Made by a program: the position numbers and the translations under genes. From positions 124,001-188,000 of the IMG/VR virus record IMGVR_UViG_3300035181_000357: a stretch of 64,000 bases of DNA. The stretch is one strand, 5' to 3'. Position 1 is the first letter of the stretch, and the number at the start of each line of letters is the position of its first letter. The notes under the pieces were generated by a model. That model was not told the DNA's origin, ran no database searches, and saw only the letters and a program-made list of their open reading frames with translations. Below are positions 1-64,000 of the stretch, piece by piece.

Positions 1-182
1 GTAACTTCAATCTCCCATCTCTCCCATCTATTCCTAATTTCTTCGGGAACTTCACATTTGATGGGTTCAAATTCCCTAAAGGGCAGTTCACTTTTAAACT
101 ATCTTTCGATAAGAATTTTGCGTTTGGACAATGCCGTCTTCGTGGTGGAGATATAGACATCTTCAGAAATTATCCAAAGACG

Positions 183-2333
183 ATGGATTGGAATGGTATC
201 CCATGCACTATCCCAGTCTACAGACCACCCCTTAGTGGTTATATCTATGTCAACGGGACTCCACAAAATGTTGGAACCATAAAAGATACCCCATACTATA
301 CAGATTTTGACCCAAATACAGATTTCTATTCTGGATCAGGGTTCCCTGATCCTACTAAGATTGTTAGTGACTACCATATGGCAGTCGATCTCTATATTGA
401 GAGGTTGGCTTCTCTAACAGAAATAATTTTCCCGATCCAGAATGTAGTAGATTCAAACTATGACCCAAATCTAATGGCTGGGTGGTTGATCTTAATCTCT
501 AAGAACAGAAGTTTAAGACAAGGGCAGTGGCTACCTAGATTTCAAGAGTGTTATGACCAGTTTGTAGCTCCGTCTATCGCATACATAGAAACCAATGGTA
601 TCGTCTGGAATAACAAACTAAATGGCCCTGGTCCTCGTGCTGGAGACATAAATATTCCACTGATTCCAATCTTGAAGAGTGGGAATGCTACAAGAGTAGG
701 ACAGATACTCTGGATGTTGACGTTCCTGGAAACAGGGCTGATTGGGTATAATAGAAACAAGAATTTTGATATTTATCAGCTACAGACTGGTACAGATTTA
801 GACTCTATGGTCAAGAACTACCTAGATCCTATAACAGGGGAGTCCACAGATTATGTACAGTACACAAGCAGCATCTCTGAGACTCTCGTTATCGCTTTAG
901 ATTCTGGAGGCAAAGCACAGTATCCAACATCTATAGCAGTACCAAGACCACTATACAATACACTAGTATCTGTCATAACTAAGCTATCTGTTAAAATAGA
1001 TCAGGTTCCAACCTTCATAAGTCAGAGGCCAAAGTACAGATATGTGTATAGTAATTTCGGTGAACAAATAATCCTAGACAAATACTCTCAATACTGGAGG
1101 GAATTGGCTGATAACTGGAACACTCTAATAAGTTCAAATGATTATAATTCTAAATTCTTATTATCATATGAACAAGCTATTGAAGAGACGATAGATCCGC
1201 TGGGTACCAGGGTACTAGCTGCTACTATAAATCTAGATTGTGATACAAGATCCCATACCTGGACTCCAGCAACATACAAGCTACCAATTTTCATACAAGA
1301 TCCCCTAGAATTATACCCACCAACCAATGTAGTACCCAACGATGCAGCCTGGATCGGGGATGAACTTATAGAGGATAAGTATCTGTTGAGAGCGGATATT
1401 CAAGGTCTAGATCTAAATACAAAAATGACTATGATGCAGCTTAATAGAGCGTATAGTGTTCTACGCTCAAATACACAACAGATGATACAAGCGATCGATG
1501 CAACCATATCTGGAGCGAGTACGAGTTCTGTATCTGGGTTTAGTTATTCCCTTGAAACTCAGATAAATGATATACCACAGATAGGTTCAGATCTAGAATT
1601 TACAGTGATGGATTTTGATCAGAGTAACTACTATACGAATGGTGTTTCTTTCAAAATCACTAATCCAGGTGCCTACTCCTTGTCTACAAGTGTTACATTC
1701 CCAAATACAGATGTGGGAGTTAGAACTGTAACTGTGATCAAGAATGGTACTCAAATTCTAGATACAAAGCAATCCACACCAGGATCTGGTCCTGTAACAA
1801 TAGATCTTAATTTCACAGCTGATCTGCTAACAAATGATCAAATAAAAGTCAGAGTAACACATAGTTGCTTGGTACCACAAGATATTTCTGTTGCCTCATT
1901 TATAGGAACTCTGATTGGATCTGTTGGGGCAGTATCTCCAGGTCCTGGAACGACTACTACAACAGCTACTCAATTCACCATAATCACAACATCTACAATA
2001 TCGTCTGGTACATGCTTTAAATTTAATTCAGATGGTACTACAGCAACCAAGTTAGATCCAGCTAACTCAGCTGTTCTACCATTCATAGATGGTGTTGCCT
2101 TGGCTGGAGCGAATTCTGGGACAGCTGTAGCAACAGCTAAGATTCATGGTGAAGTATATACTATTCCAGGCTCCACCTTTACAGCTGGTCCTATATTCTT
2201 GGGTCTAGATGGGCGTCTTACTCAAGTTCAGCCTCTCGCGGCCACAGGATATGCTTGGTATGTTCAGGTAGGTAGAGCATTGAATGCTACCACGGTCATC
2301 ATGGATTCTCAACTTCCTATCTCACTTTTGTAA
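183..2333 (+). CDS. Probable virion structural protein with C1q/TNF-like beta domain and C-terminal capsid-cement-like domain
   Basis: 716-aa ORF; GAYSLSTSVTF...VIKNG...DQIKVRV resembles C1q-like jelly roll; Thr/Gly-rich C-terminus; structural gene context. Confidence 0.45.
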   Translation: MDWNGIPCTIPVYRPPLSGYIYVNGTPQNVGTIKDTPYYTDFDPNTDFYSGSGFPDPTKIVSDYHMAVDLYIERLASLTEIIFPIQNVVDSNYDPNLMAGWLILISKNRSLRQGQWLPRFQECYDQFVAPSIAYIETNGIVWNNKLNGPGPRAGDINIPLIPILKSGNATRVGQILWMLTFLETGLIGYNRNKNFDIYQLQTGTDLDSMVKNYLDPITGESTDYVQYTSSISETLVIALDSGGKAQYPTSIAVPRPLYNTLVSVITKLSVKIDQVPTFISQRPKYRYVYSNFGEQIILDKYSQYWRELADNWNTLISSNDYNSKFLLSYEQAIEETIDPLGTRVLAATINLDCDTRSHTWTPATYKLPIFIQDPLELYPPTNVVPNDAAWIGDELIEDKYLLRADIQGLDLNTKMTMMQLNRAYSVLRSNTQQMIQAIDATISGASTSSVSGFSYSLETQINDIPQIGSDLEFTVMDFDQSNYYTNGVSFKITNPGAYSLSTSVTFPNTDVGVRTVTVIKNGTQILDTKQSTPGSGPVTIDLNFTADLLTNDQIKVRVTHSCLVPQDISVASFIGTLIGSVGAVSPGPGTTTTTATQFTIITTSTISSGTCFKFNSDGTTATKLDPANSAVLPFIDGVALAGANSGTAVATAKIHGEVYTIPGSTFTAGPIFLGLDGRLTQVQPLAATGYAWYVQVGRALNATTVIMDSQLPISLL

Positions 2334-2379
2334 CTTCGTAATCTATTAATGGACTAGTTGGTTAAGGTCTCTTGGGTGT

Positions 2380-2411
2380 AATGAGGTGTGGCGTATGTGT
2401 CACACCTCATT
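2380..2411 (+). terminator. Strong hairpin, possible terminator or processing site
   Basis: AATGAGGTGTG / CACACCTCATT 11-bp inverted repeat in intergenic gap; weak U-tail. Confidence 0.4.
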
Positions 2412-2445
2412 CTATTTAAGGTATTAATATCTCATAGGAGGAAAA

Positions 2446-3111
2446 ATGAAGATATGCAGATATGTACTAGCAGTATCACTTTTTCTAAATGTAGTACTGG
2501 GCTTTTACTGGTTTCAGCTCAGGGAAGAAAATAAAGCATTGAAGGCTCACATCCTTAGCACTGTGAGTTCTGTTGGATCAGTAGAAAGTAAGATTATGTC
2601 TATGGATAAGTCAAGTGTTCAGGTAACGGCATATACGGCTACAGAAGGTCAAAGGTTTGCGAATGGGGTACCAGTAGCAGCTGCCATATCTCCGATGATC
2701 GAGAAGAGCTACAAGATCAAGATGGGAGATACCATAGTTCTGTTTGATAGGAATAAGAAGGCAAATTTCCTATGCAGAGTTGTGGACAGGACATCACAAG
2801 ATGAGACTAGACCTGTAGTAGATCTATTATTCCGGGACAAGAAAGAAGCTGTAAACTTCGGAAGAAAGAATCTTCTAATATCAAAGATAGAGAAGAAAGA
2901 TCTGAAAGAAGCCACCTATGTCTTAGTAACTATGGATGCTAAGACATGGCTGTACTCAAAGGAATTGTTTACGAGAAGTATGGAAGAGGGGATTATTACC
3001 CCTGATGAACTTCCCCTTGCTACAGCGTACTGGTTGAATCTGAATAGAGCTATAGGTTATAACCATGATAAAGAATCACCAAAGCCAAAGAAACAGAATA
3101 TGAAAACTTAG
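2446..3111 (+). CDS. Membrane-anchored protein with 3D-domain-like (double-psi barrel) cell-wall module
   Basis: N-terminal hydrophobic helix and coiled coil; VTAYT...GDTIVL...VVDRT...VVDLLF...EAVNFGRK resembles 3D domains; GGAGG RBS. Confidence 0.5.
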   Translation: MKICRYVLAVSLFLNVVLGFYWFQLREENKALKAHILSTVSSVGSVESKIMSMDKSSVQVTAYTATEGQRFANGVPVAAAISPMIEKSYKIKMGDTIVLFDRNKKANFLCRVVDRTSQDETRPVVDLLFRDKKEAVNFGRKNLLISKIEKKDLKEATYVLVTMDAKTWLYSKELFTRSMEEGIITPDELPLATAYWLNLNRAIGYNHDKESPKPKKQNMKT

Positions 3112-3116
3112 TTTAA

Positions 3117-3231
3117 AGGCATTGATGACTTGGGTCCACGGCACCCATGCTTAACAGCGGGTCATCTCCAGGGTAGGAACAACCATACTAAACCAGCTTG
3201 TTTCGGGAAAGTTCGAATCTTTCAGTGCCTA
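3117..3231 (+). ncRNA. Orphan tRNA-like structured RNA (acceptor stem plus T arm, multibranch core)
   Basis: AGGCATT/AGTGCCT 7-bp stem, GAAAG-TTCGAAT-CTTTC T arm, inner GATGACT/GGTCATC stem with two hairpins; no recognisable anticodon arm, no CCA. Confidence 0.5.
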
Positions 3232-3270
3232 CTATAAAATTATTAACGACAACTCATATAGAGGTACGAT

Positions 3271-4080
3271 ATGGAATATACACAAGAGCAAATTGCTAGT
3301 CATTTAGATACATGCCTATCCATTAGTGGATTCTTTGAAGGAAGTAACTTCAATCCCAGATATGATAATGCTACAGACAATTTTGATGGGGCAGGGATCA
3401 GTTGTGGATGCTTACAATGGGCTGCAGGCCCAGGATCTCTATCAACATTTCTAAAACACTGCTTACACAATATGGATGAGGCAAAAGCCAATGCATACTT
3501 CAGTGAATTTGGTGATTCTGTAGTCACAAATATGTCCAATATGAATGGAGACCAGGCTAAGAACTATAGCCTCGCGAATTTTTTAGATGGTGCAGGGAAA
3601 TGGTTACCAAATGCAAAGGCAGCATGGAAAACCTTCCTAGTAGATGAAGATGTTATCAAGACTCAAAGACAAGTCGCACAAGATGATATTCTGATGAAAG
3701 CATATAGTCTAGTCTCAAAGTTCACACCAGGTGAAGAACTAAATTTGAGAGCTATTGCCTTCTTCTTTGATATCGTAGTACAGTCTGGTGGTATGAAGAA
3801 CAGCCGTGGAAGTGTTGAACCAGTTAAGAAAGAGAATGCTGGATCATATGTTAAGGCTGTTGATGAGGCTAGGGCACAAGGCAAGCAATGGACCGCAGAT
3901 CGTTGGGCTAATTCTACAGATGAACCTATTAGCCGCTGGCTTCTACACTACGCATATGAGAGAGCTCAATTAAGCCTCCCTCAGTGGCGTTGGAATGCCT
4001 TAGCCAGAAGAGGTACTATTGCGACCAGATGGGGTTATGTAAATAGTACGAAGATAGATTTAACTAATAAACTGCCTTAA
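3271..4080 (+). CDS. Putative endolysin, lysozyme/chitosanase-like fold
   Basis: FEGS...NFDGAGISCGCLQW motif typical of phage lysozyme-like muramidases. Confidence 0.6.
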   Translation: MEYTQEQIASHLDTCLSISGFFEGSNFNPRYDNATDNFDGAGISCGCLQWAAGPGSLSTFLKHCLHNMDEAKANAYFSEFGDSVVTNMSNMNGDQAKNYSLANFLDGAGKWLPNAKAAWKTFLVDEDVIKTQRQVAQDDILMKAYSLVSKFTPGEELNLRAIAFFFDIVVQSGGMKNSRGSVEPVKKENAGSYVKAVDEARAQGKQWTADRWANSTDEPISRWLLHYAYERAQLSLPQWRWNALARRGTIATRWGYVNSTKIDLTNKLP

Positions 4081-5705
4081 ACTCCTGGGACTTTAGTAAA
4101 TTCTGCTGTTATAGTATCTCTGACCAGATCAATAATAATTACATATATACCAGCATCATTACTCTCCGCTGTTGGATTAATTATATATGTACAATATATG
4201 TTTCCCCTCGAATAATGAATAGACAGAGGATCTAGATCAGCAGCCACACCGATTGGATGGAGTCTAAAAGCTAGATATTGCCCAACCATAAAGGTCATCC
4301 ACATATCTAGACGGGAATCCTGATCTAAAATTGAGACACTGGTTCTATTCATTAGAATGAGACTGTTATCTGGGAATTTCTTTAAAGATCCTCTATGATC
4401 AGATGTGTCTTCCAGATACCAAGAAGCATAATTGCTACTCGTGACTGGGAGAGTATATATAACATCTGTGGCTTTCTCTAATCCATCGGAACTTCCTAAA
4501 ACATAGTAAAATGCATCAAACTTTATAACAGGATTGAACCATCTTCTAGCAGTGATAGCTCCTAAATTAGTTACAATATCTCCTGATATTGAGTATGATA
4601 ATAATGTTGTAGATGCTGAGGTTCCAAAATCTTCGCCAGCAAATATCAGGAGATTTCCACTCTCTTCCTGAATACCATATCCTGCTCTCCAATTTCCTGT
4701 CGATAGAGGAAGGGATGAGACACCGCCCGTCTTCGTTACTTTTTGTAGAAGTAGGGAGACGCTGTCGGTTGAGTCATATCCACCCCAAATATAGAACTCA
4801 TTATTATATTCTATTCCTGTAACCCCATGAACACCAGATACTAGGGTAGGACCGTCATAAACAGTATATGTTGCTAGATTAAAGATCCTACCTGTCTTAG
4901 TATCAGCACCTGTTACGACAGTATCCTGACCTCCAAGAACCCAAACCTCATTGTTGTTCGGTTGCCATACAGCTGCATCAGTACGTGACATTCTAACTGG
5001 AATTATAATTAGAGTATCATTAACAGGATCAAATATATAGGTGTTCGGATTAGGGGTCAAAACAGTCTTACCCTCATACCCACCGAATATCAGGAATGTT
5101 CCATCTCCTAGAGGGTGTACAATCAATTCAGATAACTCTCTGTCGAAATATGAGACGTAAGTGAACCACTGGTTTGTAGTAGGATTGAAACCATGGATGG
5201 TTGTGTCCTTTGCACCAACTACTCCACCTACTAAGGTTCCTCCAAAAGAAATCACAACATTGTTAATATTCTTAACCAATCTAACAGTTTTATCTATAGC
5301 TGTCGGGTAGTCATTAATGTAGTTCGTCACAGAATACTCTAGAACCCGGTCATATGGATTTAAGGTTCCACATATATTTGGAGTAGCAGTAGAAGTATTT
5401 TCTATAAATAGAATTCTCCCATCCTGTAGAAGTACACTAGCTACGATAGCGTTGTTGGTTAGGTCTTGAGTAACTCTATTAACACTAAAATTAGCAACAT
5501 AAGGAACTTCTATCCCATTCTCATAATATTTACCAGAAGCGGCGTATCCGCTGAAAGAAGGGTCGGGGCTAAAGAATGGATCCAAGATAGATTTTTCTAT
5601 TGTACAAGAGACAATAGAAGTGTCACCAACGATCTGATGTTTCCCAGCCTGATCATAAGACCTGCTACTAATGAGTGGGGGGAAAGTATTTACGGTTTGA
5701 TCCAT
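4077..5705 (-). CDS. Kelch-repeat beta-propeller protein
   Basis: Repeated IFGGY, VLGGQ, IWGGY, IFAGE motifs followed by Y/F-D/N-P turns at about 45-aa spacing. Confidence 0.7.
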   Translation of the reverse strand: MDQTVNTFPPLISSRSYDQAGKHQIVGDTSIVSCTIEKSILDPFFSPDPSFSGYAASGKYYENGIEVPYVANFSVNRVTQDLTNNAIVASVLLQDGRILFIENTSTATPNICGTLNPYDRVLEYSVTNYINDYPTAIDKTVRLVKNINNVVISFGGTLVGGVVGAKDTTIHGFNPTTNQWFTYVSYFDRELSELIVHPLGDGTFLIFGGYEGKTVLTPNPNTYIFDPVNDTLIIIPVRMSRTDAAVWQPNNNEVWVLGGQDTVVTGADTKTGRIFNLATYTVYDGPTLVSGVHGVTGIEYNNEFYIWGGYDSTDSVSLLLQKVTKTGGVSSLPLSTGNWRAGYGIQEESGNLLIFAGEDFGTSASTTLLSYSISGDIVTNLGAITARRWFNPVIKFDAFYYVLGSSDGLEKATDVIYTLPVTSSNYASWYLEDTSDHRGSLKKFPDNSLILMNRTSVSILDQDSRLDMWMTFMVGQYLAFRLHPIGVAADLDPLSIHYSRGNIYCTYIINPTAESNDAGIYVIIIDLVRDTITAEFTKVPGV

Positions 5706-5784
5706 CGGCTTCTCGATCTTATAATGAGTAACATTTTAGAGATTTCCTATTTTTATAATGTAGAAAGATTCTTTCGGTGACATA

Positions 5785-8700
5785 ATGAAGACATATCCAA
5801 GTACAGTTTCAAGAACCCTCACTCCTGAGAATAAAAGTCTTGTAACGGTAATAGGTAGACACGATAAACGTTTGACAGACTCTGAGTTAAACTTAATCCA
5901 AGACATTCAAGATCTTAAGAGAACTAAGGTTCTTGAGAATACAACATTCTCTGGTTGTCTCTCGGCTAGCCCTTTTATGTTTGACAACCAGAAACCACTC
6001 AGTCTTCAGATCCCAGCATTTGATGTCTTATTCTCTGGAAATGTAGTAAGAGTTGGTGGGAACCTGATTAATAATCTTGGGTTAAATAATGTATATATTC
6101 CAAGACCAAATCAGTGGGATGGGGGATCTGCGGCAGATGATGCAAAGATTCTAGTAGTCTATCTGGAATTATGGTTCAAAGCCCTAGAATCAGAATCTGG
6201 AGAAGGTTATGCTGTATCTGGGTCCAATAAATACTTCTATCCCAACGGATGTATCGATGCTGATCCAAGCAATTATATCCTAGACGACACGGTTGATCCA
6301 TACCAGGGCGTCGCCACCTCAGCTAGAGCACAAGTACAATGGGCTATCAGAACAGCATCTGTCCCCCTAGCCTATAACTTTGATACTTTCAGATTTGGGC
6401 TAGATCCATCTCCAGGTGTGGGTGAAGTCTTTGCTCGTGGTGCTGCAGAATCCTTAGGTGATCCTTCAGCCTTTAGTTTCTCTAATATGGGTCCAGTCAA
6501 TGGAGATTCTGGTCTGTGGCGTGCTGGAGATGGGAACATCTACAATTCCCTACGATCAATGGATGGTTATTCCTATGCCATGCCTCTCGCCGTTCTATTC
6601 CAGAGAAATACAGGGTACTACTCTCTTGACCAGAATCCTTTTGGGTCGGCAGATCTCCACGCTGGTGGTGGTACTTATGTGTCTGGTATTAGCGGTAGAG
6701 TAGATGGTAAGTTCAGTGACATTGTATATGCAGACGATCTAGTAGACACTAGACTGACTGTATCATTGACTGGATATGATTATGATAAGATTCTGAAGCA
6801 GAGTTTTCATGATATAATCTCTGGTGAGACTAATATAAAGATCTGCAGAGGGGAATCCCCAGGTTCTAAATCAACCTTCTTAGGGTCAAGATTAGAGTAC
6901 GCTGTTACTTTCGGACAATTGTCAGTGAATAATACCGATAGGGTCGGTTCGTTTGATGGCTTTAGATCTGGATTCTCTAGTGATCAGAGGATATATAGAG
7001 TAACCGAAACACGAACGATAAATCAGAAGATAGATGGAACTCAGGGAGCAGCCTGGGTACTAAATGATACTGTAACTCTTCAACTACCTGCTGAGGTTAA
7101 TCCTGCTGCATCCATTGAATCTCTGGTAGTACAGTCTCTAGTGAGACAAACAGATGGATCTCTAAAGCCAATAAATCTATTCGGTGGACAGGTTCTACTA
7201 ACTGGTATTGGATCTAGATCTGTCATCATTAAGATAAATCAGAATTTAACTGGTTCAAACTTTGATCCAGGATTGAATCCTCTCGTGATAACTGCCTCTG
7301 TTAAGTATCCCTCAGGTCTCGGAGAAGATCTAAAGAAAACCTTGAATAAGATTCAAGGTGGGCTTCTTCATGACTCCACTAAGAATGTGGATCTCAGAAC
7401 CTTCGGAATTTCAGATTATGAGATAAGCAGTCTTCAGAATAAGCAGACCATTGATTCACTCATATCATATAATCCCTCGTATTCAAGTACCATATTTGGA
7501 ACTCGTGCTATTATTCAGATCCCAACTTCCCAGGCAGTCATCTCTGGGGGATTTACAACCTTCTCCGTTCCTAAAAATAATATAGATGGAAGATATACAG
7601 GAATGTATATCTTCAATATCGAGGATTCTGGTGGTGGTAATATATTTACTATTACTAGTAGAAAGACCACGTCTGATAGAATGTTCATCACTATAAATGG
7701 TGATATCACAGGTATGGGAACTACTCAAGTAAGGATTACAGTATTATTAAATAATACAGCACAAATCAGCTTCAATCCATCAGTAAAGGGATTAACTTCG
7801 ATAGAAGAGACTGTAGTAGTTGGGAACAGTACATCTACCACAGATCAGAGAGTTAGAATACTTAGTATCCGAAAATTTGCAGATAGAAATGAACTAATTT
7901 TAGTATCCAACAAATCAATGATCAAGGGTATAGGAGGTAATGACGTTGATAGATTTATCTTCGTTGCTTCTTTATCTGAACCTGGGTCCTTTGATGCCTA
8001 TAAGATAACTTCTATATCACTGAATCTAGGTATTTTAAAGATAGTGGTTCCACCAACCGTAAACTTGGAATCACAAACCTTCTGGATCCCAATGTCTTTA
8101 ATCGTATCTCTAGATAAGACATCAACTATGACCTTAGTAGGTACATACACACCATATCAAGGTGAGGGAATTCAGAATAGAGAATATAGTGTTATAAACG
8201 CAGAAGAAATGGCATTTATATCCACTAATGGAACAGGATCTGCCCCAGTAGTGGGGATCAGGGATATATATCCCTACAATAGAGAACTACCTATCTCGAC
8301 CATCCTCCCAGCCCTAGTATCTTGGTCTGATTCTGACCTAGCTAATCAATCTCTATCCAGTGATCATGCTAGTAACTATGAGACTAAACAAGCTTCAAAC
8401 GTAGAACACACCATCCCAACACAGTTATACACTAATGACTTCATCGATCCAGTAGCAAGCTTTAAGAGAAGAAAACTAAGGCTCTTATCCAAATCAGGAT
8501 CCAGAGGATTCAATAAGACCGCACCAAACGTAGGGTTTGGTATAAAGAAACCAAAGGTACGATCAGTTCTCGGTGATAGTCTCCAAGCTACAGTATCTTC
8601 TGTTACTATGTATGTAGATAACAGATATGGTTCAGATATTAGAGACGGTCTGACTAAAACAACAGCTAAGAAAACCATCTCTGGTGCTATTAAAGCTCTC

Positions 8701-9501
8701 CCTCCTGTATTGAAACATCCGGTATCCGTCGTACTCTTAGCAACTGGAAATAATTATGCTCTAAAGGATATGGTAACATCTGAGTACCAGGTCTCTTTAT
8801 ATGGAGATAACGAGACTAGACCACAGAAGTACTATACATTAGCTAATGTATCCTTCACTATGCAGGAATCCGGAAGATTAACGATTACCAAAGAATCTAC
8901 AAATCCTAATAGAATTGTAATCGATGGGGATCAGGCTCAGTTCGGAGACGGTTCTGTCAGTGCCTTTGTAATATCTGATTCTCGAGTGATATTGAATGGT
9001 CTAGAGATTAAGAATTTTAGAACACCAGCTATCGTATGTGTTGATTCCGATCTTGAATTACTAGACTGTCACATGAATCTAAACCAACAGACTCTTGCAG
9101 CCACACAAGGATCCAATGTTATTATAAACAAAGGAATAATCACCCTCGGAGAATTAGCATCAGGAATTGTAGTGTCGTCAAGTAATCTTCTTGTTAGTGG
9201 GTCTGTTAAGTTAGTAGCTACAAGCACAAAGGTAGATTCATTCTTTAATGCAGATAGGATTTCTAATATAACATTAGAAAAGCATGATTCACAGACGACA
9301 ACCTCTCTAGAAGAAGGAATAACATCTGGGACTGTAGTCTTGAAGGTCAACATGAACTCTACAGCATCATGCTCCAGCACCTGGATATCAAACGGTAAAG
9401 CCATTCTGACAACCAATTCTGTGTTGACCAGATCCATCCTAAAGAATCCATTCCTTGGCAATTCTGAATTCGACAGCAGTTCGAATGTAATAACTAATTA
9501 A
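5785..9501 (+). CDS. Tail/baseplate fibre-like protein with C-terminal beta-helix-like region
   Basis: 1238 aa; N-terminal LTDSELNLIQD typical of baseplate/fibre N-termini; YVDNRYGSD.DG....AKKTISGAI motif typical of beta-helix leaders. Confidence 0.55.
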   Translation: MKTYPSTVSRTLTPENKSLVTVIGRHDKRLTDSELNLIQDIQDLKRTKVLENTTFSGCLSASPFMFDNQKPLSLQIPAFDVLFSGNVVRVGGNLINNLGLNNVYIPRPNQWDGGSAADDAKILVVYLELWFKALESESGEGYAVSGSNKYFYPNGCIDADPSNYILDDTVDPYQGVATSARAQVQWAIRTASVPLAYNFDTFRFGLDPSPGVGEVFARGAAESLGDPSAFSFSNMGPVNGDSGLWRAGDGNIYNSLRSMDGYSYAMPLAVLFQRNTGYYSLDQNPFGSADLHAGGGTYVSGISGRVDGKFSDIVYADDLVDTRLTVSLTGYDYDKILKQSFHDIISGETNIKICRGESPGSKSTFLGSRLEYAVTFGQLSVNNTDRVGSFDGFRSGFSSDQRIYRVTETRTINQKIDGTQGAAWVLNDTVTLQLPAEVNPAASIESLVVQSLVRQTDGSLKPINLFGGQVLLTGIGSRSVIIKINQNLTGSNFDPGLNPLVITASVKYPSGLGEDLKKTLNKIQGGLLHDSTKNVDLRTFGISDYEISSLQNKQTIDSLISYNPSYSSTIFGTRAIIQIPTSQAVISGGFTTFSVPKNNIDGRYTGMYIFNIEDSGGGNIFTITSRKTTSDRMFITINGDITGMGTTQVRITVLLNNTAQISFNPSVKGLTSIEETVVVGNSTSTTDQRVRILSIRKFADRNELILVSNKSMIKGIGGNDVDRFIFVASLSEPGSFDAYKITSISLNLGILKIVVPPTVNLESQTFWIPMSLIVSLDKTSTMTLVGTYTPYQGEGIQNREYSVINAEEMAFISTNGTGSAPVVGIRDIYPYNRELPISTILPALVSWSDSDLANQSLSSDHASNYETKQASNVEHTIPTQLYTNDFIDPVASFKRRKLRLLSKSGSRGFNKTAPNVGFGIKKPKVRSVLGDSLQATVSSVTMYVDNRYGSDIRDGLTKTTAKKTISGAIKALPPVLKHPVSVVLLATGNNYALKDMVTSEYQVSLYGDNETRPQKYYTLANVSFTMQESGRLTITKESTNPNRIVIDGDQAQFGDGSVSAFVISDSRVILNGLEIKNFRTPAIVCVDSDLELLDCHMNLNQQTLAATQGSNVIINKGIITLGELASGIVVSSSNLLVSGSVKLVATSTKVDSFFNADRISNITLEKHDSQTTTSLEEGITSGTVVLKVNMNSTASCSSTWISNGKAILTTNSVLTRSILKNPFLGNSEFDSSSNVITN

Positions 9502-9530
9502 AGAGCATATAGAAACTTATAGCATCTATA

Positions 9531-12500
9531 GTGGTAGGAACAACTATGGCGATAACATTTACTCTAAATTTTAATTCCGTACAGAACCTAGTATATACAC
9601 TGAGTAACAGTGTAGCTAGGATAGCTGCTGTTACAGCGGGTTCTAGTGGCCAGTTAGCCACTATATCTGGAGCTACTGGTGCCTCGGGGACTATAAACTG
9701 GTCTCTATCCAATGCCCCAACATGGCTTACTATCAATAGTTCTGGGATAGTCTCATTCGCTGGAGTAGATGTCCCAAAGATTGGGATATACAACATCTCA
9801 ATCCTGGCAACAGATTCTGGAAATCCAACCAATTTTTCTCTGTATCCTATCACCTTGGAAGTTCTACCAGCTTTCGACCTAAGAGAGTCTGGGAGTTTAA
9901 CAGCAATAACAGCAACAGCCTTGGATGCTTCTCTATCCAACGACATCTTGGCATATGGTGCGGATGGTGTAACTCCTCTGACAGATGTAGAGATTTTGGT
10001 CGTTGGGTCTCTGCCAAGCGGATTAAATCTAAGAACTACTAAAGATTCGGCCACATTATATGGTGATCTGAGTTCATTAACCGATCTTCGTGGTGGTATT
10101 AAATCTGTCGGGTTAAGTCAGAATGTTCAGTTAAGGGCTTTTAAACCTGGAACCTTTTATGATCACCCAGATAGAGCAGCTCTACTAACACTAACTTATA
10201 ATGTATCTGATGCAACACCGGGGTCGATAGAAACTGCAATCTCTGGATACGTAGATTCTGTTTCTAGTCCCTTCATTAGATTACATGCTAGACCAGAAAT
10301 TAAACTAGGTAAGGGAACTGTCACCACATACGCTTGGACAGCTTCTGGAACTGCAACTGGTTCATTCTTAGATTCTGCAAATGCTGCTACTACAACATGG
10401 TCCCCAACCAGTACAGGCCAAGTAATCTTCAATCTCGTTGTCGGTGCTACTGGGGCCTCTGCTCCATCGTTTGCTGCTGATAGCTTAACCTTAGATATAG
10501 CAACTGGAACCAATTGGACATCAACTGGGAAACTTAAGATTGTACCAGCAGATACCACTAAGTTGGAGACTCAAGGGTATTCATCTGAAGTAACTATCTT
10601 TGGAACCAAGTTAACCGATCTTCAGACAGGACAGACTGCAACATTGACTCCAACCGTAGTCGCTGTTGGTACTGCCCCTGTAGCATCTGCTCCTGTGATC
10701 TCGATTCTTGGGACACCAGATAACACTTATACTGATACTAATTCCACCAACGGGGATATTGCTGAAGTAGCTTTCACAATACCAGCTGGTGCCATCATCG
10801 GTGATAAATATGTTATCACTATCGCAGCCGATACTGGTGCAGGTCGTGTTGGAACTTTAGTATACTACGTCCTGTGTACAGGAAATCAAAAGATAGTAAT
10901 CACCCCATCCACCTCTACGATCTCTATAAATAATGGTGTTACGTATACTTCTCTGGCTCCTATTGTCACTATGACAAGCTCCCAATCTGGTGTTTCATTC
11001 GCTTTAGTAAATGCACCAGCAGGATTGTACATTGATGCAAATGGGAATATCCTAGGAAAAGCTTATAAGGGTGGTACAGGTGTAATGCGGGTTTACTATG
11101 GTAAATCCTCATTCTTATATGAAGATTATATTACTATCTCATATACTGTAACAGAGGTAGTTGGTCTCATTAGTCCAACATTATCTACCCCAACCCCTAC
11201 TATCGCAGCTGGTACAAACCTAAAAATTGATTGGGGATTCACTGGTACAGCTACAAATTTCTATATCAAGAGAGATAATGATACAGAGATTACCCTAGCT
11301 GGTAATATTACTACCTATACATTCAATGCCGTAACCACAAACACCGTTATTGGTCTACGTGCTGTATCTGCTGTAGGAGAATCCTTTGCTGCTCCTCTTG
11401 AGGTATTAGTAGGGGCCACTACTGTCACTAGAATACCACAGTCTCCAACTATTGCATATTTATACCAAGACAACATCCTGGAACTCAACTGGTCTCCAAC
11501 CCAGATTGGAGCCGATACAACATATAGTTTATATTCTAATTGGGCTATCTGGACTAGATATAATTCTGGTGGTATTGAGAATCTCGTCGCTACTCTTACT
11601 GGTAAAGAATCTGGTGGTACAGACACTGCTAGAAATGCAACTCTATCACTAGTAACCAATCCCCCAGGAGCTCTGGATACTGTATATGTTGATATGCAGG
11701 CCATTTCCAGCAGCCCAACATCTGTTCTGAGTTCTTTTAGATGGAATAAATCTGATGGAAATGCTCCCTTTGGGATGTTATCATTCCCAAGATTTGGAAC
11801 TGTCGTACTAGATAAGAACACTGCATCCAAAGCAGAACCAATCAAAGTCACTATAGCTGGATTTACTGGTGATAAATGGCGTGTGGTATTTGCTGATGGC
11901 TCTACTACATCTTTTCTACCTATGTCTGCAACCTCTACAGTAATCTCTTTCGTTACTGGTGGGACAAATGAAAATATCAGAATTGAAGTAGAATCTGATT
12001 ACTCCTCAAGTCTACCAAGCGTTAGATTACGAAGCGTCGTTAAAAAGAGTGTGTTCGTTATCGATCAAGATTATGTAGTACCATCTTCTACTGATCCTCT
12101 CGGGAATGTTGGATTTGGTGGTGATGCAGGATTTGAAATAACAGATGCGAACTCTGGATTAGTGACACTACAACCCTATATATCCATCGTTAGATCGTTG
12201 GTAAAGGATGAAGTAACCAATGAATTGAAATTGATGGTAGCTACTTCTAGAACCCAGGATAGTTCAAGTTCAATGGGTACTATGGCTATCGATGTGTTTC
12301 CAATCTTGGGAAGACCCCATATCAAGGACTTGATCAAGCCTCTACCAAGTATCACATATGATGCTCAGATCTTAAATCCTGTAAAGATTTCGACAGATTT
12401 GATTCAAGATATCATCATCGGCCAATTCGTAGAAATCAAGATGGTAGCTTCTGGTGGTACAGGACCGTTCAGTTGGTATGCAGATTCTCTCCCTACAGGA

Positions 12501-15500
12501 TTGAGTATTAGTACAGATGGTACTATCTATGGTTCTGTTTTCCAACTTGGGACATTCACAATTACTGTTTCTATTGCTGACAGTTCAGATCCAGCATTCA
12601 TTGATGAGAAGATATTCAATCTCGTTGTCAAGAGTGATTTAGCTGTCCAGACTTCTAGTGTACCAGCTGCTGCAACTAATTCAATGTACAGTCAGGTTCT
12701 TCTACCATCTGGTGGGGTAGGACCATTCCAATGGTCTCTAGTAGGTGGAGAGCTCCCTCTAGGGTTGACTGTAAATGTTGAAACTGGTGAAATAAGAGGA
12801 CGTGCCACTACATATAATAGTGTTTCAGATTTCTTAAAGACCTACACCTTTGTAGTACAGGTAGTAGATTCTGTCGGAGCAAAAGCAAGTAGACAACTAA
12901 CGATGGTTCTAAATCCATCTGTCTTGACAGTATCTGATCTCGATCAGCCTGTTATTTATCGAGGTGAGAAATTCAGACTGACTTCTAATATCTATGGTGG
13001 AAAAGCACCATACACAAATCTAACTGTGACAGATGGTACTGGGGTTTTAACTACTGTAAATAGTCATATTCACGATGGTGTGATTGAATTCGATGTCCCT
13101 GAAACCGTTACTACTGGGAACTACACTTTCTCTGTATCTGTAACAGACGATCTGGGTACTGTATTATCCAAGACTCTCCTATACTCAGTACGACCATATA
13201 TTGGAGAATTCAGAGTTGTCGGTTCATACATTGATAACACCTACAACACTACAGAAAGTGCTGATCATTTCATCCCTGTTACCACAGTAGCAGGTGCAGT
13301 AACCACGCTGACCGCTCCAGCTGCTCCTTTATCGAATGGGTTAACAGTCACATATAATGACACTACAAAACAGATAAATGTAAAGGGTCCCATAACAGTT
13401 GGTGGGAATCTCGAATTCCCTGTAGCATTTTCTATCACAGGAACAGCCTTCGATGGTGCACTGACTAAAGTGTTCACAATGAATGGTTCTACAGGCCTTG
13501 GAACAAAGGCAAGTCCAACAACTCAGACTATAACACCAAAGCCATATAAGGTAGGATCGTTAGTAACCCTAGATGCCAACCGTCCATACTACAATTCCTC
13601 AACAAACTCTGGAAATTCTCTATTATATACTAGAGTTCAACCAGGACAAACTCTTCCAGCAGGTCTCTCTCTAGATATGAAGACCGGACTCGTATATGGA
13701 ATCGTTGAAAACAATTTAGTTACCTCTACCATCCTTGAAAGGGTTGTCATCACTACGAATGATGTGGTTGGTGTAATAACCATCAATTTCAATATCAAGG
13801 ACGATAAGTCTCTCATCTTAGATACCAGCAATTTGGGTGTTGCGAAAAGAGGATTACCATATACAGGTTCGATCGTTGCTCAAGCTCCTGCAACTGGTCC
13901 TCTTACTCTCACTATTATTAAGGGACAACTTCCAGCAGGTATCTCAACTTCTATCACTGGTACTACGATCAATTTCTCAGGAACACCAACTGTCGGTGGA
14001 TATACAGACATCTGGATGGAGGTTCAGGATCTCTTAGGAGATAAGGAACTCTTGTATAAGAGATTTGAAGTAAGCTATTCTAACGCTGTAAGTCTTCAGA
14101 CATCTAGTATACCCCTCATCATCCAGAATACAGCATATAGTTTCCAACTATCTGCGATCGGTGGTACTACCCCATATACATATGCTACAACATCTGGAAC
14201 TCTCCCAGCAGGTATAACCATATCCTCTACTGGTCTAATTTCTGGTACTACTACAGTAGTAGATTATAACTCAGATATAACTTTCCAGGTGACAGATAGT
14301 AGTTTATCTACAGATTCTAAGATCTTTAATGTTAAAACAGATCCTGGCTATACCATCACTACGGTAACAGGAACAAGTTCTGTAGGTAACTGGCCACAAG
14401 ATCAGCAGGATCTATCGACGATCCAAAGAGTTAATCTTCCGATAGTACCTACATTGCCTGGTGTTCCTATTCCTGTAAATCAGCTATTGCTGGCCTTTAC
14501 AGTTAGGATTGTCGGACTTGATAGTGTAAATACTAATGTGTCCGTTGATGATCCCAACTTGACTGCAACTCTAGTTACAACTCAGATAGAGAATGGTGGT
14601 CTAGTAGGATATGCTAGAATCACAAATCCTGCTAAGACTGCTCCAACTACACTAGGAATATCTGGAACAAGAAATTTCAATCTGACTGTATCAAACCCAT
14701 TAACAGGAAGATCTAAGACACAAACTCTTACCTATGTGGTCCTTCCAGTCAGTGGTACTACTGGCATGTTGGAGGTAACTACCAATGATGGATATAATGT
14801 CGTAACTCCAAGAACAGGTCAGAATGAATTAGCATTCATGGAAACCTACCCTGTAAATGTAAATATACAGACTAATAATGTATCTACATATACGACATTT
14901 ATCGCTGGGTTAGACCTTACTACGTATCCAATGGATGTAGTATCCCTAGGTCTCATCTCCGTAGTAGATAGTACGCCTGGACTATCTGGGAGATTCTCCT
15001 TTGAATACTTCGGGGTAACAGGGGGACAAGCCCAGATAAAGATGAATTACCTTGGATCAGAGTTTGGAACACCAACTCCTGGCCAATACTTAAAACTAAG
15101 AGTTAATGATGTAGCATTCTTAGATACTACATCTGGCCCAAATTATGTGATGGATGTTTTTACAGGGACTCTAAGTGTCGTAGCTCCTAGAGAGATAACT
15201 CTCAATGTCCTACAACTTGTAAAAGTATCTCCAATATCCACTACTACCAGTATATTCCTAAATGAACCATATACTTTCCAGGTCAATTTTGACGCCCCAT
15301 TAAATATAGCTCAGAACCCAACATTCACTTGGAGTGGATTGCAGGGTGTGTCTAGTGAATCTTTTATCTTGAATGCTAGTGGACAGAAAATAGGGTATAA
15401 GATTCAAGGTCTCTGGCCTAAGAACAATGCAGAAACATATCCTAAGTTGTATAACATCGGAATCATGATGGGTGAGACTCTCAAGTTTACTAATGGATTT

Positions 15501-17567
15501 GGGAATGCTGCTCCTGTTGCTATGGTACATTTCAATAGTTTGATCTCAACCACAGTTCTAGAAAATAATAATGCGCTAAATGTGACACTCAATCCTTGGG
15601 ATACGTCATCTCAACTCGTAGGAAACTTTAATATTTATGCTTCTGGTGCTTCTTATAATTATGACCCTGGTATTATTCCAACCCCACCAACTGTCATAGT
15701 AGGAAATGGTATAAGCTCAGGTAACTATAAATTAAAGTTATATGGTACAGACACAACAAATCCTATCTGTGGATACAGTCTCTTAAATCTCCCCAATAAT
15801 CTTCAATTCTATATCAACGGTTCATATTTCACTGAACAGCAAATGGCAACAGCAATCCCAACTGGAGGCTTAGCAGCTACTGCATCTCCATCTTTAGGAT
15901 CTTTGGCATCTCTCTGGTCAACCCCAGTTCCAGGATTCTCGAATGGGTTGAATATGTATACATTCCCAACACCTTCTGTCCCAGTTGCTACTGATTACTC
16001 GACAATAGATAATATCATTACTAATGCTATTCCAATACAAAAATATACGATACCAGTTAAGATGGAAGTACAAGAATTGACTTCTGATAAATTGGCAACT
16101 GGGTATGGGAATTTAATACTAGAACCAAGCTGCTCTTATGATCACTGGCGTAGTAGTTATATGGTAGTTCGTCATATAGCTTCTGGTGTTGCTACCACTC
16201 CTGATACTTTTGAAGTCCTGGGATACTATTATGATGCTAATAATCCAACCGATTATGTATCTGCTACATTCCCTGTAGATGGGAGAACTTATTTCTCCTT
16301 GTCTGAAACTACGAAGATCTATATTATAGGACAAATTCCATATCTGGCTACTCCTACAGAAAGATTCTCTAGAGTAACTTGGACAGGTGGTGGTGCAGCT
16401 TGTACTGTAACGCATGATACTATCACGAATGATCCAGTGTTCACTAAGATCAACAACTATGGTCTGTACCTGAAGGATCCTCATACAGGAGTCCTATATA
16501 CAGAGGGTAGATTCTATACCAACAATTATAACAGTTATACAGTAACATTAGGGGATCTTAACCAATATATCCTAACTTACGATTTATTCACAGGATCAGC
16601 AACTGACCCAACCTTTGCTACCTGGCACACTGGTGGTGTTGGAAGGAAACAAGGAAGGATGAAGTTCAAGCCTCTTCATTCTGTAATCTCTACTGTTGGT
16701 GGAGGTGGAGGTGGAGGTGGTTGCGTCCCTGGGTCTGCTCTGATCACAATGTCGGACAAATCCAAGAAGAAAGCCTCTGAGATAGTAGTTGGAGACATAG
16801 TTCTGTCTTATAACTCTCTGTCTAAACAGAATGAGGACAAGAAAGTAACAGATGTGATTCATAAGGGTTTACAGAAGATCTATGAACTAGTATGTAGCAC
16901 ACAGATCTCTAAGGTTTCAGAACACCACAGAGTGTTTGAAGTTGAAACCGAGACATTCTTTGAAGCCAGATCAATGGTACAGGGTAACATCCTTAAGACT
17001 GAAGATTCTTCTATGGTCTTATTGGATTCTGTCGATACTGGGAAATATGAAGATGTGATGACTTTTACTGTTGAAGACAACCATAATTACTATGCAGATA
17101 GTATCTTAGCACATAATAAGATTGTACTTGATTGTGTTCCTAGTGGCTCTAGAGTAACTATGGGGGATGGATCCTATAAGAACATCGAAGAACTTGAGAT
17201 TGGGGATCAGGTAATGTCCCTGAATCAGAAGACTAAGAAGTTCGAAGTAGATACTGTAGATTCTAAGTTTAAGACTGTGACCCCCAATCTGATAAATGTC
17301 GTTACAGAAGATGGAGATCACCTATCAATGACTCCTAATCACTCTCTATATACTGGGTCTGGTTGGGTCTTTGCTTCTAATCTCGTCGTCGGTTCAGATA
17401 TTTATAAAGCCAAGGATGGTACAGAAAAGGTAGTCAAGGTAACTAGTCTCAAAACTGCTGAAGCCAAGGATCCTTGGGTATATCTCTGTGAGATCAAGAA
17501 GAATCACACTTTAGTAGTCGATGATTTCGTATGCCATAACATTAAATACAAAGACTACACCCTATAA
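9531..17567 (+). CDS. Giant Ig-like-repeat (He_PIG-like) virion adhesin/fibre with two tandem C-terminal Hint domains
   Basis: About eight LP(A/T/S/L)G(L/I)...G.I.G repeats; poly-Gly linker then CVPGSAL...LAHN (16722-17117) and CVPSGSR...VCHN (17133-17540); likely start ATG 9546. Confidence 0.8.
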   Translation: MVGTTMAITFTLNFNSVQNLVYTLSNSVARIAAVTAGSSGQLATISGATGASGTINWSLSNAPTWLTINSSGIVSFAGVDVPKIGIYNISILATDSGNPTNFSLYPITLEVLPAFDLRESGSLTAITATALDASLSNDILAYGADGVTPLTDVEILVVGSLPSGLNLRTTKDSATLYGDLSSLTDLRGGIKSVGLSQNVQLRAFKPGTFYDHPDRAALLTLTYNVSDATPGSIETAISGYVDSVSSPFIRLHARPEIKLGKGTVTTYAWTASGTATGSFLDSANAATTTWSPTSTGQVIFNLVVGATGASAPSFAADSLTLDIATGTNWTSTGKLKIVPADTTKLETQGYSSEVTIFGTKLTDLQTGQTATLTPTVVAVGTAPVASAPVISILGTPDNTYTDTNSTNGDIAEVAFTIPAGAIIGDKYVITIAADTGAGRVGTLVYYVLCTGNQKIVITPSTSTISINNGVTYTSLAPIVTMTSSQSGVSFALVNAPAGLYIDANGNILGKAYKGGTGVMRVYYGKSSFLYEDYITISYTVTEVVGLISPTLSTPTPTIAAGTNLKIDWGFTGTATNFYIKRDNDTEITLAGNITTYTFNAVTTNTVIGLRAVSAVGESFAAPLEVLVGATTVTRIPQSPTIAYLYQDNILELNWSPTQIGADTTYSLYSNWAIWTRYNSGGIENLVATLTGKESGGTDTARNATLSLVTNPPGALDTVYVDMQAISSSPTSVLSSFRWNKSDGNAPFGMLSFPRFGTVVLDKNTASKAEPIKVTIAGFTGDKWRVVFADGSTTSFLPMSATSTVISFVTGGTNENIRIEVESDYSSSLPSVRLRSVVKKSVFVIDQDYVVPSSTDPLGNVGFGGDAGFEITDANSGLVTLQPYISIVRSLVKDEVTNELKLMVATSRTQDSSSSMGTMAIDVFPILGRPHIKDLIKPLPSITYDAQILNPVKISTDLIQDIIIGQFVEIKMVASGGTGPFSWYADSLPTGLSISTDGTIYGSVFQLGTFTITVSIADSSDPAFIDEKIFNLVVKSDLAVQTSSVPAAATNSMYSQVLLPSGGVGPFQWSLVGGELPLGLTVNVETGEIRGRATTYNSVSDFLKTYTFVVQVVDSVGAKASRQLTMVLNPSVLTVSDLDQPVIYRGEKFRLTSNIYGGKAPYTNLTVTDGTGVLTTVNSHIHDGVIEFDVPETVTTGNYTFSVSVTDDLGTVLSKTLLYSVRPYIGEFRVVGSYIDNTYNTTESADHFIPVTTVAGAVTTLTAPAAPLSNGLTVTYNDTTKQINVKGPITVGGNLEFPVAFSITGTAFDGALTKVFTMNGSTGLGTKASPTTQTITPKPYKVGSLVTLDANRPYYNSSTNSGNSLLYTRVQPGQTLPAGLSLDMKTGLVYGIVENNLVTSTILERVVITTNDVVGVITINFNIKDDKSLILDTSNLGVAKRGLPYTGSIVAQAPATGPLTLTIIKGQLPAGISTSITGTTINFSGTPTVGGYTDIWMEVQDLLGDKELLYKRFEVSYSNAVSLQTSSIPLIIQNTAYSFQLSAIGGTTPYTYATTSGTLPAGITISSTGLISGTTTVVDYNSDITFQVTDSSLSTDSKIFNVKTDPGYTITTVTGTSSVGNWPQDQQDLSTIQRVNLPIVPTLPGVPIPVNQLLLAFTVRIVGLDSVNTNVSVDDPNLTATLVTTQIENGGLVGYARITNPAKTAPTTLGISGTRNFNLTVSNPLTGRSKTQTLTYVVLPVSGTTGMLEVTTNDGYNVVTPRTGQNELAFMETYPVNVNIQTNNVSTYTTFIAGLDLTTYPMDVVSLGLISVVDSTPGLSGRFSFEYFGVTGGQAQIKMNYLGSEFGTPTPGQYLKLRVNDVAFLDTTSGPNYVMDVFTGTLSVVAPREITLNVLQLVKVSPISTTTSIFLNEPYTFQVNFDAPLNIAQNPTFTWSGLQGVSSESFILNASGQKIGYKIQGLWPKNNAETYPKLYNIGIMMGETLKFTNGFGNAAPVAMVHFNSLISTTVLENNNALNVTLNPWDTSSQLVGNFNIYASGASYNYDPGIIPTPPTVIVGNGISSGNYKLKLYGTDTTNPICGYSLLNLPNNLQFYINGSYFTEQQMATAIPTGGLAATASPSLGSLASLWSTPVPGFSNGLNMYTFPTPSVPVATDYSTIDNIITNAIPIQKYTIPVKMEVQELTSDKLATGYGNLILEPSCSYDHWRSSYMVVRHIASGVATTPDTFEVLGYYYDANNPTDYVSATFPVDGRTYFSLSETTKIYIIGQIPYLATPTERFSRVTWTGGGAACTVTHDTITNDPVFTKINNYGLYLKDPHTGVLYTEGRFYTNNYNSYTVTLGDLNQYILTYDLFTGSATDPTFATWHTGGVGRKQGRMKFKPLHSVISTVGGGGGGGGCVPGSALITMSDKSKKKASEIVVGDIVLSYNSLSKQNEDKKVTDVIHKGLQKIYELVCSTQISKVSEHHRVFEVETETFFEARSMVQGNILKTEDSSMVLLDSVDTGKYEDVMTFTVEDNHNYYADSILAHNKIVLDCVPSGSRVTMGDGSYKNIEELEIGDQVMSLNQKTKKFEVDTVDSKFKTVTPNLINVVTEDGDHLSMTPNHSLYTGSGWVFASNLVVGSDIYKAKDGTEKVVKVTSLKTAEAKDPWVYLCEIKKNHTLVVDDFVCHNIKYKDYTL

Positions 17568-17576
17568 GAGATAAAT

Positions 17577-18146
17577 ATGCCATTTAATTTTCTAGGAACG
17601 ATGACAGAGAAGGATAAGAGAGATCTCAATACCTGGGTCGTCGCTAGATATAAATATTTAGCAGATATAAAAATGTTCTATCAGAATAGAGCAGCCCAGT
17701 TACGTAGAAGTTCTGGGCTGCTAAATAAGGTTCTAGTTTCTCGAGGATTCAATCAAACCTTTAAGAAAGAAGCTATGACTGAACCTAAGGGTGGTATTCG
17801 ACTATTATCTGATAGAGATGATCGATTACCAGCTCTTCTAGTATCTAAAGTAAAAGAAAATTTCAGAGATATGCTTCAGGTAGAAGACGAAGCTACCTTT
17901 CAAATGAACAATCTGTGTGTACTAATCGAGAAGATGGAAGATAAGGCTTATATGACCTCCATCTCTGAAAAAGATACTAAAGACGTCTTGGTGGAGTTAG
18001 ATAAACTATTCTCTGATCCAAGGTTTAGGGACGTCCTGTTGGCAGAGAATGATAAATATGAAGGAGAGGCTAGATTCAGAATTGACAGTCTACAGCCTAG
18101 AACTGCATATGAAAAATATCTATCTGAATCTCTGAAGGACGAGTAA
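17577..18146 (+). CDS. Hypothetical protein (baseplate operon)
   Basis: 189-aa ORF tightly packed between structural genes. Confidence 0.6.
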   Translation: MPFNFLGTMTEKDKRDLNTWVVARYKYLADIKMFYQNRAAQLRRSSGLLNKVLVSRGFNQTFKKEAMTEPKGGIRLLSDRDDRLPALLVSKVKENFRDMLQVEDEATFQMNNLCVLIEKMEDKAYMTSISEKDTKDVLVELDKLFSDPRFRDVLLAENDKYEGEARFRIDSLQPRTAYEKYLSESLKDE

Positions 18147-18895
18147 TGAGTTTCGATTTCGATACAATGCCCACATCATGTGACCATTATCAGATCAAAG
18201 AACGAATGCTGATAGATGACACCGATCTTCGAACTCTGGTAGGGTTGAAGATTGGAAGCAGAATGAGAGCGCCGATTAATGGTAAGAGTACTTTTAAACT
18301 TAGGATTAATGGTAAGAATATCCCTGCTAGTCACGATCTGTATGGTTGGACCATATCTGACGATGAACTAAGTATATATCCAGAAAAGAAATCTAAGATT
18401 GTATTCAATAAGCAGGTTCGGTTGAACAACGCATTAATTGAATTAGAATATGTGACTATTAAGGCTTATTGTAGGAAGTGTATCGGGAAAGATCAAGTGG
18501 TAGATATTAAAAAATCTGTCTCTGGGTCTATCCAGAAGATCAAAGATCAAAGAAAATTAGTACAGAGAGTATACAAATATGTCTTAACTTCAAGATGTTA
18601 TTTCTATCCTGAATTGACATGCCAGATAAAAGAATTCGTGGGAAGAAAATTTGGACTATCTCTCACCAATGATGACATTTCTTACGAGATAACAAATTCT
18701 TTATCTAAGATGAAGAAGGTCCAAGAACAACAAGCTCAGATACAAAAGCTAACACAATTAGAAGTTCTCAGAGATATCAGATCTGTAGATGTTCAGAGAT
18801 CTGAAACAAATCCAACACTAGTTTCAGTAGGTCTAGAGGTATTAAATTTTAGTAACGAGACTTCTAAGTTAAATTTTGGAATAAAGGTTCAATAA
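18146..18895 (+). CDS. Probable baseplate wedge subunit, gp25-like C-terminal domain
   Basis: C-terminal IRSVDVQRSETNPTLVSVGLEV pattern; lies directly upstream of baseplate J-like gene. Confidence 0.5.
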   Translation: MSFDFDTMPTSCDHYQIKERMLIDDTDLRTLVGLKIGSRMRAPINGKSTFKLRINGKNIPASHDLYGWTISDDELSIYPEKKSKIVFNKQVRLNNALIELEYVTIKAYCRKCIGKDQVVDIKKSVSGSIQKIKDQRKLVQRVYKYVLTSRCYFYPELTCQIKEFVGRKFGLSLTNDDISYEITNSLSKMKKVQEQQAQIQKLTQLEVLRDIRSVDVQRSETNPTLVSVGLEVLNFSNETSKLNFGIKVQ

Positions 18896-18896
18896 C

Positions 18897-21800
18897 ATGG
18901 CTCAGCTACAAGATATCACAATTCTGTCACCAAGTGTATTGGGTACATCAATCTCTACAGAGGCTGAATTCCTTACCCTAACTCTTAGCTGTGATATAGA
19001 TGCTGATCGTTTAAATATCAAATTTAACAATGTATCTTCTATCCTAGTCTCTGGGGTAATCGTTGGCCCCAATCGCGTATTTGATGTCCCACTAGTCCTA
19101 CCAACAATAGAAGGTTCTTATTCTCTAATAGTACAAGCCATCAACACTACAACTGGTGACCAATCTGCCTTTAAGATCCTCGATATTGTAGTTGCAAAGA
19201 ATCTCGATGGTATAAGATGTCTACCACCATCTGGAGTATCTGTCTCCAGGAGAAAGAATACATGTAAGATCTCCTGGGTAACTCCTGACTATCCTGGATT
19301 CCTTGGTGTGCGAGTGGCTAAAGCCGATTCTGATATCGGACCATTCATAACTATTGGAAATCTAGTAACTAGAGTAACTTCTGTCGTAAAAGATATCATA
19401 AACTCAGAAGTATCTGTGGTGGACAATATCTCATCCGTTATCACTACTACTGTAGATCTTATCTCCAATACTTCTAAATCTGAGATTGAAATCCAGAGGC
19501 TGACTACAGATACTGATACATTCTATGTCGTATTATCCACCCTGGTCCAAGACCCAGACTCCAAACATATCTTTGAGTCACAGTATAACGGTCCTATTAA
19601 ATGTGGGTATGTGGATCTTAAGAAGGTATCTCCACAAGATTTTCTAGCCCTTCAGAATCAAGAAGACATCGCCACCAGAATGATCTCACAGATAAATACA
19701 ACTAACCCAGACCTAGATCTTAGTCCTAGATCTGAGATTCGAGATCTGATGATAGATCCATTATCTGCTGAGTTATCTAATGCCAGTATTCGAGTTTGGT
19801 TTGATCAAATTTCTAGATCGATCTCAGCATTGGCTCAGATTGATGACATGGATAATGATGGTGTATCTGATCCTGTGGCTTCAAGTGATGTTAAACAAAG
19901 TATAGCTAATGCCTTCTCACTCCCAATCGACAGTGTTCAACCATATATTGATTCTCAGTTTGATATATTCGCCGATTCAAAGGGTACACCACGGCTTGCT
20001 GCTACTACTGCTATCGGATCTGTTAAAATTTATTCTGTATACAAACCAACTCAGAGAGTTGAGATCCTAGTTAATGGACTAGTTGCCACTGTGAAGGATG
20101 AACAAACCCCTTCTGTCAACTTTATTCTAAGAGGGTCAGCTGTAATAGATCCCTCGAATGCTGATGCCCTTTATAATCAAGCTAAGAATCGTTGGGAAGT
20201 AAGTATCCCAATTGAATGTGATTCTGCTGGATCCATAGGAAATGTTGGAGCTGGTACGATTCGTCGTGTCATTTCTGGTGTTCCGAGTGGTTGGCAAGTC
20301 ATCAATGATGAGGCTACTGATTTTGGTTGGGATCAAGAGACTAACTCAAATCTCGCAGCAAGAATAATGGATAGAATGATCGTAGGAGTAGACTCTGGAA
20401 CCAAGATGGGTCTTAAGTCTGTTTCTAAGGCCATTCCTGGTATTCTAGATGTTAAAATAGTGGGAGCCAACGATCAAGAAATGCTACGAGACTGGGATCC
20501 CATCAGAGACAAGCATATCTATGGTTCCGTTGATGTCTATGTGAAGGGTATTACGAAATCGGAAATAGTGAATAAAACACCCTTTGGATTTGGAAATAGT
20601 ACCTCTGTATCTGGATTATTCTCTTCATATGTTGCAATGACAAGGGATTCCCTAGGAGATGGGATCCTACCTATAAGGTATAGAATATCAAATCCAGAAC
20701 ACTATGCTAATAAAGCTCTCGCTATAGTAGAACTGTATATGGACAAGGGTAGCTCATCCAGTTTCTACCTAGATGTATCAAATTCTACTGTAGATGAGAA
20801 CGGTGTATTCTCCATCGATCCAATGGGAACACCATTTAAGATGGTTGGTGGCGAACCTCAAAATATGTCTGGAACCAACTACGGTGTTCTGTCCAGCAAT
20901 ACTGGTGCTATCGCAAGAGGGTTCTTAAGATTCAAGACAGGAGTAGATCATACTCCAGCTACACAGCCCGTATATTCTGTATCCTCTATATCTGGCGAGA
21001 CTGGTAAGATCGGAGTAATCGATAGTAGAAAATATAGAGTAGTGAAATCCTCAGATCCTCTATTATCTGGGAACTCAGATGCTTCTTCTGATCGAATCGT
21101 AGTAGATCAGACATTAGTACCAGATTATAAGGTCCTGCAATTCGTATCAGACAATGAATCCAAGTTAGTAGACACTGGAATATTCTTAACTAATGAGGAT
21201 TTCCTCATCGTAAAAGATAGTGCTGATCCCTCTATTAAATATGTAAAAGGAACCCACTATAATATCGTACCATCTGGTAGATATAATACATATAATATCG
21301 TAAGATTAACAGGAGCCACCACTCCTATCCCACTAAATACAGACTTCGTGGTAGGATATAATAGGCTAAACTTAAGAGAATCTATCACAAAGGTAACAGA
21401 GACTCATACTGTATCCCTGAATCCTGTCTATTTTGATAACAACGGATTCATAGATAATATCTGGCTACCAGAAACTTACAAGTTAACCGACTTGATCACA
21501 GATGTTAATTTAGTATCTATCCCAAGAGCAAAGCGTTATATCAAAGTTATGTATGATAACGGTTCCGGTGCTGTAGCTATGAGAGAAGGTACTGACTTCG
21601 CTATACAGACCTTTGCTGATGGTAGTTGTAGTATTTACAGACTAGCAGGTATAGGATCTAGTCTTCCAGAGAATTCTATTGTGACTATAACATTCTATCG
21701 AATCGAGATGTTAGACATCAGATATCTGTACCCAGCGTATGTCACAATGCTTAAGAACAAAATCGAAGACATGAGACATGCCGGATCTGATGTGGTAGTA

Positions 21801-22478
21801 AAAGATATGATGGATACAAAGGTTGACCTGTCGATTAGCGTTGAGGTCGATTCATATTCAAATGTAGGAAATATCGATTCAAAGATCCGTACTGCAATCT
21901 CGATTGCTATGGACAATGCCAAGGATAGATTGACTCAAGCAGAATTAGTAAAACAGATAAAGAATATCAGTGGAGTGACCAATATCACACTACCATTCAC
22001 CAAATTTACTAAATCAGATGGTGCCTATGAGGTTGGTACAGTAATCCCAGCCGGAACATCCTGGCTTAATGCGAAGGCAACGAATCCTAGTCTCCCAGCC
22101 AATGCCTGGATAACAGAATTTCCTGTACTACCAACACTTACTATCCCTTCTGGTGGTCGCCAGGACGCCTTCGTAGGTCTCCTATATGGTGGAGAACTGA
22201 TGACGAGAGTGTTGAGCATCGGTGCTTTGACTGGTAAGATTGGAACTGAAAGTACAGGATGGTTTTATATCATAGGTGTTGGTGACATCGATCCATATAA
22301 TGCTGCAGGATCCGGAAGAATAATCTTCATTCCACCTACCAAGATAGTGGATCCAGCAAATAAAGCGTATAAGGTGACATATCAGGTATTTAATGAGATA
22401 GGGTCGAAGGATATAAGTATGTCATCCACAGAATATCTAAGACCTGGGACATTGGTCCTAGATTATAAGACGAGATAA
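18897..22478 (+). CDS. Baseplate wedge protein, baseplate J/gp6-like
   Basis: RLAATTAIG, CDSAGSIGNVGAGTI, GWDQETNSNLAARI, GSVDVYVKG motifs typical of baseplate J family. Confidence 0.7.
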   Translation: MAQLQDITILSPSVLGTSISTEAEFLTLTLSCDIDADRLNIKFNNVSSILVSGVIVGPNRVFDVPLVLPTIEGSYSLIVQAINTTTGDQSAFKILDIVVAKNLDGIRCLPPSGVSVSRRKNTCKISWVTPDYPGFLGVRVAKADSDIGPFITIGNLVTRVTSVVKDIINSEVSVVDNISSVITTTVDLISNTSKSEIEIQRLTTDTDTFYVVLSTLVQDPDSKHIFESQYNGPIKCGYVDLKKVSPQDFLALQNQEDIATRMISQINTTNPDLDLSPRSEIRDLMIDPLSAELSNASIRVWFDQISRSISALAQIDDMDNDGVSDPVASSDVKQSIANAFSLPIDSVQPYIDSQFDIFADSKGTPRLAATTAIGSVKIYSVYKPTQRVEILVNGLVATVKDEQTPSVNFILRGSAVIDPSNADALYNQAKNRWEVSIPIECDSAGSIGNVGAGTIRRVISGVPSGWQVINDEATDFGWDQETNSNLAARIMDRMIVGVDSGTKMGLKSVSKAIPGILDVKIVGANDQEMLRDWDPIRDKHIYGSVDVYVKGITKSEIVNKTPFGFGNSTSVSGLFSSYVAMTRDSLGDGILPIRYRISNPEHYANKALAIVELYMDKGSSSSFYLDVSNSTVDENGVFSIDPMGTPFKMVGGEPQNMSGTNYGVLSSNTGAIARGFLRFKTGVDHTPATQPVYSVSSISGETGKIGVIDSRKYRVVKSSDPLLSGNSDASSDRIVVDQTLVPDYKVLQFVSDNESKLVDTGIFLTNEDFLIVKDSADPSIKYVKGTHYNIVPSGRYNTYNIVRLTGATTPIPLNTDFVVGYNRLNLRESITKVTETHTVSLNPVYFDNNGFIDNIWLPETYKLTDLITDVNLVSIPRAKRYIKVMYDNGSGAVAMREGTDFAIQTFADGSCSIYRLAGIGSSLPENSIVTITFYRIEMLDIRYLYPAYVTMLKNKIEDMRHAGSDVVVKDMMDTKVDLSISVEVDSYSNVGNIDSKIRTAISIAMDNAKDRLTQAELVKQIKNISGVTNITLPFTKFTKSDGAYEVGTVIPAGTSWLNAKATNPSLPANAWITEFPVLPTLTIPSGGRQDAFVGLLYGGELMTRVLSIGALTGKIGTESTGWFYIIGVGDIDPYNAAGSGRIIFIPPTKIVDPANKAYKVTYQVFNEIGSKDISMSSTEYLRPGTLVLDYKTR

Positions 22479-22479
22479 T

Positions 22480-23307
22480 ATGCAACATCCTGATTATGTC
22501 TATGATAGAACCCGATTAGAACTCCTACCCTACGAGGATACAGAGTTCTTAAATCTTCTATCGTTCGTTCCAAATTATTACCTGTCCCCAAATGAACAGA
22601 CTCTCTATGGTACCTTTCTTCAGTCTCTCGCTCGGGAGCTCGGGAGGCTTGAGTACAGGGTGAATTATTCTTTAGTAGCCAAAGATACTCAATATCTAAC
22701 ACCTTCTGATGTTAAGAGAATATATGAAGATCCAGCATATATTAACAAAGAATATCCAACAGCAGATCAGTATGATAATGACTACAAGAACTTGGTGCTA
22801 AGGGTTGTGTCAGCCCACGCCCTCGGATCCACTACTAAGTCTGTCGAGGGTATTATACAAGCATACACTGGGTATGCCACAGAAGTTAAGGAATTATTTA
22901 AGGTAGTGGGCCAGGGGATATATGACATCTCTGACAAGAACTCCATAAATATTAGTATATCTACTCCTTCTGGCGATTTATCGAAGGCTATCCAGATTAT
23001 CACTAAAGATTTGATAGCAAGCATCATGCTTGCTAAGCCAGCTCATATCGGGATAAATCTATCGACTGTCTTCACAGAAGGTCCTGATACAATTACCAGT
23101 AATATAACTGATGAACTGACTATATACTTTAAGTTACCGGAGGATGATCAATTGGAGAACGAATTCATTGTTGGACCATTCATTGACAAGGCACAAGAAG
23201 AATCTCTACTGGCTGGTGGAGCATTAGGTCAAGGTCTGCTGACACCTCGTCAGAATACAGTCTGGGAAATCAAGTCTGACACATTGATCGGGTTGGATAT
23301 AGACTAA
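22480..23307 (+). CDS. Probable baseplate wedge protein (tail protein I/gp7-like)
   Basis: Follows J-like gene; YKNLVL...GSTTKSVEGII...KPAHIG pattern. Confidence 0.5.
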   Translation: MQHPDYVYDRTRLELLPYEDTEFLNLLSFVPNYYLSPNEQTLYGTFLQSLARELGRLEYRVNYSLVAKDTQYLTPSDVKRIYEDPAYINKEYPTADQYDNDYKNLVLRVVSAHALGSTTKSVEGIIQAYTGYATEVKELFKVVGQGIYDISDKNSINISISTPSGDLSKAIQIITKDLIASIMLAKPAHIGINLSTVFTEGPDTITSNITDELTIYFKLPEDDQLENEFIVGPFIDKAQEESLLAGGALGQGLLTPRQNTVWEIKSDTLIGLDID

Positions 23308-23334
23308 CTTTTCTGTCTATTAATAGAGGATTGT

Positions 23335-24006
23335 ATGAAGATTGGATATGTGGCTAGTAGAAAAGGAGAGATATCCCTGTTCTTAGACATGGGTGGTTCT
23401 CCTTATATCCAGGTGTCTCTCGATCCATCTATTCCTCAGATCCCCGGAGTAAGTATCAGGGTCCAGGTTAAGGATGACTCAGAGTTTCTAGTAATATCAA
23501 AAATGGCAGTAACCACTCTTTTAGAGGAAGTAACTGCATTTCTAGTTGGTCAGAACGTATCTATGGATGTGGTAAAAGAATTTAGTGCTAATGCATTAAA
23601 GGCCCTAGATAAGAATTTTGAGGAAAAAGATGCAAAACCTATACCTGAGAGCGCAGTTCTTCTTAATAAAATATTGGAATCTGAATCCTCTAAATTATTT
23701 GAGATAGAATTTGATCTTCCTGAAGCTTTCTTTGACGATGTTTACAAGAATGTAGTCACAGCGTCAGGGACTGAATATCGTAGAACGGATCGAGCCAAGC
23801 CCTATAAGCGAGAGCATGGTATAAAGATGGAAGATATCCCAGATAGTATAGATCCTAAGAAGGTTATAAAGAAGTATCGAAATAATATTTATAAGCACAC
23901 ACCATCTAAGAACTATATCCTAACTTATGATATAAATGGTCGTCCAACAGGGATGGTTGAAGCACCCAAATCTCCTATGAGATTTAAATCTAAACTACTG
24001 AAATAA
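23335..24006 (+). CDS. Hypothetical protein
   Basis: 223-aa ORF with AGAGG RBS; ends in MRFKSKLLK motif. Confidence 0.6.
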   Translation: MKIGYVASRKGEISLFLDMGGSPYIQVSLDPSIPQIPGVSIRVQVKDDSEFLVISKMAVTTLLEEVTAFLVGQNVSMDVVKEFSANALKALDKNFEEKDAKPIPESAVLLNKILESESSKLFEIEFDLPEAFFDDVYKNVVTASGTEYRRTDRAKPYKREHGIKMEDIPDSIDPKKVIKKYRNNIYKHTPSKNYILTYDINGRPTGMVEAPKSPMRFKSKLLK

Positions 24007-24015
24007 AGGATTGAT

Positions 24016-24576
24016 ATGAAAGAGAACATGACAATAGAACTCCATGGCCACATTAAGATCTTTCATAAGAACGATCCATCTGTCGTACTCTTCGACGACC
24101 ATAATACGATCGTCGTTGGTGTCAAGAGTTTGTTCTCTAGATTAATGGCAGATAGCCTTGAACCCGCCTATGGGATATGGGGATTAGCTATTGGATCAGG
24201 TAACAGTGCATGGGGAGATAATCCTGGTGCTGCTACCGGAACGGAATGGCAGTTAGAGAATGAGACGAAGCGTAAGAGACGCCTCGTTACTAGATTCTTG
24301 GACACGAATATGAATCCTGTAGTAGGATTCACAGATACAGTAGAAGTTCAGACACTATATAACGCTACTGATGATGGGATTACCACTCCTATTAGAGAGA
24401 TGGGATTGATTGGTGGTGGCTCTACCTCTGGGGCAACAAATATGTTAACAGCCCCATATTGGGATCCATCCACAAAGTTAGCTAACTCTGTTACGTTGAT
24501 CAACTATAAGAAGCTACCAACCTTTAATATGCCTTCTGGTATTGATTTGGTCTTCTCCTGGATAATTCAATTCTAA
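24016..24576 (+). CDS. Probable tail/baseplate structural protein
   Basis: HIKIF...HNTIVV...GLAIGSG...REMGLIGG pattern seen in tail-fibre attachment proteins. Confidence 0.45.
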   Translation: MKENMTIELHGHIKIFHKNDPSVVLFDDHNTIVVGVKSLFSRLMADSLEPAYGIWGLAIGSGNSAWGDNPGAATGTEWQLENETKRKRRLVTRFLDTNMNPVVGFTDTVEVQTLYNATDDGITTPIREMGLIGGGSTSGATNMLTAPYWDPSTKLANSVTLINYKKLPTFNMPSGIDLVFSWIIQF

Positions 24577-24682
24577 GAACAGTTACTTCCTAGATCTAAG
24601 TGAATCCTCTTATCGAGTATAATATGAGTATCGAAATAAGACCCTAGAAATATTACACTTTTGTATATTTCTAGGAGAGATT

Positions 24683-25108
24683 ATGAAGAAGCAAGATGAA
24701 GTTTTTCGTCAAGTTCAAACAGAAATTTCTAGTATGTTAAAGAGAGATGGTGTCCTCGATAAAACACCCTACGTTGTACTAGAAATCATAGATAGACTTA
24801 AGACGGTAACAGATTGGGAAGATCGAGATCGAACCAAGACTATAGCCAAGTCTATCAGAGAAATAGTAGAGATATGTATTAAAAATCCCAAGGCGAAGCC
24901 ACCATCCAAACCTGTGGCACTTAAATCTATATACGAGGATGCTGAATCGTTCGGAGATGAATTCGATGTTCATCCAGAATTAGAAGTAGATTGGGATAGA
25001 TCCAAGTCTGTGGAGAAATACTCTAATACAGAACTCGGGTCTGCGAAGAAGAATCTCATCAGATCAGCTCGAAGAGAAGAGAAGAAGAAATTAAGAAAAG
25101 CTGGTTAA
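24683..25108 (+). CDS. Hypothetical protein
   Basis: 141-aa ORF with AGGAG RBS. Confidence 0.6.
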   Translation: MKKQDEVFRQVQTEISSMLKRDGVLDKTPYVVLEIIDRLKTVTDWEDRDRTKTIAKSIREIVEICIKNPKAKPPSKPVALKSIYEDAESFGDEFDVHPELEVDWDRSKSVEKYSNTELGSAKKNLIRSARREEKKKLRKAG

Positions 25109-25956
25109 CCTTTGTGAATGTGCATCTGCCTAAGATGTTCTTTAGCCTCAGCTTCTGTTCTATGGCTGGAGATTATCTTATCAGTCTCATGTGATTTAAC
25201 ACACCATTCAGCTAGTTCACCTTTCGAATTTTTATGGCCAGGGCATTTCGTAACAAAAGATAATTTTATCTTAGCCTGTAGTAACTTAGATGCAAACTTC
25301 TTTCTTAGTTCTTTCATGTGCTTCTTACGAGCTAGTAGCTTTCTGAGTATCTCTTGTTTATTTGATGGTCCAATCTCAAGGACAATCTTCCTTATCGAAG
25401 CATCTGGAAGAGATAGGACTTTATCGATTGAGTCCCTGATCTCGTGTTTACTCATCCCGTTGAATACACTATGTGCTGTCTCATTGATATCAGCGTCTCG
25501 TAACGATTCTATCTCTATTACCTGGTCTCCAAATGCTGGGCCCTTTTTCTGACCCTGTGCTCTATAGTCAAGAGAACCACCTGGGTCGATTCTGTGGACT
25601 ACTCCGAGTTCCTTGTCTAGAAGCATGTTGTCATAATCGAGACCAACAACATCCCAATTAGCTAACCATGCATCTACAGCGAAGGCGTCCTTGCCAGAAG
25701 CGAGTTCAGATACATCGTAACTAGGTGCTAGGTTTGAATTCCATTTTGATGCAATACCAAGTTGCCCACTTATCTGAACTAACTTAGCTTCTGGGACATG
25801 GACACCAGCAAGCTCGTATAGCTTGTAGGCCAATAACTCATTCCTCATCCTATCTTCATTAGATAGAAATTTTATGTACCACTTCATACCTTCTTCATCC
25901 TGGTATAATCCACCAGGATTAGAACCCATCTGGTCCTTTAACTTCTTCCAGGCCAT
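25105..25956 (-). CDS. Atypical kinase, PI3/PI4-kinase or HipA-like fold
   Basis: GSNPGG loop, WYIK lysine, NELLAYKLY helix, DAWLANWD..G...DN catalytic loop, RIDPGG. Confidence 0.65.
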   Translation of the reverse strand: MAWKKLKDQMGSNPGGLYQDEEGMKWYIKFLSNEDRMRNELLAYKLYELAGVHVPEAKLVQISGQLGIASKWNSNLAPSYDVSELASGKDAFAVDAWLANWDVVGLDYDNMLLDKELGVVHRIDPGGSLDYRAQGQKKGPAFGDQVIEIESLRDADINETAHSVFNGMSKHEIRDSIDKVLSLPDASIRKIVLEIGPSNKQEILRKLLARKKHMKELRKKFASKLLQAKIKLSFVTKCPGHKNSKGELAEWCVKSHETDKIISSHRTEAEAKEHLRQMHIHKG

Positions 25957-26089
25957 ATCTACCTCTATAATAGGAGATAGAAATCTATTTTAAAGATATA
26001 TCCTGAGTGTGATAATGTAGAAGTCCTGGTTGAGCTCCGATTAGAATATAGGAGTACTAATCTATACCCTAAGTCCCTGAAAATATGGC

Positions 26090-26665
26090 TTACTCAAGAT
26101 TTAATGCTAGGAGGATTATTAAATAACCAGTAATGTCTTTCAATGTGTCTTCTAAAGGCTCATAATCAGAACTGATATTCTTCGCTGACATACTAAAATA
26201 TCTACTAATCTTCTCCCAGATCCTAAATTTAATACCAGGATAGCCTGAATTTCTAAAGGCCTGTCCATAATCCTCACTCTTCGACACTAAAATCTGCATC
26301 ATATTATCCAATCCAATATCTTTACCGAATTGAAGACTGTATAGCTCCTGCACATCTTTGATATAACTGAATAGGAATCTCTGACCAGGAAGTTCATCGC
26401 TAGCTTCCATGACTTTGAATCGTTCTAGGATAATCAGAGATAGGGTCTCTTCTCGGGTAGAAGGATTGGGTAGAGTAACAAGACTAGATATATTGGCACC
26501 ACCAATGAACCCTCTTGATATGATTAGACCAGTACACCCCATAGGCTTGTAATAATCATCTTTCTGGTTGTCAACGAAACTTCTAGTCATAGATAGAGTA
26601 AGTTTCCAATCATGGGAAATCTTCTGCATCGTGTTGTAAACTTGCTTATAAAATCCCTGATTCAT
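26090..26665 (-). CDS. DUF1599-like (nucleotide-modification-associated) protein
   Basis: KSEDYG.AF...RIWEKISR...LEDTLKDITGY pattern. Confidence 0.55.
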   Translation of the reverse strand: MNQGFYKQVYNTMQKISHDWKLTLSMTRSFVDNQKDDYYKPMGCTGLIISRGFIGGANISSLVTLPNPSTREETLSLIILERFKVMEASDELPGQRFLFSYIKDVQELYSLQFGKDIGLDNMMQILVSKSEDYGQAFRNSGYPGIKFRIWEKISRYFSMSAKNISSDYEPLEDTLKDITGYLIILLALNLE

Positions 26666-26687
26666 ATATCTCTCCTCATCTATGATA

Positions 26688-28625
26688 CTATTTTATAACG
26701 CCAGTCTCGAAAAGAAATCTACTAGGAGTTACGGTCATATAAGATTGTCCTCGTTTGATTGTAAGAGGTACGCATATGACGAGATTGTCTCTAGCTCTTG
26801 TAACAGCAACGTAGAACAGACGTCGTTCTTCTTCAATCTCAGATTCAGATTGACTCCACATATGGGGGATAGACATCTCATAAACGTTAGCTATATATAC
26901 TTGAGCCCATTCTAATCCCTTACTACTGTGAATAGTAGAGATCGTAACCTTACCATCACCATTATGTTGTTCTGGGACCATATCTTTGTCATTCATGGTC
27001 ATCTGAAATACCACATCTTCCATGGTAATACCTGGACTAGACTCTTCTAAACCAGCAAAAATATCTTCCAGTCTCTGAATGTTAGTAAGTTTCCACTCGC
27101 ATTGATTCTTATCCTTCTTATATCGTTCTTTCACAATCTCATGATATTTAGTAAATTTAATGATAGCATGGAAAGCAGCAAGCGGTTTCATTTCGACGCT
27201 TAGAGTGTGCTCTAGAAAATCCAGGTACATACCCATCTTTGCATGATTATACTTACGAGCACCTAGGATCATATTCCCATCAAAATGTTCAACAGCTACT
27301 TTTCTCATCTTTTCTATAGCAGAATCTCCGATCCCACGCTTAGGAACTGAGACTGATCTAGTCATAGCCTGAACATCCTTAGGATTTACCAGGAGTCGCA
27401 TAAAACTTAGAATTTCTCTAGCTTCTAGGGATTGAAGAAGACCTCTCCCACCTTTGATCGTGTATGGTACACGACATCTAACCAATTCTGCTTCAATATC
27501 GTCTATCTGAGATGCTGATCGGACTAGGATCGCAGTATCCTTGTAGGCTACTTTTCCTTTTAGTAACTGATTACGTCCCCATATCTGTTCTGCCATCTTG
27601 GATGCGTTCTCTCGAGCACTTATCTCAGACATAAGTCGGATAGTACCTGTCTCACCCTTCTCACCACGATCACTCTCCATTTTAAGAGGAATGGTATCGA
27701 TCATCTTGCTTTGGATCAGGTTGGCATACTTAACTACCTGAGGTACAGATCTGTGGTTACGCTGTAGTTTATAGAGAGATGGGACTAATCCTCTCCAGTT
27801 CCTGGAAAATTCTAACAAGATCCCAGGACTAGCACCAGAGAAACCATAGATGGATTGGCTAATATCTCCAACCACATATATGTTCTTGTTGTCTTCTCGA
27901 ACCAGGAGGTTGACGAAAGCCCACTGAACTATGTTGGTATCCTGTGACTCATCCATTAAGATGTGATCGAACTGAAGCCCGAGCTTTCTGGCCCAATCCT
28001 TATCTGTCTTTCCTCGTTGAACCACGAGATGCAGCATATCATCAAAATCTACTACAGACTGAACAGTTTTCTCTTTCTCGTATTCTTCCCAGACTCGCAT
28101 CTCTAGGTCACCAACTGCGTGATAACCACCATGGGCTATTTTAGCCCTTTCTCGAACTTCGTCTGTATACTCGGAAGCAAACCCAACACCTCGTGCTCTA
28201 TGGTATTGAATCTTTTCTATTACTTCCCAGTTTTTAATCACTTCTCCTAGTTCCAACCGGAGAACGATCTTGTTGATCATCTCCTTCTGGTTCCACTCGT
28301 CTAATGGGGATACTTTATCTGACAACCCGAACCCAGTTGGATCCTTCCTAATAGCAGATAATGCTAGACCATGGATCGTAGAAACTCTAGGCTGTACAAT
28401 ATGGACATGTTTTGGATCATATCCAAGACGATCCTTTAACTCAGTAGCAGCTTTATTTGTAAAGGTGATAACCAGAATCTTATTAGCAGGTATTCCTTGA
28501 TCTATTAGATGTTTTACACGAGCTGTTAAGACTCTCGTCTTACCAGAACCCGCACCACTATTAATACAAGCTGGGACATCTAAAGGATGCTCTACAGCTT
28601 GCTTTTGTTCGTCATTCAACTTCAC
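26688..28625 (-). CDS. uvrD: UvrD/PcrA/Rep superfamily 1 DNA helicase
   Basis: SGAGSGKTRVL, ITFTNKAA, MDESQDTN, VGDISQSIYGF, QRNHRS, STIHSSKGLEW, EERRLFYVAVTRA. Confidence 0.95.
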   Translation of the reverse strand: MKLNDEQKQAVEHPLDVPACINSGAGSGKTRVLTARVKHLIDQGIPANKILVITFTNKAATELKDRLGYDPKHVHIVQPRVSTIHGLALSAIRKDPTGFGLSDKVSPLDEWNQKEMINKIVLRLELGEVIKNWEVIEKIQYHRARGVGFASEYTDEVRERAKIAHGGYHAVGDLEMRVWEEYEKEKTVQSVVDFDDMLHLVVQRGKTDKDWARKLGLQFDHILMDESQDTNIVQWAFVNLLVREDNKNIYVVGDISQSIYGFSGASPGILLEFSRNWRGLVPSLYKLQRNHRSVPQVVKYANLIQSKMIDTIPLKMESDRGEKGETGTIRLMSEISARENASKMAEQIWGRNQLLKGKVAYKDTAILVRSASQIDDIEAELVRCRVPYTIKGGRGLLQSLEAREILSFMRLLVNPKDVQAMTRSVSVPKRGIGDSAIEKMRKVAVEHFDGNMILGARKYNHAKMGMYLDFLEHTLSVEMKPLAAFHAIIKFTKYHEIVKERYKKDKNQCEWKLTNIQRLEDIFAGLEESSPGITMEDVVFQMTMNDKDMVPEQHNGDGKVTISTIHSSKGLEWAQVYIANVYEMSIPHMWSQSESEIEEERRLFYVAVTRARDNLVICVPLTIKRGQSYMTVTPSRFLFETGVIK

Positions 28626-28675
28626 ATGAACTCCATTATCAGAACTTCTTACCTTTATGTTAGTGAGGTAGTTTA

Positions 28676-29527
28676 ATGATAGCCTTCTCAGTCGGGAAAC
28701 AGCTTGGAAATGGTGATTTGAGTATCAGTGTCAGAGACACAGAGGGAAAACCACAAGTCCCTTCTTATATATCATACTCAATTTTCAACGTTTCTGGGAA
28801 ACAACCTTCTCTTGTCTCTGATCCTAAAGCAACTCCTGCTCCTGGTGTAGGGACTGGCCAGTATTGGGTTAACATGACTATTCCAACCTCGTGGGTCGCG
28901 GGGGATTACAGGCTTGTTTGGTACCTTCAACAGAACCCTGATACCATTGAAGTCTCCATATATGAAGACTTCTCTATTGTACAAACCAATGCTATCTCCT
29001 CCTCATTAGAAGCACCAAGTGTGTTCATGAGTAAACGTCTTGGAATAACAGAAAACTCTGCAAATCTAGTGATGATGGTCAGAGAATTACTATCTGATAC
29101 TAACCCTGACAGAAATTACCACTTTAGACCACCAACAGCTGGTAAAGTAGTAGCAGGGTTCACCCAGAGAGTTGGATATATCTGGACAGATCAAGCTATC
29201 CTAAGATTCTTAAATCTAGCAATAGCTAAGATAAACAGTGGGAACCCAAAGAATTTTTACAGCTTCACCATTGATAACATCCCCGATAACTGGTATCAGG
29301 CTGCTGCATTAGGTGCTGCTGCTAGTGCCTTGATGGCCGAAGCTATTAGATGGAATGCAGAAGAATTCAGCTACTCTCTGAACGGGGTCAGCTTGGATAT
29401 CAATAAAGCATCCAGCTATCAAGGCCTAGCTGAATCTTTCAGAACGGAATTCAACGAATGGATAATCCCACTCACTGCAAATCGCCCAACAAGTATGGGT
29501 CTACGTCAACCTCGATGGCTAATATAA
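28676..29527 (+). CDS. Probable virion neck/head-tail adaptor protein
   Basis: 283 aa, structural-type composition; FSYSLNGVSL motif resembles adaptor proteins. Confidence 0.4.
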   Translation: MIAFSVGKQLGNGDLSISVRDTEGKPQVPSYISYSIFNVSGKQPSLVSDPKATPAPGVGTGQYWVNMTIPTSWVAGDYRLVWYLQQNPDTIEVSIYEDFSIVQTNAISSSLEAPSVFMSKRLGITENSANLVMMVRELLSDTNPDRNYHFRPPTAGKVVAGFTQRVGYIWTDQAILRFLNLAIAKINSGNPKNFYSFTIDNIPDNWYQAAALGAAASALMAEAIRWNAEEFSYSLNGVSLDINKASSYQGLAESFRTEFNEWIIPLTANRPTSMGLRQPRWLI

Positions 29528-29538
29528 AGAGGAGTACA

Positions 29539-29628
29539 ATGTCATACATAAAATTAGTAGCCGTCATATTATCTCTTCTAGTTTTAATTGGGATGTCAAT
29601 ACTACATGGTGTCTTTAAGAGAAAGTAA
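29539..29628 (+). CDS. 29-aa membrane peptide MSYIKLVAVILSLLVLIGMSILHGVFKRK
   Basis: AGAGGAG RBS; one hydrophobic helix with basic tail; below ORF-track cutoff. Confidence 0.5.
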   Translation: MSYIKLVAVILSLLVLIGMSILHGVFKRK

Positions 29629-29821
29629 ACGCTGGCAAGACCAGACTGGCTGAAATAATCTAAAGGTTAATATGTGTAGAACGAATGAAAATTGTACTCC
29701 TGATACTACTCGTAGTAATACTATACTCGAAGCTAATGGATTATATCTGGCCACCTGGTTCCAGAATGCTCGTCAGGTCTAGAAAGAAACGATTTAAGAA
29801 GTCTACTTTAAGGTATAAACG

Positions 29822-31045
29822 ATGGCGGCTCAAGGCCTAATGGTTCTAAATTCAGCATTCTTCGGATCTAGAGATCTATTTTGGATCGATGATCCAGATC
29901 CAGATGTTAGTGGATATAATGTTTATAGAGCACAAGATTCTGTTGGGCCATGGACTAGAATCAATATAGAGATCGTCCCTGGTCATACATATAGGGATGA
30001 AACAACACTCCTTAAAATCTCATATAAAGTTAAGGCAGAGGATTGGGTAGAATTCGGTGAATATGGAAGATATGGATTTCGTGTACCAGAAAAGTCAATC
30101 TATTCAGACATAGCTAAGGGTCGTGCATTCTTAGCCACATCTCCTGATGATGTAGAACTGACAATAGCTGGTGAGAAGATCAGACCATCACAGGTAGAAG
30201 GTTTGGATGGAACTGTATGGATGCCTCAGACTTCCGTTCTTAAAAGAGATGGTGGAAGAACAGAAACTAAATTAGGCCCAGCTCTTACAAAAGATCTAGA
30301 TATCCAGGTTGTATATAGGACTCTACAAAATTATGTAGATATCTATCAAGATATGACTAGAACGTACTACTGTGTCGTTCCAATAAATTCATTAGGACAA
30401 GAGACTGAATTCCCTGGTGATCATGAAATAGTCAATACCATGGAAATCGATAAGATGGACTATATGCAAGCAGAGATGGTCAGGAGAAATGCCTGGCTAT
30501 TTGAGCAGGTAGCAGAACCTGCTTATCTGATGCTTCGTAGAACGAAGGGTCTTCCTTGTGGTTGTACAGATGTAGATACTAAGCAACCTAGAACTGGCTG
30601 TAAAGTATGTTATGAAACAGGTATTCAAGGTGGTTACTATGGACCTATTGATATTCTGTTTGTTGACCCAGACACTGAAATCAGTAGAATGATTGATGAG
30701 AATGGTGTTAAAGTAGAGAGGAAATCAAGGTCATACCTAGGACCTTCACCGATTGTCCAGAATGGTGACCTGATCATCAGAAGAAATGGTGAGAGAATGA
30801 CGATAGGTAATGTCACATATAAGTCACCAAGAGGTGTTTTACTTCAACAAGAATTCGATGCCATATTACTTCCTTCCAGAGATACTAGGTACTTTATTCC
30901 AGTTTATAAGGATTATGAACAAGTAATATACGATCCGTCTACGGATGCAAAGGGTAATGAGCCTGTCACTTTACCAGACACTGGGTGGGAGAATCCAACT
31001 ATCCCAGCAGGTAGAACTGTCACCTTTAAGAGGATTCAAGCATGA
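29822..31045 (+). CDS. Probable neck/head-closure protein with Cys motif
   Basis: PCGC...GCKVCYETG and FN3-like N-terminal VSGYNVYRA; LQQEFD C-terminus. Confidence 0.45.
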   Translation: MAAQGLMVLNSAFFGSRDLFWIDDPDPDVSGYNVYRAQDSVGPWTRINIEIVPGHTYRDETTLLKISYKVKAEDWVEFGEYGRYGFRVPEKSIYSDIAKGRAFLATSPDDVELTIAGEKIRPSQVEGLDGTVWMPQTSVLKRDGGRTETKLGPALTKDLDIQVVYRTLQNYVDIYQDMTRTYYCVVPINSLGQETEFPGDHEIVNTMEIDKMDYMQAEMVRRNAWLFEQVAEPAYLMLRRTKGLPCGCTDVDTKQPRTGCKVCYETGIQGGYYGPIDILFVDPDTEISRMIDENGVKVERKSRSYLGPSPIVQNGDLIIRRNGERMTIGNVTYKSPRGVLLQQEFDAILLPSRDTRYFIPVYKDYEQVIYDPSTDAKGNEPVTLPDTGWENPTIPAGRTVTFKRIQA

Positions 31046-31569
31046 TAGATTTCGGAAATATATGTGAGGGAGATGTTCTCCTATTCAAGAAGAATATTAA
31101 ATATAAGATATCCTTAGTATCCAAGGTTATACGCTTGATACAGGGAAATGAATATGTACATGCCGCTATAGTAGTTTCAGTAGTTCCAGGGCTTACACCG
31201 TTAGTAGCTGAGGTTGATTCTGATTTTAAGTCTAGGGTAGTACCTGTCTCCGTTTCTATGGAACGAGGAACTCCTGATGTTTATAGACTATCTACAACAT
31301 ATACTTTCAGATCGAAGTCTGCATACACTTACGCTCTAGACACTGTAGGTCAAAAGTATGGATATTCTAGAATCGTGGATTCTGCTATAAACCACTTCTT
31401 AGGGAGATTCGATCATGCTTATAATTACAGAGCGTGGTTCTCACCCGATACTAAAGATATCTGTTCTACACTAGTATCTAAGATACTAAATATAGGATTT
31501 GGTGCTAAATATGATAGATTTAGTGAGCCTGATGACTACTGTAAGTCACCATTTATAAGAATATCCTAG
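31042..31569 (+). CDS. Permuted papain-like NlpC/P60 amidase (YaeF/YiiX-like)
   Basis: GDVLLF, YVHAAIV (His) precedes ICSTLV (Cys). Confidence 0.75.
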   Translation: MIDFGNICEGDVLLFKKNIKYKISLVSKVIRLIQGNEYVHAAIVVSVVPGLTPLVAEVDSDFKSRVVPVSVSMERGTPDVYRLSTTYTFRSKSAYTYALDTVGQKYGYSRIVDSAINHFLGRFDHAYNYRAWFSPDTKDICSTLVSKILNIGFGAKYDRFSEPDDYCKSPFIRIS

Positions 31570-31614
31570 CATAGAACGAGGTCTAGAGTATTACCTTAAA
31601 GGGGAAGATATACT

Positions 31615-32169
31615 ATGACTTGTATTGTCGGGATGGTAAAAGATAACAAGGTATGGATCGGTGGTGATTCCGCAGGGTCAGACAACTCATCTATCTGTAT
31701 TCGTAGAGACCCAAAAGTGTTTAAAAATGGCCATTTCTTAATCGGTTTCTGTGGAAGTTTCAGATTTGGTCAGTTACTACATTATAAGTTCACCCCACCA
31801 TTAAACTCTGAAGAGAAAGATGCTTTCAGCTTCATGGTGACCGATTTTGCTGATGCAGTTAGAGAATTAGCGAAAGAACATGGTATCTTGAAGATAGAAG
31901 ATAATGTAGAAGAGTTAGAAGATATCCAACTCTTAATAGGATATCAAGGAAGATTATTCACTCTCGAAGAAGATTTTCAGATTGGTGAAGTAGAGAATGA
32001 ATACTATGCGGTTGGTGAAGGTATGGATCTGGCATTGGGATCTATGTATACTACCAGTAGACAGAAACGTGGATATACACCAAGGAAGAGGCTCGAGATG
32101 GCATTAGAAGCTTCAGCACTCTTCTGTAAGAGCGTGGCTCCCCCGTTCGTTATATTAGGATTACAATAA
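31615..32169 (+). CDS. Ntn-hydrolase, HslV/proteasome-beta-like peptidase
   Basis: MTCIVG N-terminal Thr nucleophile, GGDS, AVGEG..LALGS. Confidence 0.75.
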   Translation: MTCIVGMVKDNKVWIGGDSAGSDNSSICIRRDPKVFKNGHFLIGFCGSFRFGQLLHYKFTPPLNSEEKDAFSFMVTDFADAVRELAKEHGILKIEDNVEELEDIQLLIGYQGRLFTLEEDFQIGEVENEYYAVGEGMDLALGSMYTTSRQKRGYTPRKRLEMALEASALFCKSVAPPFVILGLQ

Positions 32170-32399
32170 TGAAAACTATGAGTTTCTATGAAATTTCCAT
32201 AAGATTTATAAAGAGTTACTTTGATGGGATAACTGTTGAAGTAGGTCAAACATGGAGAGATCCAGAAATAGATACATTCAATCTAGATTTTGTTATTGCC
32301 GAGATAGATAAGAATAGAGTATATCTAAGAAGTTCGTCATTCGTGAGAACTAATAAATCTATCCGACATCTAAAGACATTTTATGATTTCGTGAAGTAA
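32169..32399 (+). CDS. Hypothetical protein
   Basis: 76-aa ORF translationally coupled to upstream gene. Confidence 0.5.
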   Translation: MKTMSFYEISIRFIKSYFDGITVEVGQTWRDPEIDTFNLDFVIAEIDKNRVYLRSSSFVRTNKSIRHLKTFYDFVK

Positions 32400-32457
32400 T
32401 AATGAACTGAAGGACTTTGAACCCTTCTAATCCGTCGCCTCCGGGGACAAAACAAAT

Positions 32458-32477
32458 ACTCGCTTAACGAAAGGAGT
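32458..32477 (+). promoter_or_regulatory. ROSE-like RNA thermometer hairpin over hsp20 SD
   Basis: ACTC(G)CTT pairs with AAGGAGT with bulged G; contains U(U/C)GCU motif. Confidence 0.55.
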
Positions 32478-32481
32478 CATT

Positions 32482-32904
32482 ATGACCAGATACCGAGTAG
32501 ATATCTTTAACCAACTCGATCCCTTCTTCCTAGGTTTCGAATCCATGTTTGACCGCTTCGATCATTTCTTTGGAGCAAAGCAAGGTAGCTATCCACCTCA
32601 CAATGTTGTAGAGGTTGGAGCTAACAAGTTCGATATTGAGATCGCTTTAGCTGGCTTTAAAAAGTCAGATATTGATATCTCTGTCTTTGAACACAATTTA
32701 ACCATTAAACACGTCAAGACAGAGAAAACTGAGGATGACGGTGTACGATATCGTGGGATCGCTAAACGCGAATTCACCAAGATCTTCACCCTATCTGATG
32801 CGATCAATGTTATTGGTGCTGAATTAGAAGATGGTCTGTTAAAGATTCATCTCGAGAAGATTGATCCTACGAAAACTGCTGCTGTAAAAATTAACATCAA
32901 GTAA
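32482..32904 (+). CDS. ibpA: Small heat-shock protein Hsp20/IbpA family
   Basis: YPPHNVVE, IEIALAGF, YRGIAKREF, AELEDGLLKI. Confidence 0.9.
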   Translation: MTRYRVDIFNQLDPFFLGFESMFDRFDHFFGAKQGSYPPHNVVEVGANKFDIEIALAGFKKSDIDISVFEHNLTIKHVKTEKTEDDGVRYRGIAKREFTKIFTLSDAINVIGAELEDGLLKIHLEKIDPTKTAAVKINIK

Positions 32905-32923
32905 CTTCGAAGGGTTCAAAGTC

Positions 32924-32949
32924 AAAGGCCACCAATTGGTGGCCTTTTT
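32924..32949 (+). terminator. Intrinsic (probably bidirectional) terminator
   Basis: AAAGGCCACC-AATT-GGTGGCCTTT followed by T run, between convergent genes. Confidence 0.85.
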
Positions 32950-32977
32950 CATTACTAATTTTCAAGAAGATCCATTA

Positions 32978-34183
32978 CTAACTTCTTACGTAATATTTCC
33001 CACCTGCCACAGTCATGTTATCTGAGAAGATGACGTGCTCTGGGATAGCTTGCTTTAAGAATGTATCGACATGCCAGACACAGAAGCTTTGATGACTCTT
33101 ATTCATTCTCTCTTGATATTCAAAGTCAATCTTAGCCATACAACCCATGACGACCCAGTGAATAGGTCCCATAGTAAGGTTGGCAGTTGATCTCATATCA
33201 GTACGATGTGTATGACCACTGCATCCAGACATTCCGAATCCGTTATCACCATGATGATCAACCACAACAGTGTTGTAGTATACTTTGAAGTTGTTCTTGA
33301 TCTCAGTACGAACATCAGCTGGTTTGAAAGCTGCAAAGTCGATTCTGGATACTAGGTTGATTTCAAATTCGTCTAGGCCTAGGACCTTGGAAAGTGAAAT
33401 ACCCATTAGATCCATGAGGGGTCTGATTTGAGGGCTACGATCAGCCATATACTTCATAATCCTGAGATCATGGTTCCCGATTACAAAATCGATTTGAGTG
33501 TTCGGACAAACCTTACGCAGTGGCTTGAAGATGTGATCCCTGACATAGTCAAAGGCTTCTTTCAAGTTCATCTGTCTTGGATCATTCGTAAATCTGCTAA
33601 ATTCAATCTCATCAAATACGTCGCCAGCAAGAACGATAGTATCTGGTTTCAATCTGGCAGCAACATCCAAGAACGTCTTCCAACAGAATGTATCTAGTTG
33701 CTTATCATGTAAGTCACTACATACCATTACCGTCTTATATCTCTCAGAATCTTCGGGACGCTCGTACTTGCCCAGGTAAGGTTGAACTTCCATTTCGAAG
33801 AAACCTCGATATCTGTCAGTAGCCGCATGACGAGCTATATCTTTCTCGATCTGAGCTGCACCTCTATGTAAATCCAACCCGGCCTTACGTCTAAATTCTT
33901 GGAAGGTTCCAAACTTGTTGGACCAACAACGATCACTATACTTTCCATGAATTCGATAGAAATCTCGAGTTATGTACTTGTATGGATTCTCGTCTTTTAC
34001 TTTTCTAAGATCTTCGATCAGATCCTCGGACTTTGCAGTCGGATCATATTTCTTAGAAAGTTCAGATAGAAGAGCTTGATGTGATTGGGATCTTTTGGAT
34101 TCAGCGTCTACACGCTTCTGTTCTAGTTTCTCTGGTACAATCTTTTTTGATGCCACTCTCGTTCTCCGTGAAAGACTTCTCAT
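32978..34183 (-). CDS. Calcineurin-like metallophosphoesterase with N-terminal extension
   Basis: SDLH, AGDVFD, GNHD, GHTHR motifs. Confidence 0.8.
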   Translation of the reverse strand: MRSLSRRTRVASKKIVPEKLEQKRVDAESKRSQSHQALLSELSKKYDPTAKSEDLIEDLRKVKDENPYKYITRDFYRIHGKYSDRCWSNKFGTFQEFRRKAGLDLHRGAAQIEKDIARHAATDRYRGFFEMEVQPYLGKYERPEDSERYKTVMVCSDLHDKQLDTFCWKTFLDVAARLKPDTIVLAGDVFDEIEFSRFTNDPRQMNLKEAFDYVRDHIFKPLRKVCPNTQIDFVIGNHDLRIMKYMADRSPQIRPLMDLMGISLSKVLGLDEFEINLVSRIDFAAFKPADVRTEIKNNFKVYYNTVVVDHHGDNGFGMSGCSGHTHRTDMRSTANLTMGPIHWVVMGCMAKIDFEYQERMNKSHQSFCVWHVDTFLKQAIPEHVIFSDNMTVAGGKYYVRS

Positions 34184-34297
34184 AGGACCTTGAAGTTAGG
34201 AAATAGTTCGTGGTCCCCAGTTAGAAGACTAATAGCTCAAGGCAGTGGATTCTGGGATAAATAATCTGCTAGGACTATAGGAAATAGACTTAATAGA

Positions 34298-34330
34298 TTG
34301 TCCATTATTAAGATTGTTTGGTAATCTAGT
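34298..34330 (+). promoter_or_regulatory. Conserved phage promoter motif, copy 1
   Basis: TTGTCC-N18-TAATCT-AGT upstream of GGAGG RBS. Confidence 0.7.
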
Positions 34331-34342
34331 TTGGAGGTAACT

Positions 34343-34990
34343 GTGCTCAGAGATTCTCTCAAACCCAGAATTGAAGAGGCTTCGGCTTCTAAATCCTATG
34401 GTCCAGAGATTCTCCACGGTCTCATCGAGAAAGAATCCACGTACCGACCCGATGCTGTGTCAGAGACTGGTGTTCGAGGTCTATGTCAATTGACCGAGGC
34501 TACAGCGAAGGAAGTCATCCAAAAACATGGTCTGAAAATGCCGATATCAGCTATCTTAAAACCTGAAAATCAGGTGTTGTTAGCAAGTTTGCGTTTAGAA
34601 GAGATGATTGGACGAGTGGAAGCCAGGTATCCCAAGCTGTCTGAAGAAAAACAACTGGAACTCGCTCTTCATGCCTACAACGCTGGTTACTCAGCCGTTA
34701 CAACGGCAGTATCTAAAGGTGGGATAAAGGGTTTCAAGCAGTTCTTGCCTAAGACTGCTGATAAGAAATATGCGATGAAAGTAATGTTCCACAGTAAATC
34801 CTGGAAAGTAGGAAAGGTCCAGACCCAGGTTCCCACACCAAGGATTACGATCGCTCCTGAATTTTACCACTTCCTCCCATTCTTGACATTTTTATTTTTA
34901 GTATTCTACTTTGCTAAGAAGTATCAGACTACTGGTATCTTCGAGGTCGAGCCATGGGATTTGAAACAGGATGTGTTGAAGACGCTATAA
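34343..34990 (+). CDS. Soluble lytic transglycosylase (SLT domain) with C-terminal membrane helix
   Basis: LIEKES, GVRGLCQL, AYNAG motifs; GTG start at 34343 after GGAGG (track start 34331). Confidence 0.85.
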   Translation: MLRDSLKPRIEEASASKSYGPEILHGLIEKESTYRPDAVSETGVRGLCQLTEATAKEVIQKHGLKMPISAILKPENQVLLASLRLEEMIGRVEARYPKLSEEKQLELALHAYNAGYSAVTTAVSKGGIKGFKQFLPKTADKKYAMKVMFHSKSWKVGKVQTQVPTPRITIAPEFYHFLPFLTFLFLVFYFAKKYQTTGIFEVEPWDLKQDVLKTL

Positions 34991-35256
34991 TCCTCATCCA
35001 TCAGATGAAGAGTGAGTTTCTCGGTGATCTGGAAGGGCATAATAAGTTAGCTAACGAGGTGATCGCTACTCTCCGAGTAGAAGGCCCACGTATAGAGAAA
35101 AATAGAGATGTATTAGGGATCATAAACTTCCAATTGGTGAGATTGGCTGTATGTATACCAGATGAATTTGATGATCATCCACTGGTAGAGAAATTCAAGG
35201 ACAAGGTGCAGGATCTCTGCAATTGTTATGATGGTGGATTGGATTCCGGGGACTAA
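34954..35256 (+). CDS. Hypothetical protein
   Basis: 100-aa ORF overlapping the end of the SLT gene. Confidence 0.5.
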   Translation: MGFETGCVEDAIILIHQMKSEFLGDLEGHNKLANEVIATLRVEGPRIEKNRDVLGIINFQLVRLAVCIPDEFDDHPLVEKFKDKVQDLCNCYDGGLDSGD

Positions 35257-35285
35257 AGAACTTTAGATCTCTTATGTAGAGAGTT

Positions 35286-36110
35286 TTGATGTTCAAATCC
35301 CAGTTACTTAAGACAGCTGCTCCACCAGATCTTAATCCTAAGATCAGATATGTCTATCTCGGTGCGGAAGCTGCCAAGCTGATTCGTGATCTGGAGAAAT
35401 GTAAGGGTAAATTCCTAATACTTGAAGGTGTAGCAGGAGTATCCTCCAGCGCAGGTATCTTCCACAGCTTTGGAAATATAGATGTCACAATTCCATATAG
35501 AGAATTCCTATCGTTAAATAACGTGGAAAGAGTAGACTATAAGGATCATGACGACATAGTAAAGAATACAGCTATGTTCTACTCCAGGATTGTTGATGGT
35601 GAGTTGGTCGAAGCAAATTATTATGTCATCAGGGGAATTATATCATCTGTCCTATATGATAAGATGGATTCAGGAAAATTAAAATATCTAGCTAGTAAAG
35701 ATTTCGATGAATGGCATGAAGTATCTAATGGATATCGCTGGACAGACCACCATCAATCTACTCTACAAAAGATGCTCCGGAAGACTTCATTCGACAGTGT
35801 TAATGAATTGGTATGGTTTATTTTGATGTTCCTAGAACGAACTCTAAAATGTTGGGATCAATTTACAGACAAAGATATCAACAAGATTGAAGAAGTGTTG
35901 AGATCTGGGGTAAAGGATAAGATAAGACAGAGTACTGGATATACAGGTGAAAAAGAACTGATCATTATGGATAAGAGATTGGTGTTACCTCATGGGACTT
36001 CAATACACCATCTATATAATAAGATCATAGCACAGGATGGTAGTGGATATCTATTCGAGAAACTAAGAAAATTTGGAATAACCATGCCTGACGGTGACGA
36101 CGATGTTTAG
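35286..36110 (+). CDS. Hypothetical protein, paralog A of tandem pair
   Basis: Shares IRYVYLG, ILEGVAGVS, LNNVERVDY, TSFDSVNELVWF with next ORF. Confidence 0.7.
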   Translation: MMFKSQLLKTAAPPDLNPKIRYVYLGAEAAKLIRDLEKCKGKFLILEGVAGVSSSAGIFHSFGNIDVTIPYREFLSLNNVERVDYKDHDDIVKNTAMFYSRIVDGELVEANYYVIRGIISSVLYDKMDSGKLKYLASKDFDEWHEVSNGYRWTDHHQSTLQKMLRKTSFDSVNELVWFILMFLERTLKCWDQFTDKDINKIEEVLRSGVKDKIRQSTGYTGEKELIIMDKRLVLPHGTSIHHLYNKIIAQDGSGYLFEKLRKFGITMPDGDDDV

Positions 36111-36984
36111 ATCTAGTCTCTTAAAATCAGCTGCTCCTCCTAAGATGGATAAGAGGATAAAGTACGTATACCTAGGTCCAGATCATAGAAAATTTCTTAG
36201 AGATCTTCTAGAATCCAAGGGACGAAATCTCATCCTAAAGGGTGTAGTAGGGGTTTCCACAAACAAGAATATACTACATGAGTTCGGTGACTTTGGTATG
36301 ACAATGCCATATCAAGATTTTCTGAGACTCAACAATGTTGAGAGAATCGACTACAATAATCACAATGAGATAGTAAAGAACACGAACATGTTCTATAACA
36401 GAATGATCCATGGGTTCTTACAAGAGGCTAGTCCGAGTATCCTTAGCAATATCATGTATAGTATCCTAGGTGGTCTAGCTAGAGCATCTGAGATGAAAGA
36501 CCTATATAAGGTATTAAATCCACGAAAACTTATCCCGCCATTTGCTGAATCCGGGTATTACATTCAGACCTTCTATAAAGATTTCTGTGAACTGGTTGAT
36601 ACCACATCATTCGATAGTATAAATGAACTCGTATGGTTCACCATGATGTTCTTGGAGAAGACGTGGTCAGCATGGAAGAAACTAACTCAGAAAGATATAA
36701 ATCTTATAGAAAAGACCATAAGATACATAGTCAAGAAAAAGATAAAGGATGACGCTGATGCGTTCGCTCACGAGGAAGAAATTTTGATCATGGATCAGAA
36801 GCTCGTAGTACCTCGCGGTACGAAGATAGAAAATGGCCTCGGATACATCTTGGGTGGTAGGAAAGATCTAGATATTTTGATGGCAAAATTGAAGCAATTT
36901 GATCTCGTCTTAGAAGAAGGTGAGATGCTTGAACTCGAGATCCGAGTAGAGAATAATAAGAAGACATTGTCTTTAGCCAAATAG
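36094..36984 (+). CDS. Hypothetical protein, paralog B of tandem pair
   Basis: IKYVYLG, ILKGVVGVS, LNNVERIDY, TSFDSINELVWF; likely start ATG 36103. Confidence 0.7.
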   Translation: MTTMFRSSLLKSAAPPKMDKRIKYVYLGPDHRKFLRDLLESKGRNLILKGVVGVSTNKNILHEFGDFGMTMPYQDFLRLNNVERIDYNNHNEIVKNTNMFYNRMIHGFLQEASPSILSNIMYSILGGLARASEMKDLYKVLNPRKLIPPFAESGYYIQTFYKDFCELVDTTSFDSINELVWFTMMFLEKTWSAWKKLTQKDINLIEKTIRYIVKKKIKDDADAFAHEEEILIMDQKLVVPRGTKIENGLGYILGGRKDLDILMAKLKQFDLVLEEGEMLELEIRVENNKKTLSLAK

Positions 36985-37012
36985 CCTCTGGTAATTACTA
37001 TCTGAGGTATAT

Positions 37013-37408
37013 GTGTGTAAATGGTCTAGAGGGTTTGACGTAGCATCTGCTGCAGCTAAGCATTCTAATGCTCCATTCACTCGTGTACGTATGGGTGCCG
37101 CACTGTTTAGTGGTTCAAGATTGGTGAGTCTTGGATTCAATACCTATTACAAATCACATCCAGATCACCATGCACATGGTAGGGTAGGCCGTTGTTTCGA
37201 GAACATCCATGCAGAACAAGGTGCTCTGATCAAGAGAAAGCACTATGAGGATACTAACCTTATTATGTATGTGTGGCGGGAACTTGAATCTGGTCAGGCG
37301 GCTAGTTCCAAGCCTTGCCCGATGTGTATGACCTTAATGACTAAGGCTGGTGTGAAAAAGGTTAGATTTATGGAAATTGACGGTTCCTGGGCTGAAATCA
37401 AACTTTAG
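37013..37408 (+). CDS. Cytidine/dCMP deaminase-family Zn enzyme
   Basis: HAE and PCPMC zinc motifs; GTG start. Confidence 0.85.
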   Translation: MCKWSRGFDVASAAAKHSNAPFTRVRMGAALFSGSRLVSLGFNTYYKSHPDHHAHGRVGRCFENIHAEQGALIKRKHYEDTNLIMYVWRELESGQAASSKPCPMCMTLMTKAGVKKVRFMEIDGSWAEIKL

Positions 37409-37441
37409 TTACCCAGAACAGTAATTCTTACGTAATCTATT
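37409..37441 (+). promoter_or_regulatory. Conserved phage promoter motif, copy 2
   Basis: TTACCC-N18-TAATCT-ATT. Confidence 0.6.
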
Positions 37442-37449
37442 CCAGAGCG

Positions 37450-37713
37450 ATGATGCTCATCTCCACGAGGAATCCCATGCAGAAGCTGGTCAATCCTATC
37501 CTGATCGCCAACAAGCCTGAGACCTTCACTCCCTACCAGGTTCGCCAGGTCCAGAAGTTGTCTGAGAAGTTCCAGATGGTTTCGATCCCTGAAGCCGACC
37601 TGAACCGTACCCAGAAGGCTCCCCTGTCGGTCCTGTTCTACGACTGCAATGGGAAGCTGAACCTGTACCGCATCGGCCAGCATAACGTCCTCGGGAAGCG
37701 GGTTACTCGGTAA
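37450..37713 (+). CDS. Hypothetical protein
   Basis: 87 aa, C-ending codon bias like neighbours, downstream of promoter motif. Confidence 0.6.
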   Translation: MMLISTRNPMQKLVNPILIANKPETFTPYQVRQVQKLSEKFQMVSIPEADLNRTQKAPLSVLFYDCNGKLNLYRIGQHNVLGKRVTR

Positions 37714-37738
37714 ATCTACTGTTCAGAACCCCAATTCA

Positions 37739-37771
37739 TTGTCCAAAACGGTAAGAATCGCGTAATCTAGT
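37739..37771 (+). promoter_or_regulatory. Conserved phage promoter motif, copy 3
   Basis: TTGTCC-N18-TAATCT-AGT. Confidence 0.75.
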
Positions 37772-37787
37772 GTTCTGGAGGTGTTAA

Positions 37788-38474
37788 ATGGCTAAGACTG
37801 CCGTGATCGACGTGTTCGGTGCTGCCCCTGTGGTGCCCAGCAAGAGGAAGGCTGAAAAGGGTGAAAAGCCTGGTATCGAGTCCGGTGTGGCTCTCGCCAA
37901 GGTCGCCGCCATCGACTTCATCATGAAGTCTCTGAAGGGTGTTCGCGAGACCTACGAAGGCATGCTCAAAGACGAGATGCTGGACAAGTTCGTGGAAACT
38001 GGCCTGGCTGGTCAGAAGCGTCCAGACAACTACCGTGGTGTGAACGGTAAGGGTGAAGCTAGCTGCGAGATGCGCAAGCGTTCCACGGCATCACCTCTGT
38101 CGGATGATGAAGTGTCTGAGCTTGCGAAGCTCGGCATCGAAATCAAGCTGGAAACCGTGCAGGAAGAGATGTTCGTGTTCAACGCTGAAGTGCTGAAGAA
38201 CCCTGAACTTCGGGCCAAGATCTCGGCAGCTTTCGCCAAGATCGACTTCGGTGACATCCAGCCCATCTCCAAGATCGAAGCCCAGCAGAAGTACGTGGCC
38301 TCTGAGGAAGCGATCGAGGAAGTGTTCAAGAAGTCCAAGACCCAGGCGATCGGCTCCAAGTTGCTGTCGATGCTCACGACCCTGGCGGTCAAGAGCAAGT
38401 GGAATGGTAATAAGTCTGATGCCTACGCTCTCCTCGCGGAAGAGGACAGCATCACCTCGGTCACTCTGTCCTAA
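37788..38474 (+). CDS. Hypothetical protein
   Basis: 228 aa, GGAGG RBS, strong codon bias. Confidence 0.7.
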   Translation: MAKTAVIDVFGAAPVVPSKRKAEKGEKPGIESGVALAKVAAIDFIMKSLKGVRETYEGMLKDEMLDKFVETGLAGQKRPDNYRGVNGKGEASCEMRKRSTASPLSDDEVSELAKLGIEIKLETVQEEMFVFNAEVLKNPELRAKISAAFAKIDFGDIQPISKIEAQQKYVASEEAIEEVFKKSKTQAIGSKLLSMLTTLAVKSKWNGNKSDAYALLAEEDSITSVTLS

Positions 38475-39058
38475 TGTTCTACCCTCCTCGTCCAGAGAAG
38501 GCTGTCGATCCATCCGAGTTGGGGCGATTTGAATCACTCGGATGGATCGGTCAGTTCAAGAAGAATGGTACGTACACTGTACCGGATAGAGAGAAGGTCT
38601 ACACGAGGCATCTCGAACCTCACAAGTTGTGGAACCCAAACGACAGCAAGGCGATGACAGAGATCCGAAAGATTCCTGGGATCACTCTCTGTTCCGAACT
38701 CCTTCATAAGAAGGTTAGTGGTGGAAGCCAGGATACTCTGTACATACATGACATCCTCGTCATCAACAACGAAGATCTCGTTGGAGTATCCTACGAAGAC
38801 AGGTACAAGATGCTGTTGAATTTGTTCGTATGGAAAGATGAAGGAAACCCTGACTATTTTGTCGTAAACAAGAATCTATGGATCAGCAAGTGGATCTACA
38901 AAGGTTTCCTGAAAACGTTCAATGCCATGACCAATCCTGAAGATGAAGGTTTGGTTCTGAAGAATCCCAAAGCCAAACTGGCTTTCTGTGGTAAACCAGG
39001 AAGTAACAGTAGTTGGCAGATTAAGTGTCGCCGACCCCATAAGAATTACAGCTTCTGA
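38474..39058 (+). CDS. Minimal ATP-dependent ligase/nucleotidyltransferase (adenylation domain only)
   Basis: Motif I QFKKNG, III SELL, IIIa YIHDIL, IV EGLVLK, V WQIKCR; no OB domain. Confidence 0.7.
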   Translation: MFYPPRPEKAVDPSELGRFESLGWIGQFKKNGTYTVPDREKVYTRHLEPHKLWNPNDSKAMTEIRKIPGITLCSELLHKKVSGGSQDTLYIHDILVINNEDLVGVSYEDRYKMLLNLFVWKDEGNPDYFVVNKNLWISKWIYKGFLKTFNAMTNPEDEGLVLKNPKAKLAFCGKPGSNSSWQIKCRRPHKNYSF

Positions 39059-39073
39059 ATTGACCATTAAAAG

Positions 39074-39106
39074 TTACCTATTAGAGAAATGACCAAGTAA
39101 TCTAGT
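39074..39106 (+). promoter_or_regulatory. Conserved phage promoter motif, copy 4
   Basis: TTACCT-N18-TAATCT-AGT. Confidence 0.7.
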
Positions 39107-39123
39107 GGGTCGAGGAGGAAATA

Positions 39124-41271
39124 ATGAAGCTGAGTGGCGTGCAGGAAGCGGGTTCGGTTCAGGTGATGGCACCTGGTGTCCAGAGAACCTTCCAGATCCA
39201 CAATAACATCAAGTCCTTCAGGATCCTGTCTGATGGCCTTTACAGTGATAAAATCACTGCGGTTATCCGGGAACTGTCCTGCAATGCCTGGGATTCTCAT
39301 GTGGCAGCTGGTAAGAAGACCGTGCCATTCGAGGTCCATTTCCCCACTGGCCTGGAACCCTGGTTCAGCGTCCGTGACTTCGGGATCGGTCTTTGTGAAG
39401 AGGACATCTACGACCTCTACACCACGTACTTCAGTTCCAGCAAGGACCAGTCGAACGAGTTCATCGGTGCACTCGGTCTCGGTTCCAAGTCTCCCTTCTC
39501 GTACTGTGAGACTTTCACGGTAACTTCGAACTTCAATGGTTCGAAGCAGATCTTCAGTGCTTTCATCAGCGAAGAAGGTCTCCCGACCATCATCAAGATG
39601 CACGAAGAGACTACGACTGAAGGCAATGGCCTGGAAGTCAAGTTCCCGGTGAAGCGTGATGACATCAGCAACTTCCACTACAAGGGTGCCAATGTCTTCG
39701 AGTTCTTCGAAGTCGCTCCCAAGCATAATCTCAGTGGACAGCGTATTCCCAAGAACGACTACATCCTTAAGGGTATCGTGGATGGGTGCTGGTGGGGGAT
39801 TCGTGCTGGTGCTGGCAACGTTCGTGCCGTCATGGGATCCATCTCCTATCCTCTCGATCTGAGTGGGCATGGTCTCAGCTCTGAAGAGCAGACTGTCGCC
39901 GCCTGTGGTATCGATATCCAGTTCAATCTTGGGGATCTCGAGATCGCTGCCAGCCGTGAAAAGCTGTCCTTCAACAAGATCACGATCGCCAACGTGACCA
40001 AGCGTTATCGTGCCATTTTCGAGCAGATGAACAAAGAGATCCACGACAAGCTCGATGCCGCTACCACTGTGTGGGATGCTCGCAAGGCTCTCTTCTTGAT
40101 GACGAATGACCAGTCGGTTGGTCGCATCGTTCGCAACCTGATCCAGACCAACTCGATCAAGGGCAAATACACCAACTTCGAGTTCGATGGTAGTACCTCT
40201 GGATCTTTCAAGGCCACGGAGTATCCGGAACTGAATGTCATCGGTGTCTCTCCTGCTTCTGGGATCTGGGCCAAGAAGAATCTGTATTCCAGTGACTACA
40301 AGGTTAAGATCGAAGCCTCTAGCAGTCAGCGATTCATCCTGAACGATATGTTCCGTGGTCACAACCAGATCCTCGCTGAACTGGTCAAGGATGGTAGTCG
40401 CTTCATCATGCTGACTCCTCGCAAACTCAAGGATCTCTCGGATGACGAGAAGGTCGAGGCTGCAAAGCTGGCTGCTGAACAGGTCGAGAAGTTCATGGCG
40501 AACTTCGAAGGTGCCAAGCTCGAGAAGATCAGCGACTACCATGATCTGCTTGAAAAGCGTGTCCCAGGTGAAAAGAAGACCCGGATTCGCAAGAACTACT
40601 TCCACTACGTCGGTAATAAGACCTGGGGTGGTTCGTTTGAGCACATCCCCGACGCCGAGTTCGATACGGCTACCGATGGCGATGTCTTGTTCTTCCCAAT
40701 TCACAACATGAAGCCAGCCCAGGACCGTATGGAGCAGGAAAGTGCCGAGGATTTCAGCACCTTCATCTATCGGCTTCGTCAGGCCGGGATCATAGGCAAG
40801 GATACCAAGCTGGTCGCCTACAAGGTTCGGGAAGAGTTCGAGATCTCTGAGCCTGAGAAGGATCTGCTCACTTTCGTGGACGAGACTATCGCCAAGAAGC
40901 TGACCGATCCCAAGATCGCTAGCTACTACAACGATGACAATTCCTTCACTGTCCCCGATCTCTTCAACTCCTATGAGATCTGGAACACTCGCAAGGGCAC
41001 AAAGGGTCAGGCTTTCTTCGCTACCAAGTTCGGTGCCTTGATGGCCGAATACCGAGAGTACAAGGATGGCCGGGACAAGAATTCTGAATTCATTCGTATG
41101 TGCTACACCCTTGGTATCAAGAAGCAGAAGAGTATGTTCACCAAGGATCTGGCCGATAAGTGCAAGAAAGTTGCCACCAAGTATCCCATGCTCAGTCTTC
41201 TCCAAACCTACTACATCGCCAACAACCTTGAAATTCTAACCGATTACCTGAATCTCGTTGATTCTCAGTAA
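39124..41271 (+). CDS. rIIA: RIIA-like protein (N-terminal GHKL ATPase)
   Basis: LYSDKITAVIRELSCNAWDSH, VRDFGIGL, GALGLGSKSPF; followed by rIIB-like gene. Confidence 0.8.
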   Translation: MKLSGVQEAGSVQVMAPGVQRTFQIHNNIKSFRILSDGLYSDKITAVIRELSCNAWDSHVAAGKKTVPFEVHFPTGLEPWFSVRDFGIGLCEEDIYDLYTTYFSSSKDQSNEFIGALGLGSKSPFSYCETFTVTSNFNGSKQIFSAFISEEGLPTIIKMHEETTTEGNGLEVKFPVKRDDISNFHYKGANVFEFFEVAPKHNLSGQRIPKNDYILKGIVDGCWWGIRAGAGNVRAVMGSISYPLDLSGHGLSSEEQTVAACGIDIQFNLGDLEIAASREKLSFNKITIANVTKRYRAIFEQMNKEIHDKLDAATTVWDARKALFLMTNDQSVGRIVRNLIQTNSIKGKYTNFEFDGSTSGSFKATEYPELNVIGVSPASGIWAKKNLYSSDYKVKIEASSSQRFILNDMFRGHNQILAELVKDGSRFIMLTPRKLKDLSDDEKVEAAKLAAEQVEKFMANFEGAKLEKISDYHDLLEKRVPGEKKTRIRKNYFHYVGNKTWGGSFEHIPDAEFDTATDGDVLFFPIHNMKPAQDRMEQESAEDFSTFIYRLRQAGIIGKDTKLVAYKVREEFEISEPEKDLLTFVDETIAKKLTDPKIASYYNDDNSFTVPDLFNSYEIWNTRKGTKGQAFFATKFGALMAEYREYKDGRDKNSEFIRMCYTLGIKKQKSMFTKDLADKCKKVATKYPMLSLLQTYYIANNLEILTDYLNLVDSQ

Positions 41272-41292
41272 TCCAACCCAGAAGGAGATACC

Positions 41293-42408
41293 ATGTTTCC
41301 AATGATCATCACCAAGTCGTATATCAATCTCGTGATTGGTGGACGCTCTCGAACGGTGGAAGCTTCCAACAAGTTCTTCCCTCAGCTTCTTGATGCAGTC
41401 AAGAACCAGGCTTGGGAGGCTGTTGATACGCTCTCCGATCTGGCCCAGGCCATCAACAAGGCTGGTGCTGGCAAGGTCGTGGTCGAAGACGGTGTTGTCT
41501 TCTACGATGGTATGCCTGTCCACAACATCGTCGCCACCAGAATCCTGGACATGCTGGCCGAGGGTTGGACTGTGGATCCTATGATCAAGTTCTTGGAGAA
41601 CCTGCTCCAGAACCCTGTGGCATCTGCCATCGATGAGCTCTATCTCTTCATGGAAGCCAATTCCCTGCCTCTGACTCCGGATGGACATTTCCTGGCCTAC
41701 AAGGTGGTCACTTCCAACTTCAAGGACAAGCAGACCAAGACCTTTGACAATTCGGTCGGTGCTGTCCTGGATATGGATCGTGCCAAGTGCGATCTGGATC
41801 GGAACAACCATTGCAGTAGTGGTTTCCACTTCTGTGGCTTCAGCTATCTCTGTCACTTCGGTTCTGCCGATGACCAGATCATGATCGTCAAAGTGAATCC
41901 CAAGGATGTCACCAGCATTCCTAGCGACTACCAGAATGCCAAGGGTCGTGCCTGTCACTATGTGATCCAGGAGCACTACGGCAAGTTCAGTGACTTCTTC
42001 GAAGTCGATCGTCTGGCCACTGCGGCTGTCACCGAGACCAGTGAGATCGAGTTCCTTGCTGTCGAAGGCAATCCCATTCGTAGCCTTCGTGAGCTTCTCG
42101 GATTCAGCCAGCGCGAAGTGGCCGAGTATGCTGGCTACAGCAAGTCAACGCTGTGGAATGCCGAGCAGATCTCCAACACTCCCAAGGTCGAGACGATGGA
42201 TCGCTGGGCCCAGGCCATGACCGATCTTCGCAACGAGCGAGACGAGACGAGTGTTCGTAAGTACACCTTCAAGATCGATGAAGCCATTCGCATCATGATC
42301 GAGACCCTCCCAAGCGAGGACGAGGCTGAATTCGAAACCTCCTTGAGTGACTTCGAGCCTGAATACTGCGAGGACTGTGATCAGGATCTCGACGACTGCG
42401 ACTGTTAA
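41293..42408 (+). CDS. rIIB: RIIB-like protein with C-terminal XRE-type HTH
   Basis: LTPDGHFLAYK, CSSGFHFC, VKVNPKDV, KGRAC; then LRELLGFSQREVAEYAGYSKSTLWNAE. Confidence 0.8.
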   Translation: MFPMIITKSYINLVIGGRSRTVEASNKFFPQLLDAVKNQAWEAVDTLSDLAQAINKAGAGKVVVEDGVVFYDGMPVHNIVATRILDMLAEGWTVDPMIKFLENLLQNPVASAIDELYLFMEANSLPLTPDGHFLAYKVVTSNFKDKQTKTFDNSVGAVLDMDRAKCDLDRNNHCSSGFHFCGFSYLCHFGSADDQIMIVKVNPKDVTSIPSDYQNAKGRACHYVIQEHYGKFSDFFEVDRLATAAVTETSEIEFLAVEGNPIRSLRELLGFSQREVAEYAGYSKSTLWNAEQISNTPKVETMDRWAQAMTDLRNERDETSVRKYTFKIDEAIRIMIETLPSEDEAEFETSLSDFEPEYCEDCDQDLDDCDC

Positions 42409-42432
42409 GTCCTACAATCCCAATGACTTCCG

Positions 42433-42456
42433 ATGGGGCCTTAAGTGGCCCCATTT
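42433..42456 (+). terminator. Intrinsic terminator
   Basis: ATGGGGCC-TTAAGT-GGCCCCAT-TT. Confidence 0.7.
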
Positions 42457-42470
42457 CATTGGTTAAGAAA

Positions 42471-42503
42471 TTATCCTGAATGGTAAGAACCCAGTAATAT
42501 AGT
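42471..42503 (+). promoter_or_regulatory. Conserved phage promoter motif, copy 5
   Basis: TTATCC-N18-TAATAT-AGT directly after terminator. Confidence 0.7.
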
Positions 42504-42521
42504 TTCTTGAGGAGAATCGCC

Positions 42522-42923
42522 ATGATCACCACCATCAGCCGTTCTGACATGTCTGTCCTTCGTTCCGAGGTCAATGCGGCCATCGCCGCTGTCGCCACCA
42601 AACATGGTCTGGTGATGGCCCTGGGATCCGGGAAGTTCAATGAAAAGAACGCTTCCTTCAAGCTCGAGATCTCCACCAAGGATCAGAATACTGGGATGGT
42701 GAAGAGCAGGGAAGCCACCAGCTTCGAAGTCAATGCCCATTTCTACGGCTTCAAGGCCGAGGATCTCGGTACCACCTTCAAATCGAATGGTCGGACTTTC
42801 AAGATCACGGGTCTCAACACTCGTCGTCCCAAGTTCCCTCTCCTGGCTGTCTGTGTGGAAGATGGGCGAACCTACAAGTTCCCTGACACGACCGTCCTGG
42901 CCTACCTTGGCCGAAAGAAGTAA
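42522..42923 (+). CDS. Hypothetical protein
   Basis: GAGGAG RBS before ATG 42522 (track start 42507). Confidence 0.65.
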   Translation: MITTISRSDMSVLRSEVNAAIAAVATKHGLVMALGSGKFNEKNASFKLEISTKDQNTGMVKSREATSFEVNAHFYGFKAEDLGTTFKSNGRTFKITGLNTRRPKFPLLAVCVEDGRTYKFPDTTVLAYLGRKK

Positions 42924-42925
42924 CG

Positions 42926-43282
42926 ATGCTCAAGGTCCTGTTCATCGACGATCAGATCGAGCGTGTGGAAGCTGCTAAAGCGTATCTGACCAGAGAGGGG
43001 GACGAATTCACCTGGGCTACTGAAGTCCCCAACAACCTCGAAGACTACGACATCATCTCTTTCGATAACGATCTCGGTGTTGCTCCTGAAAAGGATGTCG
43101 TGATCCAGTTGGGTAAGCGTCTGTTCTGTGGTAACTGTTCTCTCGCGAACAAGATCATCACGGTCCATTCTATGAACCCTGTGGCCGCTGCCCGTATTGG
43201 AAGCTTGTGTGAAGGTTTGGGTGCCACCAATGTGGCCATCGTTCCCTTCTCTCGTATGTTGTTAGGTCCCAACCAGTTGTAG
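42926..43282 (+). CDS. Standalone receiver-like domain, cyclic-phosphate-processing receiver (cREC) type
   Basis: VLFIDD, IISFDNDLG, ITVHSMNP..A..I motif set. Confidence 0.65.
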   Translation: MLKVLFIDDQIERVEAAKAYLTREGDEFTWATEVPNNLEDYDIISFDNDLGVAPEKDVVIQLGKRLFCGNCSLANKIITVHSMNPVAAARIGSLCEGLGATNVAIVPFSRMLLGPNQL

Positions 43283-43287
43283 GAGTT

Positions 43288-44091
43288 GTGGTGCACAAGT
43301 TCTATTCTGACCGTTCCGATAACGATGACCACGCCGATCAGAACGGCTGGAACCATGGTCTTGGTAAGGTTGTTCGCAAGGCCGTTCAGGATCCTGAGGC
43401 TACTGCCTACGATAGCTTGGATTCCCTTCCGAAGCACGAAAACAACCACAAACGCCTTGGGTACTGGGGACATCGTCGTCCCAACATCCACTGGCGAAAG
43501 GTCAATCGTTGGGTTCTGGCCCAGGTTGGTAGGCATATCGACGATGTCCGTTCTGAGTTCATCAAACTGGCCAACGAAGGTGATCCCTACATCCGTGAAC
43601 GCCTCGTCTCAGCTTTCGAATCCAATGTCCCGACCATCCGTGGGCAGATTGAAATCTGCATCAGCAAAGAGGGTGGATGGCCATACCTTGGTCTGGTTAC
43701 TGAAACCGGGCACATCGAAAAGAGCTACTACCGTCGTCGAGATCTGTACATCAATCTCTCTGGGATCATCTGTCAGGTTTCCAACAAGACGTACAAGGAG
43801 CTTGAACGCCTTCAGGAGAAGCAGCGGAAGGAAAGCAACAACAAGGTTATCTGGGTTAATGATGTCCGAGGTTTCATCTGTCTCCGGGATCAGTGGTTCG
43901 AAGTCATCTATGCTAAGTTGAACTCTGATTTCAATCGCAATCTTCTTAGCCTTGACTGTCTTCTGTGTCGGAAGCTGAAGAAGAGCTGGTATAACTCGCA
44001 CCTCGAAGTCTTCGGTCATCTCCACGGTAATATCTACTGTGTCGCCCTTCGGTCTGTGTCTTATCGAGATATCGAAAAACTTCTTGTGTAG
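43288..44091 (+). CDS. Hypothetical protein
   Basis: 267 aa, GTG start after AGGAG. Confidence 0.65.
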   Translation: MVHKFYSDRSDNDDHADQNGWNHGLGKVVRKAVQDPEATAYDSLDSLPKHENNHKRLGYWGHRRPNIHWRKVNRWVLAQVGRHIDDVRSEFIKLANEGDPYIRERLVSAFESNVPTIRGQIEICISKEGGWPYLGLVTETGHIEKSYYRRRDLYINLSGIICQVSNKTYKELERLQEKQRKESNNKVIWVNDVRGFICLRDQWFEVIYAKLNSDFNRNLLSLDCLLCRKLKKSWYNSHLEVFGHLHGNIYCVALRSVSYRDIEKLLV

Positions 44092-44412
44092 TTCTTTTAA
44101 ATCAAAGACGATTCTTTTAAGTTTGCTATGATTGCTGATGAACTTAACTTAACAAGGTGAAGTAATGTATCGTGAACATGATGAAAAAGAATGTAAGAGC
44201 TGTAATTGCCCTGAGCATGGTAAGCCAAATGGTGGGGCAGGAGAGATTACCCTCCTGTTTGTAATCATTGTTGTTGTTGTTCTCTTGTATTGGAGATAAC
44301 ATGGCTGAATGTAGGCAATGTCAAAATCCTCATCTCAAAAGTCTTCGGATCTCTACATGGTAATGTCTACTACATTATCGAGATATCGAAAAACTTCTTG
44401 TGTAGTTCTTTT
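44061..44412 (+). repeat. 38-bp exact direct repeat with degenerate upstream extension
   Basis: TTATCGAGATATCGAAAAACTTCTTGTGTAGTTCTTTT at 44061-44098 and 44375-44412. Confidence 0.9.
44165..44299 (+). CDS. 44-aa Cys-containing membrane peptide
   Basis: MYREHDEKECKSCNCPEHGKPNGGAGEITLLFVIIVVVVLLYWR; AAGGTG RBS. Confidence 0.5.
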   Translation: MYREHDEKECKSCNCPEHGKPNGGAGEITLLFVIIVVVVLLYWR

Positions 44413-44494
44413 GACTTCGAGTAATAATTATGTAGAACCAAACGGTTCTCTTCCCACAGAGAGTGGGTCGTATTAAAAATACACGGAGAGTGTC

Positions 44495-45508
44495 ATGCAT
44501 GAATATGCGATCGTCATCGGAAGATTTCAACCCTTCCATCTGGCCCACAAGCAACTGCTCGAGAAAGCGTTCGAGGTTGCGAGTAGGGTCATAATTATTT
44601 TAGGTAGCCATGCAGCTGCCCAAACTTCCAAGAATCCCTGGACTAGTCAAGAACGAATCAAGATGATCGAGTCGGCTCTGACACAAGAGCAGAGTGATCG
44701 CATTACATTCCTTCCAGTCCGCGACTATCTTTACAATGAGAATGTCTGGTTGTCTGAAATTCAGCAGAAGGTTAAGGTGGTCACCAACAACTCCAAATCG
44801 GTCGTGTTGATTGGTCACATGAAGGATGAGTCAAGCAGTTATCTCAAGACTTTCCCTCAGTGGGAATTCATTGAGACCAAGGCCGCTTTTGATCTGTCTG
44901 CTACTGATATTCGCCATTCTCTGTTCACCACTGAAGGATGGGCTGACTCAGCTCAAAAAGTTCCTCAGAAGGTGCAAAACTATCTGGTCAACTGGTGCCG
45001 AACTTCGGACTATGTTCGCCTGAAGGAAGAGTACACCTACCTCCAGAAGTATAAGGCTTCTTGGGCTGTGGCTCCTTATCCTGTGACCTTCGTGACTGCT
45101 GACGCTGTCGTGATCAAGTCTGGTCACGTCCTAGTGGTCAAGCGTGGTGGAAATCCTGGCAAGGGCTTGATCGCTCTCCCTGGTGGATTCGTAAATCAGA
45201 ATGAAAGCCTTGATGTGGCTTGCCTTCGAGAGCTCAAGGAAGAGACCAAGATAAAGGTCAGCATGGATAAGCTGACCTCTGCTCGTCAAACCAACCACGT
45301 GTTCGACCACCCACAGCGTAGTCTCCGTGGTCGTACTATCACTTATGCCTACCTGTTCGACTTGGGTAAAGAGGGAGACCTCCCAACCGTCAAGGGTTCA
45401 GATGATGCCGAGACTGCTTTCTGGATGCCTATTGGAGATGTATATTCCAATGAGGCTACCTTCTTCGAAGATCATCGCGACATCATTCTCTATTTCCTCG
45501 GCCGATAG
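44495..45508 (+). CDS. nadM: Bifunctional NMN adenylyltransferase / Nudix hydrolase (NadM-Nudix)
   Basis: IGRFQPFHLAH (HxxH), SATDIR, ALPGGF...RELKEET Nudix box. Confidence 0.95.
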   Translation: MHEYAIVIGRFQPFHLAHKQLLEKAFEVASRVIIILGSHAAAQTSKNPWTSQERIKMIESALTQEQSDRITFLPVRDYLYNENVWLSEIQQKVKVVTNNSKSVVLIGHMKDESSSYLKTFPQWEFIETKAAFDLSATDIRHSLFTTEGWADSAQKVPQKVQNYLVNWCRTSDYVRLKEEYTYLQKYKASWAVAPYPVTFVTADAVVIKSGHVLVVKRGGNPGKGLIALPGGFVNQNESLDVACLRELKEETKIKVSMDKLTSARQTNHVFDHPQRSLRGRTITYAYLFDLGKEGDLPTVKGSDDAETAFWMPIGDVYSNEATFFEDHRDIILYFLGR

Positions 45509-45514
45509 GCTACC

Positions 45515-45826
45515 ATGAATTCTCACAAACCTACTCCAACCATTTCCTACAAGGACAACTGGTACCATCACGAATACTATGTCGATGGGAAACAACTCAA
45601 GGACATTAGACGAGTTGAGATCGGAAAAGAATTAAAGTCATTCGTAGTTCCTGTCAACTCGTTCAAGGATGCTGTGACCTATAACGATATGGGTCATGAA
45701 TATACGTCATATTCAACTCAGTTTACCGTGACCATGCGCGACGAGATGCTTCTGATTCCAAACGAAATCCCTCTATCACGTCTTCTCAGTCTTGGCTTCT
45801 TCGTCAAACTCGTTGATGGTGAATAA
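45515..45826 (+). CDS. Hypothetical protein
   Basis: 103-aa ORF between the NAD genes. Confidence 0.55.
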   Translation: MNSHKPTPTISYKDNWYHHEYYVDGKQLKDIRRVEIGKELKSFVVPVNSFKDAVTYNDMGHEYTSYSTQFTVTMRDEMLLIPNEIPLSRLLSLGFFVKLVDGE

Positions 45827-45848
45827 ACTTTCCTAAAGGAGAAATACC

Positions 45849-47261
45849 ATGTATAATTATAACTTGATACTAGATTCGGATAGTTACAAAATGTCTCACT
45901 GGGTACAATACCCACATGGAGATAACTTCAAGACCACTTCCATGTTCTCCTATCTGGAGAGTCGTGGTGGTAAATATGATTTCACCCTTTGGTTCGGACT
46001 CCAGTATCTCTTGAAAGAATACTTGTCCCAGCCCATCACGATGGAGATGGTCGAAGAAGCCAAGGAGATCACTGAACTCCACGGTACTCCCTTCAATTAT
46101 GATGGTTGGAAGTACATTGTCGAGAAGCTTGGTGGTCGTATTCCTGTTCGTATCCGTGCCGTCCCTGAAGGAACTAAGGTTCCTATCCACAATATCCTGA
46201 TGTCCGTCGAATCCACTGATGGGAATGTGCCATGGATCGCCAGCCATGTGGAAACCATGCTTATGCGTTGTTGGTATCCTACTACTGTAGCCACTCAATC
46301 CAAGACCATCAAGGATCTTATCCTCAGCTATCTCACAAAGACATCAGAAGATCCTCAAGATGAGATCGCTTTCAAGCTTCACGACTTCGGTAGCCGTGGT
46401 GTCAGCTCCTTTGAATCTGCTGGCTGGGGTGGTGCTGCCCATCTGGTAAACTTCATGGGAACTGATACGATTGCTGGTCTTCTCCTAGCTCGTAAGTTCT
46501 ATCATGAACCTATGGCTGGTTACTCTATCCCTGCTGCCGAGCACAGTACTATCACTAGCTGGGGTCGTGAGAACGAAGTCCAAGCATATCGTAACATGCT
46601 CAAGCAGTATGCTAAGCCTGGTGCATTACTGGCTGTGGTCTCTGATTCCTACGATATCTACAACGCTTGTGAGAATCTCTGGGGTGGAGAGCTTCGCCAG
46701 GAAGTCATTAACTCCGGCGCTACCGTGGTTATCCGCCCTGACTCTGGTCATCCTGCTACTGTGGTTCTCAAGTGCCTCGAGCTTCTCGGTTCAAAATTCG
46801 GCTACACCATTAATTCTAAGAACTACCGCGTACTCAATAACGTTCGTGTTATCCAGGGTGACGGTGTGAATTACGACTCCATCCTGGAGATCTTGGAAGT
46901 TGCCACTCAACATGGTTGGTCTGCCACCAACATCGCCTTTGGTATGGGTGGTGCTCTTCTTCAAATCGTCAACCGTGATACTCAGCAGTTCGCCTATAAG
47001 TGCAGCAGCATGACTCGTACCTACACTGATGGGCACGAAGAGCAGATTGATGTCTACAAGCAGCCTAAGACCGACTCTATGAAGAACTCTAAGCGTGGTC
47101 GGCTGGATCTGATCTTGACTGAGACTGGGTATCACACTGTCAAACTCCTTCTTGGTGAACAGGCCCATCCTGCCTCTGCAATGCAGACCGTCTATGAAAA
47201 TGGTGAGATCCTGGTTGATGACACCTTTGATATTATTCGTGAGAGGTCCAACCATGTCTAG
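45849..47261 (+). CDS. nadV: Nicotinamide phosphoribosyltransferase
   Basis: DSYKMSH, KLHDFGSRG, IPAAEHSTI, VSDSYD, VIRPDSG, IQGDG, KSKRG-like C-terminus. Confidence 0.95.
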   Translation: MYNYNLILDSDSYKMSHWVQYPHGDNFKTTSMFSYLESRGGKYDFTLWFGLQYLLKEYLSQPITMEMVEEAKEITELHGTPFNYDGWKYIVEKLGGRIPVRIRAVPEGTKVPIHNILMSVESTDGNVPWIASHVETMLMRCWYPTTVATQSKTIKDLILSYLTKTSEDPQDEIAFKLHDFGSRGVSSFESAGWGGAAHLVNFMGTDTIAGLLLARKFYHEPMAGYSIPAAEHSTITSWGRENEVQAYRNMLKQYAKPGALLAVVSDSYDIYNACENLWGGELRQEVINSGATVVIRPDSGHPATVVLKCLELLGSKFGYTINSKNYRVLNNVRVIQGDGVNYDSILEILEVATQHGWSATNIAFGMGGALLQIVNRDTQQFAYKCSSMTRTYTDGHEEQIDVYKQPKTDSMKNSKRGRLDLILTETGYHTVKLLLGEQAHPASAMQTVYENGEILVDDTFDIIRERSNHV

Positions 47262-48159
47262 TTGGAATAAGATCGAGATCAAAGAATCGTCTGAGGGTAA
47301 TGTCTGGAAGTTTGTATTCACCAAGGACGATGCCATTGTTGAGGCAGTTCTTTATCGCTATGAGTCATTTGAAGAGAGAACTGTCATTTGTTTTTCTGTT
47401 CAATCGGGTTGTCCCGTTGGTTGTAAATTCTGTGGAACCGGGGGTCACTATGTAAGAAATCTAACAGCAAACGAAATTGCATCCCAAGTTTGGCACATCA
47501 TCCGTCTAATGAAGATTGACCCATTTAAGGTCAAAAAATTTCAATTGATGGGAATGTCGATGGGTGAGCCGATGCTCAATTGGGAGAATCTAAAGGAAGC
47601 AATTACCCTCCTAAAAGAGTTCGGATACACTCATGCTCAATACCTAATCAGCACAGTAGGTATCGCAGATCTCGATACATTCAATGACATCATCGGATTT
47701 TCTAGAGAGAATCCCCAGATCGGTCTTCAATTCTCTATCCACAAGTCTACAGATGAACAGCGAAATAGACTTATTCCATACAAGAATAAGCTGACCTTAT
47801 ATGAACTCATGGTAGCTGGTGTCAACTGGCATTCTGCAACAGGACGTCCAGTATATCTCAACTATTGTATCGATGGTACCAATAACACAGAAGATGATTT
47901 CAATAACTTGAGGGGTATGTTCAATCCTGAAGTATTTAATTTGACATTTTCTGTGATCTGTGCTAAGAATGAATCTATCAAAGATGCGGCATATCGTAAT
48001 CTCGATGTCATCAATGCTTTCAGTCAGAAATTCCTGGAAGATGGATACAACGTCCGTGTCTTCAATCCAGCAGGTCAGGACGACATCGGTGGTGGATGTG
48101 GCCAGTTATTCGCTGTTCAGAACTGGTTCGAAAATCATAAACACCGTGGGGAGGTTTGA
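47254..48159 (+). CDS. RlmN/Cfr-family class A radical SAM RNA methyltransferase-like protein
   Basis: ICFSVQSGCPVGCKFC (CxxxCxxC plus upstream Cys), MGEP, STVG, SIH, GGCGQL; ATG 47254 overlaps nadV end. Confidence 0.85.
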   Translation: MSSWNKIEIKESSEGNVWKFVFTKDDAIVEAVLYRYESFEERTVICFSVQSGCPVGCKFCGTGGHYVRNLTANEIASQVWHIIRLMKIDPFKVKKFQLMGMSMGEPMLNWENLKEAITLLKEFGYTHAQYLISTVGIADLDTFNDIIGFSRENPQIGLQFSIHKSTDEQRNRLIPYKNKLTLYELMVAGVNWHSATGRPVYLNYCIDGTNNTEDDFNNLRGMFNPEVFNLTFSVICAKNESIKDAAYRNLDVINAFSQKFLEDGYNVRVFNPAGQDDIGGGCGQLFAVQNWFENHKHRGEV

Positions 48160-48190
48160 GTATAACCTAGTTAGTTCCCAGGAGATATCC

Positions 48191-48838
48191 TTGTCAAAAA
48201 ATGATGAACCTATCCTAATCCCTATCTCCATGGAAAAAGACGAAGAGACATGTAGAGAAGTCTTGTGTAAGTATACTCCCACTATCTACGTCCGTGGTGA
48301 GTTTAATGATGAGATGGTTGAGTCGTTTAGAAAAGCGGTCAACACTATTAAGTATGAACGAAATATTGACATCGCTACCGTAGATATCAGTAGCCCAGGT
48401 GGTTCAGTTCTGTCTCTGTTCGAGATGCTTGGAACCATGCAACAGTCTGGGTTAAAGTATCTCACATACTGTAGTGGACAAGCAGCATCCTGTGCAGCGA
48501 TCTTGTTATCGGCTGGTGAACCAGGACAACGATGGATTTCACCGATGGGATCTACCATGATCCATGGTGTTAGTAATTTCTTGGGATATGCACCGTTTGA
48601 AGAGCATGTAGTAGAACAGGAATTTATTGCAAAGACTAACGAGAAGTTGATGCACCTGTTAGCTAAAAATTGTAAGATGCCGTATAAGGGTTTGATGAAG
48701 AAGATCAAGGATTCTGGTGCTCGTTCTCTATGGCTACTGGCCGAGGATACACTACAACTTGGTCTCGTAGATAAGATCGGGTATCCTGTCGTCATCAAAG
48801 AAAATCAGTACGCAGTAAAGAATGCTTTAGATAAGTAA
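48191..48838 (+). CDS. clpP: ClpP-like serine protease
   Basis: ISSPGGSV, GQAASCAAILLSAG, MIHGV, ALQLGLVD-like tail; TTG start after GGAG. Confidence 0.85.
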   Translation: MSKNDEPILIPISMEKDEETCREVLCKYTPTIYVRGEFNDEMVESFRKAVNTIKYERNIDIATVDISSPGGSVLSLFEMLGTMQQSGLKYLTYCSGQAASCAAILLSAGEPGQRWISPMGSTMIHGVSNFLGYAPFEEHVVEQEFIAKTNEKLMHLLAKNCKMPYKGLMKKIKDSGARSLWLLAEDTLQLGLVDKIGYPVVIKENQYAVKNALDK

Positions 48839-48913
48839 ATTCCTTGTTATACAATTGTATAAAGTAATAACTTAGGACCTACTCAGGTATTTCGATCAAA
48901 CAGGAGATCGCCA

Positions 48914-50434
48914 ATGAGATTCATAAACGAATACACCCAGAAATCAGCTAATACCCCAGAGATCAAGGTCTTCACTGATAAGAGCACATATCACAAGCTA
49001 GCGAAAGTAGCTTTGACTGGTGTACTAAACGGTCAGTACTACAAATCTGAGGACAAGATAGTCAGTGAACTAACTTCTGTAGTTGAGAAGATGGCAATCG
49101 AAGATCCTATCTTCTTGCTAAAGGCAGCTAAGGCTAGCCGTGCCCTCAACATGAAGTTGTTCCCTAAGCTAGCTGTCGCTGCTGTCCTATCGAAGTCACA
49201 GGACAAGTCTGTAGATCCAGAGATCGAAAAGATTCTGGCTACCTACAACCCAAACCAGCTTTTAGAGTTCATCTTGATGTTGAAGAACCGTCAGTATGGT
49301 TCTGGCCTGGGGTCTAGATCACAGAAGCTCGTCGCTCGTGGACTAGCTCGTGTCTCAGCTAAGCGTCTAGAGGATTGGACTCTGTCCGAAGGTTCTAGCC
49401 TTAACAGAATCCTACGTCTCGTTCACCCAACACTTAATCCAGTCGTCAAGTACGTCCTGAAGGCTGATAAGGAAGCAGAGTGGACTGATCGTCAGCGTGC
49501 ACTCGAGACCATCAAGATGCTTCAGCAGAAGAGAGAAGGGGATTACGAGGCTGAGGTAGCAGCATTAATCAAAGTCTACAATCTTCCATTCAATTCTTTG
49601 AAGGGTGTAATCTCAGCTACCAACAAAGCTGCCTGGGACGAGATCGCAGAGAACATGTCTGTGATCCAGCTCCTAATCAACCTCAAGTCCCTTGACAATA
49701 TGGGTGTGATGACCACTTCTAGACTTCGTCGTCTTCTAGATGCCAAGTTTGTAAAGGGCAAGACCAGGATTCTTCCTTTTGACATCATGCGGCCAATGGC
49801 TAATGCAGATGCTAAGTACAGGGATGTCTTGATCGAGTTCTTGGAGAAGCTAGTCCTAGATCCTATTCCATCCCTTGAGGGTAAGACCGTCGGTCTAATC
49901 TTTGACGGTAGTGGATCAATGGGTGGTCCTAACTATGCTGGTAGCCCATGGATGACTTCTATGGCCTTGGGTCTGCCTCTTATGTCCAGCTGTAATGTAG
50001 CTGAGTCCATCATCTATTCTACCACTGTCCGAAAGGCTCCAGAGTTCAGAAAGTATGATGGTGCAGAGAACTTCAAGCGTATCTCCGAGGCATTCCCATC
50101 TGGTGGAACCAACACCGATATGGCGATTGACCACTTCACCAAGAACAACATCGTTGTTGATGTTCTTGTTCTCATCACTGATGAGCAGCAGAACGGCTAC
50201 AGGTGTGGTGGATTCCAGAACGCCTGGGCAAGATACAGAAAGCTTCACCCAGAAGCAGAACTACTTATCGTAAACGCTACTCCATATGAGTGGCACATGA
50301 CAGAGACTGGAACCAATGGTGTCACCATCGTCCAGACTCTGACCCCAGCTGTTTACCAGATGATCCAGTACCAGGGTCAGGATATGGTAGACGTCATTTC
50401 CAACATGGAACTAGGAGACAGCAATGAAGATTAA
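48914..50434 (+). CDS. Ro60/TROVE-like ribonucleoprotein with C-terminal vWA domain
   Basis: Helical N-terminus, QLLINLKSL, MIDAS DGSGSM, GGTNT, LITDEQ. Confidence 0.7.
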   Translation: MRFINEYTQKSANTPEIKVFTDKSTYHKLAKVALTGVLNGQYYKSEDKIVSELTSVVEKMAIEDPIFLLKAAKASRALNMKLFPKLAVAAVLSKSQDKSVDPEIEKILATYNPNQLLEFILMLKNRQYGSGLGSRSQKLVARGLARVSAKRLEDWTLSEGSSLNRILRLVHPTLNPVVKYVLKADKEAEWTDRQRALETIKMLQQKREGDYEAEVAALIKVYNLPFNSLKGVISATNKAAWDEIAENMSVIQLLINLKSLDNMGVMTTSRLRRLLDAKFVKGKTRILPFDIMRPMANADAKYRDVLIEFLEKLVLDPIPSLEGKTVGLIFDGSGSMGGPNYAGSPWMTSMALGLPLMSSCNVAESIIYSTTVRKAPEFRKYDGAENFKRISEAFPSGGTNTDMAIDHFTKNNIVVDVLVLITDEQQNGYRCGGFQNAWARYRKLHPEAELLIVNATPYEWHMTETGTNGVTIVQTLTPAVYQMIQYQGQDMVDVISNMELGDSNED

Positions 50435-50903
50435 TATCGACTGTGGTGTAGAGAAGTATGTCATCAAGATTGATGATGGCGCTGTTTCTTTCAAGAATGG
50501 AGATCTGTTCTTGAAGTCTGATAGTGTCACCATCAATAGGAGTGTCTTCGAACCAACGAAGATCCTAGTAGTTCCAGATGCTGTCAAGACTAAGGGTCAG
50601 CAACTGAGAGAGCTCCGTGTTCAGTATGGCCTGACTCAGAAGGAACTTGCAAAGAAGCTATCACCAAATCCTAGCAGGTTTAGTAATGGTCTCACGGATA
50701 AAGACATCTCAAACTATGAAACAGGTAGGAAAGATGTTCCATTCTGGTTGCTACCACATGCTAAGGAATTGTTAGAAGCTGAGAAAGAGCAATGGGAACT
50801 CCGATCAGACGCGGATGGGTTATTATGTCGTGGGCGCCATTCTCGTCGTGTTCTGTCCAAGGCAGAGATTGGAAAGGCACTAGAGACTTCGAAGAAGCGA
50901 TGA
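50424..50903 (+). CDS. XRE-family HTH protein
   Basis: LRELRVQYGLTQKELA...ISNYETG. Confidence 0.7.
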   Translation: MKINIDCGVEKYVIKIDDGAVSFKNGDLFLKSDSVTINRSVFEPTKILVVPDAVKTKGQQLRELRVQYGLTQKELAKKLSPNPSRFSNGLTDKDISNYETGRKDVPFWLLPHAKELLEAEKEQWELRSDADGLLCRGRHSRRVLSKAEIGKALETSKKR

Positions 50904-51145
50904 GTTGGTGGATTAAGTTTAAGAAGCTGCTAGGTTTGGAAACGCTAATAGTTCATGGAATGTTCCCGGACGAATATGAACTATTAGCGTACCATATATC
51001 CTTCGAATCCACTAGAGGGGTATCTAGAAATAGTGCTATTAGAACTTGGGTTCTATCTAGGAACGAGTATTTAAGGAGAAAGAGAACTAACTTTGATTTT
51101 GTCGATGCAGATTCGAAGAGAAGGATATGGATAGAGGAACGATAA
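50900..51145 (+). CDS. Hypothetical protein
   Basis: ATGA overlap with upstream stop; 81 aa. Confidence 0.4.
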   Translation: MSWWIKFKKLLGLETLIVHGMFPDEYELLAYHISFESTRGVSRNSAIRTWVLSRNEYLRRKRTNFDFVDADSKRRIWIEER

Positions 51146-51243
51146 TAATGGATAGATAACTAAAAAGAAAATAGCTATTATCAAGAGAAAATTACTATAT
51201 CCTGCCTTTCATTTCGCTGATCCTGTGAGCACTGGGGGATGAT

Positions 51244-51429
51244 ATGACCAGAGATCCTAATGGTAATCTCGAACCACATACTTATCCTGAGTTAGTTGCT
51301 ATCATCAACGATCTAGATAAGAGAGTCCTCGCTCTAGAAACTGAACTCACAGAAGTCAAAAAGATAACTATTTCAGGTGCACGAGAAGCACATGATGTGA
51401 GAGTGATGGGTCCTATGAGGTTCAAATGA
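51244..51429 (+). CDS. Hypothetical coiled-coil protein
   Basis: 61 aa, coupled to next ORF. Confidence 0.5.
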   Translation: MTRDPNGNLEPHTYPELVAIINDLDKRVLALETELTEVKKITISGAREAHDVRVMGPMRFK

Positions 51430-51776
51430 GTTGGTCATTTATTTCTTCTCCTCCTGGTTGGTGGGCTATCTATTGTCGAGATGGTAATCGAATGGCTATG
51501 CCTATCGTCGCCTGGAGAATGGATACAGATAACCGTGATCCAGAGGATATTTTAAATAATCCTGAGGCAGCTTCTCCATACGGAGAGCCTATGATCCAAT
51601 CTGGTGATGGTATGCTAGAATCAGCGTTTGGTCAAGGTGGATATATTGGCCATGAACTGAAACAGCGATCTGATTTTCGAGATGGTTGGATGTTCGAATA
51701 TGCAGACTTCATTCCTAAAACCAAAGGCATTCTCCGTAGACCTAAGGGTGACTGTATCTGGTGGGAGCTAGTATGA
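51426..51776 (+). CDS. Hypothetical protein
   Basis: 116 aa, ATGA overlap. Confidence 0.55.
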   Translation: MSWSFISSPPGWWAIYCRDGNRMAMPIVAWRMDTDNRDPEDILNNPEAASPYGEPMIQSGDGMLESAFGQGGYIGHELKQRSDFRDGWMFEYADFIPKTKGILRRPKGDCIWWELV

Positions 51777-52108
51777 GAATCTTCGATGTCGTTGCATTCT
51801 CAATCATAGGTATTATCATGTACTTCATGGTCGCATGGGCTTTATCTGACATGTGCCTGATGCTCTTTGAGAAGTATGATATCAAGGTTCGTAAAACTAT
51901 ACATGTAGCTTGCTTTGCTGCAATGCCTCTCATGCTAGTTATAGTTACTATCTACGTCATGTATCTGATGATCGTAGGATTTGTGAATATCCTATATATC
52001 ATTGAAAAGAAATATGGCTATTTGATCTTGGTAAATAAGTTCCTTCGATGGATTAAGAGAAAGATCGTTAACTTCTTCAGATTTAGAGGTGAAGATGAAC
52101 AGGTATGA
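51761..52108 (+). CDS. Hypothetical membrane protein
   Basis: Two hydrophobic segments; likely start ATG 51773. Confidence 0.5.
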   Translation: MGASMRIFDVVAFSIIGIIMYFMVAWALSDMCLMLFEKYDIKVRKTIHVACFAAMPLMLVIVTIYVMYLMIVGFVNILYIIEKKYGYLILVNKFLRWIKRKIVNFFRFRGEDEQV

Positions 52109-52310
52109 ACAAACTAGCTACTAGATATGGATTTGGTGGTCATTTCAGATATGTAAAGAATGAAAATCCATCTAATGATCTACCATATCATAACATGTGT
52201 ACAGTTATCGAACTTTCTAACTGTAATATACATAACTAAGTATCCTTTGTCTGGTCTTCAAGGGAGAGTACTACGGTACCGGAGAAAGACCTAAATAATT
52301 ATTGGATGGG

Positions 52311-52336
52311 TAAGAGCCTGGGTTTCCAGGCTCTTA
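52311..52336 (+). terminator. Hairpin/terminator
   Basis: TAAGAGCCTGG-GTTT-CCAGGCTCTTA. Confidence 0.6.
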
Positions 52337-52354
52337 TTATAGAGGTTCATATCT

Positions 52355-52612
52355 ATGATTCAAGAATGGGTTCTACAAACCGTCCTATGTGATGATCCAG
52401 GAGCTATGGCAGTAGATTGGGACACTTTTAATATCGGTGTGGTAGAAGATGGGGTATTCAGGTCGATATACAGTTGCTGGTGTCTCCCTGATGCAGAACA
52501 TCTGTTATCAGCATTGCGTTGGTATTCCACATTCTCTAAAGATGGTATCATAAAAGAACCTGTACAACCTGTTCCTCAAACAAAGAAACGAAAGAAAGTA
52601 TCTGATGTATAA
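52355..52612 (+). CDS. Hypothetical protein
   Basis: 85 aa, AGAGG RBS. Confidence 0.55.
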   Translation: MIQEWVLQTVLCDDPGAMAVDWDTFNIGVVEDGVFRSIYSCWCLPDAEHLLSALRWYSTFSKDGIIKEPVQPVPQTKKRKKVSDV

Positions 52613-55052
52613 TCCTTTAACTGGTTTCGAAAATGATCCAAAGGTATCGAATTGTATTCGTGCTTTCGCTGAACATCCAGAGATTGCTGAAGAGATTAAA
52701 GCATACTATATCCTAGAAAAGGTAGACGATGATGGATATACAGAAGACCGTCATCTCATAGCAGAAACCACCTGGAAGACTGGTGATTTCATTCATTTCA
52801 CACATAAGATTGTAGGTAGAGACTTTCAAGATCCATATGAAGGTCACGAAGGTCCTACTGATGGTAGAGATTTTGAAGGTCAGTTTGCTATAATCCCAAA
52901 GAAGAGAGCAAAGAAGATCATAGATTTTCAGAAAGCTTTAGGAAAAGTTACTAAATATAGAAATCTTGAAGATATCCCAAAGAGAGAAGACATGAAGAAG
53001 AAATCTAGACTAGTGACTAAAAAATCTACCGGACCTACTTTGTATTCAAAGTTAGAAGATATCAAAAATGAAATCGATAAATATCTGAAGTGGGATCATG
53101 TCAATGACGACACAAATGAAGATATTCCAGAAGACAATATCACTGCCTCCTATAGACTGTATACAAAAGAAGGAATCATCATATTCTCTGTATCAGTCTT
53201 TGATAAGACGAAGAATGGAAATGAGATCTTCACCGGATTCTCTAAGCCAGGATCCGAACAATTTGAGAACACTGGTCTATATAATTTCAACAACGTGAAC
53301 AAGATGCTGAAGAATGTAGCTAATGTCGCAGCTACAAAATATCATATCGAGGAAGCACCTGTCGAAGATCTTCCAGAGATGGGTAACGATGATGACAAAG
53401 AATTCCTAAAGTCGATCGGGATTCGTTCTAGTCAGAAGAAGGCATATGCTCCTAATGTAGCTCAGGCAGCTAACACTTTTTTAGAGAAATACATTGGAAA
53501 GATTCTGTCTCCGAGTGAGTTGAAGGAAGCTATATCTTCCGTATCTAGTTCCTGGAAAGATGTAGTAAACTACATGAAAGATTTCAGTTTGATAGTACCT
53601 GATGGGAATAATTTTAAGATCTTAAATAGAGATATGGTGGATGACATGAAGATTCGTACTGGTTCAAAACATGCAGCAACTAGCCCAACTCCTCCTGGAG
53701 CTGCGTTGGTATCAGCGATCAAAAATCGTAAACAGAACCCTGAAGATTTCGAGACATTCAAGGCCTTGTTTAATGCCTTTAAAGAAGATTTCAGTGCAAC
53801 CAGCGGTCAGGAAGGATGCTACTACATCATGGAGCGTCTAGGATTCTTAGAGAAGGATATAAATCCTCTCTTAGGTTTGGGTAGTACTGGAACTCCTGAA
53901 GAGAAGTTCGTCAGAAATTATTGGGATGAAGTGAACCGTCAGTATGATGAAAAGAAGAATCAAGATCGTACTACCAAGTATGGCCCAGACTTAGTGGCTC
54001 TCTGTAAGGAAGTTTATGCCTACGCAAACCAGCCTGAGAATTACGAGAATGGCTGGGACACGGTTGCAGAAGCTTGGGACCTAGAAGAACTGGCTGAAGA
54101 GATTAAGGACTGCAAGACCTTGGATGAAGCTCTCTCGATTATGAAGCAATACAAGACAGCATCCTCAAAGACTGGTAAGCAGAAACGCTCGAGATTGATG
54201 AAGCGCAGAGCAGGGATCGAGTTAGATTGGGATCCAGCTACCAGAAGAGACATAGGTAGAGAAGAAGCCAGAGCTAGTGACAAGATCCTAAGAGATCTCG
54301 GCACATATGTAGAGAAATTAAAATCTAGCCTGATACAAAATGGTGTATCTCTTGGCCAAGCTCTATCAAACATGAATCTGAAAGAGTTATTCACCTCTAC
54401 TGACTATACAAAGAGATCGCTCGGTAACAAGTTGAGATCACAGACAGAACAGTTCCTAAAGAACTATCCAGAGAAGGAACAGAACTTCTTTAAAGAGAAT
54501 TATGGACAGAACATTTCAGATATTCTAAGAAAAGTGGTAAAGACTAGTAATATAGATCCACAGATGTATGATATCAAACCTGATATCTCTCAAGATGTAT
54601 TGGAGAAGAAGTCCATGGATGCAGATCGTTACTATGGTGGACCTGACGAGAGTGGTCCAGATCCCGACGAAGTTACACAAGCACTAGTCTCTAAGTTCCC
54701 AATGGCTTTAGGGTTCATTTCTCAGAAGATAGATCCTCAGAGTCCTGACTGGGATATCATGAATAAAGTCAGTGACGAGATGTATCCAAAGGAATTTATC
54801 GACAGAGTAGAGGTTGATCTTTGGGATGGTGATGACGTATACTATTTCGATTATGATGTAGACGCTTCTGAGATTGAGCAGATCAATGCCAATTTCTTGA
54901 AGAGACAACATGAGTTGGGTTCTACGAATCCTGAACCTCTCTGCAAGCTCGAACTCGTCCCATATCACGAGCTACCCAATAAGGTCATTGAGAAGCTAGA
55001 AGAAGACTTCGAAGACTATGTGGACCTGGATCCTGAACCATGGGTTGATTAA
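52605..55052 (+). CDS. Large acidic multi-segment hypothetical protein (candidate internal virion protein)
   Basis: 815 aa; acidic blocks separated by short basic linkers. Confidence 0.65.
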   Translation: MYNPLTGFENDPKVSNCIRAFAEHPEIAEEIKAYYILEKVDDDGYTEDRHLIAETTWKTGDFIHFTHKIVGRDFQDPYEGHEGPTDGRDFEGQFAIIPKKRAKKIIDFQKALGKVTKYRNLEDIPKREDMKKKSRLVTKKSTGPTLYSKLEDIKNEIDKYLKWDHVNDDTNEDIPEDNITASYRLYTKEGIIIFSVSVFDKTKNGNEIFTGFSKPGSEQFENTGLYNFNNVNKMLKNVANVAATKYHIEEAPVEDLPEMGNDDDKEFLKSIGIRSSQKKAYAPNVAQAANTFLEKYIGKILSPSELKEAISSVSSSWKDVVNYMKDFSLIVPDGNNFKILNRDMVDDMKIRTGSKHAATSPTPPGAALVSAIKNRKQNPEDFETFKALFNAFKEDFSATSGQEGCYYIMERLGFLEKDINPLLGLGSTGTPEEKFVRNYWDEVNRQYDEKKNQDRTTKYGPDLVALCKEVYAYANQPENYENGWDTVAEAWDLEELAEEIKDCKTLDEALSIMKQYKTASSKTGKQKRSRLMKRRAGIELDWDPATRRDIGREEARASDKILRDLGTYVEKLKSSLIQNGVSLGQALSNMNLKELFTSTDYTKRSLGNKLRSQTEQFLKNYPEKEQNFFKENYGQNISDILRKVVKTSNIDPQMYDIKPDISQDVLEKKSMDADRYYGGPDESGPDPDEVTQALVSKFPMALGFISQKIDPQSPDWDIMNKVSDEMYPKEFIDRVEVDLWDGDDVYYFDYDVDASEIEQINANFLKRQHELGSTNPEPLCKLELVPYHELPNKVIEKLEEDFEDYVDLDPEPWVD

Positions 55053-55078
55053 GTCCACTATCTATAGTAAATAGTAAA

Positions 55079-55111
55079 TTGTCTCCTGGTACCATAAAAC
55101 GGTAATCTAGT
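55079..55111 (+). promoter_or_regulatory. Conserved phage promoter motif, copy 6
   Basis: TTGTCT-N18-TAATCT-AGT. Confidence 0.75.
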
Positions 55112-55134
55112 CTAGTTCCTTTCTGGAGGTAGAC

Positions 55135-55641
55135 ATGCTGTTAATCAACCAGTGTCCAGTTTGTGGTGCTAGCACTCGTGAACATAAGCCTGGTGGAGAA
55201 TATCCTGGATACAAGGAGACTAGGAACCAGTGTCTTGGTTGTGAACCTGGTCGTCCCAAGCAGATCACGATGCTCTATACCACAAGCGATGCTGGCAACA
55301 AGCCTTGCTACACCCATTTCAAGGCGTCTTCTGACTATCGAGAGATCCAGAAGCATCTCCGAGAGAACAGCACAACGATGGGTTTCTCCATCCAGTACGC
55401 CTACAATCCTGATACCAAGCACGTGGTATCAATCATGGTTAAGGGTAAGATGGGCTTGAAGCTTACCAAGAAATTCGTGGAACTCGGATACAGTGAATGG
55501 TTCTATTCTCATTCTTTCAGTACCAAGAAATTCCTGCTTCCCAGTGGTGAAGTCGTAACCTTGAAGCCTGAGGACGACCTCGACCTCGTGTCAACAACCG
55601 ACATAATGCCCTGGGCACGTGCCTTCGGATATGTCAACTAG
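55135..55641 (+). CDS. Hypothetical protein with N-terminal Cys pairs
   Basis: CPVC...CLGC; GGAGG RBS. Confidence 0.65.
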   Translation: MLLINQCPVCGASTREHKPGGEYPGYKETRNQCLGCEPGRPKQITMLYTTSDAGNKPCYTHFKASSDYREIQKHLRENSTTMGFSIQYAYNPDTKHVVSIMVKGKMGLKLTKKFVELGYSEWFYSHSFSTKKFLLPSGEVVTLKPEDDLDLVSTTDIMPWARAFGYVN

Positions 55642-55652
55642 GAGAAGAACAA

Positions 55653-55982
55653 ATGTCTGATTACGATGGAAACGATCTCAGTGTCCTCGCTGTCCTCGGA
55701 GTGATCGTCGCTATCCCCCTAACCATTATCACCACAGGATATACTCTTTCTGTGTTGTGGGGATGGTTCGTCCTTCGACTCTTCCCAAGCCTTCCTCCTC
55801 TCTCGATTCCTCTGGCTGTCGGGTTGTCGATGACAGTTCGCTATGTCACCAACCAGAGCTTCGATTGTGCCAAGGACGATAGCAAGAGTCCAGTCGAAAA
55901 GCTGATCTACGCTATCTTCACTCCCTTCGCCACATGTGGATTCGTACTGTTGTTTGGTTGGATCCTCCTCAAGTTCATGTAA
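55653..55982 (+). CDS. Hypothetical membrane protein
   Basis: Several hydrophobic helices; AGGAG RBS. Confidence 0.6.
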   Translation: MSDYDGNDLSVLAVLGVIVAIPLTIITTGYTLSVLWGWFVLRLFPSLPPLSIPLAVGLSMTVRYVTNQSFDCAKDDSKSPVEKLIYAIFTPFATCGFVLLFGWILLKFM

Positions 55983-55991
55983 GAGGCTACC

Positions 55992-56246
55992 ATGTTCCAT
56001 GGAAGTACCAGGAGTGATTTTGCTCTGAGTATGATTCAGGCTCGAGAGATGAACGTGGATCCTGAGATCATGCGATTGCTCGAAGATTTCGAAGCTGCGT
56101 ACGAACGAGCTTTCAAGTTTGCGATCGAACTCAAGAAACATAAGAATTTTGAAGACATCGGTGAACTACTCCGGCTTGAACTTTTCGGAGACAAAGAAGC
56201 TATCGATGATCTCTATAAAGAAATCAAAAACCGAAAGAGGGTGTAG
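55992..56246 (+). CDS. Hypothetical protein
   Basis: 84 aa. Confidence 0.55.
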   Translation: MFHGSTRSDFALSMIQAREMNVDPEIMRLLEDFEAAYERAFKFAIELKKHKNFEDIGELLRLELFGDKEAIDDLYKEIKNRKRV

Positions 56247-56247
56247 T

Positions 56248-56742
56248 TTGAAGAAGTCGCATAAGGTCATCATCCTGGCTGGTATCCCTGGTTCTGGAAA
56301 ATCCACCTATATTGAAGGTCTGATGAAGACTTTCAGTGAAGACATCTCGGTATCTATCGTGTCTGCCGATCACTATTTCATCAAGTACGGTACGTACAAG
56401 TATGTGGCACATGATATCCCACATGCTCACAAGCAGTGTCAGAACAGGTTCTCTGACGCTCTGGACATGGACGTTGACGTTATCTTTGTAGACAACACCA
56501 ACATCCTGAGTAAGCATCGCAAGCCATACGTCCAGGAGGCTCTGGATTGTGGCTATGAGGTTGAGATTCATGCTCTTCCTGCAGATGTCGAGGCTAGTGC
56601 AAGTAGGAACATTCACGGTGTGGACCTGGATGTCTGTCAGCGAATGTTCGATTCTTTCGATCTGGAGTTTGGAACTATCTACGACCATAAGCGTCAGAAG
56701 ATTGGGACTATCACCAAGGAACAGGTAGGCTTGAGTGGCTAA
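56248..56742 (+). CDS. Polynucleotide 5'-kinase-like P-loop protein (AAA_33 type), no phosphatase domain
   Basis: ILAGIPGSGKST, VSADHY, VDNTN, RNIHGV; TTG start after AGAGG (track start 56119). Confidence 0.8.
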   Translation: MKKSHKVIILAGIPGSGKSTYIEGLMKTFSEDISVSIVSADHYFIKYGTYKYVAHDIPHAHKQCQNRFSDALDMDVDVIFVDNTNILSKHRKPYVQEALDCGYEVEIHALPADVEASASRNIHGVDLDVCQRMFDSFDLEFGTIYDHKRQKIGTITKEQVGLSG

Positions 56743-57130
56743 ACAGCTATCATGTGGTGTCCTGGTTACACACAAGAATTCACTTCTTCTATGTCATGTA
56801 ACTGGGACTTACAATCGTTGGGATATTCCTAAAGGAATGCCTAATGATGGAGAAGATCACGTAGCTGCTGCTGTTCGAGAACTCAACGAAGAAACAGGGA
56901 TTGTACTCGGTGTTAACTACAGAGAGTTGGGTTACACCGAGTACACCAAGACGAAGGATTTGTTCCTTCTCTACCATGAAGGTCTGTACGAAGTATCGGA
57001 TATGACCTGTTTGTCGTTCTTTGAAGATGATCGTCCAGAGATGGATGGTTTTAGGTATTTTGATTTTAATGAAATTGTTGGCCACGTCACACCTAATCTG
57101 TATAAGGTATTGACTAAGTTCTTAGGGTGA
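56735..57130 (+). CDS. Nudix hydrolase
   Basis: PKG...GEDHVAAAVRELNEETGI Nudix box. Confidence 0.9.
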   Translation: MAKQLSCGVLVTHKNSLLLCHVTGTYNRWDIPKGMPNDGEDHVAAAVRELNEETGIVLGVNYRELGYTEYTKTKDLFLLYHEGLYEVSDMTCLSFFEDDRPEMDGFRYFDFNEIVGHVTPNLYKVLTKFLG

Positions 57131-57133
57131 GTT

Positions 57134-58225
57134 ATGGAAAGAAAGCTAGTAACTATTAGAGAGATCGCTGCAGTGAATCCTATCCCCGATGCAGATGCCA
57201 TCGAGGTGGTAACTGTAGATGGATGGAAAGTGGTCTCCAAGAAAAATGAGTTCAAGCCAGGAGATCTCTGCCTATACTTCGAGATCGACAGCTTCCTACC
57301 TATCAAGCCAGAGTATGAGTTTCTGCGTAAGAGTAGCTACAAGAAGGTCATCGATGGTACGGAAGGATTCAGACTCAAGACCGTAAAACTGCGTGGTCAG
57401 ATCAGCCAAGGTCTGGTTATGCCTATCTCAGAAGATATTCTGAAGACTCTGGCTCCAGTAGCTAGTTCGGATCTCAGGACTCTTCTGGACCAAGATCTCA
57501 CCGAGTTGTTTGGTGTGACCAAGTGGGAGCCACCTCTGTCTGCCTGTCTTTCTGGGTTGGTTAAGGGTAACTTCCCATCACATACTCCGAAGTCTGGCCA
57601 GGAGCGTATCCAGAATCTGAAATACTTCTTCGAACTCTATAAAGATGAAGAGTTCGAGATGAGTCTGAAACTCGATGGAAGTTCATGCACTATGTATTTG
57701 GATCGAGAGGATGTCTTTGGAGTCTGTTCACGTAATCTGGATCTGAAACCAGACGAGAGCAATAGCTTCTGGAAACAAGCCTATATTCATGGTGTTGAAG
57801 ACAGACTCAAGATAATTCATTCTGTATCTGGGTTGAATCTCAGTATCCAAGCTGAATTGGTTGGGGAAGGAATTCAGGAGAACCACGAGAAGATCAAGGG
57901 CCAAGATCTGTATGTCTTCAATATCTGGGACCAACACCTCGGACGATCCTTGACCCCATCTGAACGACATGCTACACTGGATGCTCTAAACGATCTCCAG
58001 GTCTTAGGTTCCAAGCCACTTAAACATGTCCCTGTAATTGGGTATGAGAAGGTCTTCACCAAGTATCAGACACTAGAAGCTCTCTTTGAATTCGTGGAAA
58101 GCCTAGCTGGGATGAATCCTGGTGTAATCCTCGAAGGCGTAGTGTTCAAGAGTGTAAGACCTATAAATGGTAGCATTGTAAGCTTTAAGATCGTCAGCAA
58201 TAAGTACCTTCTTTCCAAGAAATAA
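57134..58225 (+). CDS. ATP-dependent RNA ligase, Rnl2-related DRB0094-type
   Basis: N-terminal RKLVTIREI...DAIE, motif I KLDGSS, AELVGEGIQ, FNIW, EGVVFK, SFKIVSNKYL. Confidence 0.9.
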   Translation: MERKLVTIREIAAVNPIPDADAIEVVTVDGWKVVSKKNEFKPGDLCLYFEIDSFLPIKPEYEFLRKSSYKKVIDGTEGFRLKTVKLRGQISQGLVMPISEDILKTLAPVASSDLRTLLDQDLTELFGVTKWEPPLSACLSGLVKGNFPSHTPKSGQERIQNLKYFFELYKDEEFEMSLKLDGSSCTMYLDREDVFGVCSRNLDLKPDESNSFWKQAYIHGVEDRLKIIHSVSGLNLSIQAELVGEGIQENHEKIKGQDLYVFNIWDQHLGRSLTPSERHATLDALNDLQVLGSKPLKHVPVIGYEKVFTKYQTLEALFEFVESLAGMNPGVILEGVVFKSVRPINGSIVSFKIVSNKYLLSKK

Positions 58226-58228
58226 GAA

Positions 58229-58261
58229 TTGTCTGATTTACGAATTATTAAGTAACCTAAT
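58229..58261 (+). promoter_or_regulatory. Conserved phage promoter motif, copy 7, heading the RNA-gene island
   Basis: TTGTCT-N18-TAACCT-AAT. Confidence 0.6.
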
Positions 58262-58596
58262 AATGCCCGACGAAGTTTGCCCTGAAACCAAGTTAGAAAT
58301 TTCTTGTTCAGAGCCTGGTTGGTTGGGTAATAAGTGAAGTGAAGCGGCTGAGGCCACCCTGCTCTCTGAAAAATCAATAACTTAATGGTATCGAACGCAT
58401 CCGAGATTCAGGTCTCCGATGCTGAGATGAAACCACTACCTTTCCTGAATCTTAGAAATAAGGCTGTCGTGAGACTGCCTGTTTCCGTATGATTGCAGGA
58501 GGTTCCAACAAAATGTGGTCGCAGTTTATGGATGAAACTGCAGATATCTAGTATATGCCTGGTTCTCGATGATCCTATAAAATCGAAAACGAATTT

Positions 58597-58712
58597 GATC
58601 CCATAGCTCAGTTGGACAGAGCAACAGCCTTATCGCACTCCTGACCAGGTGGGTTTGGAACTGCATGGCTCTAAGCTGTAGGTCGCTGGTTCGAGCCCAG
58701 CTGGGATCACCA
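58597..58712 (+). tRNA. tRNA-Arg(UCU) interrupted by 39-nt insertion in the anticodon loop
   Basis: GATCCCA/TGGGATC acceptor, A20, ACAGC/GCTGT stem, T arm, ACCA; removing 58631-58669 restores loop CTTCTAA. Confidence 0.8.
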
Positions 58713-58744
58713 AATTGGTTTCTGGATAGTGTGGCAATGCTGAT

Positions 58745-59045
58745 ACTGTTGGTTAGACCTGATACCAACAAAATACCGCTTCTAAGTAGTTGTAGCGGGT
58801 AGTCGGATAACTACTAGACTCCGACATGTTAACGCTGTTGAAGAGTCCATAACACTTGGTAGCATTACCTAAGTGGCGCGGAGTTTGGACACTGTTAGCT
58901 AAACCGCCTAATGCTAACAAATACATCTTGGGGAATACTCTCCAGTTCATAATGAAAGATGGTAGTAGGATAGAAACGGGCTAACTCCTACATGTTAACG
59001 CTGTTGAGTCTATCTTGGTGGGCATCGCTCCCACCAAGATAGACT
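58745..59045 (+). ncRNA. Two tandem copies of an unidentified ~150-nt structured RNA motif
   Basis: Shared ATGTTAACGCTGTTGA linker and three helices with compensatory changes between copies. Confidence 0.7.
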
Positions 59046-59200
59046 GTTTTACCTCCTGTCTGAATCGCCCTGATCTCGTGGTACCTGAACTTTATGTCCA
59101 TCTATATCCTGCAAATGAACTGTAGACATGGCTACCATCAGGGTTTCGAGACTCAGATCATAGGTATAGAATACTGTATTCAGTGGAGTACCACGATCCT

Positions 59201-59275
59201 GTGGCCTTAGCTCAACGGTAGAGCATCGCCCTTTTAAGGCGAGGGTTGTGGGTTCGAGTCCCACAGGCCACACCA
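59201..59275 (+). tRNA. tRNA-Lys(UUU)
   Basis: Canonical cloverleaf, loop CTTTTAA, encoded CCA. Confidence 0.95.
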
Positions 59276-59643
59276 TCCGAGGTGGGTTAAGCGTCACTGT
59301 GATGGCAGTACGGATACCCACAGCATAAACTGCATGATGCTGGTCTTTACCTCCCGATAGTAGAATCTCGAAAGAGACTACTATTATACCCGACAAACCA
59401 TTCCACTACTGACATAGTGGAAACATAAATCGGAGCCGTGTCAGCGGTAATGCGGAACATGAACTATTTGTTGCGATAGTCGTGAGTTCGCCGGGAGTTA
59501 TTAAATCCCCATGTGATGGCTCGTATTAGAGCGAAGGATGCGTAAGCACCCAACAGGCTGAAGATAACACAGCGTATCATATGTTTTTGTTTTAGGAGAG
59601 CCCTGTCAGAACTCTTCGGAGGAGGGTTAGACTCCCTATTAAT

Positions 59644-59719
59644 AGCCCTATAGCTCAGCGGTCAGAGCTGACGGCTCATAACCGTCTGGTCCTAGGTTCG
59701 AACCCTAGTGGGGCTACCA
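59644..59719 (+). tRNA. tRNA-CAU, most likely Ile2 (lysidine type); elongator Met not excluded
   Basis: GACGG-CTCATAA-CCGTC arm resembles bacterial Ile2; CCA encoded. Confidence 0.85.
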
Positions 59720-60179
59720 AATCGTTTACTAGTTCGATTCTAATAAAAACTAGTCGAGGGGGATGGGTGAAGAATGCTGGTCTCAGGATAGAGACTATTC
59801 CCATCGGGTGAGACCTTATCCAATCTCTTCCTGCAGGAGCCGCGTAAAAAAGTCAAAAGAACCTTGGTGCTACACTATGCGCGAGTTATTGATAAAATCA
59901 ATAGCGTCTCCTTTATGGATAGCGGTAGGAATTCGCTGCAAAATCCAAGGCTACCCTACTTAGGCATGCGGTAGGGTAAATTTCTCGAAATCTCAGGTTT
60001 CGTTGAACTACGAAGTAACTGTACCGTAGTGAGGAATCTGTGACAGCGACATGGGTCGGGCCATGGCTGGCGACACCAGCTAAAAAGATGTTCCTGTGGG
60101 AAGGGTAACGTATACTTTCTTCAGAAGACGTGCCAGTCCGGCTGGTGTCCAGCATGTATCTACCTCTACTGGACTTAAA

Positions 60180-60264
60180 GCTCCCATGGCGGAATTGGTA
60201 GACGCTACGGACTTAAAATCCGTCGCCTATGGGCATCCCGGTTCGACTCCGGGTGGGAGCACCA
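60180..60264 (+). tRNA. tRNA-Leu(UAA)
   Basis: Loop CTTAAAA, long variable arm, A73, CCA. Confidence 0.95.
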
Positions 60265-60443
60265 AACTGTTCTCTGTTACAGTCTTAACAGAGTGGTCCA
60301 GGCGGGGAAATTCCCCATCCGTAGTCCCTATGCTACAGAAGGTCATAGGGTGGTGGAGGCGGTGTGACCTCGGTCATGCTTCTAGGTGTCGGGTGCGTAA
60401 GCAACATGACTCGAGTCAGATCCTCTAAGTCTGACATATTTCT

Positions 60444-60781
60444 GGGCCTGACAAGGTTTCGACAGGTTGTTAGCTTGGGATTGCGGTGCAGGGACTGGTT
60501 GATCAGCAGGCCAGTATAAAAGCAGATCAAACTTTAATTGCCGAGCCACAGCTCGCACTAGCAGCTTAAACACTGCTACGAGGAACCGCGAGAGGACAGT
60601 AGCGGGGAATCGTCACCACCGTCCTAGTTTCTACTAAGAGTTCGGGTAAGTAGGAGCGAAACTACGCGATCAAACGATAGTAGGCTGTCAGTCGCCGACC
60701 TATCGAGACCAGACTGACTAACCCTGTGAATGACTTCAATACAACTCTTCTTGGACGTGGGTTCGAATCCCACCAGGTCCA
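60444..60781 (+). ncRNA. ssrA: tmRNA with tag (A)AEPQLALAA
   Basis: GGGCCTG/CAGGTCC acceptor with G3-U70, TTCGAC D-loop analogue, T arm; tag ORF GCC...TAA at 60540-60569. Confidence 0.95.
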
Positions 60782-60925
60782 CATCGGTAGACTTCCTAGT
60801 TCTTACGGAGAATAGGAACATGGAAGTCTACCATACAACCCTCTAAGATAATGGATGGACAAGAGGTAGGAAATTCCCTAGCGATAGGGATTAAGATCGG
60901 CGAGTGCCGATATACGGAGGTAGTT

Positions 60926-61024
60926 ATGGCTACTGAACCAGAGGACAACGACGGTCTACTCGGGACCGAGCGTGAATCAGATGAAGAAGGTTGTCCAGAT
61001 TATGACAAGGACGACGACGAGTAA
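60926..61024 (+). CDS. 32-aa highly acidic peptide
   Basis: GGAGGT RBS; MATEPEDNDGLLGTERESDEEGCPDYDKDDDE (15 D/E). Confidence 0.6.
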   Translation: MATEPEDNDGLLGTERESDEEGCPDYDKDDDE

Positions 61025-61287
61025 CACTGTACCATAATACCGGGGATGGGGACGACAGGCCCATACAAAGCAGATCCATAGTGTAAAAACTATGGGTGAT
61101 GAAAGTCTGCCATGTCAGTTGATTCTCTAGACTGACAAACCTTAAGTTGGATGCAAACGGAAGACGACTCGCCATCGACCCCAGGCACATGGGGAACCAC
61201 GGCCTTTCCCAGATAGCGTAGTGGCCCTACGACGATGCGTGGAAGGTGGGATTATTCCCTTAAAAGCACTGTGTCATCCAACTACTT

Positions 61288-61365
61288 GATCCCATCGTCT
61301 AAACTGGTTTAGGACAGTAGCCTCTCAAGCTGCAGATCCGGGTTCGAATCCCGGTGGGACCACCA
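61288..61365 (+). tRNA. tRNA-Glu(CUC)
   Basis: Loop CTCTCAA; one acceptor mismatch; CCA. Confidence 0.9.
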
Positions 61366-61367
61366 AG

Positions 61368-61454
61368 GCCGAGGTGCCAGAGTGATTGAATGGGCAGGTT
61401 TTGTAATCCTGTAGAGAAATCTCGTCATGGGTTTGAATCCCATCCTCGGCTCCA
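61368..61454 (+). tRNA. tRNA-Thr(UGU) with atypical long variable arm
   Basis: GCCGAGG/CCTCGGC acceptor, loop TTTGTAA, U31-U39 mismatch, 15-nt variable region. Confidence 0.75.
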
Positions 61455-61622
61455 ATCAAAATTTATTTCATAAAAGTTATCTTCCAGAGATTGTAGTTCG
61501 TAATTAATGAATTATGTGGTCATGGCCACGCGAATTCCCTTTGACAATTTCATAGAGATCAAGCACACGAGCTCTGCTGTAGAGTCTAACGATTCTGGCA
61601 CACATGCCGTGTGTATTTATTA

Positions 61623-61707
61623 GGTAGGGTGGACAATGGTCGTCAAGCGGCTTTGAATACCGTCGCTCCGAGAGGAGTTGCAGGTTCGAATCCTGTCCCT
61701 ACCGCCA
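61623..61707 (+). tRNA. tRNA-Ser(UGA)
   Basis: Loop TTTGAAT, C31-A39 mismatch, long variable arm, G73, CCA. Confidence 0.85.
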
Positions 61708-61716
61708 ATCTTTAAT

Positions 61717-61794
61717 GGCCCAGTACGCTAATTGGCAGATGCGGTAAGTTTCAAAAACTTGTGGTTGTCGGTTCGAATCCGACTTGGGCTACCA
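61717..61794 (+). tRNA. tRNA-Leu(CAA) with short variable loop
   Basis: Loop TTCAAAA, 5-nt variable region, A73, CCA. Confidence 0.85.
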
Positions 61795-61796
61795 AT

Positions 61797-61885
61797 GGAA
61801 GATCGGCACAGTTGGAGAGGTGCGCCAGTTTGCTAAACTGGTAGATGTAACAGTCTAGAGGGTTCGATTCCCTTATCTTCCGCCA
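61797..61885 (+). tRNA. tRNA-Ser(GCU)
   Basis: Loop TTGCTAA, long variable arm, G73, CCA. Confidence 0.95.
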
Positions 61886-62078
61886 AAGTCGTCGCTCGCA
61901 AAGCGGAGAGAGGTAAGTAAGACAGATTAATGGTCTAGAACATCCTGTCAGAGAATACCTTGTAGGTTCAAATCCTACCTTGACAACAATACGCAACGCC
62001 ATAGAAAAGCCTTCATCTTAATAGGGATGGGGGGGAAACCCTCGCTGGCTTTTCACCACTTTCGTTGCATTCTTATTA

Positions 62079-62152
62079 CGGTCACTGGCGCAGCCTGGTA
62101 GCGCACCTGCTTTGGGAGCAGGGGGTCGAGTGTTCGAATCACTCGTGGCCGA
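62079..62152 (+). tRNA. tRNA-Pro(UGG), CCA not encoded
   Basis: C1-G72, loop TTTGGGA. Confidence 0.92.
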
Positions 62153-62191
62153 CATCGTGATCTAGACTTAGGTTTAGATCACACAATATCT

Positions 62192-62268
62192 CGGGGTGAA
62201 AGTGAGCCTGGTACACGGTCTGGTTTGGAACCAGAAGATCGTCGGTTCAAATCCGACCTCCCCGACCA
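62192..62268 (+). tRNA. tRNA-Pro(UGG), second copy, A37
   Basis: Loop TTTGGAA, one acceptor mismatch, CCA. Confidence 0.88.
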
Positions 62269-62303
62269 ATATCAAACTTTATAATTATATGTAGAGGACT
62301 ATC

Positions 62304-62660
62304 ATGTTCAAAGCTAAACTACTAAAGACTGCATCAAGTCCACAATTGACTCTGGCTCAACAAGTCTATGCTCAACATAAGGCAGAGATAGATCCTAAGA
62401 TTTTCAAGGCTGCTGACTATGTAGTTGATAATGCTATCGATCTAGATTCTGAAACTGCAGATAATCATCTATTTGGTGATGCTATATTTGAGCCATGGTT
62501 TGAAGCCAGCCCAGAATATCTCAGTATGACAGAAGAATCTGGGAACGAAGATGACGAGACCGATTATATTGGTGGTGTCTGGGAACAAGTTCTGTCTACA
62601 AATCCAAAGTATAAAGATGTCGTAGCTAAATTTGCTGACATCAGAATCAATGGATATTAA
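62304..62660 (+). CDS. Acidic hypothetical protein inside the tRNA island
   Basis: 118 aa, AGAGG RBS, N-terminal MFKAKLLKTASS. Confidence 0.7.
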   Translation: MFKAKLLKTASSPQLTLAQQVYAQHKAEIDPKIFKAADYVVDNAIDLDSETADNHLFGDAIFEPWFEASPEYLSMTEESGNEDDETDYIGGVWEQVLSTNPKYKDVVAKFADIRINGY

Positions 62661-62666
62661 TATCAT

Positions 62667-62745
62667 GGAGTGCTAGGGGAGTCAGGCCGTCCCCAGTTGC
62701 TTGTCACGCAACAGATCACGGGTTCGAATCCCGTGCACTCCGCCA
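62667..62745 (+). tRNA. tRNA-Asp(GUC)
   Basis: Loop TTGTCAC, G73, CCA. Confidence 0.95.
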
Positions 62746-62865
62746 TTCTCTCTAGAAATAGAGGATCATGAGTTGGGTAGAATCCACGTCTGAGGGACGT
62801 TAGGTGTCTGCTGTGCTGCAGCGAGAAACCCCACTAGCAGACCCTGTCTCATGATCAAATATCAT

Positions 62866-62942
62866 GCTCCGTATGCTGAAGTTGTCGAGGCGTTGGTCTG
62901 CAAAACCAATCTTAGCCAGTTCAAGTCTGGCACGGAGCTCCA
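62866..62942 (+). tRNA. tRNA-Cys(GCA)
   Basis: Loop CTGCAAA, U73, CCA. Confidence 0.95.
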
Positions 62943-62959
62943 AATTCGTAATGCCCTTT

Positions 62960-63078
62960 AGAAGCTTTCATCCACTATAAGGACGTTATCGGAGGTTCGA
63001 ATCCTCCTCCCGGAACCAATATCTTATTTTTCATTCCGGGATAGCTTAGTGGCCTAAAGCACGTAAAAGAGCTTTTTT
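62960..63078 (+). ncRNA. Circularly permuted tRNA-like RNA (T arm - acceptor stem - D arm); YrlA-like Y RNA or permuted tRNA
   Basis: T arm 62991-63007, TCCCGGA+ACCA 63008-63018, 16-nt linker, TCCGGGA 63035-63041, D arm 63044-63060, terminal helix and T run. Confidence 0.75.
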
Positions 63079-63104
63079 ACTATTTTCATTGCGAAGCCTA
63101 TTAT

Positions 63105-63190
63105 GGTCCAGGAGTCCAACGGTTGAGACAGCACGCTGTTAACGTGCCGCTGTAAAAGCACATAGGGTTCAACTCCCTACTGGATCGCCA
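63105..63190 (+). tRNA. tRNA-Asn(GUU) with atypical long variable arm
   Basis: Loop CTGTTAA, 15-nt variable region with GCT/AGC stem, G73, CCA. Confidence 0.85.
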
Positions 63191-63241
63191 TCGGGTAATG
63201 ATCCCAAGAGATATATCAAAGAAGCAAATGAATTTATCCAT

Positions 63242-63329
63242 GCATCAGCGGCAGAGTTGGAGGGCTGCAACGGTCTGTAAAACCGTCGGGTTGATCCCCT
63301 AGTAGGTTCGAGTCCTACCTGATGCACCA
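63242..63329 (+). tRNA. tRNA-Tyr(GUA)
   Basis: Loop CTGTAAA, long variable arm, A73, CCA. Confidence 0.95.
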
Positions 63330-63331
63330 AA

Positions 63332-63406
63332 GTCGATAGTGGACGAGGGACGTCCGGGAGTCTTCTAAACTCCATTCTCCGGGTTCGAGTCCTGGTATCG
63401 ACACCA
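63332..63406 (+). tRNA. tRNA-Arg(UCU), uninterrupted
   Basis: Loop CTTCTAA, CCA. Confidence 0.9.
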
Positions 63407-63410
63407 ATTT

Positions 63411-63502
63411 CCCGGTGTGATGTACGGTTGCATAGGTGGCTTTATACCCCACTCGCGCCAGATTAGCGCCTTGTTAGGGTTCGACTCCCTACGCCGGGAC
63501 CA
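63411..63502 (+). tRNA. tRNA with probable UAU (Ile) anticodon and 22-nt variable arm
   Basis: CCCGGTG/CGCCGGG acceptor, GTGG/CCAC stem with C31-C39 mismatch, loop TTTATAC; alternative UUA register pairs worse. Confidence 0.65.
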
Positions 63503-63580
63503 ATTCTTGATAACGCCTTCGAATCAGGTTTCATCCATTAAATGAAAAGCCTGTTCATCCTGTTCTTCGTTATCATCCAC

Positions 63581-63654
63581 TGCGCTGTCGTCTAGTGATA
63601 AGGCAAGAGACTTTGACTCTCTGAACGTAGGTTTGATTCCTGCCAGCGTAACCA
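63581..63654 (+). tRNA. tRNA-Gln(UUG)
   Basis: U1-A72, loop CTTTGAC, CCA. Confidence 0.92.
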
Positions 63655-63776
63655 TCGATTAACTTTCTTTTGAGAGTTCATCAAAATATCATCATCAGTA
63701 TACTTCCAACCTGTTGGTAAAATAGAAGGGCTGTTGATGTTAGCACGACTGTTCGACTCAGCCTCGTGCGAAATAT

Positions 63777-63851
63777 GGGCTATAGGAATTAAAGGTTGTT
63801 CGCATGACTGAAAATCATGAGGAGGCGGTTCGATACCGTCATAGCCCACCA
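63777..63851 (+). tRNA. tRNA-Phe(GAA)
   Basis: CATGA-CTGAAAA-TCATG, CCA; weak D arm. Confidence 0.88.
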
Positions 63852-63853
63852 AC

Positions 63854-63933
63854 GTCCGGGTACGCAAATCTGGCAAAGCGACTATCCTCAGAAGGTAGTG
63901 ACTCTGTGGGTTCGACTCCCACCTCGGACACCA
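63854..63933 (+). tRNA. tRNA-Leu(CAG) with reduced (7-nt) variable region
   Basis: Loop CTCAGAA, A73, CCA. Confidence 0.9.
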
Positions 63934-63939
63934 ATCAAT

Positions 63940-64000
63940 GCAGATGTACGCTATCTGGTATCTCGGAAATCCTGAAAAGGTTGTGTTTTTAGCACACCGT
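63940..64000 (+). tRNA. Possible further tRNA (GAA anticodon, long variable arm) cut by window end
   Basis: AATC-CTGAAAA-GGTT arm then GTGT/ACAC hairpin; T arm and 3' strand outside window. Confidence 0.35.

What the first reader, a model, noticed from the sequence alone, without database searches (positions are those of the whole stretch)
32409..32949. hsp20 mRNA bracketed by a perfect 15-nt 5'UTR/3'UTR complement with an alternative local pairing
Seen: GACTTTGAACCCTTC (32413-32427) is the exact reverse complement of GAAGGGTTCAAAGTC (32909-32923), which lies between the stop codon and the terminator. The 5' copy can alternatively pair locally (GAAGG 32409-32413 with CCTTC 32423-32427). Inference: long-range end-to-end pairing that stabilises the transcript, creates a processing stem, or switches with the thermometer. 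An invertible or mobile cassette is the alternative.
Basis: partly seen in the sequence, partly recalled or inferred. Interest (0 to 1): 0.6.

Follow-up and report, generated by a model that had tools for sequence, protein, structure and literature searches.

The report
Phage hsp20 mRNA end-to-end stem
The small heat-shock gene of this giant phage is flanked by two perfectly complementary 15-base stretches, and a distant relative keeps the pairing with a different sequence, so they most likely tie the two ends of its messenger RNA together, as in the Bacillus subtilis hbs mRNA.

Summary
GACTTTGAACCCTTC (32413-32427) is the exact reverse complement of 32909-32923. The two arms bracket a 140-aa Hsp20 gene (32482-32904), and the 3' arm abuts a palindromic terminator (32924-47).

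It is more than chance. hsp20 is the only one of 193 genes in the 210-kb phage record with such a flank complement. The only relative of the clade (L011, Hsp20 56% identical) has a 13-nt perfect complement at the same two places with an unrelated sequence. Eleven of the 13 aligned pairs changed on both sides, while the leader between the arms is 82% identical.

Folding keeps the stem in both mRNAs (pair probability at least 0.95 from 15 to 65 C). Eighty other phage hsp20 loci lack it.

The arms lie inside the module, between a conserved promoter-like box and a family-wide 5' hairpin. No recombinase or inverted form was found, although the module is flipped between the two phages.

Best reading: an RNA-level 5'UTR/3'UTR panhandle that shields the mRNA ends, closely like the 14-nt hbs interaction. 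A thermometer switch is not supported. RNase III processing stays open. There are no RNA data and only two lineages. It is a new member of a known kind.

The parts
32394..32403 (+). Promoter-like box AAGTAATAAT, conserved just upstream of the 5' arm in both phages (L011 3921-3930).
   Evidence: In L011 it is the -10 of a sigma70-like call, TAGAAA-16-AATAAT. GTAATAA is enriched in sense orientation upstream of genes in this record: 13 of 38 copies fall in about 5% of the sequence. Its role as a promoter is an inference.
32409..32427 (+).
   Evidence: -5.0 kcal/mol. There is no equivalent in L011. The minus-strand version was flagged as terminator-like by the simple scan.
32413..32427 (+). 5' arm of the long-range duplex, GACTTTGAACCCTTC, 69 to 55 nt before the ATG.
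   Evidence: L011 has its 13-nt arm at -67 to -55.
32434..32448 (+). Conserved leader hairpin GTC-(G bulge)-CC-TCCG-GG-GAC, a member of a hairpin shared by many phage hsp20 leaders.
   Evidence: Across 42 loci, 203 of 210 stem cells are paired, against a mean of 127 when the right arms are shuffled among loci.
32459..32476 (+). Conserved box CTCGCTTAA (32459-32467) followed by the Shine-Dalgarno AAAGGAG (32470-32476).
   Evidence: The box CT[TC]GCTT[AT]A lies 21-29 nt before the ATG in 43 of the 44 (of 82) phage hsp20 loci that carry it. There is no Rfam match.
32482..32904 (+). hsp20 coding sequence, 140 aa.
   Evidence: PF00011 E 4.5e-14. phrog_432 E 2.7e-33.
32909..32923 (+). 3' arm GAAGGGTTCAAAGTC, 5 nt after the stop codon and directly abutting the terminator stem.
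   Evidence: In L011 the arm starts 10 nt after the stop and ends 3 nt before a stable hairpin.
32924..32949 (.). Palindromic, bidirectional terminator-like hairpin AAAGGCCACC-AATT-GGTGGCCTTT plus a T run. It is shared with the convergent metallophosphoesterase gene (32978-34183, minus strand).
   Evidence: I15, 12-nt perfect arms. It folds as a 10-bp hairpin. The simple scan does not call it, probably because the extended stem consumes the T run (my inference).
32948..32960 (-). Weak inverted copy of the promoter-like box (AATTAGTAATGAA on the minus strand, 11 of 13 matches to 32394-32406).
   Evidence: I19; 12 of 500 shuffles do as well. It is absent in L011, so its meaning is uncertain.

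Best explanation
The two arms are a selected RNA-level long-range interaction. The first bases of the hsp20 mRNA pair with the 3' UTR just before the terminator hairpin. This closes the roughly 540-nt monocistronic mRNA into a panhandle whose 5' end is double-stranded and lies next to the 3' hairpin. Shown: the complementarity, its conservation by wholesale covariation in the only relative, its predicted stability, and its position inside a conserved module made of promoter-like box, arm, family-wide hairpin, conserved leader, ORF, arm and terminator. Inferred: transcription starts at the conserved box, a few bases before or within the arm, and the closed ends hinder 5'-end-dependent or leader-directed RNases and 3' exonucleases. 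That would lengthen or gate the life of the mRNA, as the 14-nt 5'/3'-UTR interaction does for B. subtilis hbs. In other phage lineages the same spot between promoter and conserved hairpin is empty or holds a local 5' hairpin. The arm therefore looks like one of several ways to keep the 5' end paired.
For: Exact 15-nt complement at the stated places. L011 (Hsp20 56% identical) has GCAAGGTCATCAG / CTGATGACCTTGC at -67 from the ATG and +10 from the stop, with 0 of 500 shuffles reaching this length. Eleven of the 13 aligned pairs changed on both sides and all remain Watson-Crick. The arms are 15% identical, against 82% for the leader and 66% for the CDS. The MFE and centroid folds of both mRNAs contain the stem (z -5.6 and -6.5). 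The duplexes are -24.0 and -22.1 kcal/mol, with pair probability at least 0.95. hsp20 is unique among 193 genes of the record. The stem is absent from the other phage hsp20 loci tested, where the longest match is 10 nt and AT-rich; 1500 mismatched flank pairs gave a maximum of 12. An abundant marine group also lacks it. The box AAGTAATAAT is conserved outside the 5' arm. In the wider family the -10 or TATAAATA element lies 0-9 nt before the conserved hairpin, so in this clade the arm is an insert at the predicted 5' end. L098, L145 and L265 carry a long local hairpin at that spot. [quoted passage not shown]
Against: There are no RNA data: no RNA run holds the locus, so the transcription start, the 3' end and the pairing itself are unobserved. 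Only two independent lineages exist in all collections searched. Perfect Watson-Crick arms with no G-U pair do not separate RNA-level from DNA-level selection. Complete turnover of the arms could reflect re-creation by inverted duplication rather than stepwise compensation. If the L011 start lies 6-8 nt after its -10, 2-4 nt of its arm are lost. The window's box has no good -35. The host and its RNases are unknown.
Confidence: 0.5

Rival explanations
1. The stem is an RNase III (double-strand-specific) processing or decay site. It would form in read-through transcripts from the co-directional upstream genes and be cut, either to release a monocistronic hsp20 mRNA or to destroy it (icaR-like).
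For: In both phages the upstream gene is co-directional and no terminator is predicted before hsp20, so the arm would also be present in polycistronic RNA. In the window the 15-bp helix abuts the 10-bp terminator helix without a spacer, which could stack into about 25 bp. The perfect Watson-Crick pairing fits a dsRNA substrate. In icaR, 5'/3'-UTR pairing creates an RNase III substrate (PMC7821165).
Against: Helices of 13-15 bp are shorter than the roughly two helical turns typical of RNase III sites (textbook knowledge, not tested here). L011 has a 3-nt spacer before its hairpin. No RNase III gene was found in the 69%-complete phage record. The host is unknown.
Confidence: 0.2
2. The arms are a DNA-level feature: inverted repeats left by, or mediating, inversion or insertion of the hsp20 cassette, with no role in the RNA.
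For: hsp20 is flipped relative to the conserved metallophosphoesterase-SLT block between the window and L011/L050. The site is a hotspot: relatives L155 and L160 carry other small ORFs there. The window also has a weak outer inverted copy of the box. The perfect arms would fit a recent inverted duplication.
Against: The conserved box lies outside the 5' arm in both phages, and each phage has its own hairpin outside the 3' arm, so the rearrangement breakpoints are not at the arms. Flipping only the segment between the arms would separate the gene from its promoter-like box and terminator. The arm sequences are unrelated in the two phages, unlike recombinase sites or transposon ends. There is no resolvase and only a sub-threshold integrase-like hit 7 kb away. 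There are no other copies in the record and no target duplication in the flanks. No joint or inverted contig appears in four assemblies (contigs cannot exclude rare forms). A neutral relic would not stay perfect at the same two places in lineages 44% diverged in protein.
Confidence: 0.12
3. The duplex is part of a temperature switch. It would alternate with the local 5' hairpin or with the leader structure to control translation on heat shock.
For: The gene is a heat-shock gene. The 5' arm can form a local hairpin. The SD and AUG are partly paired and predicted to open with temperature (SD unpaired 0.28 to 0.41 in the window, 0.11 to 0.36 in L011, from 37 to 65 C).
Against: The duplex keeps a pair probability of at least 0.95 up to 65 C. 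It lies 55 nt or more from the ATG and does not overlap the SD. The local hairpin is -5.0 against -24.0 kcal/mol and is absent in L011. The leader fold is no more stable than shuffles and shows no covariation between the two phages. No ROSE, fourU or other thermometer model matches.
Confidence: 0.05
4. Coincidence: two unrelated chance complements.
For: About 0.3 exact inverted pairs of 15 nt or more within 1.5 kb are expected per 210 kb (my estimate). One other such pair, 16 nt long, exists in the record.
Against: The chance of a complement of 13 nt or more anywhere in a 120 x 80 nt flank pair is about 1e-4 (my estimate). None was seen in 1500 mismatched flank pairs. It recurs at the same offsets in the only relative.
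Confidence: 0.03

Closest known systems
B. subtilis hbs mRNA 5'/3'-UTR long-range interaction (Braun, Durand and Condon 2017, PMC5737220)
   Same: A short mRNA for a small abundant protein. A fully complementary 14-nt stretch (here 15 and 13 nt) in the 5' UTR, next to a 5' hairpin, pairs with a stretch just upstream of the terminator. The duplex energies are similar (-19 against -24 and -22 kcal/mol).
   Different: In hbs the 5' segment lies downstream of two hairpins and overlaps an RNase Y site. Here it lies upstream of the hairpin, at the predicted 5' terminus. The hbs interaction is reported as not conserved in close relatives (PMC7821165), whereas this one is kept by covariation. This one is in a phage gene with an unknown host, and no experiment exists.
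S. aureus icaR mRNA 5'/3'-UTR pairing (Ruiz de los Mozos 2013, PMC3868564) and RNAIII 5'/3' pairing
   Same: Intramolecular pairing between the two UTRs of one bacterial transcript.
   Different: The icaR 3' UTR pairs with the Shine-Dalgarno region, blocks translation and makes an RNase III site. Here the SD is 40 nt or more away from the arm.
5'-terminal stem-loop stabilisers (E. coli ompA type; from general knowledge)
   Same: A base-paired 5' end with few or no unpaired nucleotides. Other phage hsp20 leaders have a local hairpin at the predicted 5' end.
   Different: The partner strand is 480 nt away in the 3' UTR instead of local.
RNase III processing stems that bracket rRNAs or phage T7 cistrons (general knowledge)
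   Same: A stem formed by sequences on both sides of a functional unit.
   Different: Those stems are 20 bp or more, or bipartite with internal loops. This one is 13-15 bp.
Invertons (invertible DNA segments flanked by inverted repeats)
   Same: Short inverted repeats flank a segment whose orientation differs between relatives.
   Different: There is no invertase, the repeats are not conserved in sequence, both control elements lie outside the repeats, and no second orientation is detected.

Membership tests
Bacterial mRNA 5'/3'-UTR long-range interactions (hbs type) | Complementary stretches in the 5' UTR and 3' UTR of one gene, with the 3' one just upstream of the terminator. | tested here: met
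   15/15 nt at -69 from the ATG and +5 from the stop, abutting the terminator palindrome.
Bacterial mRNA 5'/3'-UTR long-range interactions (hbs type) | Pairing maintained by compensatory change. | tested here: met
   This is natural variation only. In L011, 11 of 13 aligned pairs changed on both sides and all are Watson-Crick. Only two lineages are available.
Bacterial mRNA 5'/3'-UTR long-range interactions (hbs type) | Both stretches lie on the same transcript (start upstream of the 5' arm, end downstream of the 3' arm). | not testable with these tools
   No RNA run holds the locus. The indirect evidence is the conserved promoter-like box upstream and the absence of a conserved -10 between arm and hairpin.
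Bacterial mRNA 5'/3'-UTR long-range interactions (hbs type) | Pairing changes RNase cleavage or half-life. | not testable with these tools
   This needs mutants and decay assays.
RNase III processing stem | A double-stranded helix of about two turns (about 20 bp or more). | tested here: inconclusive
   The arms alone are 15 and 13 bp. In the window, stacking on the adjacent 10-bp terminator helix would give about 25 bp, but L011 has a 3-nt spacer.
Inverton or invertible cassette | A site-specific recombinase encoded nearby. | tested here: not met
   There is no resolvase. The only integrase-like hit scores 17 bits (cut-off 27.1) and lies 7 kb away. The neighbours are an HslV-like peptidase, a C92 peptidase, a metallophosphoesterase and an SLT.
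Inverton or invertible cassette | Both orientations present in a population. | tested here: not met
   There are no joints in four assemblies, and contigs span both arms in a single orientation. Contigs cannot exclude rare forms.
Transposon or MITE terminal inverted repeats | The same ends occur in several copies or relatives, with a target-site duplication. | tested here: not met
   There is one pair only in 210 kb. The L011 arms are unrelated. The flanks CTGAAG and AAAGGC are not a duplication.
RNA thermometer (ROSE, fourU and similar) | The temperature-labile structure occludes the SD or AUG. | tested here: not met
   This applies to the arms. They do not overlap the SD or AUG and stay paired to 65 C in silico. 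No thermometer family matches at E up to 10.
Hsp20 / alpha-crystallin (the bracketed gene) | An alpha-crystallin domain. | tested here: met
   PF00011 E 4.5e-14 over residues 45-139. phrog_432.

The most novel reading that the evidence does not exclude
The panhandle is a portable, sequence-free 'closure' that these giant phages attach to an accessory gene module. The arms are re-made by inverted copying when the module moves or flips, and the juxtaposed paired ends serve more than passive protection. For example, they could be the substrate of an RNA-end-joining or end-modifying enzyme that circularises or marks the mRNA, or they could insulate the module from read-through in either orientation.
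Probability: 0.05. Interest if true: 0.8.

Novelty: new member of a known kind. Interest (0 to 1): 0.5.

Why it matters
Intramolecular 5'/3'-UTR pairing is known from only a handful of bacterial mRNAs (RNAIII, icaR, hbs). Reviews note that such 3' UTR functions are usually not conserved between relatives. I found no phage precedent in the searched papers.

In this example the pairing, but not the sequence, is kept across two phages whose proteins are only 56% identical. That is the kind of natural compensatory evidence the known cases lack.

If confirmed, it would show that phages use end-to-end mRNA closure to control the life of an auxiliary stress gene. It would also offer a compact natural design, two 13-15-nt arms next to a terminator, for stabilising transcripts.

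The comparison also exposed a structured leader shared by many phage hsp20 genes that matches no Rfam family.

Tried and rejected
- **Phage records:** blastn of the locus against 50,697 phage records gave no match.
- **Viral contigs, single protein:** searching with the single Hsp20 protein found nothing.
- **Metagenome contigs, protein:** a two-sequence alignment found nothing, because the patterns fell on the variable N-terminus.
- **Leader DNA scans:** a 15-mer in viral contigs (59 hits) and a 17-mer in metagenome contigs (66 hits) and genome contigs (37 hits) returned chance matches only, apart from L050, which is the L011 contig. One chance hit (L201) is a contig titled as a human-gut metagenome and was not used further.
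- **More clade members:** word searches with both Hsp20 proteins found no third lineage.
- **RNA evidence:** none of the four runs that hold the locus is on record as RNA.
- **Inversion:** no joints were found in four assemblies.
- **Sigma32 or sigma70 promoter inside the arm:** TTTGAA and TCTAAT in the window are not conserved in L011. I rejected this by reading the sequence.
- **tRNA T-arm or att-site idea:** it was prompted by GGTTCAAA in the arm. There is no tRNA at the site, and the one-mismatch copy at G000 52232 lies in coding sequence.
- **Similarity between the window 5' arm and the L011 3' arm:** 7 matches in the best register, which is not above chance.
- **Second bracket in the record:** a 13-nt complement around G000 78068-78721 appears to lie in neighbouring coding sequence (read from the flanks, not checked against gene calls) and is probably chance.
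- **Leader thermometer fold:** it is no more stable than shuffles and has no covariation between the two phages.
- **RNAalifold on the 42-leader MAFFT alignment:** it gave no structure because the loops were misaligned. A register-anchored count was used instead.

Full report
**Context.** The window is bases 124,001-188,000 of a 210,611-base IMG/VR virus record, estimated to be 69% complete. It is a giant phage with a tRNA array and a tmRNA. The sequence occurs in microbial-mat and sediment metagenomes. The finding concerns a 140-aa Hsp20 gene at 32482-32904 (PF00011, E 4.5e-14; phrog_432). Upstream, on the same strand, lie a C92-type peptidase, an HslV-family peptidase and a 76-aa ORF. Downstream, a metallophosphoesterase gene converges on hsp20, followed by an SLT transglycosylase.

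- GACTTTGAACCCTTC at 32413-32427 is the exact reverse complement of 32909-32923.
- The 3' arm begins 5 nt after the stop codon and ends exactly where the palindrome AAAGGCCACCAATTGGTGGCCTTT (32924-32947) begins.
- The local pairing GAAGG/CCTTC is real but weak, at -5.0 kcal/mol against -24.0 for the long-range duplex.

**Is it more than chance within this genome?**
- Only two exact inverted pairs of 14 nt or more lie within 1.5 kb of each other in the whole record.
- hsp20 is the only one of 193 called genes whose upstream and downstream flanks share more than 10 complementary bases.
- None of 500 shuffles reached 15 nt.
- On its own this is suggestive rather than decisive, because about 0.3 such pairs are expected per genome (my estimate) and many windows were read.

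**The decisive evidence is comparative.** The Hsp20 protein has one close relative in 5.8 billion clustered proteins: P0002, 56% identical, on a 58.7-kb JGI contig (L011, the same contig as L050).
- In L011 the flanks again carry a perfect complement, GCAAGGTCATCAG at -67 to -55 from the ATG and CTGATGACCTTGC starting 10 nt after the stop. It is followed 3 nt later by a stable hairpin (0 of 500 shuffles reach this length).
- The positions match the window (-69 to -55, and +5), but the sequence does not. Aligned by distance from the ATG, 11 of 13 pairs differ on both sides and all are Watson-Crick.
- The arms are 15% identical. The stretch from the leader hairpin to the ATG is 82% identical and the coding sequence 66%.
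- In 1500 mismatched upstream/downstream flank pairs from phage hsp20 loci, the longest complement was 12 nt.
- The seven other contigs that carry the window's protein are identical in this region and add nothing.

**Predicted folding.**
- The MFE and centroid structures of both full-length mRNAs contain the end-to-end stem directly beside the 3' hairpin (z -5.6 and -6.5).
- In the partition function the mean pair probability of the arms is 0.95 or higher at every temperature from 15 to 65 C.
- The duplex therefore does not behave as a thermometer. It also does not overlap the Shine-Dalgarno sequence or the start codon.

**The arms sit inside a conserved module.** Comparison with 80 other phage hsp20 loci showed that 44 of the 82 loci analysed share a leader with these elements in order:
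- a promoter element, either sigma70-like or the T4-late-like TATAAATA (my reading of the sequences; the T4 consensus is from memory);
- 0-9 nt later in most loci, a hairpin;
- an A/T spacer;
- the box CT[TC]GCTT[AT]A;
- the Shine-Dalgarno sequence;
- the ATG.

The hairpin has a covarying 5-bp stem, a bulged G and a CC/GG core. Across 42 non-identical leaders, 203 of 210 stem cells are paired, against a mean of 127 when the right arms are shuffled. The register was chosen per sequence, which flatters the count somewhat.

The window (hairpin 32434-32448, box 32459-32467) and L011 belong to this family. In these two phages, however, the arm is inserted between a conserved promoter-like box and the hairpin. 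The box is AAGTAATAAT at 32394-32403. In L011 it is the -10 of a sigma70-like call. Other lineages (L098, L145, L265) have a long local hairpin at that spot.

None of the other loci has a 5'/3' complement; the longest is 10 nt and AT-rich. I infer that the extreme 5' end of these mRNAs is kept base-paired, and that this clade achieves it with the 3' UTR as partner.

GTAATAA-type motifs are enriched upstream of genes in this phage. Thirteen of 38 copies lie in the roughly 5% of sequence that is sense-upstream of a gene. This supports a promoter role for the box but does not prove it.

**The DNA-level alternative.** Three results favour it:
- The module really is flipped. To the right of hsp20, gene order is conserved between the two phages (metallophosphoesterase 59% identical, SLT and further genes). 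hsp20 converges on the phosphoesterase gene in the window and is co-directional with it in L011/L050. The left flank is not syntenic.
- Relatives whose phosphoesterase is 58-61% identical (L155, L160) carry other small ORFs at this site and no hsp20. The site is therefore a variable hotspot and hsp20 is an accessory module.
- The window has a weak inverted copy of the box beyond the terminator (11 of 13 matches, 12 of 500 shuffles do as well). It is absent from L011.

More evidence goes against the arms being the recombination sites:
- The conserved box lies outside the 5' arm and travels with the gene in both phages, and a hairpin lies outside the 3' arm in each.
- An inversion between the arms would cut the gene off from both.
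- The arm sequences are unrelated in the two phages.
- There is no resolvase, and only a sub-threshold integrase-like hit 7 kb away.
- The 15-mer has no other copy in the record.
- Contigs from four runs show no joint, and two of them span both arms in one orientation. Contigs cannot exclude rare variants.

**Mechanism.** The closest studied case is the B. subtilis hbs mRNA. There, a fully complementary 14-nt stretch next to a 5' hairpin pairs with a stretch just upstream of the terminator (-19 kcal/mol). Compensatory mutants show that it restrains RNase Y cleavage and the 3' decay pathway (PMC5737220).
- By analogy, I take the hsp20 panhandle to protect the mRNA ends. It would deny a single-stranded 5' end to 5'-end-dependent nucleases, or mask a leader cleavage site.
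- An RNase III role cannot be excluded. In the window the 15-bp helix can stack on the 10-bp terminator helix. In both phages read-through from the upstream co-directional gene would include the 5' arm. No RNase III gene is present in the partial phage record.
- icaR and RNAIII are looser analogues (PMC7821165, PMC3868564).

**Limits.**
- There are no RNA data.
- There are only two lineages despite all searches.
- The host is unknown.
- Perfect arms without G-U pairs do not separate RNA-level from DNA-level selection. The complete turnover of the arms may mean they are re-made by inverted copying rather than by stepwise compensation.

**Verdict.** The long-range pairing reading is supported by covariation and folding. 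The thermometer switch and the invertible-cassette role of the arms are not supported. This is a new, phage-borne member of the small known class of bacterial 5'/3'-UTR interactions, and it is of moderate interest.

Noticed in passing
window 32434-32476; L011 3947-3996; 42 further loci such as L076 2945-3003, L101 763-818, L265 about 1440-1500: Many phage hsp20 genes (44 of 82 loci) share a structured 5' leader. It consists of a hairpin with a covarying 5-bp stem, a bulged G and a CC/GG core, then the box CT[TC]GCTT[AT]A, then the Shine-Dalgarno sequence. No Rfam family matches it. U(U/C)GCU next to the SD recalls ROSE-like ibpA thermometers (from memory). E. coli IbpA is reported to bind its own 5' UTR (PMC10474464), so it may be a thermometer or an autoregulatory site.
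   Followed up: partly
window 32394-32960 compared with L011 3906-4480 and L050 7525-9212: The whole hsp20 module is in opposite orientation relative to the conserved metallophosphoesterase-SLT block in the two phages. Relatives L155 (1352-1552) and L160 (4173-5081) have other small ORFs at this site and no hsp20, so it is a plasticity hotspot.
   Followed up: partly
window 31042-32169: An HslV-family peptidase (31615-32169, phrog_1040) and a C92 papain-like amidase (31042-31569) lie directly upstream of hsp20. This may be a small proteostasis cluster. A more distant phage (L012) places hsp20 between ClpX-like and ClpS genes.
   Followed up: no
G000-wide; in window coordinates, for example about 37762, 39097, 42494 and 55102: The promoter-like motif GTAATCTAGT (with GTTAC[CT] about 18 nt upstream) lies 21-33 nt before the ATG of several genes. 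A related GTAATAA class lies upstream of others. The gene at window 44495-45508 has TTTTGACTTCGAGTAATAATTATG followed by a 5' hairpin, nearly identical to the L011 hsp20 promoter region.
   Followed up: partly
window 32948-32960 (minus strand) compared with 32394-32406: There is an inverted, imperfect copy (11 of 13) of the promoter-like box just beyond the terminator. The module therefore reads box-arm ... arm-terminator-box. This is not seen in L011.
   Followed up: partly
window 32244-32256 and 32542-32554: A second perfect 13-nt complement (GGTCAAACATGGA) links the upstream 76-aa ORF to the hsp20 coding sequence. About five such pairs are expected per genome, so it is probably chance.
   Followed up: no
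window 58597-58709: Rfam calls a 113-nt tRNA here that ARAGORN does not list. It may be an intron-containing or otherwise unusual tRNA at the head of the tRNA/tmRNA array (58.6-64 kb).
   Followed up: no
G000:C1:200584-200599 and 201754-201769 (outside the window): This 16-nt inverted pair is the only other perfect one of 14 nt or more within 1.5 kb in the record. One arm lies in a gene and the other near a gene start.
   Followed up: no
G000:C1 about 12510-12620 (outside the window): A long (CTCTT)n microsatellite lies upstream of the gene at 11520-12509 (minus strand).
   Followed up: no
window 32978-34183 (minus strand): The metallophosphoesterase carries an N-terminal homing-endonuclease-associated repeat (PF18780). 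It is called with different starts (392 or 401 aa) in near-identical strains. It has over 100 relatives in large phage contigs.
   Followed up: no

What the first reader, a model, noticed from the sequence alone, without database searches (positions are those of the whole stretch)
35286..36140. Shared F(K/R)(S/A)xLLK(T/S)A peptide in unrelated proteins: candidate packaging or processing signal
Seen: N-termini MFKSQLLKTAA (35286), MFRSSLLKSAA (36103) and MFKAKLLKTAS (62304); C-terminal MRFKSKLLK (ORF 23335); internal FASKLLQ (kinase 25105); weaker KRSRLMKRRA and KSRLVTKKS linkers in the 815-aa protein (52605). Two are paralogues but the others are unrelated. Established: T4 uses a short capsid-targeting sequence removed by the prohead protease. 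Inference: an analogous tag marking proteins for encapsidation and injection.
Basis: partly seen in the sequence, partly recalled or inferred. Interest (0 to 1): 0.6.

Follow-up and report, generated by a model that had tools for sequence, protein, structure and literature searches.

The report
Shared terminal address peptide in jumbo phage
A short basic peptide (core F-x-S-K-L-L-K) sits at the very start, the very end or in linkers of at least eight otherwise unrelated proteins of this soil jumbo phage and its relatives. It most likely marks effector-type proteins for loading into the phage head and for trimming by the head protease, much as phage T4 does with a different peptide.

Summary
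The window is part of a 210-kb fragment of a roughly 300-kb jumbo myophage related to Tunturiibacter phage Tunturi_5. F.SKLL occurs 5 times in its proteome against 0.1 expected. A looser pattern gives 8 hits, 6 of them at a protein terminus (P = 2e-6). Codons differ at synonymous sites, so the constraint is on the peptide.

I found two further C-terminal instances outside the window. The tag is invariant in orthologues of two unrelated families, and it recurs on other proteins in Tunturi_5 and in a complete 313-kb relative. The carriers are modules of "polyvalent" virion-delivered effector proteins.

N-terminal tags end in (K/R)-x-A. The same motif is conserved in the capsid protein N-arm (ILKTAAG) and at fixed places in the head protease and the scaffold. 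Five tag-bearing genes share a TAT-rich upstream motif with the portal, tape-measure and other virion genes.

Best reading (0.5): a capsid-targeting and maturation-cleavage tag, functionally like the T4 capsid-targeting sequence but unrelated in sequence and usable at either terminus. There is no proteomic proof. One complex prediction gave no answer.

The parts
35289..36110 (+). 273-aa protein (P0001), first of two tandem paralogues. The N-terminal tag MFKSQLLKTAAPP is at 35289-35327. The body is a domain also found in ART-PolyVal polyvalent proteins, and the model has a possible ADP-ribosyltransferase-like fold.
36103..36984 (+). 293-aa paralogue (P0006). The N-terminal tag MFRSSLLKSAAPP is at 36103-36141. 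The start overlaps the stop of the upstream gene. One gene caller used a later start (279 aa), but the tag is conserved in orthologues.
62304..62660 (+). 118-aa orphan protein (P0007) filling the gap between tRNA-Pro and tRNA-Asp. The N-terminal tag MFKAKLLKTASSP is at 62304-62342. No homologue was found.
23335..24006 (+). 223-aa protein in the baseplate gene block. The C-terminal tag FKSKLLK is at 23983-24003, preceded by the linker EAPKSP. In relatives this domain is part of large polyvalent proteins.
25105..25956 (-). HipA-like kinase (weak Pfam/PHROG matches). The internal tag FASKLLQ is at 25276-25296, exactly where a 63-aa C-terminal module begins. That module is found elsewhere fused behind a domain like the 223-aa protein's.
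52605..55052 (+). 815-aa protein with two basic tag-like linkers (53001-53027 KSRLVTKKS; 54186-54212 RSRLMKRRA, preceded by KTASS at 54153-54167). The part after the second linker is a stand-alone protein starting MKSRLLNKKTG in a 221-kb relative.
35259..35288 (+). Upstream block AACTTTA-N6-TATGTAGAG-N7-ATG, found only here and at 62275-62303. Its TAT-rich element plus Shine-Dalgarno part belongs to a motif class also found before the portal, tape-measure and virion genes.
62275..62303 (+). Second copy of the same upstream block, in front of the 118-aa gene.
23316..23334 (+). TCTATTAATAGAGG motif 5 nt before the start of the 223-aa gene (late-promoter-like, by analogy only).
25957..25985 (-). 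TATTATAGAGG motif 5 nt before the kinase start.
52332..52354 (+). TCTTATTATAGAGG motif before the 85-aa ORF that overlaps the start of the 815-aa gene.

Best explanation
The peptide is a portable address tag used by a clade of soil jumbo myophages: this genome, two uncultured relatives, Tunturiibacter phage Tunturi_5 and a complete 313-kb genome from the IMG/VR viral collection.

Anatomy (shown). The core is [F/Y]-x-[S/A]-K-L-L-(K). It occurs in three settings:
- at the extreme N-terminus, followed within 1-4 residues by (K/R)-x-A and a small residue or proline;
- at the extreme C-terminus, behind a proline-containing linker;
- in linkers between modules.
The carriers are otherwise unrelated. 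They are of the kind found in polyvalent proteins, which phages are thought to pack into the head and inject.

Mechanism (inferred).
- The tag docks these proteins onto the head-assembly machinery, so that they are enclosed in the prohead.
- In the N-terminal and linker versions the adjacent K-x-A is cut by the head maturation protease.
- The same protease would trim the capsid protein N-arm, itself and the scaffold at matching motifs.
- The cargo is then ejected with the DNA.
In function this equals the T4 capsid-targeting sequence, with a different sequence and a freer position.
For: Shown:
- Non-random, terminal and peptide-level.
- The N-terminal tag is conserved in all full-length members of the 273-aa family found, which share 31-45% identity overall (MSFKAKLLTAAPP, MRFRSKLLLAAPP, YKSKLLTAVP, MKSDLLTAAP).
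- The C-terminal [FY]KSKLL[KR]-stop is invariant in orthologues of the 223-aa protein at 44-70% identity.
- Two more C-terminal tags lie outside the window: FISKLLKKESK-stop (72 aa, genome 102598-102816, minus strand) and FTSKLLKKD-stop (266 aa, genome 196218-197018).
- A 28%-identical homologue of the 266-aa protein from outside the clade stops just where the tag would begin.
- Tags in Tunturi_5: gp205, ADP-ribosyltransferase plus GNAT (MSRSKLLTRRASS); gp198 (YVSKLLKKAG); gp272, InPase plus GP88 (MKSGLL); gp224, a GNAT/ParB-like polyvalent protein.
- In the complete 313-kb relative, 3 of 4 pattern hits are N-terminal (P = 0.0016).
- Carrier domains occur in polyvalent proteins. Distant relatives of the 273-aa family all carry ART-PolyVal. 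The 223-aa domain heads a 2182-aa protein with PolyA_pol, ART-PolyVal and DUF7178 domains.
- [LIM][LIM]K[TS][AP][AGS] has five hits in the proteome: the three tags, the capsid protein N-arm and the head protease. The capsid motif is conserved in 29 relatives; K-x-A recurs at two protease sites and at scaffold domain borders.
- 5 of the 8 genes with the strict upstream motif carry tags; two of the other three are the portal and the tape measure (hypergeometric P = 6e-7).

Background: T4 internal proteins share only a capsid-targeting sequence (PMC3012670). Phage polyvalent proteins are predicted to be packaged (PMC5512222).
Against: - No virion proteome, N-terminal sequencing or expression data exist for any member; the Tunturi paper has none.
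- The scaffold plus 273-aa protein complex prediction gave no answer.
- This genome's own capsid protein reads LLKSPGG, with Pro where the proposed P1 Ala should be.
- K[TS]A on its own is not enriched: 47 seen, 42 expected.
- C-terminal tags have no cleavage motif.
- Most tag-bearing genes lie among nucleotide-metabolism, tRNA or orphan genes rather than head genes.
- The specificity of this protease family is unknown. The proteases of phiKZ-like giant phages cleave C-terminal to an A-x-E motif (PMC10052503, and my own knowledge).
- The "late promoter" reading rests on analogy with the T4 motif TATAAATA, and the motif overlaps the ribosome-binding site.
- The tag was not found by the full 13-residue profile in five more distant relatives.
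Confidence: 0.5

Rival explanations
1. The tag is a short linear motif that binds some other hub. Examples are a degron or adaptor signal for an AAA+ unfoldase-protease (the phage encodes an HslV-family peptidase and a tmRNA), a chaperone, or a replisome clamp. It would have no role in packaging.
For: - Either-terminus placement is typical of degrons and clamp-binding motifs (my own knowledge).
- An HslV-like peptidase lies at 31615-32169 and a tmRNA at 60444-60784.
- Many tag genes sit outside structural modules.
Against: - It does not explain the likeness to the capsid protein N-arm and to the protease and scaffold sites.
- It does not explain the polyvalent-protein nature of the carriers.
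- It does not explain the upstream motif shared with the portal and tape-measure genes.
- No replisome protein of the genome carries the tag.
Confidence: 0.2
2. The motif is only a processing site and linker relic. Polyvalent polyproteins are cut at these linkers, and when the genes split at the linkers the halves of the site stayed at the new termini. The tag would have no targeting role.
For: - Internal copies sit at module borders (kinase, 815-aa protein).
- The same modules are fused or separate in different relatives.
Against: - C-terminal half-sites would decay if useless, yet FKSKLLK-stop is invariant at 44-70% identity.
- The tag was added to a protein whose homologue outside the clade lacks it.
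- An orphan 118-aa protein carries a complete one.
Confidence: 0.12
3. The tag is a membrane-targeting amphipathic helix (like the MinD or FtsA tails) that takes the proteins to the cell membrane.
For: - It is short, basic, has F/L/L on one helical face, sits at either terminus and is followed or preceded by proline.
- Some copies have a helical hydrophobic moment in the 85th-99th percentile.
- A short helix is predicted at residues 6-9 of the model.
Against: - Other copies are at the 18th-59th percentile.
- Membrane helices tolerate wide sequence drift, whereas here S, K, L, L are nearly fixed across unrelated proteins.
- It gives no reason for the match to the capsid N-arm.
Confidence: 0.1
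4. The match is chance plus paralogy, or a DNA/RNA-level element that happens to be translated.
For: Two carriers are paralogues. The 273-aa and 118-aa genes also share about 45 nt of upstream DNA.
Against: - Statistics.
- Synonymous codon differences at nearly every position.
- Conservation in orthologues of unrelated families.
Confidence: 0.02

Closest known systems
Phage T4 capsid-targeting sequence of internal proteins IPI-III and Alt
   Same: A peptide of about 10 residues, shared by otherwise unrelated proteins, at the N-terminus and ending in the head protease's site. The cargo includes anti-defence proteins and an ADP-ribosyltransferase that are injected (PMC3012670, PMC5512222).
   Different: There is no sequence likeness. 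The proposed cut is after K-x-A, not after L/I-x-E. The tag is also used at C-termini and in linkers. It resembles the capsid protein's own N-arm. The protease matches PHROG phrog_18299. A search of this genome for the T4 gp21 and gp23 Pfam models found nothing, but that search was uninformative.
N-terminal propeptides of head and ejection proteins in phiKZ/SPN3US giant phages
   Same: A jumbo-phage head holding many cargo proteins, some with short (20-24 aa) N-terminal propeptides removed by the prohead protease. A targeting role has been proposed for them (PMC10052503).
   Different: Those propeptides share a cleavage motif ending in Glu, not a common address peptide. Here a defined heptapeptide is shared.
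Polyvalent proteins of phages (Iyer, Burroughs, Anand, de Souza, Aravind 2017)
   Same: The same domain repertoire (ART-PolyVal neighbours, InPase, GNAT, ParB-like) and the same predicted delivery through the capsid.
   Different: In this subclade the modules are separate small proteins, each with its own tag, instead of one giant chain.
Encapsulin cargo-loading peptides and microcompartment encapsulation peptides
   Same: A short terminal peptide on a flexible linker, at either end, that loads unrelated cargo into a protein shell. Encapsulin shells have the HK97 fold (my own knowledge).
   Different: The consensus differs and there is no protease step. Binding to the shell protein was not tested here.
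Herpesvirus assemblin sites (V/L/I-x-A, cut before S) and HK97 capsid maturation cleavage
   Same: A capsid maturation protease cutting after a small residue, with a defined P3 residue, in capsid and scaffold proteins (my own knowledge).
   Different: It is only an analogy for the proposed K-x-A site. The fold and specificity of this protease were not determined (one search found no solved relative).

Membership tests
T4-type capsid-targeting sequence | A short N-terminal peptide shared by otherwise unrelated proteins of one phage | tested here: met
   Three N-terminal copies in this genome, one of them on a protein unrelated to the other two. More in relatives.
T4-type capsid-targeting sequence | The peptide ends in the cleavage motif of the prohead protease, which also occurs in the capsid and scaffold proteins | tested here: inconclusive
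   (K/R)-x-A follows every N-terminal tag. It is conserved in the capsid N-arm, at two protease sites and at scaffold borders. Cleavage is not shown, and this genome's own capsid protein has Pro at the proposed P1.
T4-type capsid-targeting sequence | Tagged proteins are present, processed, in virions and are injected | not testable with these tools
   No proteome exists for this clade.
T4-type capsid-targeting sequence | Homology to the T4 system (gp21-type protease, gp23-type capsid protein, L/I-x-E sites) | tested here: inconclusive
   PF03420 and PF07068 were not found, but the controls did not ring either. The capsid protein is a generic HK97-fold protein (NF042927). No L/I-x-E follows the tags.
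Polyvalent-protein effector modules | The domain occurs in multi-domain phage proteins together with ART-PolyVal or other polyvalent-type domains | tested here: met
   - 273-aa family: relatives at 47-59 bits, all with PF18760.
- 223-aa domain: fused to PolyA_pol, ART-PolyVal and DUF7178, or to GNAT and ParB-like domains.
ADP-ribosyltransferase fold (for the 273-aa family) | ART-like beta core with catalytic residues | tested here: inconclusive
   - Model pLDDT 76.
- The best structural matches are ART-fold proteins: Tpt1 at Z 7.7, DarT at Z 5.3. Z below 8 is not decisive.
- A conserved E-x-E is present.
- Foldseek found nothing.
- The profile comparison with ART-PolyVal was negative.
Membrane-targeting amphipathic helix | High helical hydrophobic moment with loose sequence conservation | tested here: not met
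   The moment ranges from the 18th to the 99th percentile. The sequence is tightly conserved.

The most novel reading that the evidence does not exclude
A whole clade of soil jumbo phages uses one modular "address and cut" peptide that copies the capsid protein's own N-arm.
- Placed at an N-terminus, a C-terminus or between modules, it programmes which effector enzymes are loaded into the head and where polyproteins are cut.
- Effector arsenals can then be shuffled between giant polyvalent chains and sets of small tagged proteins.
- The tag would also work as a ready cargo-loading handle for engineering these phages.
Probability: 0.3. Interest if true: 0.75.

Novelty: new variant of a known kind. 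Interest (0 to 1): 0.62.

Why it matters
How giant phages choose the dozens of proteins they pack and inject is largely unknown outside T4. If this reading holds, it would matter in four ways:
- A defined, sequence-readable tag would allow the injected effector set of a whole phage clade to be predicted from genome sequence alone.
- It would explain how polyvalent proteins and stand-alone effectors interconvert.
- It would give a handle for loading foreign proteins into capsids.
- A cultured member (Tunturi_5, on an Acidobacteriota host) makes it directly testable.

Tried and rejected
- Word-index protein searches found only the genome's own copies for the 273-aa and 118-aa proteins.
- Scans of the IMG/VR viral collection with the two-paralogue profile and the eight-sequence profile found no relative.
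- The 273-aa family is absent from the phage collection by tblastn. My own HMMs did not find it in Tunturi_5 or in the 221-kb and 313-kb relatives.
- Pfam, PHROGs and NCBIfam gave nothing for the tag carriers.
- Foldseek against PDB and BFVD gave no match for the 273-aa model.
- The model of the 223-aa protein was too poor to search (pLDDT 57).
- The complex prediction of scaffold with the 273-aa protein gave no answer (score 0.00). I do not count it for or against binding.
- Logan-assembly contigs of the two closest relatives could not be searched whole, so no second genome of the subclade could be given a tag census.
- The 13-residue tag profile found nothing in ten more distant IMG/VR records; looser patterns did.
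- The profile comparison of the 273-aa family with ART-PolyVal was negative.
- Upstream regions of Tunturi_5 genes gave no clear promoter motif.
- I considered and rejected chance, a DNA-level repeat, and Sec/Tat or lipoprotein signals (there is no hydrophobic core).
- I considered that the 118-aa protein is a diverged third paralogue. Only a weak H-x-F-G-D coincidence appears in the MAFFT alignment, and hhalign aligns residues 1-17 only.

Full report
**What the window is**

The window is bases 124001-188000 of a single 210,611-bp linear record from the IMG/VR viral collection. CheckV estimates it as 69% complete.

It encodes rIIA/rIIB, a baseplate wedge protein, a helicase, NAMPT, 19-20 tRNAs and a tmRNA. 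Outside the window the genome holds a terminase, portal, sheath, an HK97-fold major capsid protein, a scaffold-like protein and a head maturation protease.

The nearest cultured relative is Tunturiibacter phage Tunturi_5, a 308.7-kb jumbo myovirus of an Acidobacteriota host from tundra soil. The identities are capsid protein 67%, protease 54% and sheath 43% (PMC11924767). That paper contains no virion proteomics.

- F[KR]xxLL[KQ] occurs four times in the six-frame translation of the whole genome. Each hit is at the first residues or the last residues of a real ORF.
- The N-terminal 15 residues of the 273-aa and 118-aa proteins score 46. The background mean is -12 and the best unrelated pair scores 23.
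- BLASTP and hhalign find no similarity beyond residues 15-17.
- The two genes at 35289 and 36103 are tandem paralogues (43% identity).

With the core taken as F-x-S-K-L-L, the proteome has five hits against 0.10 expected (P = 8e-8). The looser pattern [FYW].[SA][KRQS]LL gives eight hits, six within a few residues of a terminus (binomial P = 2e-6).

Two C-terminal copies lie outside the window:
- a 72-aa protein ending FISKLLKKESK (genome 102598-102816, minus strand);
- a 266-aa protein ending FTSKLLKKD (genome 196218-197018).

The two non-terminal hits are the kinase (FASKLLQ) and the 314-aa neighbour of the 266-aa gene (FGSKLLN).

Codons differ at synonymous positions in nearly every copy, so selection acts on the peptide, not on a DNA element.

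**Conservation**

An exhaustive profile search found relatives of the 273-aa family. Every full-length member found keeps the tag at its N-terminus, although overall identity is only 31-45%:
- MSFKAKLLTAAPP
- MRFRSKLLLAAPP
- MEHKYKSKLLTAVP
- MKQKLNSKLLNRYLTAAP
- MKSDLLTAAP

They lie in the same gene order in two uncultured relatives: phosphoesterase, lytic transglycosylase, a 100-aa gene, the two paralogues, then dCMP deaminase.

Orthologues of the 223-aa protein at 44-70% identity all end in [FY]KSKLL[KR].

A 28%-identical homologue of the 266-aa protein from an unrelated contig stops exactly where the tag would start. The tag therefore looks like an add-on.

**What the carriers are**

- *The 273-aa family.* Its core (residues about 41-256) matches, at 47-59 bits, a domain inside proteins of 628-965 aa that all carry ART-PolyVal.
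- *Its fold.* The AlphaFold model (pLDDT 76) has a disordered tag with a short helix at residues 6-9. Its best structural neighbours are ART-fold proteins: Tpt1 at Z 7.7 and DarT at Z 5.3. The family also keeps an E-x-E. This remains a lead only.
- *The 223-aa domain.* In Tunturi_5 it is the C-terminal part of gp224, which has two GNAT domains and a ParB-like domain. In a 221-kb relative it is the N-terminal part of a 686-aa protein. In a complete 313-kb relative it heads a 2182-aa protein with PolyA_pol, ART-PolyVal and DUF7178 domains.
- *The kinase.* Its tag starts a 63-aa module. In another relative that module follows a domain like the 223-aa protein's.
- *The 815-aa protein.* The stretch after RSRLMKRRA is, in the 221-kb relative, a separate protein beginning MKSRLLNKKTG.

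Phage polyvalent proteins are predicted to be packed in the capsid and injected (PMC5512222).

**Tags in relatives**

Tunturi_5:
- gp205, annotated ADP-ribosyltransferase and carrying a GNAT domain, starts MSRSKLLTRRASS;
- gp198 starts MATSPQYVSKLLKKAG;
- gp195 starts MRAKLL;
- gp272 (InPase plus GP88) starts MKSGLL;
- gp224 starts MTVRASLL and ends WGSRLIQARAS.

In the 313-kb genome, three of four pattern hits are N-terminal (P = 0.0016). Another relative has MRFTFKAKLLQATP on an ORF just downstream of the capsid gene.

**Link to head maturation**

The pattern [LIM][LIM]K[TS][AP][AGS] has only five hits in the proteome: the three N-terminal tags, residue 17 of the capsid protein and residue 41 of the head protease.

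- *Capsid protein.* In 29 relatives the N-arm reads QLGQ(I/L)LK(T/S)AAG. In Tunturi_5 it reads TLLKSAAG, the same string as in SLLKSAAPP.
- *Protease.* It keeps K-x-A at two places in its N-terminal 45 residues while the flanks drift.
- *Scaffold.* It keeps K[ST]A after its N-terminal domain and PK[TSN]A before its C-terminal tail.
- *Tags.* Every N-terminal tag is followed within four residues by (K/R)-x-A.

I infer that K-x-A is the maturation site. The caveats are:
- this genome's own capsid protein has LLKSPGG;
- K[TS]A as such is not enriched;
- the protease's specificity is unknown.

**Co-regulation hint**

The 273-aa and 118-aa genes share AACTTTA-N6-TATGTAGAG-N7-ATG, a block unique to them.

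Its TAT-rich part plus Shine-Dalgarno sequence belongs to a wider motif. In strict form that motif precedes eight genes: the portal, the tape measure, a 60-aa ORF and five tag-bearing genes or operons (hypergeometric P = 6e-7). In relaxed form it precedes 16 genes, mostly virion genes. By analogy with the T4 late promoter TATAAATA (my own knowledge) this suggests late expression, as expected for packaged proteins. It is not shown.

**Synthesis**

Shown: a conserved, portable, terminal or linker peptide on unrelated effector-type modules in one phage clade.

Inferred: it is an address for the prohead. The N-terminal form ends in the protease site, which makes it a functional analogue of the T4 capsid-targeting sequence (PMC3012670) and of the propeptides of phiKZ-like phages (PMC10052503).

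The rivals are a hub or degron motif, a pure processing relic, and a membrane helix. Each explains part of the data, but none explains the capsid and protease likeness, the carrier type and the shared upstream motif together.

The one complex prediction (scaffold with the 273-aa protein) gave no answer.

No step had to be referred. All sequences are from phages of soil bacteria.

Noticed in passing
window 60444-60784 (+): A full-length tmRNA gene inside the phage tRNA array (Rfam RF00023, 93.4 bits). ARAGORN predicts the tag peptide AEPQLALAA.
   Followed up: partly
window 58597-58709 (+): Rfam calls a 113-nt tRNA here that ARAGORN did not list. It may be an intron-bearing or long-arm tRNA.
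   Followed up: no
window 48914-50434 (+): A 506-aa Ro60/TROVE-like RNA-binding protein (phrog_850). Relatives carry vWA_Ro60 at the same place, close to the tRNA/tmRNA array. No Y-RNA-like partner was looked for.
   Followed up: no
window 31615-32169 (+): A phage-encoded HslV-family (proteasome-like) peptidase (phrog_1040), also present in Tunturi_5 (gp106).
   Followed up: partly
window 44006-44412: A perfect 38-nt direct repeat (44061-44098 and 44375-44412) plus an 82%-identical 33-nt repeat (44006 and 44339), about 314-333 bp apart, among small ORFs.
   Followed up: no
window 36000-48000: G+C rises from about 0.40 (1-36 kb) to 0.47-0.51 over the rIIA/rIIB block and stays above 0.44 to the end of the window. 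This may mark a mosaic join.
   Followed up: no
window 34331-35256 (+): A lytic transglycosylase with a C-terminal membrane segment, followed by a 100-aa protein. In one relative the two are fused into a single 302-aa protein. Both lie directly upstream of the tagged paralogues.
   Followed up: partly
window 44495-47261 (+): An NAD salvage pair: a cytidylyltransferase/NMNAT-like gene and nicotinamide phosphoribosyltransferase (phrog_448). The pair is conserved in Tunturi_5.
   Followed up: no
protein P0013 (from the exhaustive search, not in the window): A 2742-aa repeat protein matched profile positions 122-186 of the 273-aa family 26 times (E = 6e-29). It also carries DUF4327/DUF6482-like repeats. 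This is unexplained and may be a compositional artefact.
   Followed up: no
window 9531-17567 (+): A 2678-aa ORF in the tail-fibre block, 31% identical over its first 1170 residues to Tunturi_5 gp246.
   Followed up: no

What the first reader, a model, noticed from the sequence alone, without database searches (positions are those of the whole stretch)
42926..58712. Dispersed RNA healing/sealing system feeding directly into the RNA island
Seen: cREC-like receiver (42926), Ro60-like protein (48914), then contiguous PNK-like kinase, Nudix and RNA ligase (56248-58225) immediately before the interrupted tRNA-Arg. A metallophosphoesterase lies at 32978. Established: T4 Pnk/Rnl1 repair anticodon-nuclease cuts, and Ro60 with Y RNAs accompanies RNA repair operons. 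The kinase lacks a phosphatase domain, so 2',3'-end healing must come from elsewhere. Inference: the module both repairs tRNAs and matures the split or permuted RNAs found here.
Basis: partly seen in the sequence, partly recalled or inferred. Interest (0 to 1): 0.7.

Follow-up and report, generated by a model that had tools for sequence, protein, structure and literature searches.

The report
Phage RNA-repair and Ro60 gene neighbourhood
A large uncultured phage carries, next to its tRNA array, a conserved set of RNA-end-repair genes (kinase, Nudix, nick-sealing RNA ligase), a Ro60 protein with a probable Y-RNA partner, and NAD-salvage genes; this is a known kind of anti-defence toolkit, and nothing shows that it splices the odd tRNAs nearby.

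Summary
They are a cREC domain, a true Ro60/Rsr homologue, a PNK-clade kinase without a phosphatase domain, an intact Nudix, an Rnl5 (Naegleria/Deinococcus-type) nick-sealing RNA ligase, then a tRNA-Arg(UCU) carrying a 39-nt insert.

They are not one system:
- cREC sits with NAD-salvage genes (NMNAT-Nudix, NAMPT).
- Ro60 sits with ClpP and an RlmN/Cfr-like radical-SAM enzyme.
- Only kinase-Nudix-Rnl5 is a contiguous cassette.

Related metagenomic phages keep the order Ro60 ... kinase-Nudix-Rnl5. More distant ones pair Ro60 with RlaP, DSP phosphatase, Thg1 or cREC. A repair and quality-control neighbourhood is therefore supported, as already described for jumbo phages.

The maturation idea is not supported:
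- A relative with the same cassette has the same tRNA-Arg without the insert.
- No splicing endonuclease or RtcB is in the 210 kb held.
- Rnl5 enzymes seal duplex nicks.
- The "permuted" RNA at 62944-63092 has the native topology of YrlA Y RNAs, with a weak Rfam YrlA match, so it is more likely Ro60's partner than a ligation substrate.

Candidate 3'-end healers lie elsewhere in the genome: a 2H domain, a CCA-adding enzyme with a weak HD match, and RlaP.

Verdict: new member of a known kind, moderate interest.

The parts
42926..43282 (+). cREC (cyclic-phosphate-processing receiver-like) domain protein, 118 aa
   Evidence: Pfam PF20274 31.6 bits, above cut-off 27; phrog_1479. Acidic pair LFIDDQ and SFDND are visible in the translation. 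It lies two genes upstream of the NAD-salvage genes.
44495..45508 (+). Bifunctional NMN adenylyltransferase / Nudix (NadM-type)
   Evidence: Pfam CTP_transf_like + NUDIX; NCBIfam NF003791 432 bits, above cut-off 409.
45849..47261 (+). Nicotinamide phosphoribosyltransferase (NAMPT)
   Evidence: Pfam NAPRTase 1.2e-57 + NAMPT_N. 72% identical orthologue in L007.
47152..48159 (+). Radical-SAM RNA methyltransferase of the RlmN/Cfr family (divergent)
   Evidence: NCBIfam RlmN 4.4e-35 and Cfr 4.5e-31, both below their cut-offs. 76% orthologue in L006.
47960..48838 (+). ClpP-like protease (homology from about 48239)
   Evidence: Pfam CLP_protease 8.4e-24. Orthologues sit next to Ro60 in L007 and L019.
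48914..50434 (+). Ro60/Rsr homologue (TROVE ring + vWA with MIDAS DGSGSM)
   Evidence: phrog_850 6.4e-20. Profile against PDB: Rsr 2NVO 6e-17 full length, Ro60 9NEN and 1YVP. MIDAS motif invariant in 9 orthologues.
50424..50903 (+). HTH (XRE-type) protein downstream of Ro60, conserved in relatives
   Evidence: Pfam HTH_31 / HTH_19; orthologues in L006 and L007.
52605..55052 (+). Conserved large protein of unknown function (815 aa) between Ro60 and the kinase
   Evidence: No Pfam, PHROG or NCBIfam hit. Orthologues in L006, L007 and L020. The L006 copy has a weak ART-PolyVal-like hit; in alignment A7 that stretch looked like an insertion missing from the window copy, which is my reading of the summary output, not a tested result.
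56248..56742 (+). Stand-alone PNK-clade P-loop kinase (no phosphatase domain)
   Evidence: AAA_33 2.5e-11. Family profile against PDB: T4 Pnk 1.9e-11, PSTK 8.9e-11, C. thermocellum Pnkp kinase 3.8e-8, mammalian PNKP. GxPGSGKS P-loop and SAD Asp are invariant. Fused to NADAR in L006.
56735..57130 (+). Nudix hydrolase, substrate unassigned
   Evidence: Pfam NUDIX 1.3e-14. Complete Nudix box GMPNDGEDHVAAAVRELNEETGI. Only weak leanings to RppH and the ASFV g5R decapping enzyme. Conserved in L006 and L020.
57134..58225 (+). Rnl5-family ATP-dependent nick-sealing RNA ligase
   Evidence: PF21189 OB domain 143 bits + PF09414. NgrRnl 5COT 2e-68 with KLDGSS, EGVVFK and FKIVSNKYL motifs aligned. TIGR02306 213 bits, above cut-off 151.
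58228..58560 (+). Conserved non-coding stretch (candidate structured RNA of about 300 nt) between ligase and tRNA-Arg
   Evidence: 71-79% identical in L006 and L020, with blocks of invariance and some compensatory changes. No Rfam family.
58597..58712 (+). tRNA-Arg(UCU) with a 39-nt hairpin insert in the anticodon loop (58631-58669, or shifted by 1)
   Evidence: Rfam tRNA 58.1 bits with a 42-nt skipped stretch. ARAGORN intron call. The insert-free, otherwise identical gene is in L006. The insert is single-copy in the window and folds as an imperfect hairpin.
62944..63092 (+). YrlA-like (Y RNA-like) tRNA mimic: T arm, closed acceptor stem, D arm, with the 5' and 3' ends paired
   Evidence: Rfam YrlA 25.9 bits, E 8e-4 in a 181-nt search, below cut-off 69. 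9-bp terminal stem, z -2.83. 7/7 Watson-Crick closed acceptor followed by a D arm; apart from a weak A/T-rich hit at genome 15171 that I judge spurious, it is the only such unit in the 210 kb. The same script finds such units beside the Ro-like genes of phages VanLee and Atuin.
32978..34183 (-). Calcineurin-like metallophosphoesterase with an N-terminal HNH-associated repeat; link to the cassette unproven
   Evidence: Pfam Metallophos 5.9e-7, phrog_20266 1.1e-56. Not related to the 250-aa metallophosphoesterase that is syntenic in L006, L007 and L020.

Best explanation
The 16-kb stretch is a conserved auxiliary-gene neighbourhood of a large uncultured phage. It protects translation RNAs and NAD+ during infection. 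It is made of three separable modules, not one pathway.

1. cREC plus NMNAT-Nudix plus NAMPT rebuild NAD+ and may clear cyclic-phosphate or ADP-ribose derivatives.

2. Ro60, with ClpP, an RlmN/Cfr-like methyltransferase and an HTH protein nearby, forms an RNP with the YrlA-like tRNA mimic embedded in the tRNA array at 62944-63092. This RNP would handle damaged or misfolded RNA.

3. The kinase-Nudix-Rnl5 cassette normalises 5' ends and then seals breaks held in a base-paired context. The kinase would turn 5'-OH into 5'-P. The Nudix would turn 5'-ppp, capped or adenylylated ends into 5'-P. The likely targets are tRNAs nicked by host ribotoxins.

Healing of 2',3'-cyclic or 3'-phosphate ends, and rebuilding of 3' ends, would come from genes elsewhere in the genome: a 2H-domain protein, a CCA-adding enzyme with a weak HD match, RlaP, and possibly cREC or the metallophosphoesterase.

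Shown: homology, intact motifs, conserved synteny. Inferred: all substrates and the order of steps.
For: - Domain identities and intact catalytic motifs.
- The cassette and its position after Ro60 are conserved in L006 and L020. More distant relatives keep Ro60 with RlaP, an AAA_33 kinase and Rnl5 (L019), or with cREC, DSPc, Thg1, PTH2 and RlaP (L021).
- Kinase homologues occur in a phosphoesterase - RNA ligase - kinase cassette in Vibrio phage PS17B-2.
- Rnl5 sits at the edge of a normal tRNA array, near RtcB, in Microbacterium phage Cece.
- Ro-like genes sit in or beside tRNA arrays in Atuin, Sixama and Mx1.
- The own genome encodes RlaP, a CCA-adding enzyme and a 2H domain.
- YrlA-like features of the 62944-63092 RNA.
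- Published frameworks describe these same associations in jumbo phages and viruses (PMC7824862, PMC9503650) and Y RNAs next to phage Ro60 (PMC4201824).
Against: - No activity has been measured, and no RNA-seq was available.
- The physiological substrates of Rnl5 are unknown (PMC4408790).
- The kinase scores as well against PSTK as against T4 Pnk, and it lacks the T4 Arg38 equivalent. Its close relative is fused to NADAR, so its substrate might not be an RNA 5'-OH.
- The Nudix substrate is unassigned.
- Kinase homologues often stand without any ligase.
- The YrlA match is below Rfam's cut-off, and the RNA lies 12.5 kb from Ro60, not within 4 kb.
- The genome record is only about 69% complete.
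Confidence: 0.6

Rival explanations
1. One reading: the kinase-Nudix-ligase cassette, with cREC or a phosphoesterase, is a dedicated maturation machine. It would excise and rejoin the interrupted tRNA-Arg and join the ends of permuted or split RNAs of the island, besides repairing tRNAs.
For: - The ligase ends 371 nt upstream of the interrupted tRNA-Arg.
- The insert-bearing allele is stable across at least three metagenomes.
- The insert is a discrete hairpin placed in the anticodon loop, and removing it restores a perfect tRNA.
- Unexplained introns in tRNAs of very large phages have been reported (10.1101/356790).
Against: - L006 has the same cassette and the same tRNA-Arg without the insert.
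- A second, intact tRNA-Arg(UCU) lies at 63332-63406, so the interrupted copy is dispensable.
- No BHB motif was seen on inspection of the constrained fold, and the insert position is 33/34 or 34/35, not 37/38.
- No splicing endonuclease or RtcB is in the genome held.
- Rnl5 enzymes seal duplex nicks, not loop breaks (PMC4408790).
- Rnl5 borders ordinary tRNA arrays in other phages.
- The permuted RNA fits YrlA topology.
Confidence: 0.12
2. An NAD+/ADP-ribose-centred counter-defence. The kinase (NADAR-fused in a relative) and the Nudix would act on ADP-ribose derivatives or ADP-ribosylated nucleic-acid ends produced by host defence enzymes. They would work with cREC and the NAD-salvage genes. 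The ligase would seal only after such adducts are removed, or would be functionally separate.
For: - NADAR-kinase fusion in L006.
- cREC is adjacent to NMNAT-Nudix and NAMPT.
- A kinase homologue lies next to a prs-like gene in Pakpunavirus SPA01.
- A weak ART-like hit occurs in the L006 copy of the neighbouring large protein.
- An ADP-ribosylglycohydrolase lies near Rnl5 in phage Cece.
- Published predictions for cREC, NADAR and Nudix (PMC7824862, PMC9503650).
Against: - The kinase profile is closest to polynucleotide kinases.
- It sits in classic phosphoesterase-ligase-kinase cassettes elsewhere.
- The window copy has no NADAR.
- No ART, Macro or KptA was detected here.
Confidence: 0.2
3. 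No functional linkage. These are independent auxiliary genes that happen to lie in the same early or accessory region next to the tRNA array.
For: - Unrelated genes (ClpP, HTH, several ORFs without any match) are interspersed.
- L007 keeps the kinase without the Nudix or ligase.
- The syntenic metallophosphoesterase is missing here.
Against: RNA-repair-type genes recur around Ro60 in five independent contigs with different partners, and kinase-Nudix-ligase stays contiguous in three phages.
Confidence: 0.08

Closest known systems
Rnl5 nick-sealing RNA ligases (Deinococcus DraRnl, Naegleria NgrRnl; phage homologues)
   Same: Same two-domain layout (N-terminal OB, nucleotidyltransferase, no C-terminal appendage). 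Motif I lysine and motifs IV and V are conserved. E 2e-68 to NgrRnl. Above the TIGR02306 equivalog cut-off.
   Different: Here it ends a three-gene kinase-Nudix-ligase cassette at the edge of a 42-tRNA array. Activity and substrate were not tested.
T4 Pnk + Rnl1 tRNA anticodon-loop repair
   Same: A phage-encoded 5' kinase of the same P-loop clade plus an ATP-dependent RNA ligase. The presumed role is countering tRNA-cleaving host defence.
   Different: The kinase has no HAD 3'-phosphatase domain and lacks the Arg38 equivalent. The ligase is Rnl5, not Rnl1. A Nudix is inserted between them.
Bacterial Pnkp-type healing enzymes (C. thermocellum Pnkp: kinase + metallophosphoesterase + ligase) and the phage phosphoesterase-ligase-kinase cassettes
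   Same: The kinase profile matches the CthPnkp kinase domain (3.8e-8). Relatives L006, L007 and L020 carry a 250-aa metallophosphoesterase in the same neighbourhood. Vibrio phage PS17B-2 has phosphoesterase-ligase-kinase in a row.
   Different: The genes are separate, not fused. The syntenic phosphoesterase is absent from this window. No Hen1 methyltransferase was looked for.
Ro60/Rsr with YrlA Y RNAs (Salmonella rsr-yrlBA-rtcBA; mycobacteriophage and Gordonia phage Ro-like loci)
   Same: Full-length Ro60 homologue with MIDAS vWA. A tRNA mimic with a closed acceptor stem on the same strand. Ro beside tRNA arrays, as in Atuin and Sixama.
   Different: The candidate Y RNA lies 12.5 kb from Ro60, inside the tRNA array. 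It has a 20-nt acceptor loop that begins with an encoded ACCA. It scores below Rfam's cut-off and lacks a clear GNCGAAN0-1G motif in its 5' strand. No RtcB is present.
cREC / NAD+-ADPr networks of jumbo phages (Iyer et al. 2021, 2022)
   Same: cREC near NAD salvage, a Nudix, a nucleotide kinase, an RNA ligase and a calcineurin-like phosphoesterase, the associations reported in PMC7824862 and PMC9503650.
   Different: No sirtuin, KptA, Macro or 2H gene lies within the window. cREC is 13 kb from the ligase.
Short 'enigmatic' tRNA introns of Lak and other huge phages (Devoto et al.)
   Same: A short insert in a phage tRNA gene, with insert-free alleles in related genomes (10.1101/356790).
   Different: Here the insert is a 39-nt hairpin placed at or inside the anticodon (33/34 or 34/35). 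Splicing has not been tested in either case.

Membership tests
Rnl5 RNA ligase | N-terminal OB-like domain specific to the family | tested here: met
   PF21189 143.3 bits, residues 5-98.
Rnl5 RNA ligase | Nucleotidyltransferase domain with motif I lysine (KxDG) and motifs IV and V | tested here: met
   KLDGSS, EGVVFK and FKIVSNKYL are aligned to NgrRnl. TIGR02306 is above its cut-off.
Rnl5 RNA ligase | No C-terminal appendage after the NTase domain | tested here: met
   The alignment runs to residue 360 of 363, against 335 of 340 in NgrRnl.
Rnl5 RNA ligase | Seals 3'-OH/5'-PO4 nicks with an RNA 3'-OH strand | not testable with these tools
   Needs a biochemical assay.
T4-type bifunctional Pnkp | P-loop (GxxGxGKS/T) and catalytic Asp of the 5' kinase | tested here: met
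   GIPGSGKST and SAD align with T4 GCPGSGKST and Asp35.
T4-type bifunctional Pnkp | Arg38-equivalent that contacts the phosphate of the 5' nucleotide (role recalled from memory of the T4 literature) | tested here: not met
   The family has SADxYF. There is no Arg at the aligned position.
T4-type bifunctional Pnkp | C-terminal HAD 3'-phosphatase domain | tested here: not met
   The protein is 164-178 aa and is a kinase domain only.
Ro60 / TROVE | Full-length homology to the Ro60/Rsr ring plus vWA | tested here: met
   Profile against 2NVO 6e-17 over 21-502 / 27-511; also 9NEN and 1YVP.
Ro60 / TROVE | MIDAS motif in the vWA domain | tested here: met
   DGSGSM is invariant in 9 orthologues.
Ro60 / TROVE | Pfam gathering score for this protein itself | tested here: not met
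   vWA_Ro60 18.6 against 27.7 bits, and no TROVE hit. The L006 orthologue passes at 29.3.
Ro60 / TROVE | Bound Y RNA partner | tested here: inconclusive
   There is a candidate at 62944-63092. Binding was not tested.
YrlA Y RNA (RF02553) | Order T arm - closed acceptor stem - D arm, enclosed by a stem | tested here: met
   The cmscan alignment covers model positions 23-87. A 7/7 Watson-Crick acceptor hairpin is followed by a D arm.
YrlA Y RNA (RF02553) | Rfam gathering score (69 bits) | tested here: not met
   25.9 bits. The control phage VanLee scored 47 and 33 bits.
YrlA Y RNA (RF02553) | 5' and 3' ends pair to form the Ro-binding stem with the GNCGAAN0-1G motif | tested here: inconclusive
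   A 9-bp terminal stem is predicted, z -2.83. Only a GCGAAG in the 3' strand was seen, with no clear motif in the 5' strand.
YrlA Y RNA (RF02553) | Encoded within about 4 kb of Ro60 on the same strand (PMC4201824) | tested here: not met
   Same strand, but 12.5 kb downstream.
cREC domain | Pfam PF20274 gathering score | tested here: met
   31.6 bits against 27.
cREC domain | Context with NAD/ADPr or RNA-repair genes, never with a histidine kinase (PMC7824862) | tested here: met
   NMNAT-Nudix and NAMPT lie 1.2-2.6 kb downstream. No histidine kinase turned up among the ORFs scanned in the window, and none was searched for specifically.
Nudix hydrolase | Nudix box Gx5Ex7REUxEExGU | tested here: met
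   GMPNDGEDHVAAAVRELNEETGI; PF00293 54.8 bits.
Protein-spliced tRNA intron (archaeal/eukaryal type) | Bulge-helix-bulge motif at the exon-intron junctions | tested here: not met
   The constrained fold gives a plain imperfect hairpin. No 3-nt bulges flanking a 4-bp helix were seen on inspection.
Protein-spliced tRNA intron (archaeal/eukaryal type) | A splicing endonuclease is available | tested here: not met
   PF01974 is absent from the 210 kb held, which is about 69% of the genome. The host was not examined.
Group I intron in a bacterial tRNA | Catalytic core of about 200 nt or more | tested here: not met
   The insert is 39 nt, and no Rfam intron family matches.
RtcB-type RNA repair operon | RtcB ligase present | tested here: not met
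   PF01139 has no match in the own genome.

The most novel reading that the evidence does not exclude
The 39-nt hairpin in tRNA-Arg(UCU) is a genuine protein-processed phage tRNA intron, or a removable guard against anticodon nucleases. In that case the adjacent 5' kinase, Nudix and Rnl5 ligase would heal and seal the exons after excision by an unidentified nuclease. That would be a bacterial-virus counterpart of enzymatic tRNA splicing.
Probability: 0.1. Interest if true: 0.85.

Novelty: new member of a known kind. Interest (0 to 1): 0.42.

Why it matters
The locus adds a lineage of large environmental phages to the published picture that big phages carry RNA-repair, Ro60/Y-RNA and NAD-salvage toolkits beside their tRNA arrays. 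Three things make it useful.

1. It offers a compact, conserved kinase-Nudix-Rnl5 cassette in which the long-unknown physiological substrate of Rnl5 ligases could be sought.
2. It points to a Ro60 partner RNA hidden inside a tRNA array. Annotation pipelines would either miss such an RNA or call it a broken or permuted tRNA.
3. It supplies a natural pair of alleles, tRNA-Arg with and without a 39-nt anticodon-loop hairpin, with which the question of short introns in phage tRNAs can be tested directly.

Tried and rejected
- Near-identity DNA searches of the phage collection and IMG/VR found no close relative. A 17-mer from the conserved non-coding stretch hit two unrelated viral contigs by chance.
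- Rfam found no family for the 58228-58560 stretch or for the insert.
- RNA sequencing runs: none was listed, so splicing could not be tested. The 'skips 39' joint in DNA contigs comes from short contigs of other, insert-free tRNA-Arg genes and says nothing about splicing.
- My own covariance model of the T arm - acceptor hairpin - D arm (R1) also scored junctions between neighbouring tRNAs as high as the candidate, at 30 bits. It therefore did not discriminate. I relied on explicit pairing checks instead.
- The window's metallophosphoesterase was tested as the missing 3'-end healer. It is unrelated to the syntenic one in the relatives and has no match in the PDB.
- The Nudix substrate could not be narrowed.
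- BHB and group I readings of the insert were rejected.

Full report
**Source and setting.** The window is bases 124001-188000 of a single 210,611-bp, 41.5% GC viral record. CheckV rates the record about 69% complete. The same DNA is held by sediment and microbial-mat metagenomes. The genome has 42 ARAGORN tRNA calls and a tmRNA, all clustered at genome 182.6-194.6 kb. No near-identical phage is in the phage collection or IMG/VR.

**Check of the observation.**
- 42926-43282 passes the Pfam cREC_REC cut-off (31.6 against 27 bits).
- 48914-50434 is weak on Pfam (vWA_Ro60 18.6 against 27.7 bits). It matches phrog_850 (6e-20) and actinophage 'Ro-like' genes. A profile of nine orthologues aligns over nearly its full length with D. 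radiodurans Rsr (2NVO, 6e-17) and with human and Xenopus Ro60. The vWA MIDAS motif DGSGSM is invariant.
- The kinase (56248-56742 by the TTG start used in public gene calls; an ATG at 56206 is possible) is a bare P-loop kinase (AAA_33).
- 56735-57130 is a Nudix with a complete Nudix box.
- 57134-58225 is an Rnl5 ligase. It has the N-terminal OB domain (PF21189, 143 bits), matches NgrRnl at 2e-68 with motifs I, IV and V aligned, and passes TIGR02306.
- The tRNA-Arg at 58597-58712 is interrupted.
- The metallophosphoesterase at 32978-34183 (-) is real.

**What lies between the named genes.** The stretch is not one operon-like system.
- Two genes after cREC come a NadM-type NMNAT-Nudix (NF003791 above cut-off) and NAMPT. 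This is a two-enzyme NAD+ salvage route, and I recall the same pair being described as a phage counter-defence.
- Then come an RlmN/Cfr-family radical-SAM RNA methyltransferase (4e-35, below cut-off), ClpP, Ro60 and an HTH protein.
- Next are several ORFs without any match and a conserved 815-aa protein of unknown function.
- The kinase-Nudix-ligase cassette follows. cREC therefore sits in an NAD context, which is one of the two contexts in which the domain was defined (PMC7824862, PMC9503650).

**The kinase.** A profile of 42 family members gave these PDB matches:

| PDB match | E-value |
|---|---|
| T4 polynucleotide kinase | 1.9e-11 |
| Archaeal PSTK | 8.9e-11 |
| C. thermocellum Pnkp kinase domain | 3.8e-8 |
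| Mammalian PNKP | about 3e-7 |

- The P-loop and the Asp that aligns with T4 Asp35 are invariant. The T4 Arg38 equivalent is absent.
- The protein belongs to the PNK clade, but its substrate is not fixed by sequence.
- Kinase homologues occur as the N-terminal part of rV5-like 'PNK/phosphoesterase' genes. In Vibrio phage PS17B-2 the order is phosphoesterase - RNA ligase - kinase. Many others stand alone or in other nucleotide contexts.

**Relatives.** Exact-protein look-ups gave five related contigs.

| Contig | Identity to the window | Gene content in order |
|---|---|---|
| L006 | kinase 66%, Ro60 76% | rIIB, radical SAM, Ro60, HTH, 250-aa metallophosphoesterase, large protein, NADAR-kinase fusion, Nudix, Rnl5 (split by a GIY-YIG gene), then tRNAs |
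| L020 | Ro60 76% | Same order, with an intact Rnl5 |
| L007 | kinase 54% | NMNAT-Nudix, NAMPT, ClpP, HTH, metallophosphoesterase and kinase; no Nudix or ligase; a DSP phosphatase downstream |
| L019 | Ro60 52% | ClpP, Ro60, RlaP, AAA_33 kinase, Rnl5 |
| L021 | Ro60 48% | PTH2, Thg1, cREC (faint), DSPc, Ro60, RlaP |

- Ro60 in this lineage is thus persistently surrounded by RNA-end-processing genes, and kinase-Nudix-Rnl5 is a conserved cassette in three phages.
- The 250-aa metallophosphoesterase that is syntenic in three relatives is absent from the window and from the rest of the held genome. It is unrelated to the window's 401-aa enzyme.

**Where 3'-end healing could come from.** The own genome holds several candidates, all inferred and none tested:
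- A 2H (LigT-like) domain inside a 734-aa protein at genome 78.7-80.9 kb.
- RlaP at about 199.0-200.0 kb.
- A CCA-adding enzyme with a weak HD match at about 200.3-201.5 kb. RlaP and this enzyme lie just beyond the far end of the tRNA array.

RtcB, KptA, DSPc and the tRNA-splicing endonuclease were not found.

**The interrupted tRNA-Arg.**
- L006 carries, downstream of its ligase, a tRNA-Arg(UCU) that matches the window's gene across both exons apart from position 2, and it lacks the insert. The insert is therefore 39 nt at 58631-58669, or shifted by one base, between positions 33/34 or 34/35.
- It is single-copy in the window.
- It folds as an imperfect hairpin that extends the anticodon arm.
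- It has no BHB motif and is far too short for a group I intron.
- The insert-bearing allele is present without any difference in contigs from at least three metagenomes, so it is not an assembly error.
- A second, intact tRNA-Arg(UCU) lies at 63332-63406.
- No RNA run could be listed.
- So the cassette does not co-vary with the insert (n = 1 comparison). Whether the insert is spliced remains open.
- Short unexplained introns in tRNAs of huge phages have been reported before (10.1101/356790).

**The 'permuted' RNA at about 62960.** The sequence 62944-63092 reads in this order: leader, T arm (GGAGG-TTCGAAT-CCTCC), acceptor 3' strand TCCCGGA, ACCA plus 16 nt, acceptor 5' strand TCCGGGA, D arm, tail.
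- Rearranged, it makes a cloverleaf.
- In its natural order it is exactly the topology of YrlA Y RNAs: a tRNA-like domain whose acceptor stem is closed, with the RNA ends on the anticodon side (PMC4201824; 10.1101/312249).
- The natural-order fold pairs the two ends in a 9-bp stem (z -2.83).
- Rfam's YrlA model aligns to 62983-63066 at 25.9 bits, E 8e-4 for a 181-nt search, below the 69-bit cut-off. As a control, phage VanLee gave 47 and 33 bits beside its Ro-like gene.
- A pairing script finds such units beside the Ro-like genes of VanLee and Atuin. In this 210-kb genome it finds this unit and one weak A/T-rich hit at genome 15171 that I judge spurious.
- Sixama has a unit inside its tRNA array, 1.3 kb from Ro.
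- My own covariance model did not discriminate against tRNA-tRNA junctions.
- I rate the Y-RNA reading at about 0.6. It removes the need for a ligase to 'mature' this RNA.

**Ligase specificity and placement.** Rnl5 enzymes seal 3'-OH/5'-PO4 nicks in duplexes with an RNA 3'-OH strand, and their physiological substrates are unknown (PMC4408790, PMC5397189). Rnl5 also borders an ordinary tRNA array in Microbacterium phage Cece, near RtcB and an ADP-ribosylglycohydrolase. It lies 2 kb from a metallophosphatase in Sinorhizobium phage phiM12. Placement next to tRNAs is therefore not specific to interrupted tRNAs.

**Mechanism proposed.** Inferred unless stated otherwise.
1. Host ribotoxins nick tRNAs or other structured RNAs.
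2. 3' ends are cleared by 2H, HD, cREC or phosphoesterase activities, and are rebuilt by RlaP and the CCA-adding enzyme.
3. The kinase phosphorylates 5'-OH ends.
4. The Nudix converts triphosphate, capped or abortively adenylylated 5' ends to 5'-P.
5. Rnl5 seals breaks held in a helix.
6. Ro60 with the YrlA-like RNA handles misfolded or damaged RNAs.
7. The NAD-salvage genes counter NAD+ depletion.

An alternative in which the kinase and Nudix act on ADP-ribose derivatives is kept at 0.2, because of the NADAR fusion.

**Verdict.** This is a new member of a known kind of phage RNA-repair, Ro60 and NAD toolkit. The open items are the insert in tRNA-Arg, the candidate Y RNA, and a conserved non-coding stretch of about 300 nt at 58228-58560.

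Noticed in passing
window 58228-58560 (+); L006 13687-14060; L020 10616-11100: A non-coding stretch of about 300 nt between the ligase and tRNA-Arg is 71-79% conserved in three phages. It has invariant blocks, long-range helices predicted by RNAalifold and a few compensatory changes. One module (ACCAC...GUGGU) is duplicated in L020. No Rfam family matches. It shares a UAAUGCCC...GAAG motif with the 5' part of the YrlA-like RNA.
   Followed up: partly
window 62944-63092 (+): A tRNA-like unit in permuted order (T arm, closed acceptor stem with an encoded ACCA in its loop, D arm) with paired ends. It is best read as a YrlA-type Y RNA, the likely partner of the Ro60 homologue.
   Followed up: yes
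window 47152-48159 (+): A radical-SAM protein of the RlmN/Cfr RNA-methyltransferase family (E 4e-35, below the family cut-offs). It is conserved in L006, just upstream of ClpP and Ro60.
   Followed up: partly
L006 11620-13628: In the relative, the Rnl5 gene is split into an OB-domain ORF and a ligase-domain ORF by a GIY-YIG homing-endonuclease gene. This could be an intron or an intervening mobile gene.
   Followed up: no
L006 10001-10924 (P0002): The orthologous kinase is fused at its N terminus to a NADAR domain (81.9 bits). The window copy keeps only a linker-like N-terminal tail.
   Followed up: partly
own genome 192253-192328 (outside the window): ARAGORN calls a tRNA with anticodon CUA (an amber suppressor, labelled tRNA-Pyl). 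This hints at stop-codon reading in this phage or its host.
   Followed up: no
window 61966, and own genome 188336, 189929, 193913: Orphan T-arm-like elements lie outside the ARAGORN calls. At least two (genome about 188.28-188.36 kb and 189.88-189.96 kb) look like whole tRNA-like genes that were missed. Several called tRNAs are unusually long (Ile 92 nt, Thr 87, Asn 86, Lys 86).
   Followed up: partly
L025 (Gordonia phage VanLee) 3444-3672: The record's only annotated tRNA, tRNA-Arg(tct), lies just upstream of the Ro-like gene and overlaps two YrlA-model matches (47 and 33 bits). It scores below the tRNA cut-off, so it is probably a Y RNA, not a tRNA.
   Followed up: partly
window 58661-58767: In all four metagenomes, contig depth over the 3' half of tRNA-Arg is 270-890x, against 5-25x for the phage. 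Very similar cellular tRNA-Arg(UCU) genes are therefore abundant in the same samples, which may be a clue to the host.
   Followed up: no
own genome 78723-80927 (-), locus L024: A 734-aa protein has a central 2H phosphoesterase domain (38.9 bits) and faint Acb1-like and polyvalent-protein-domain similarity. It could be a cyclic-nucleotide or RNA-end phosphodiesterase.
   Followed up: partly
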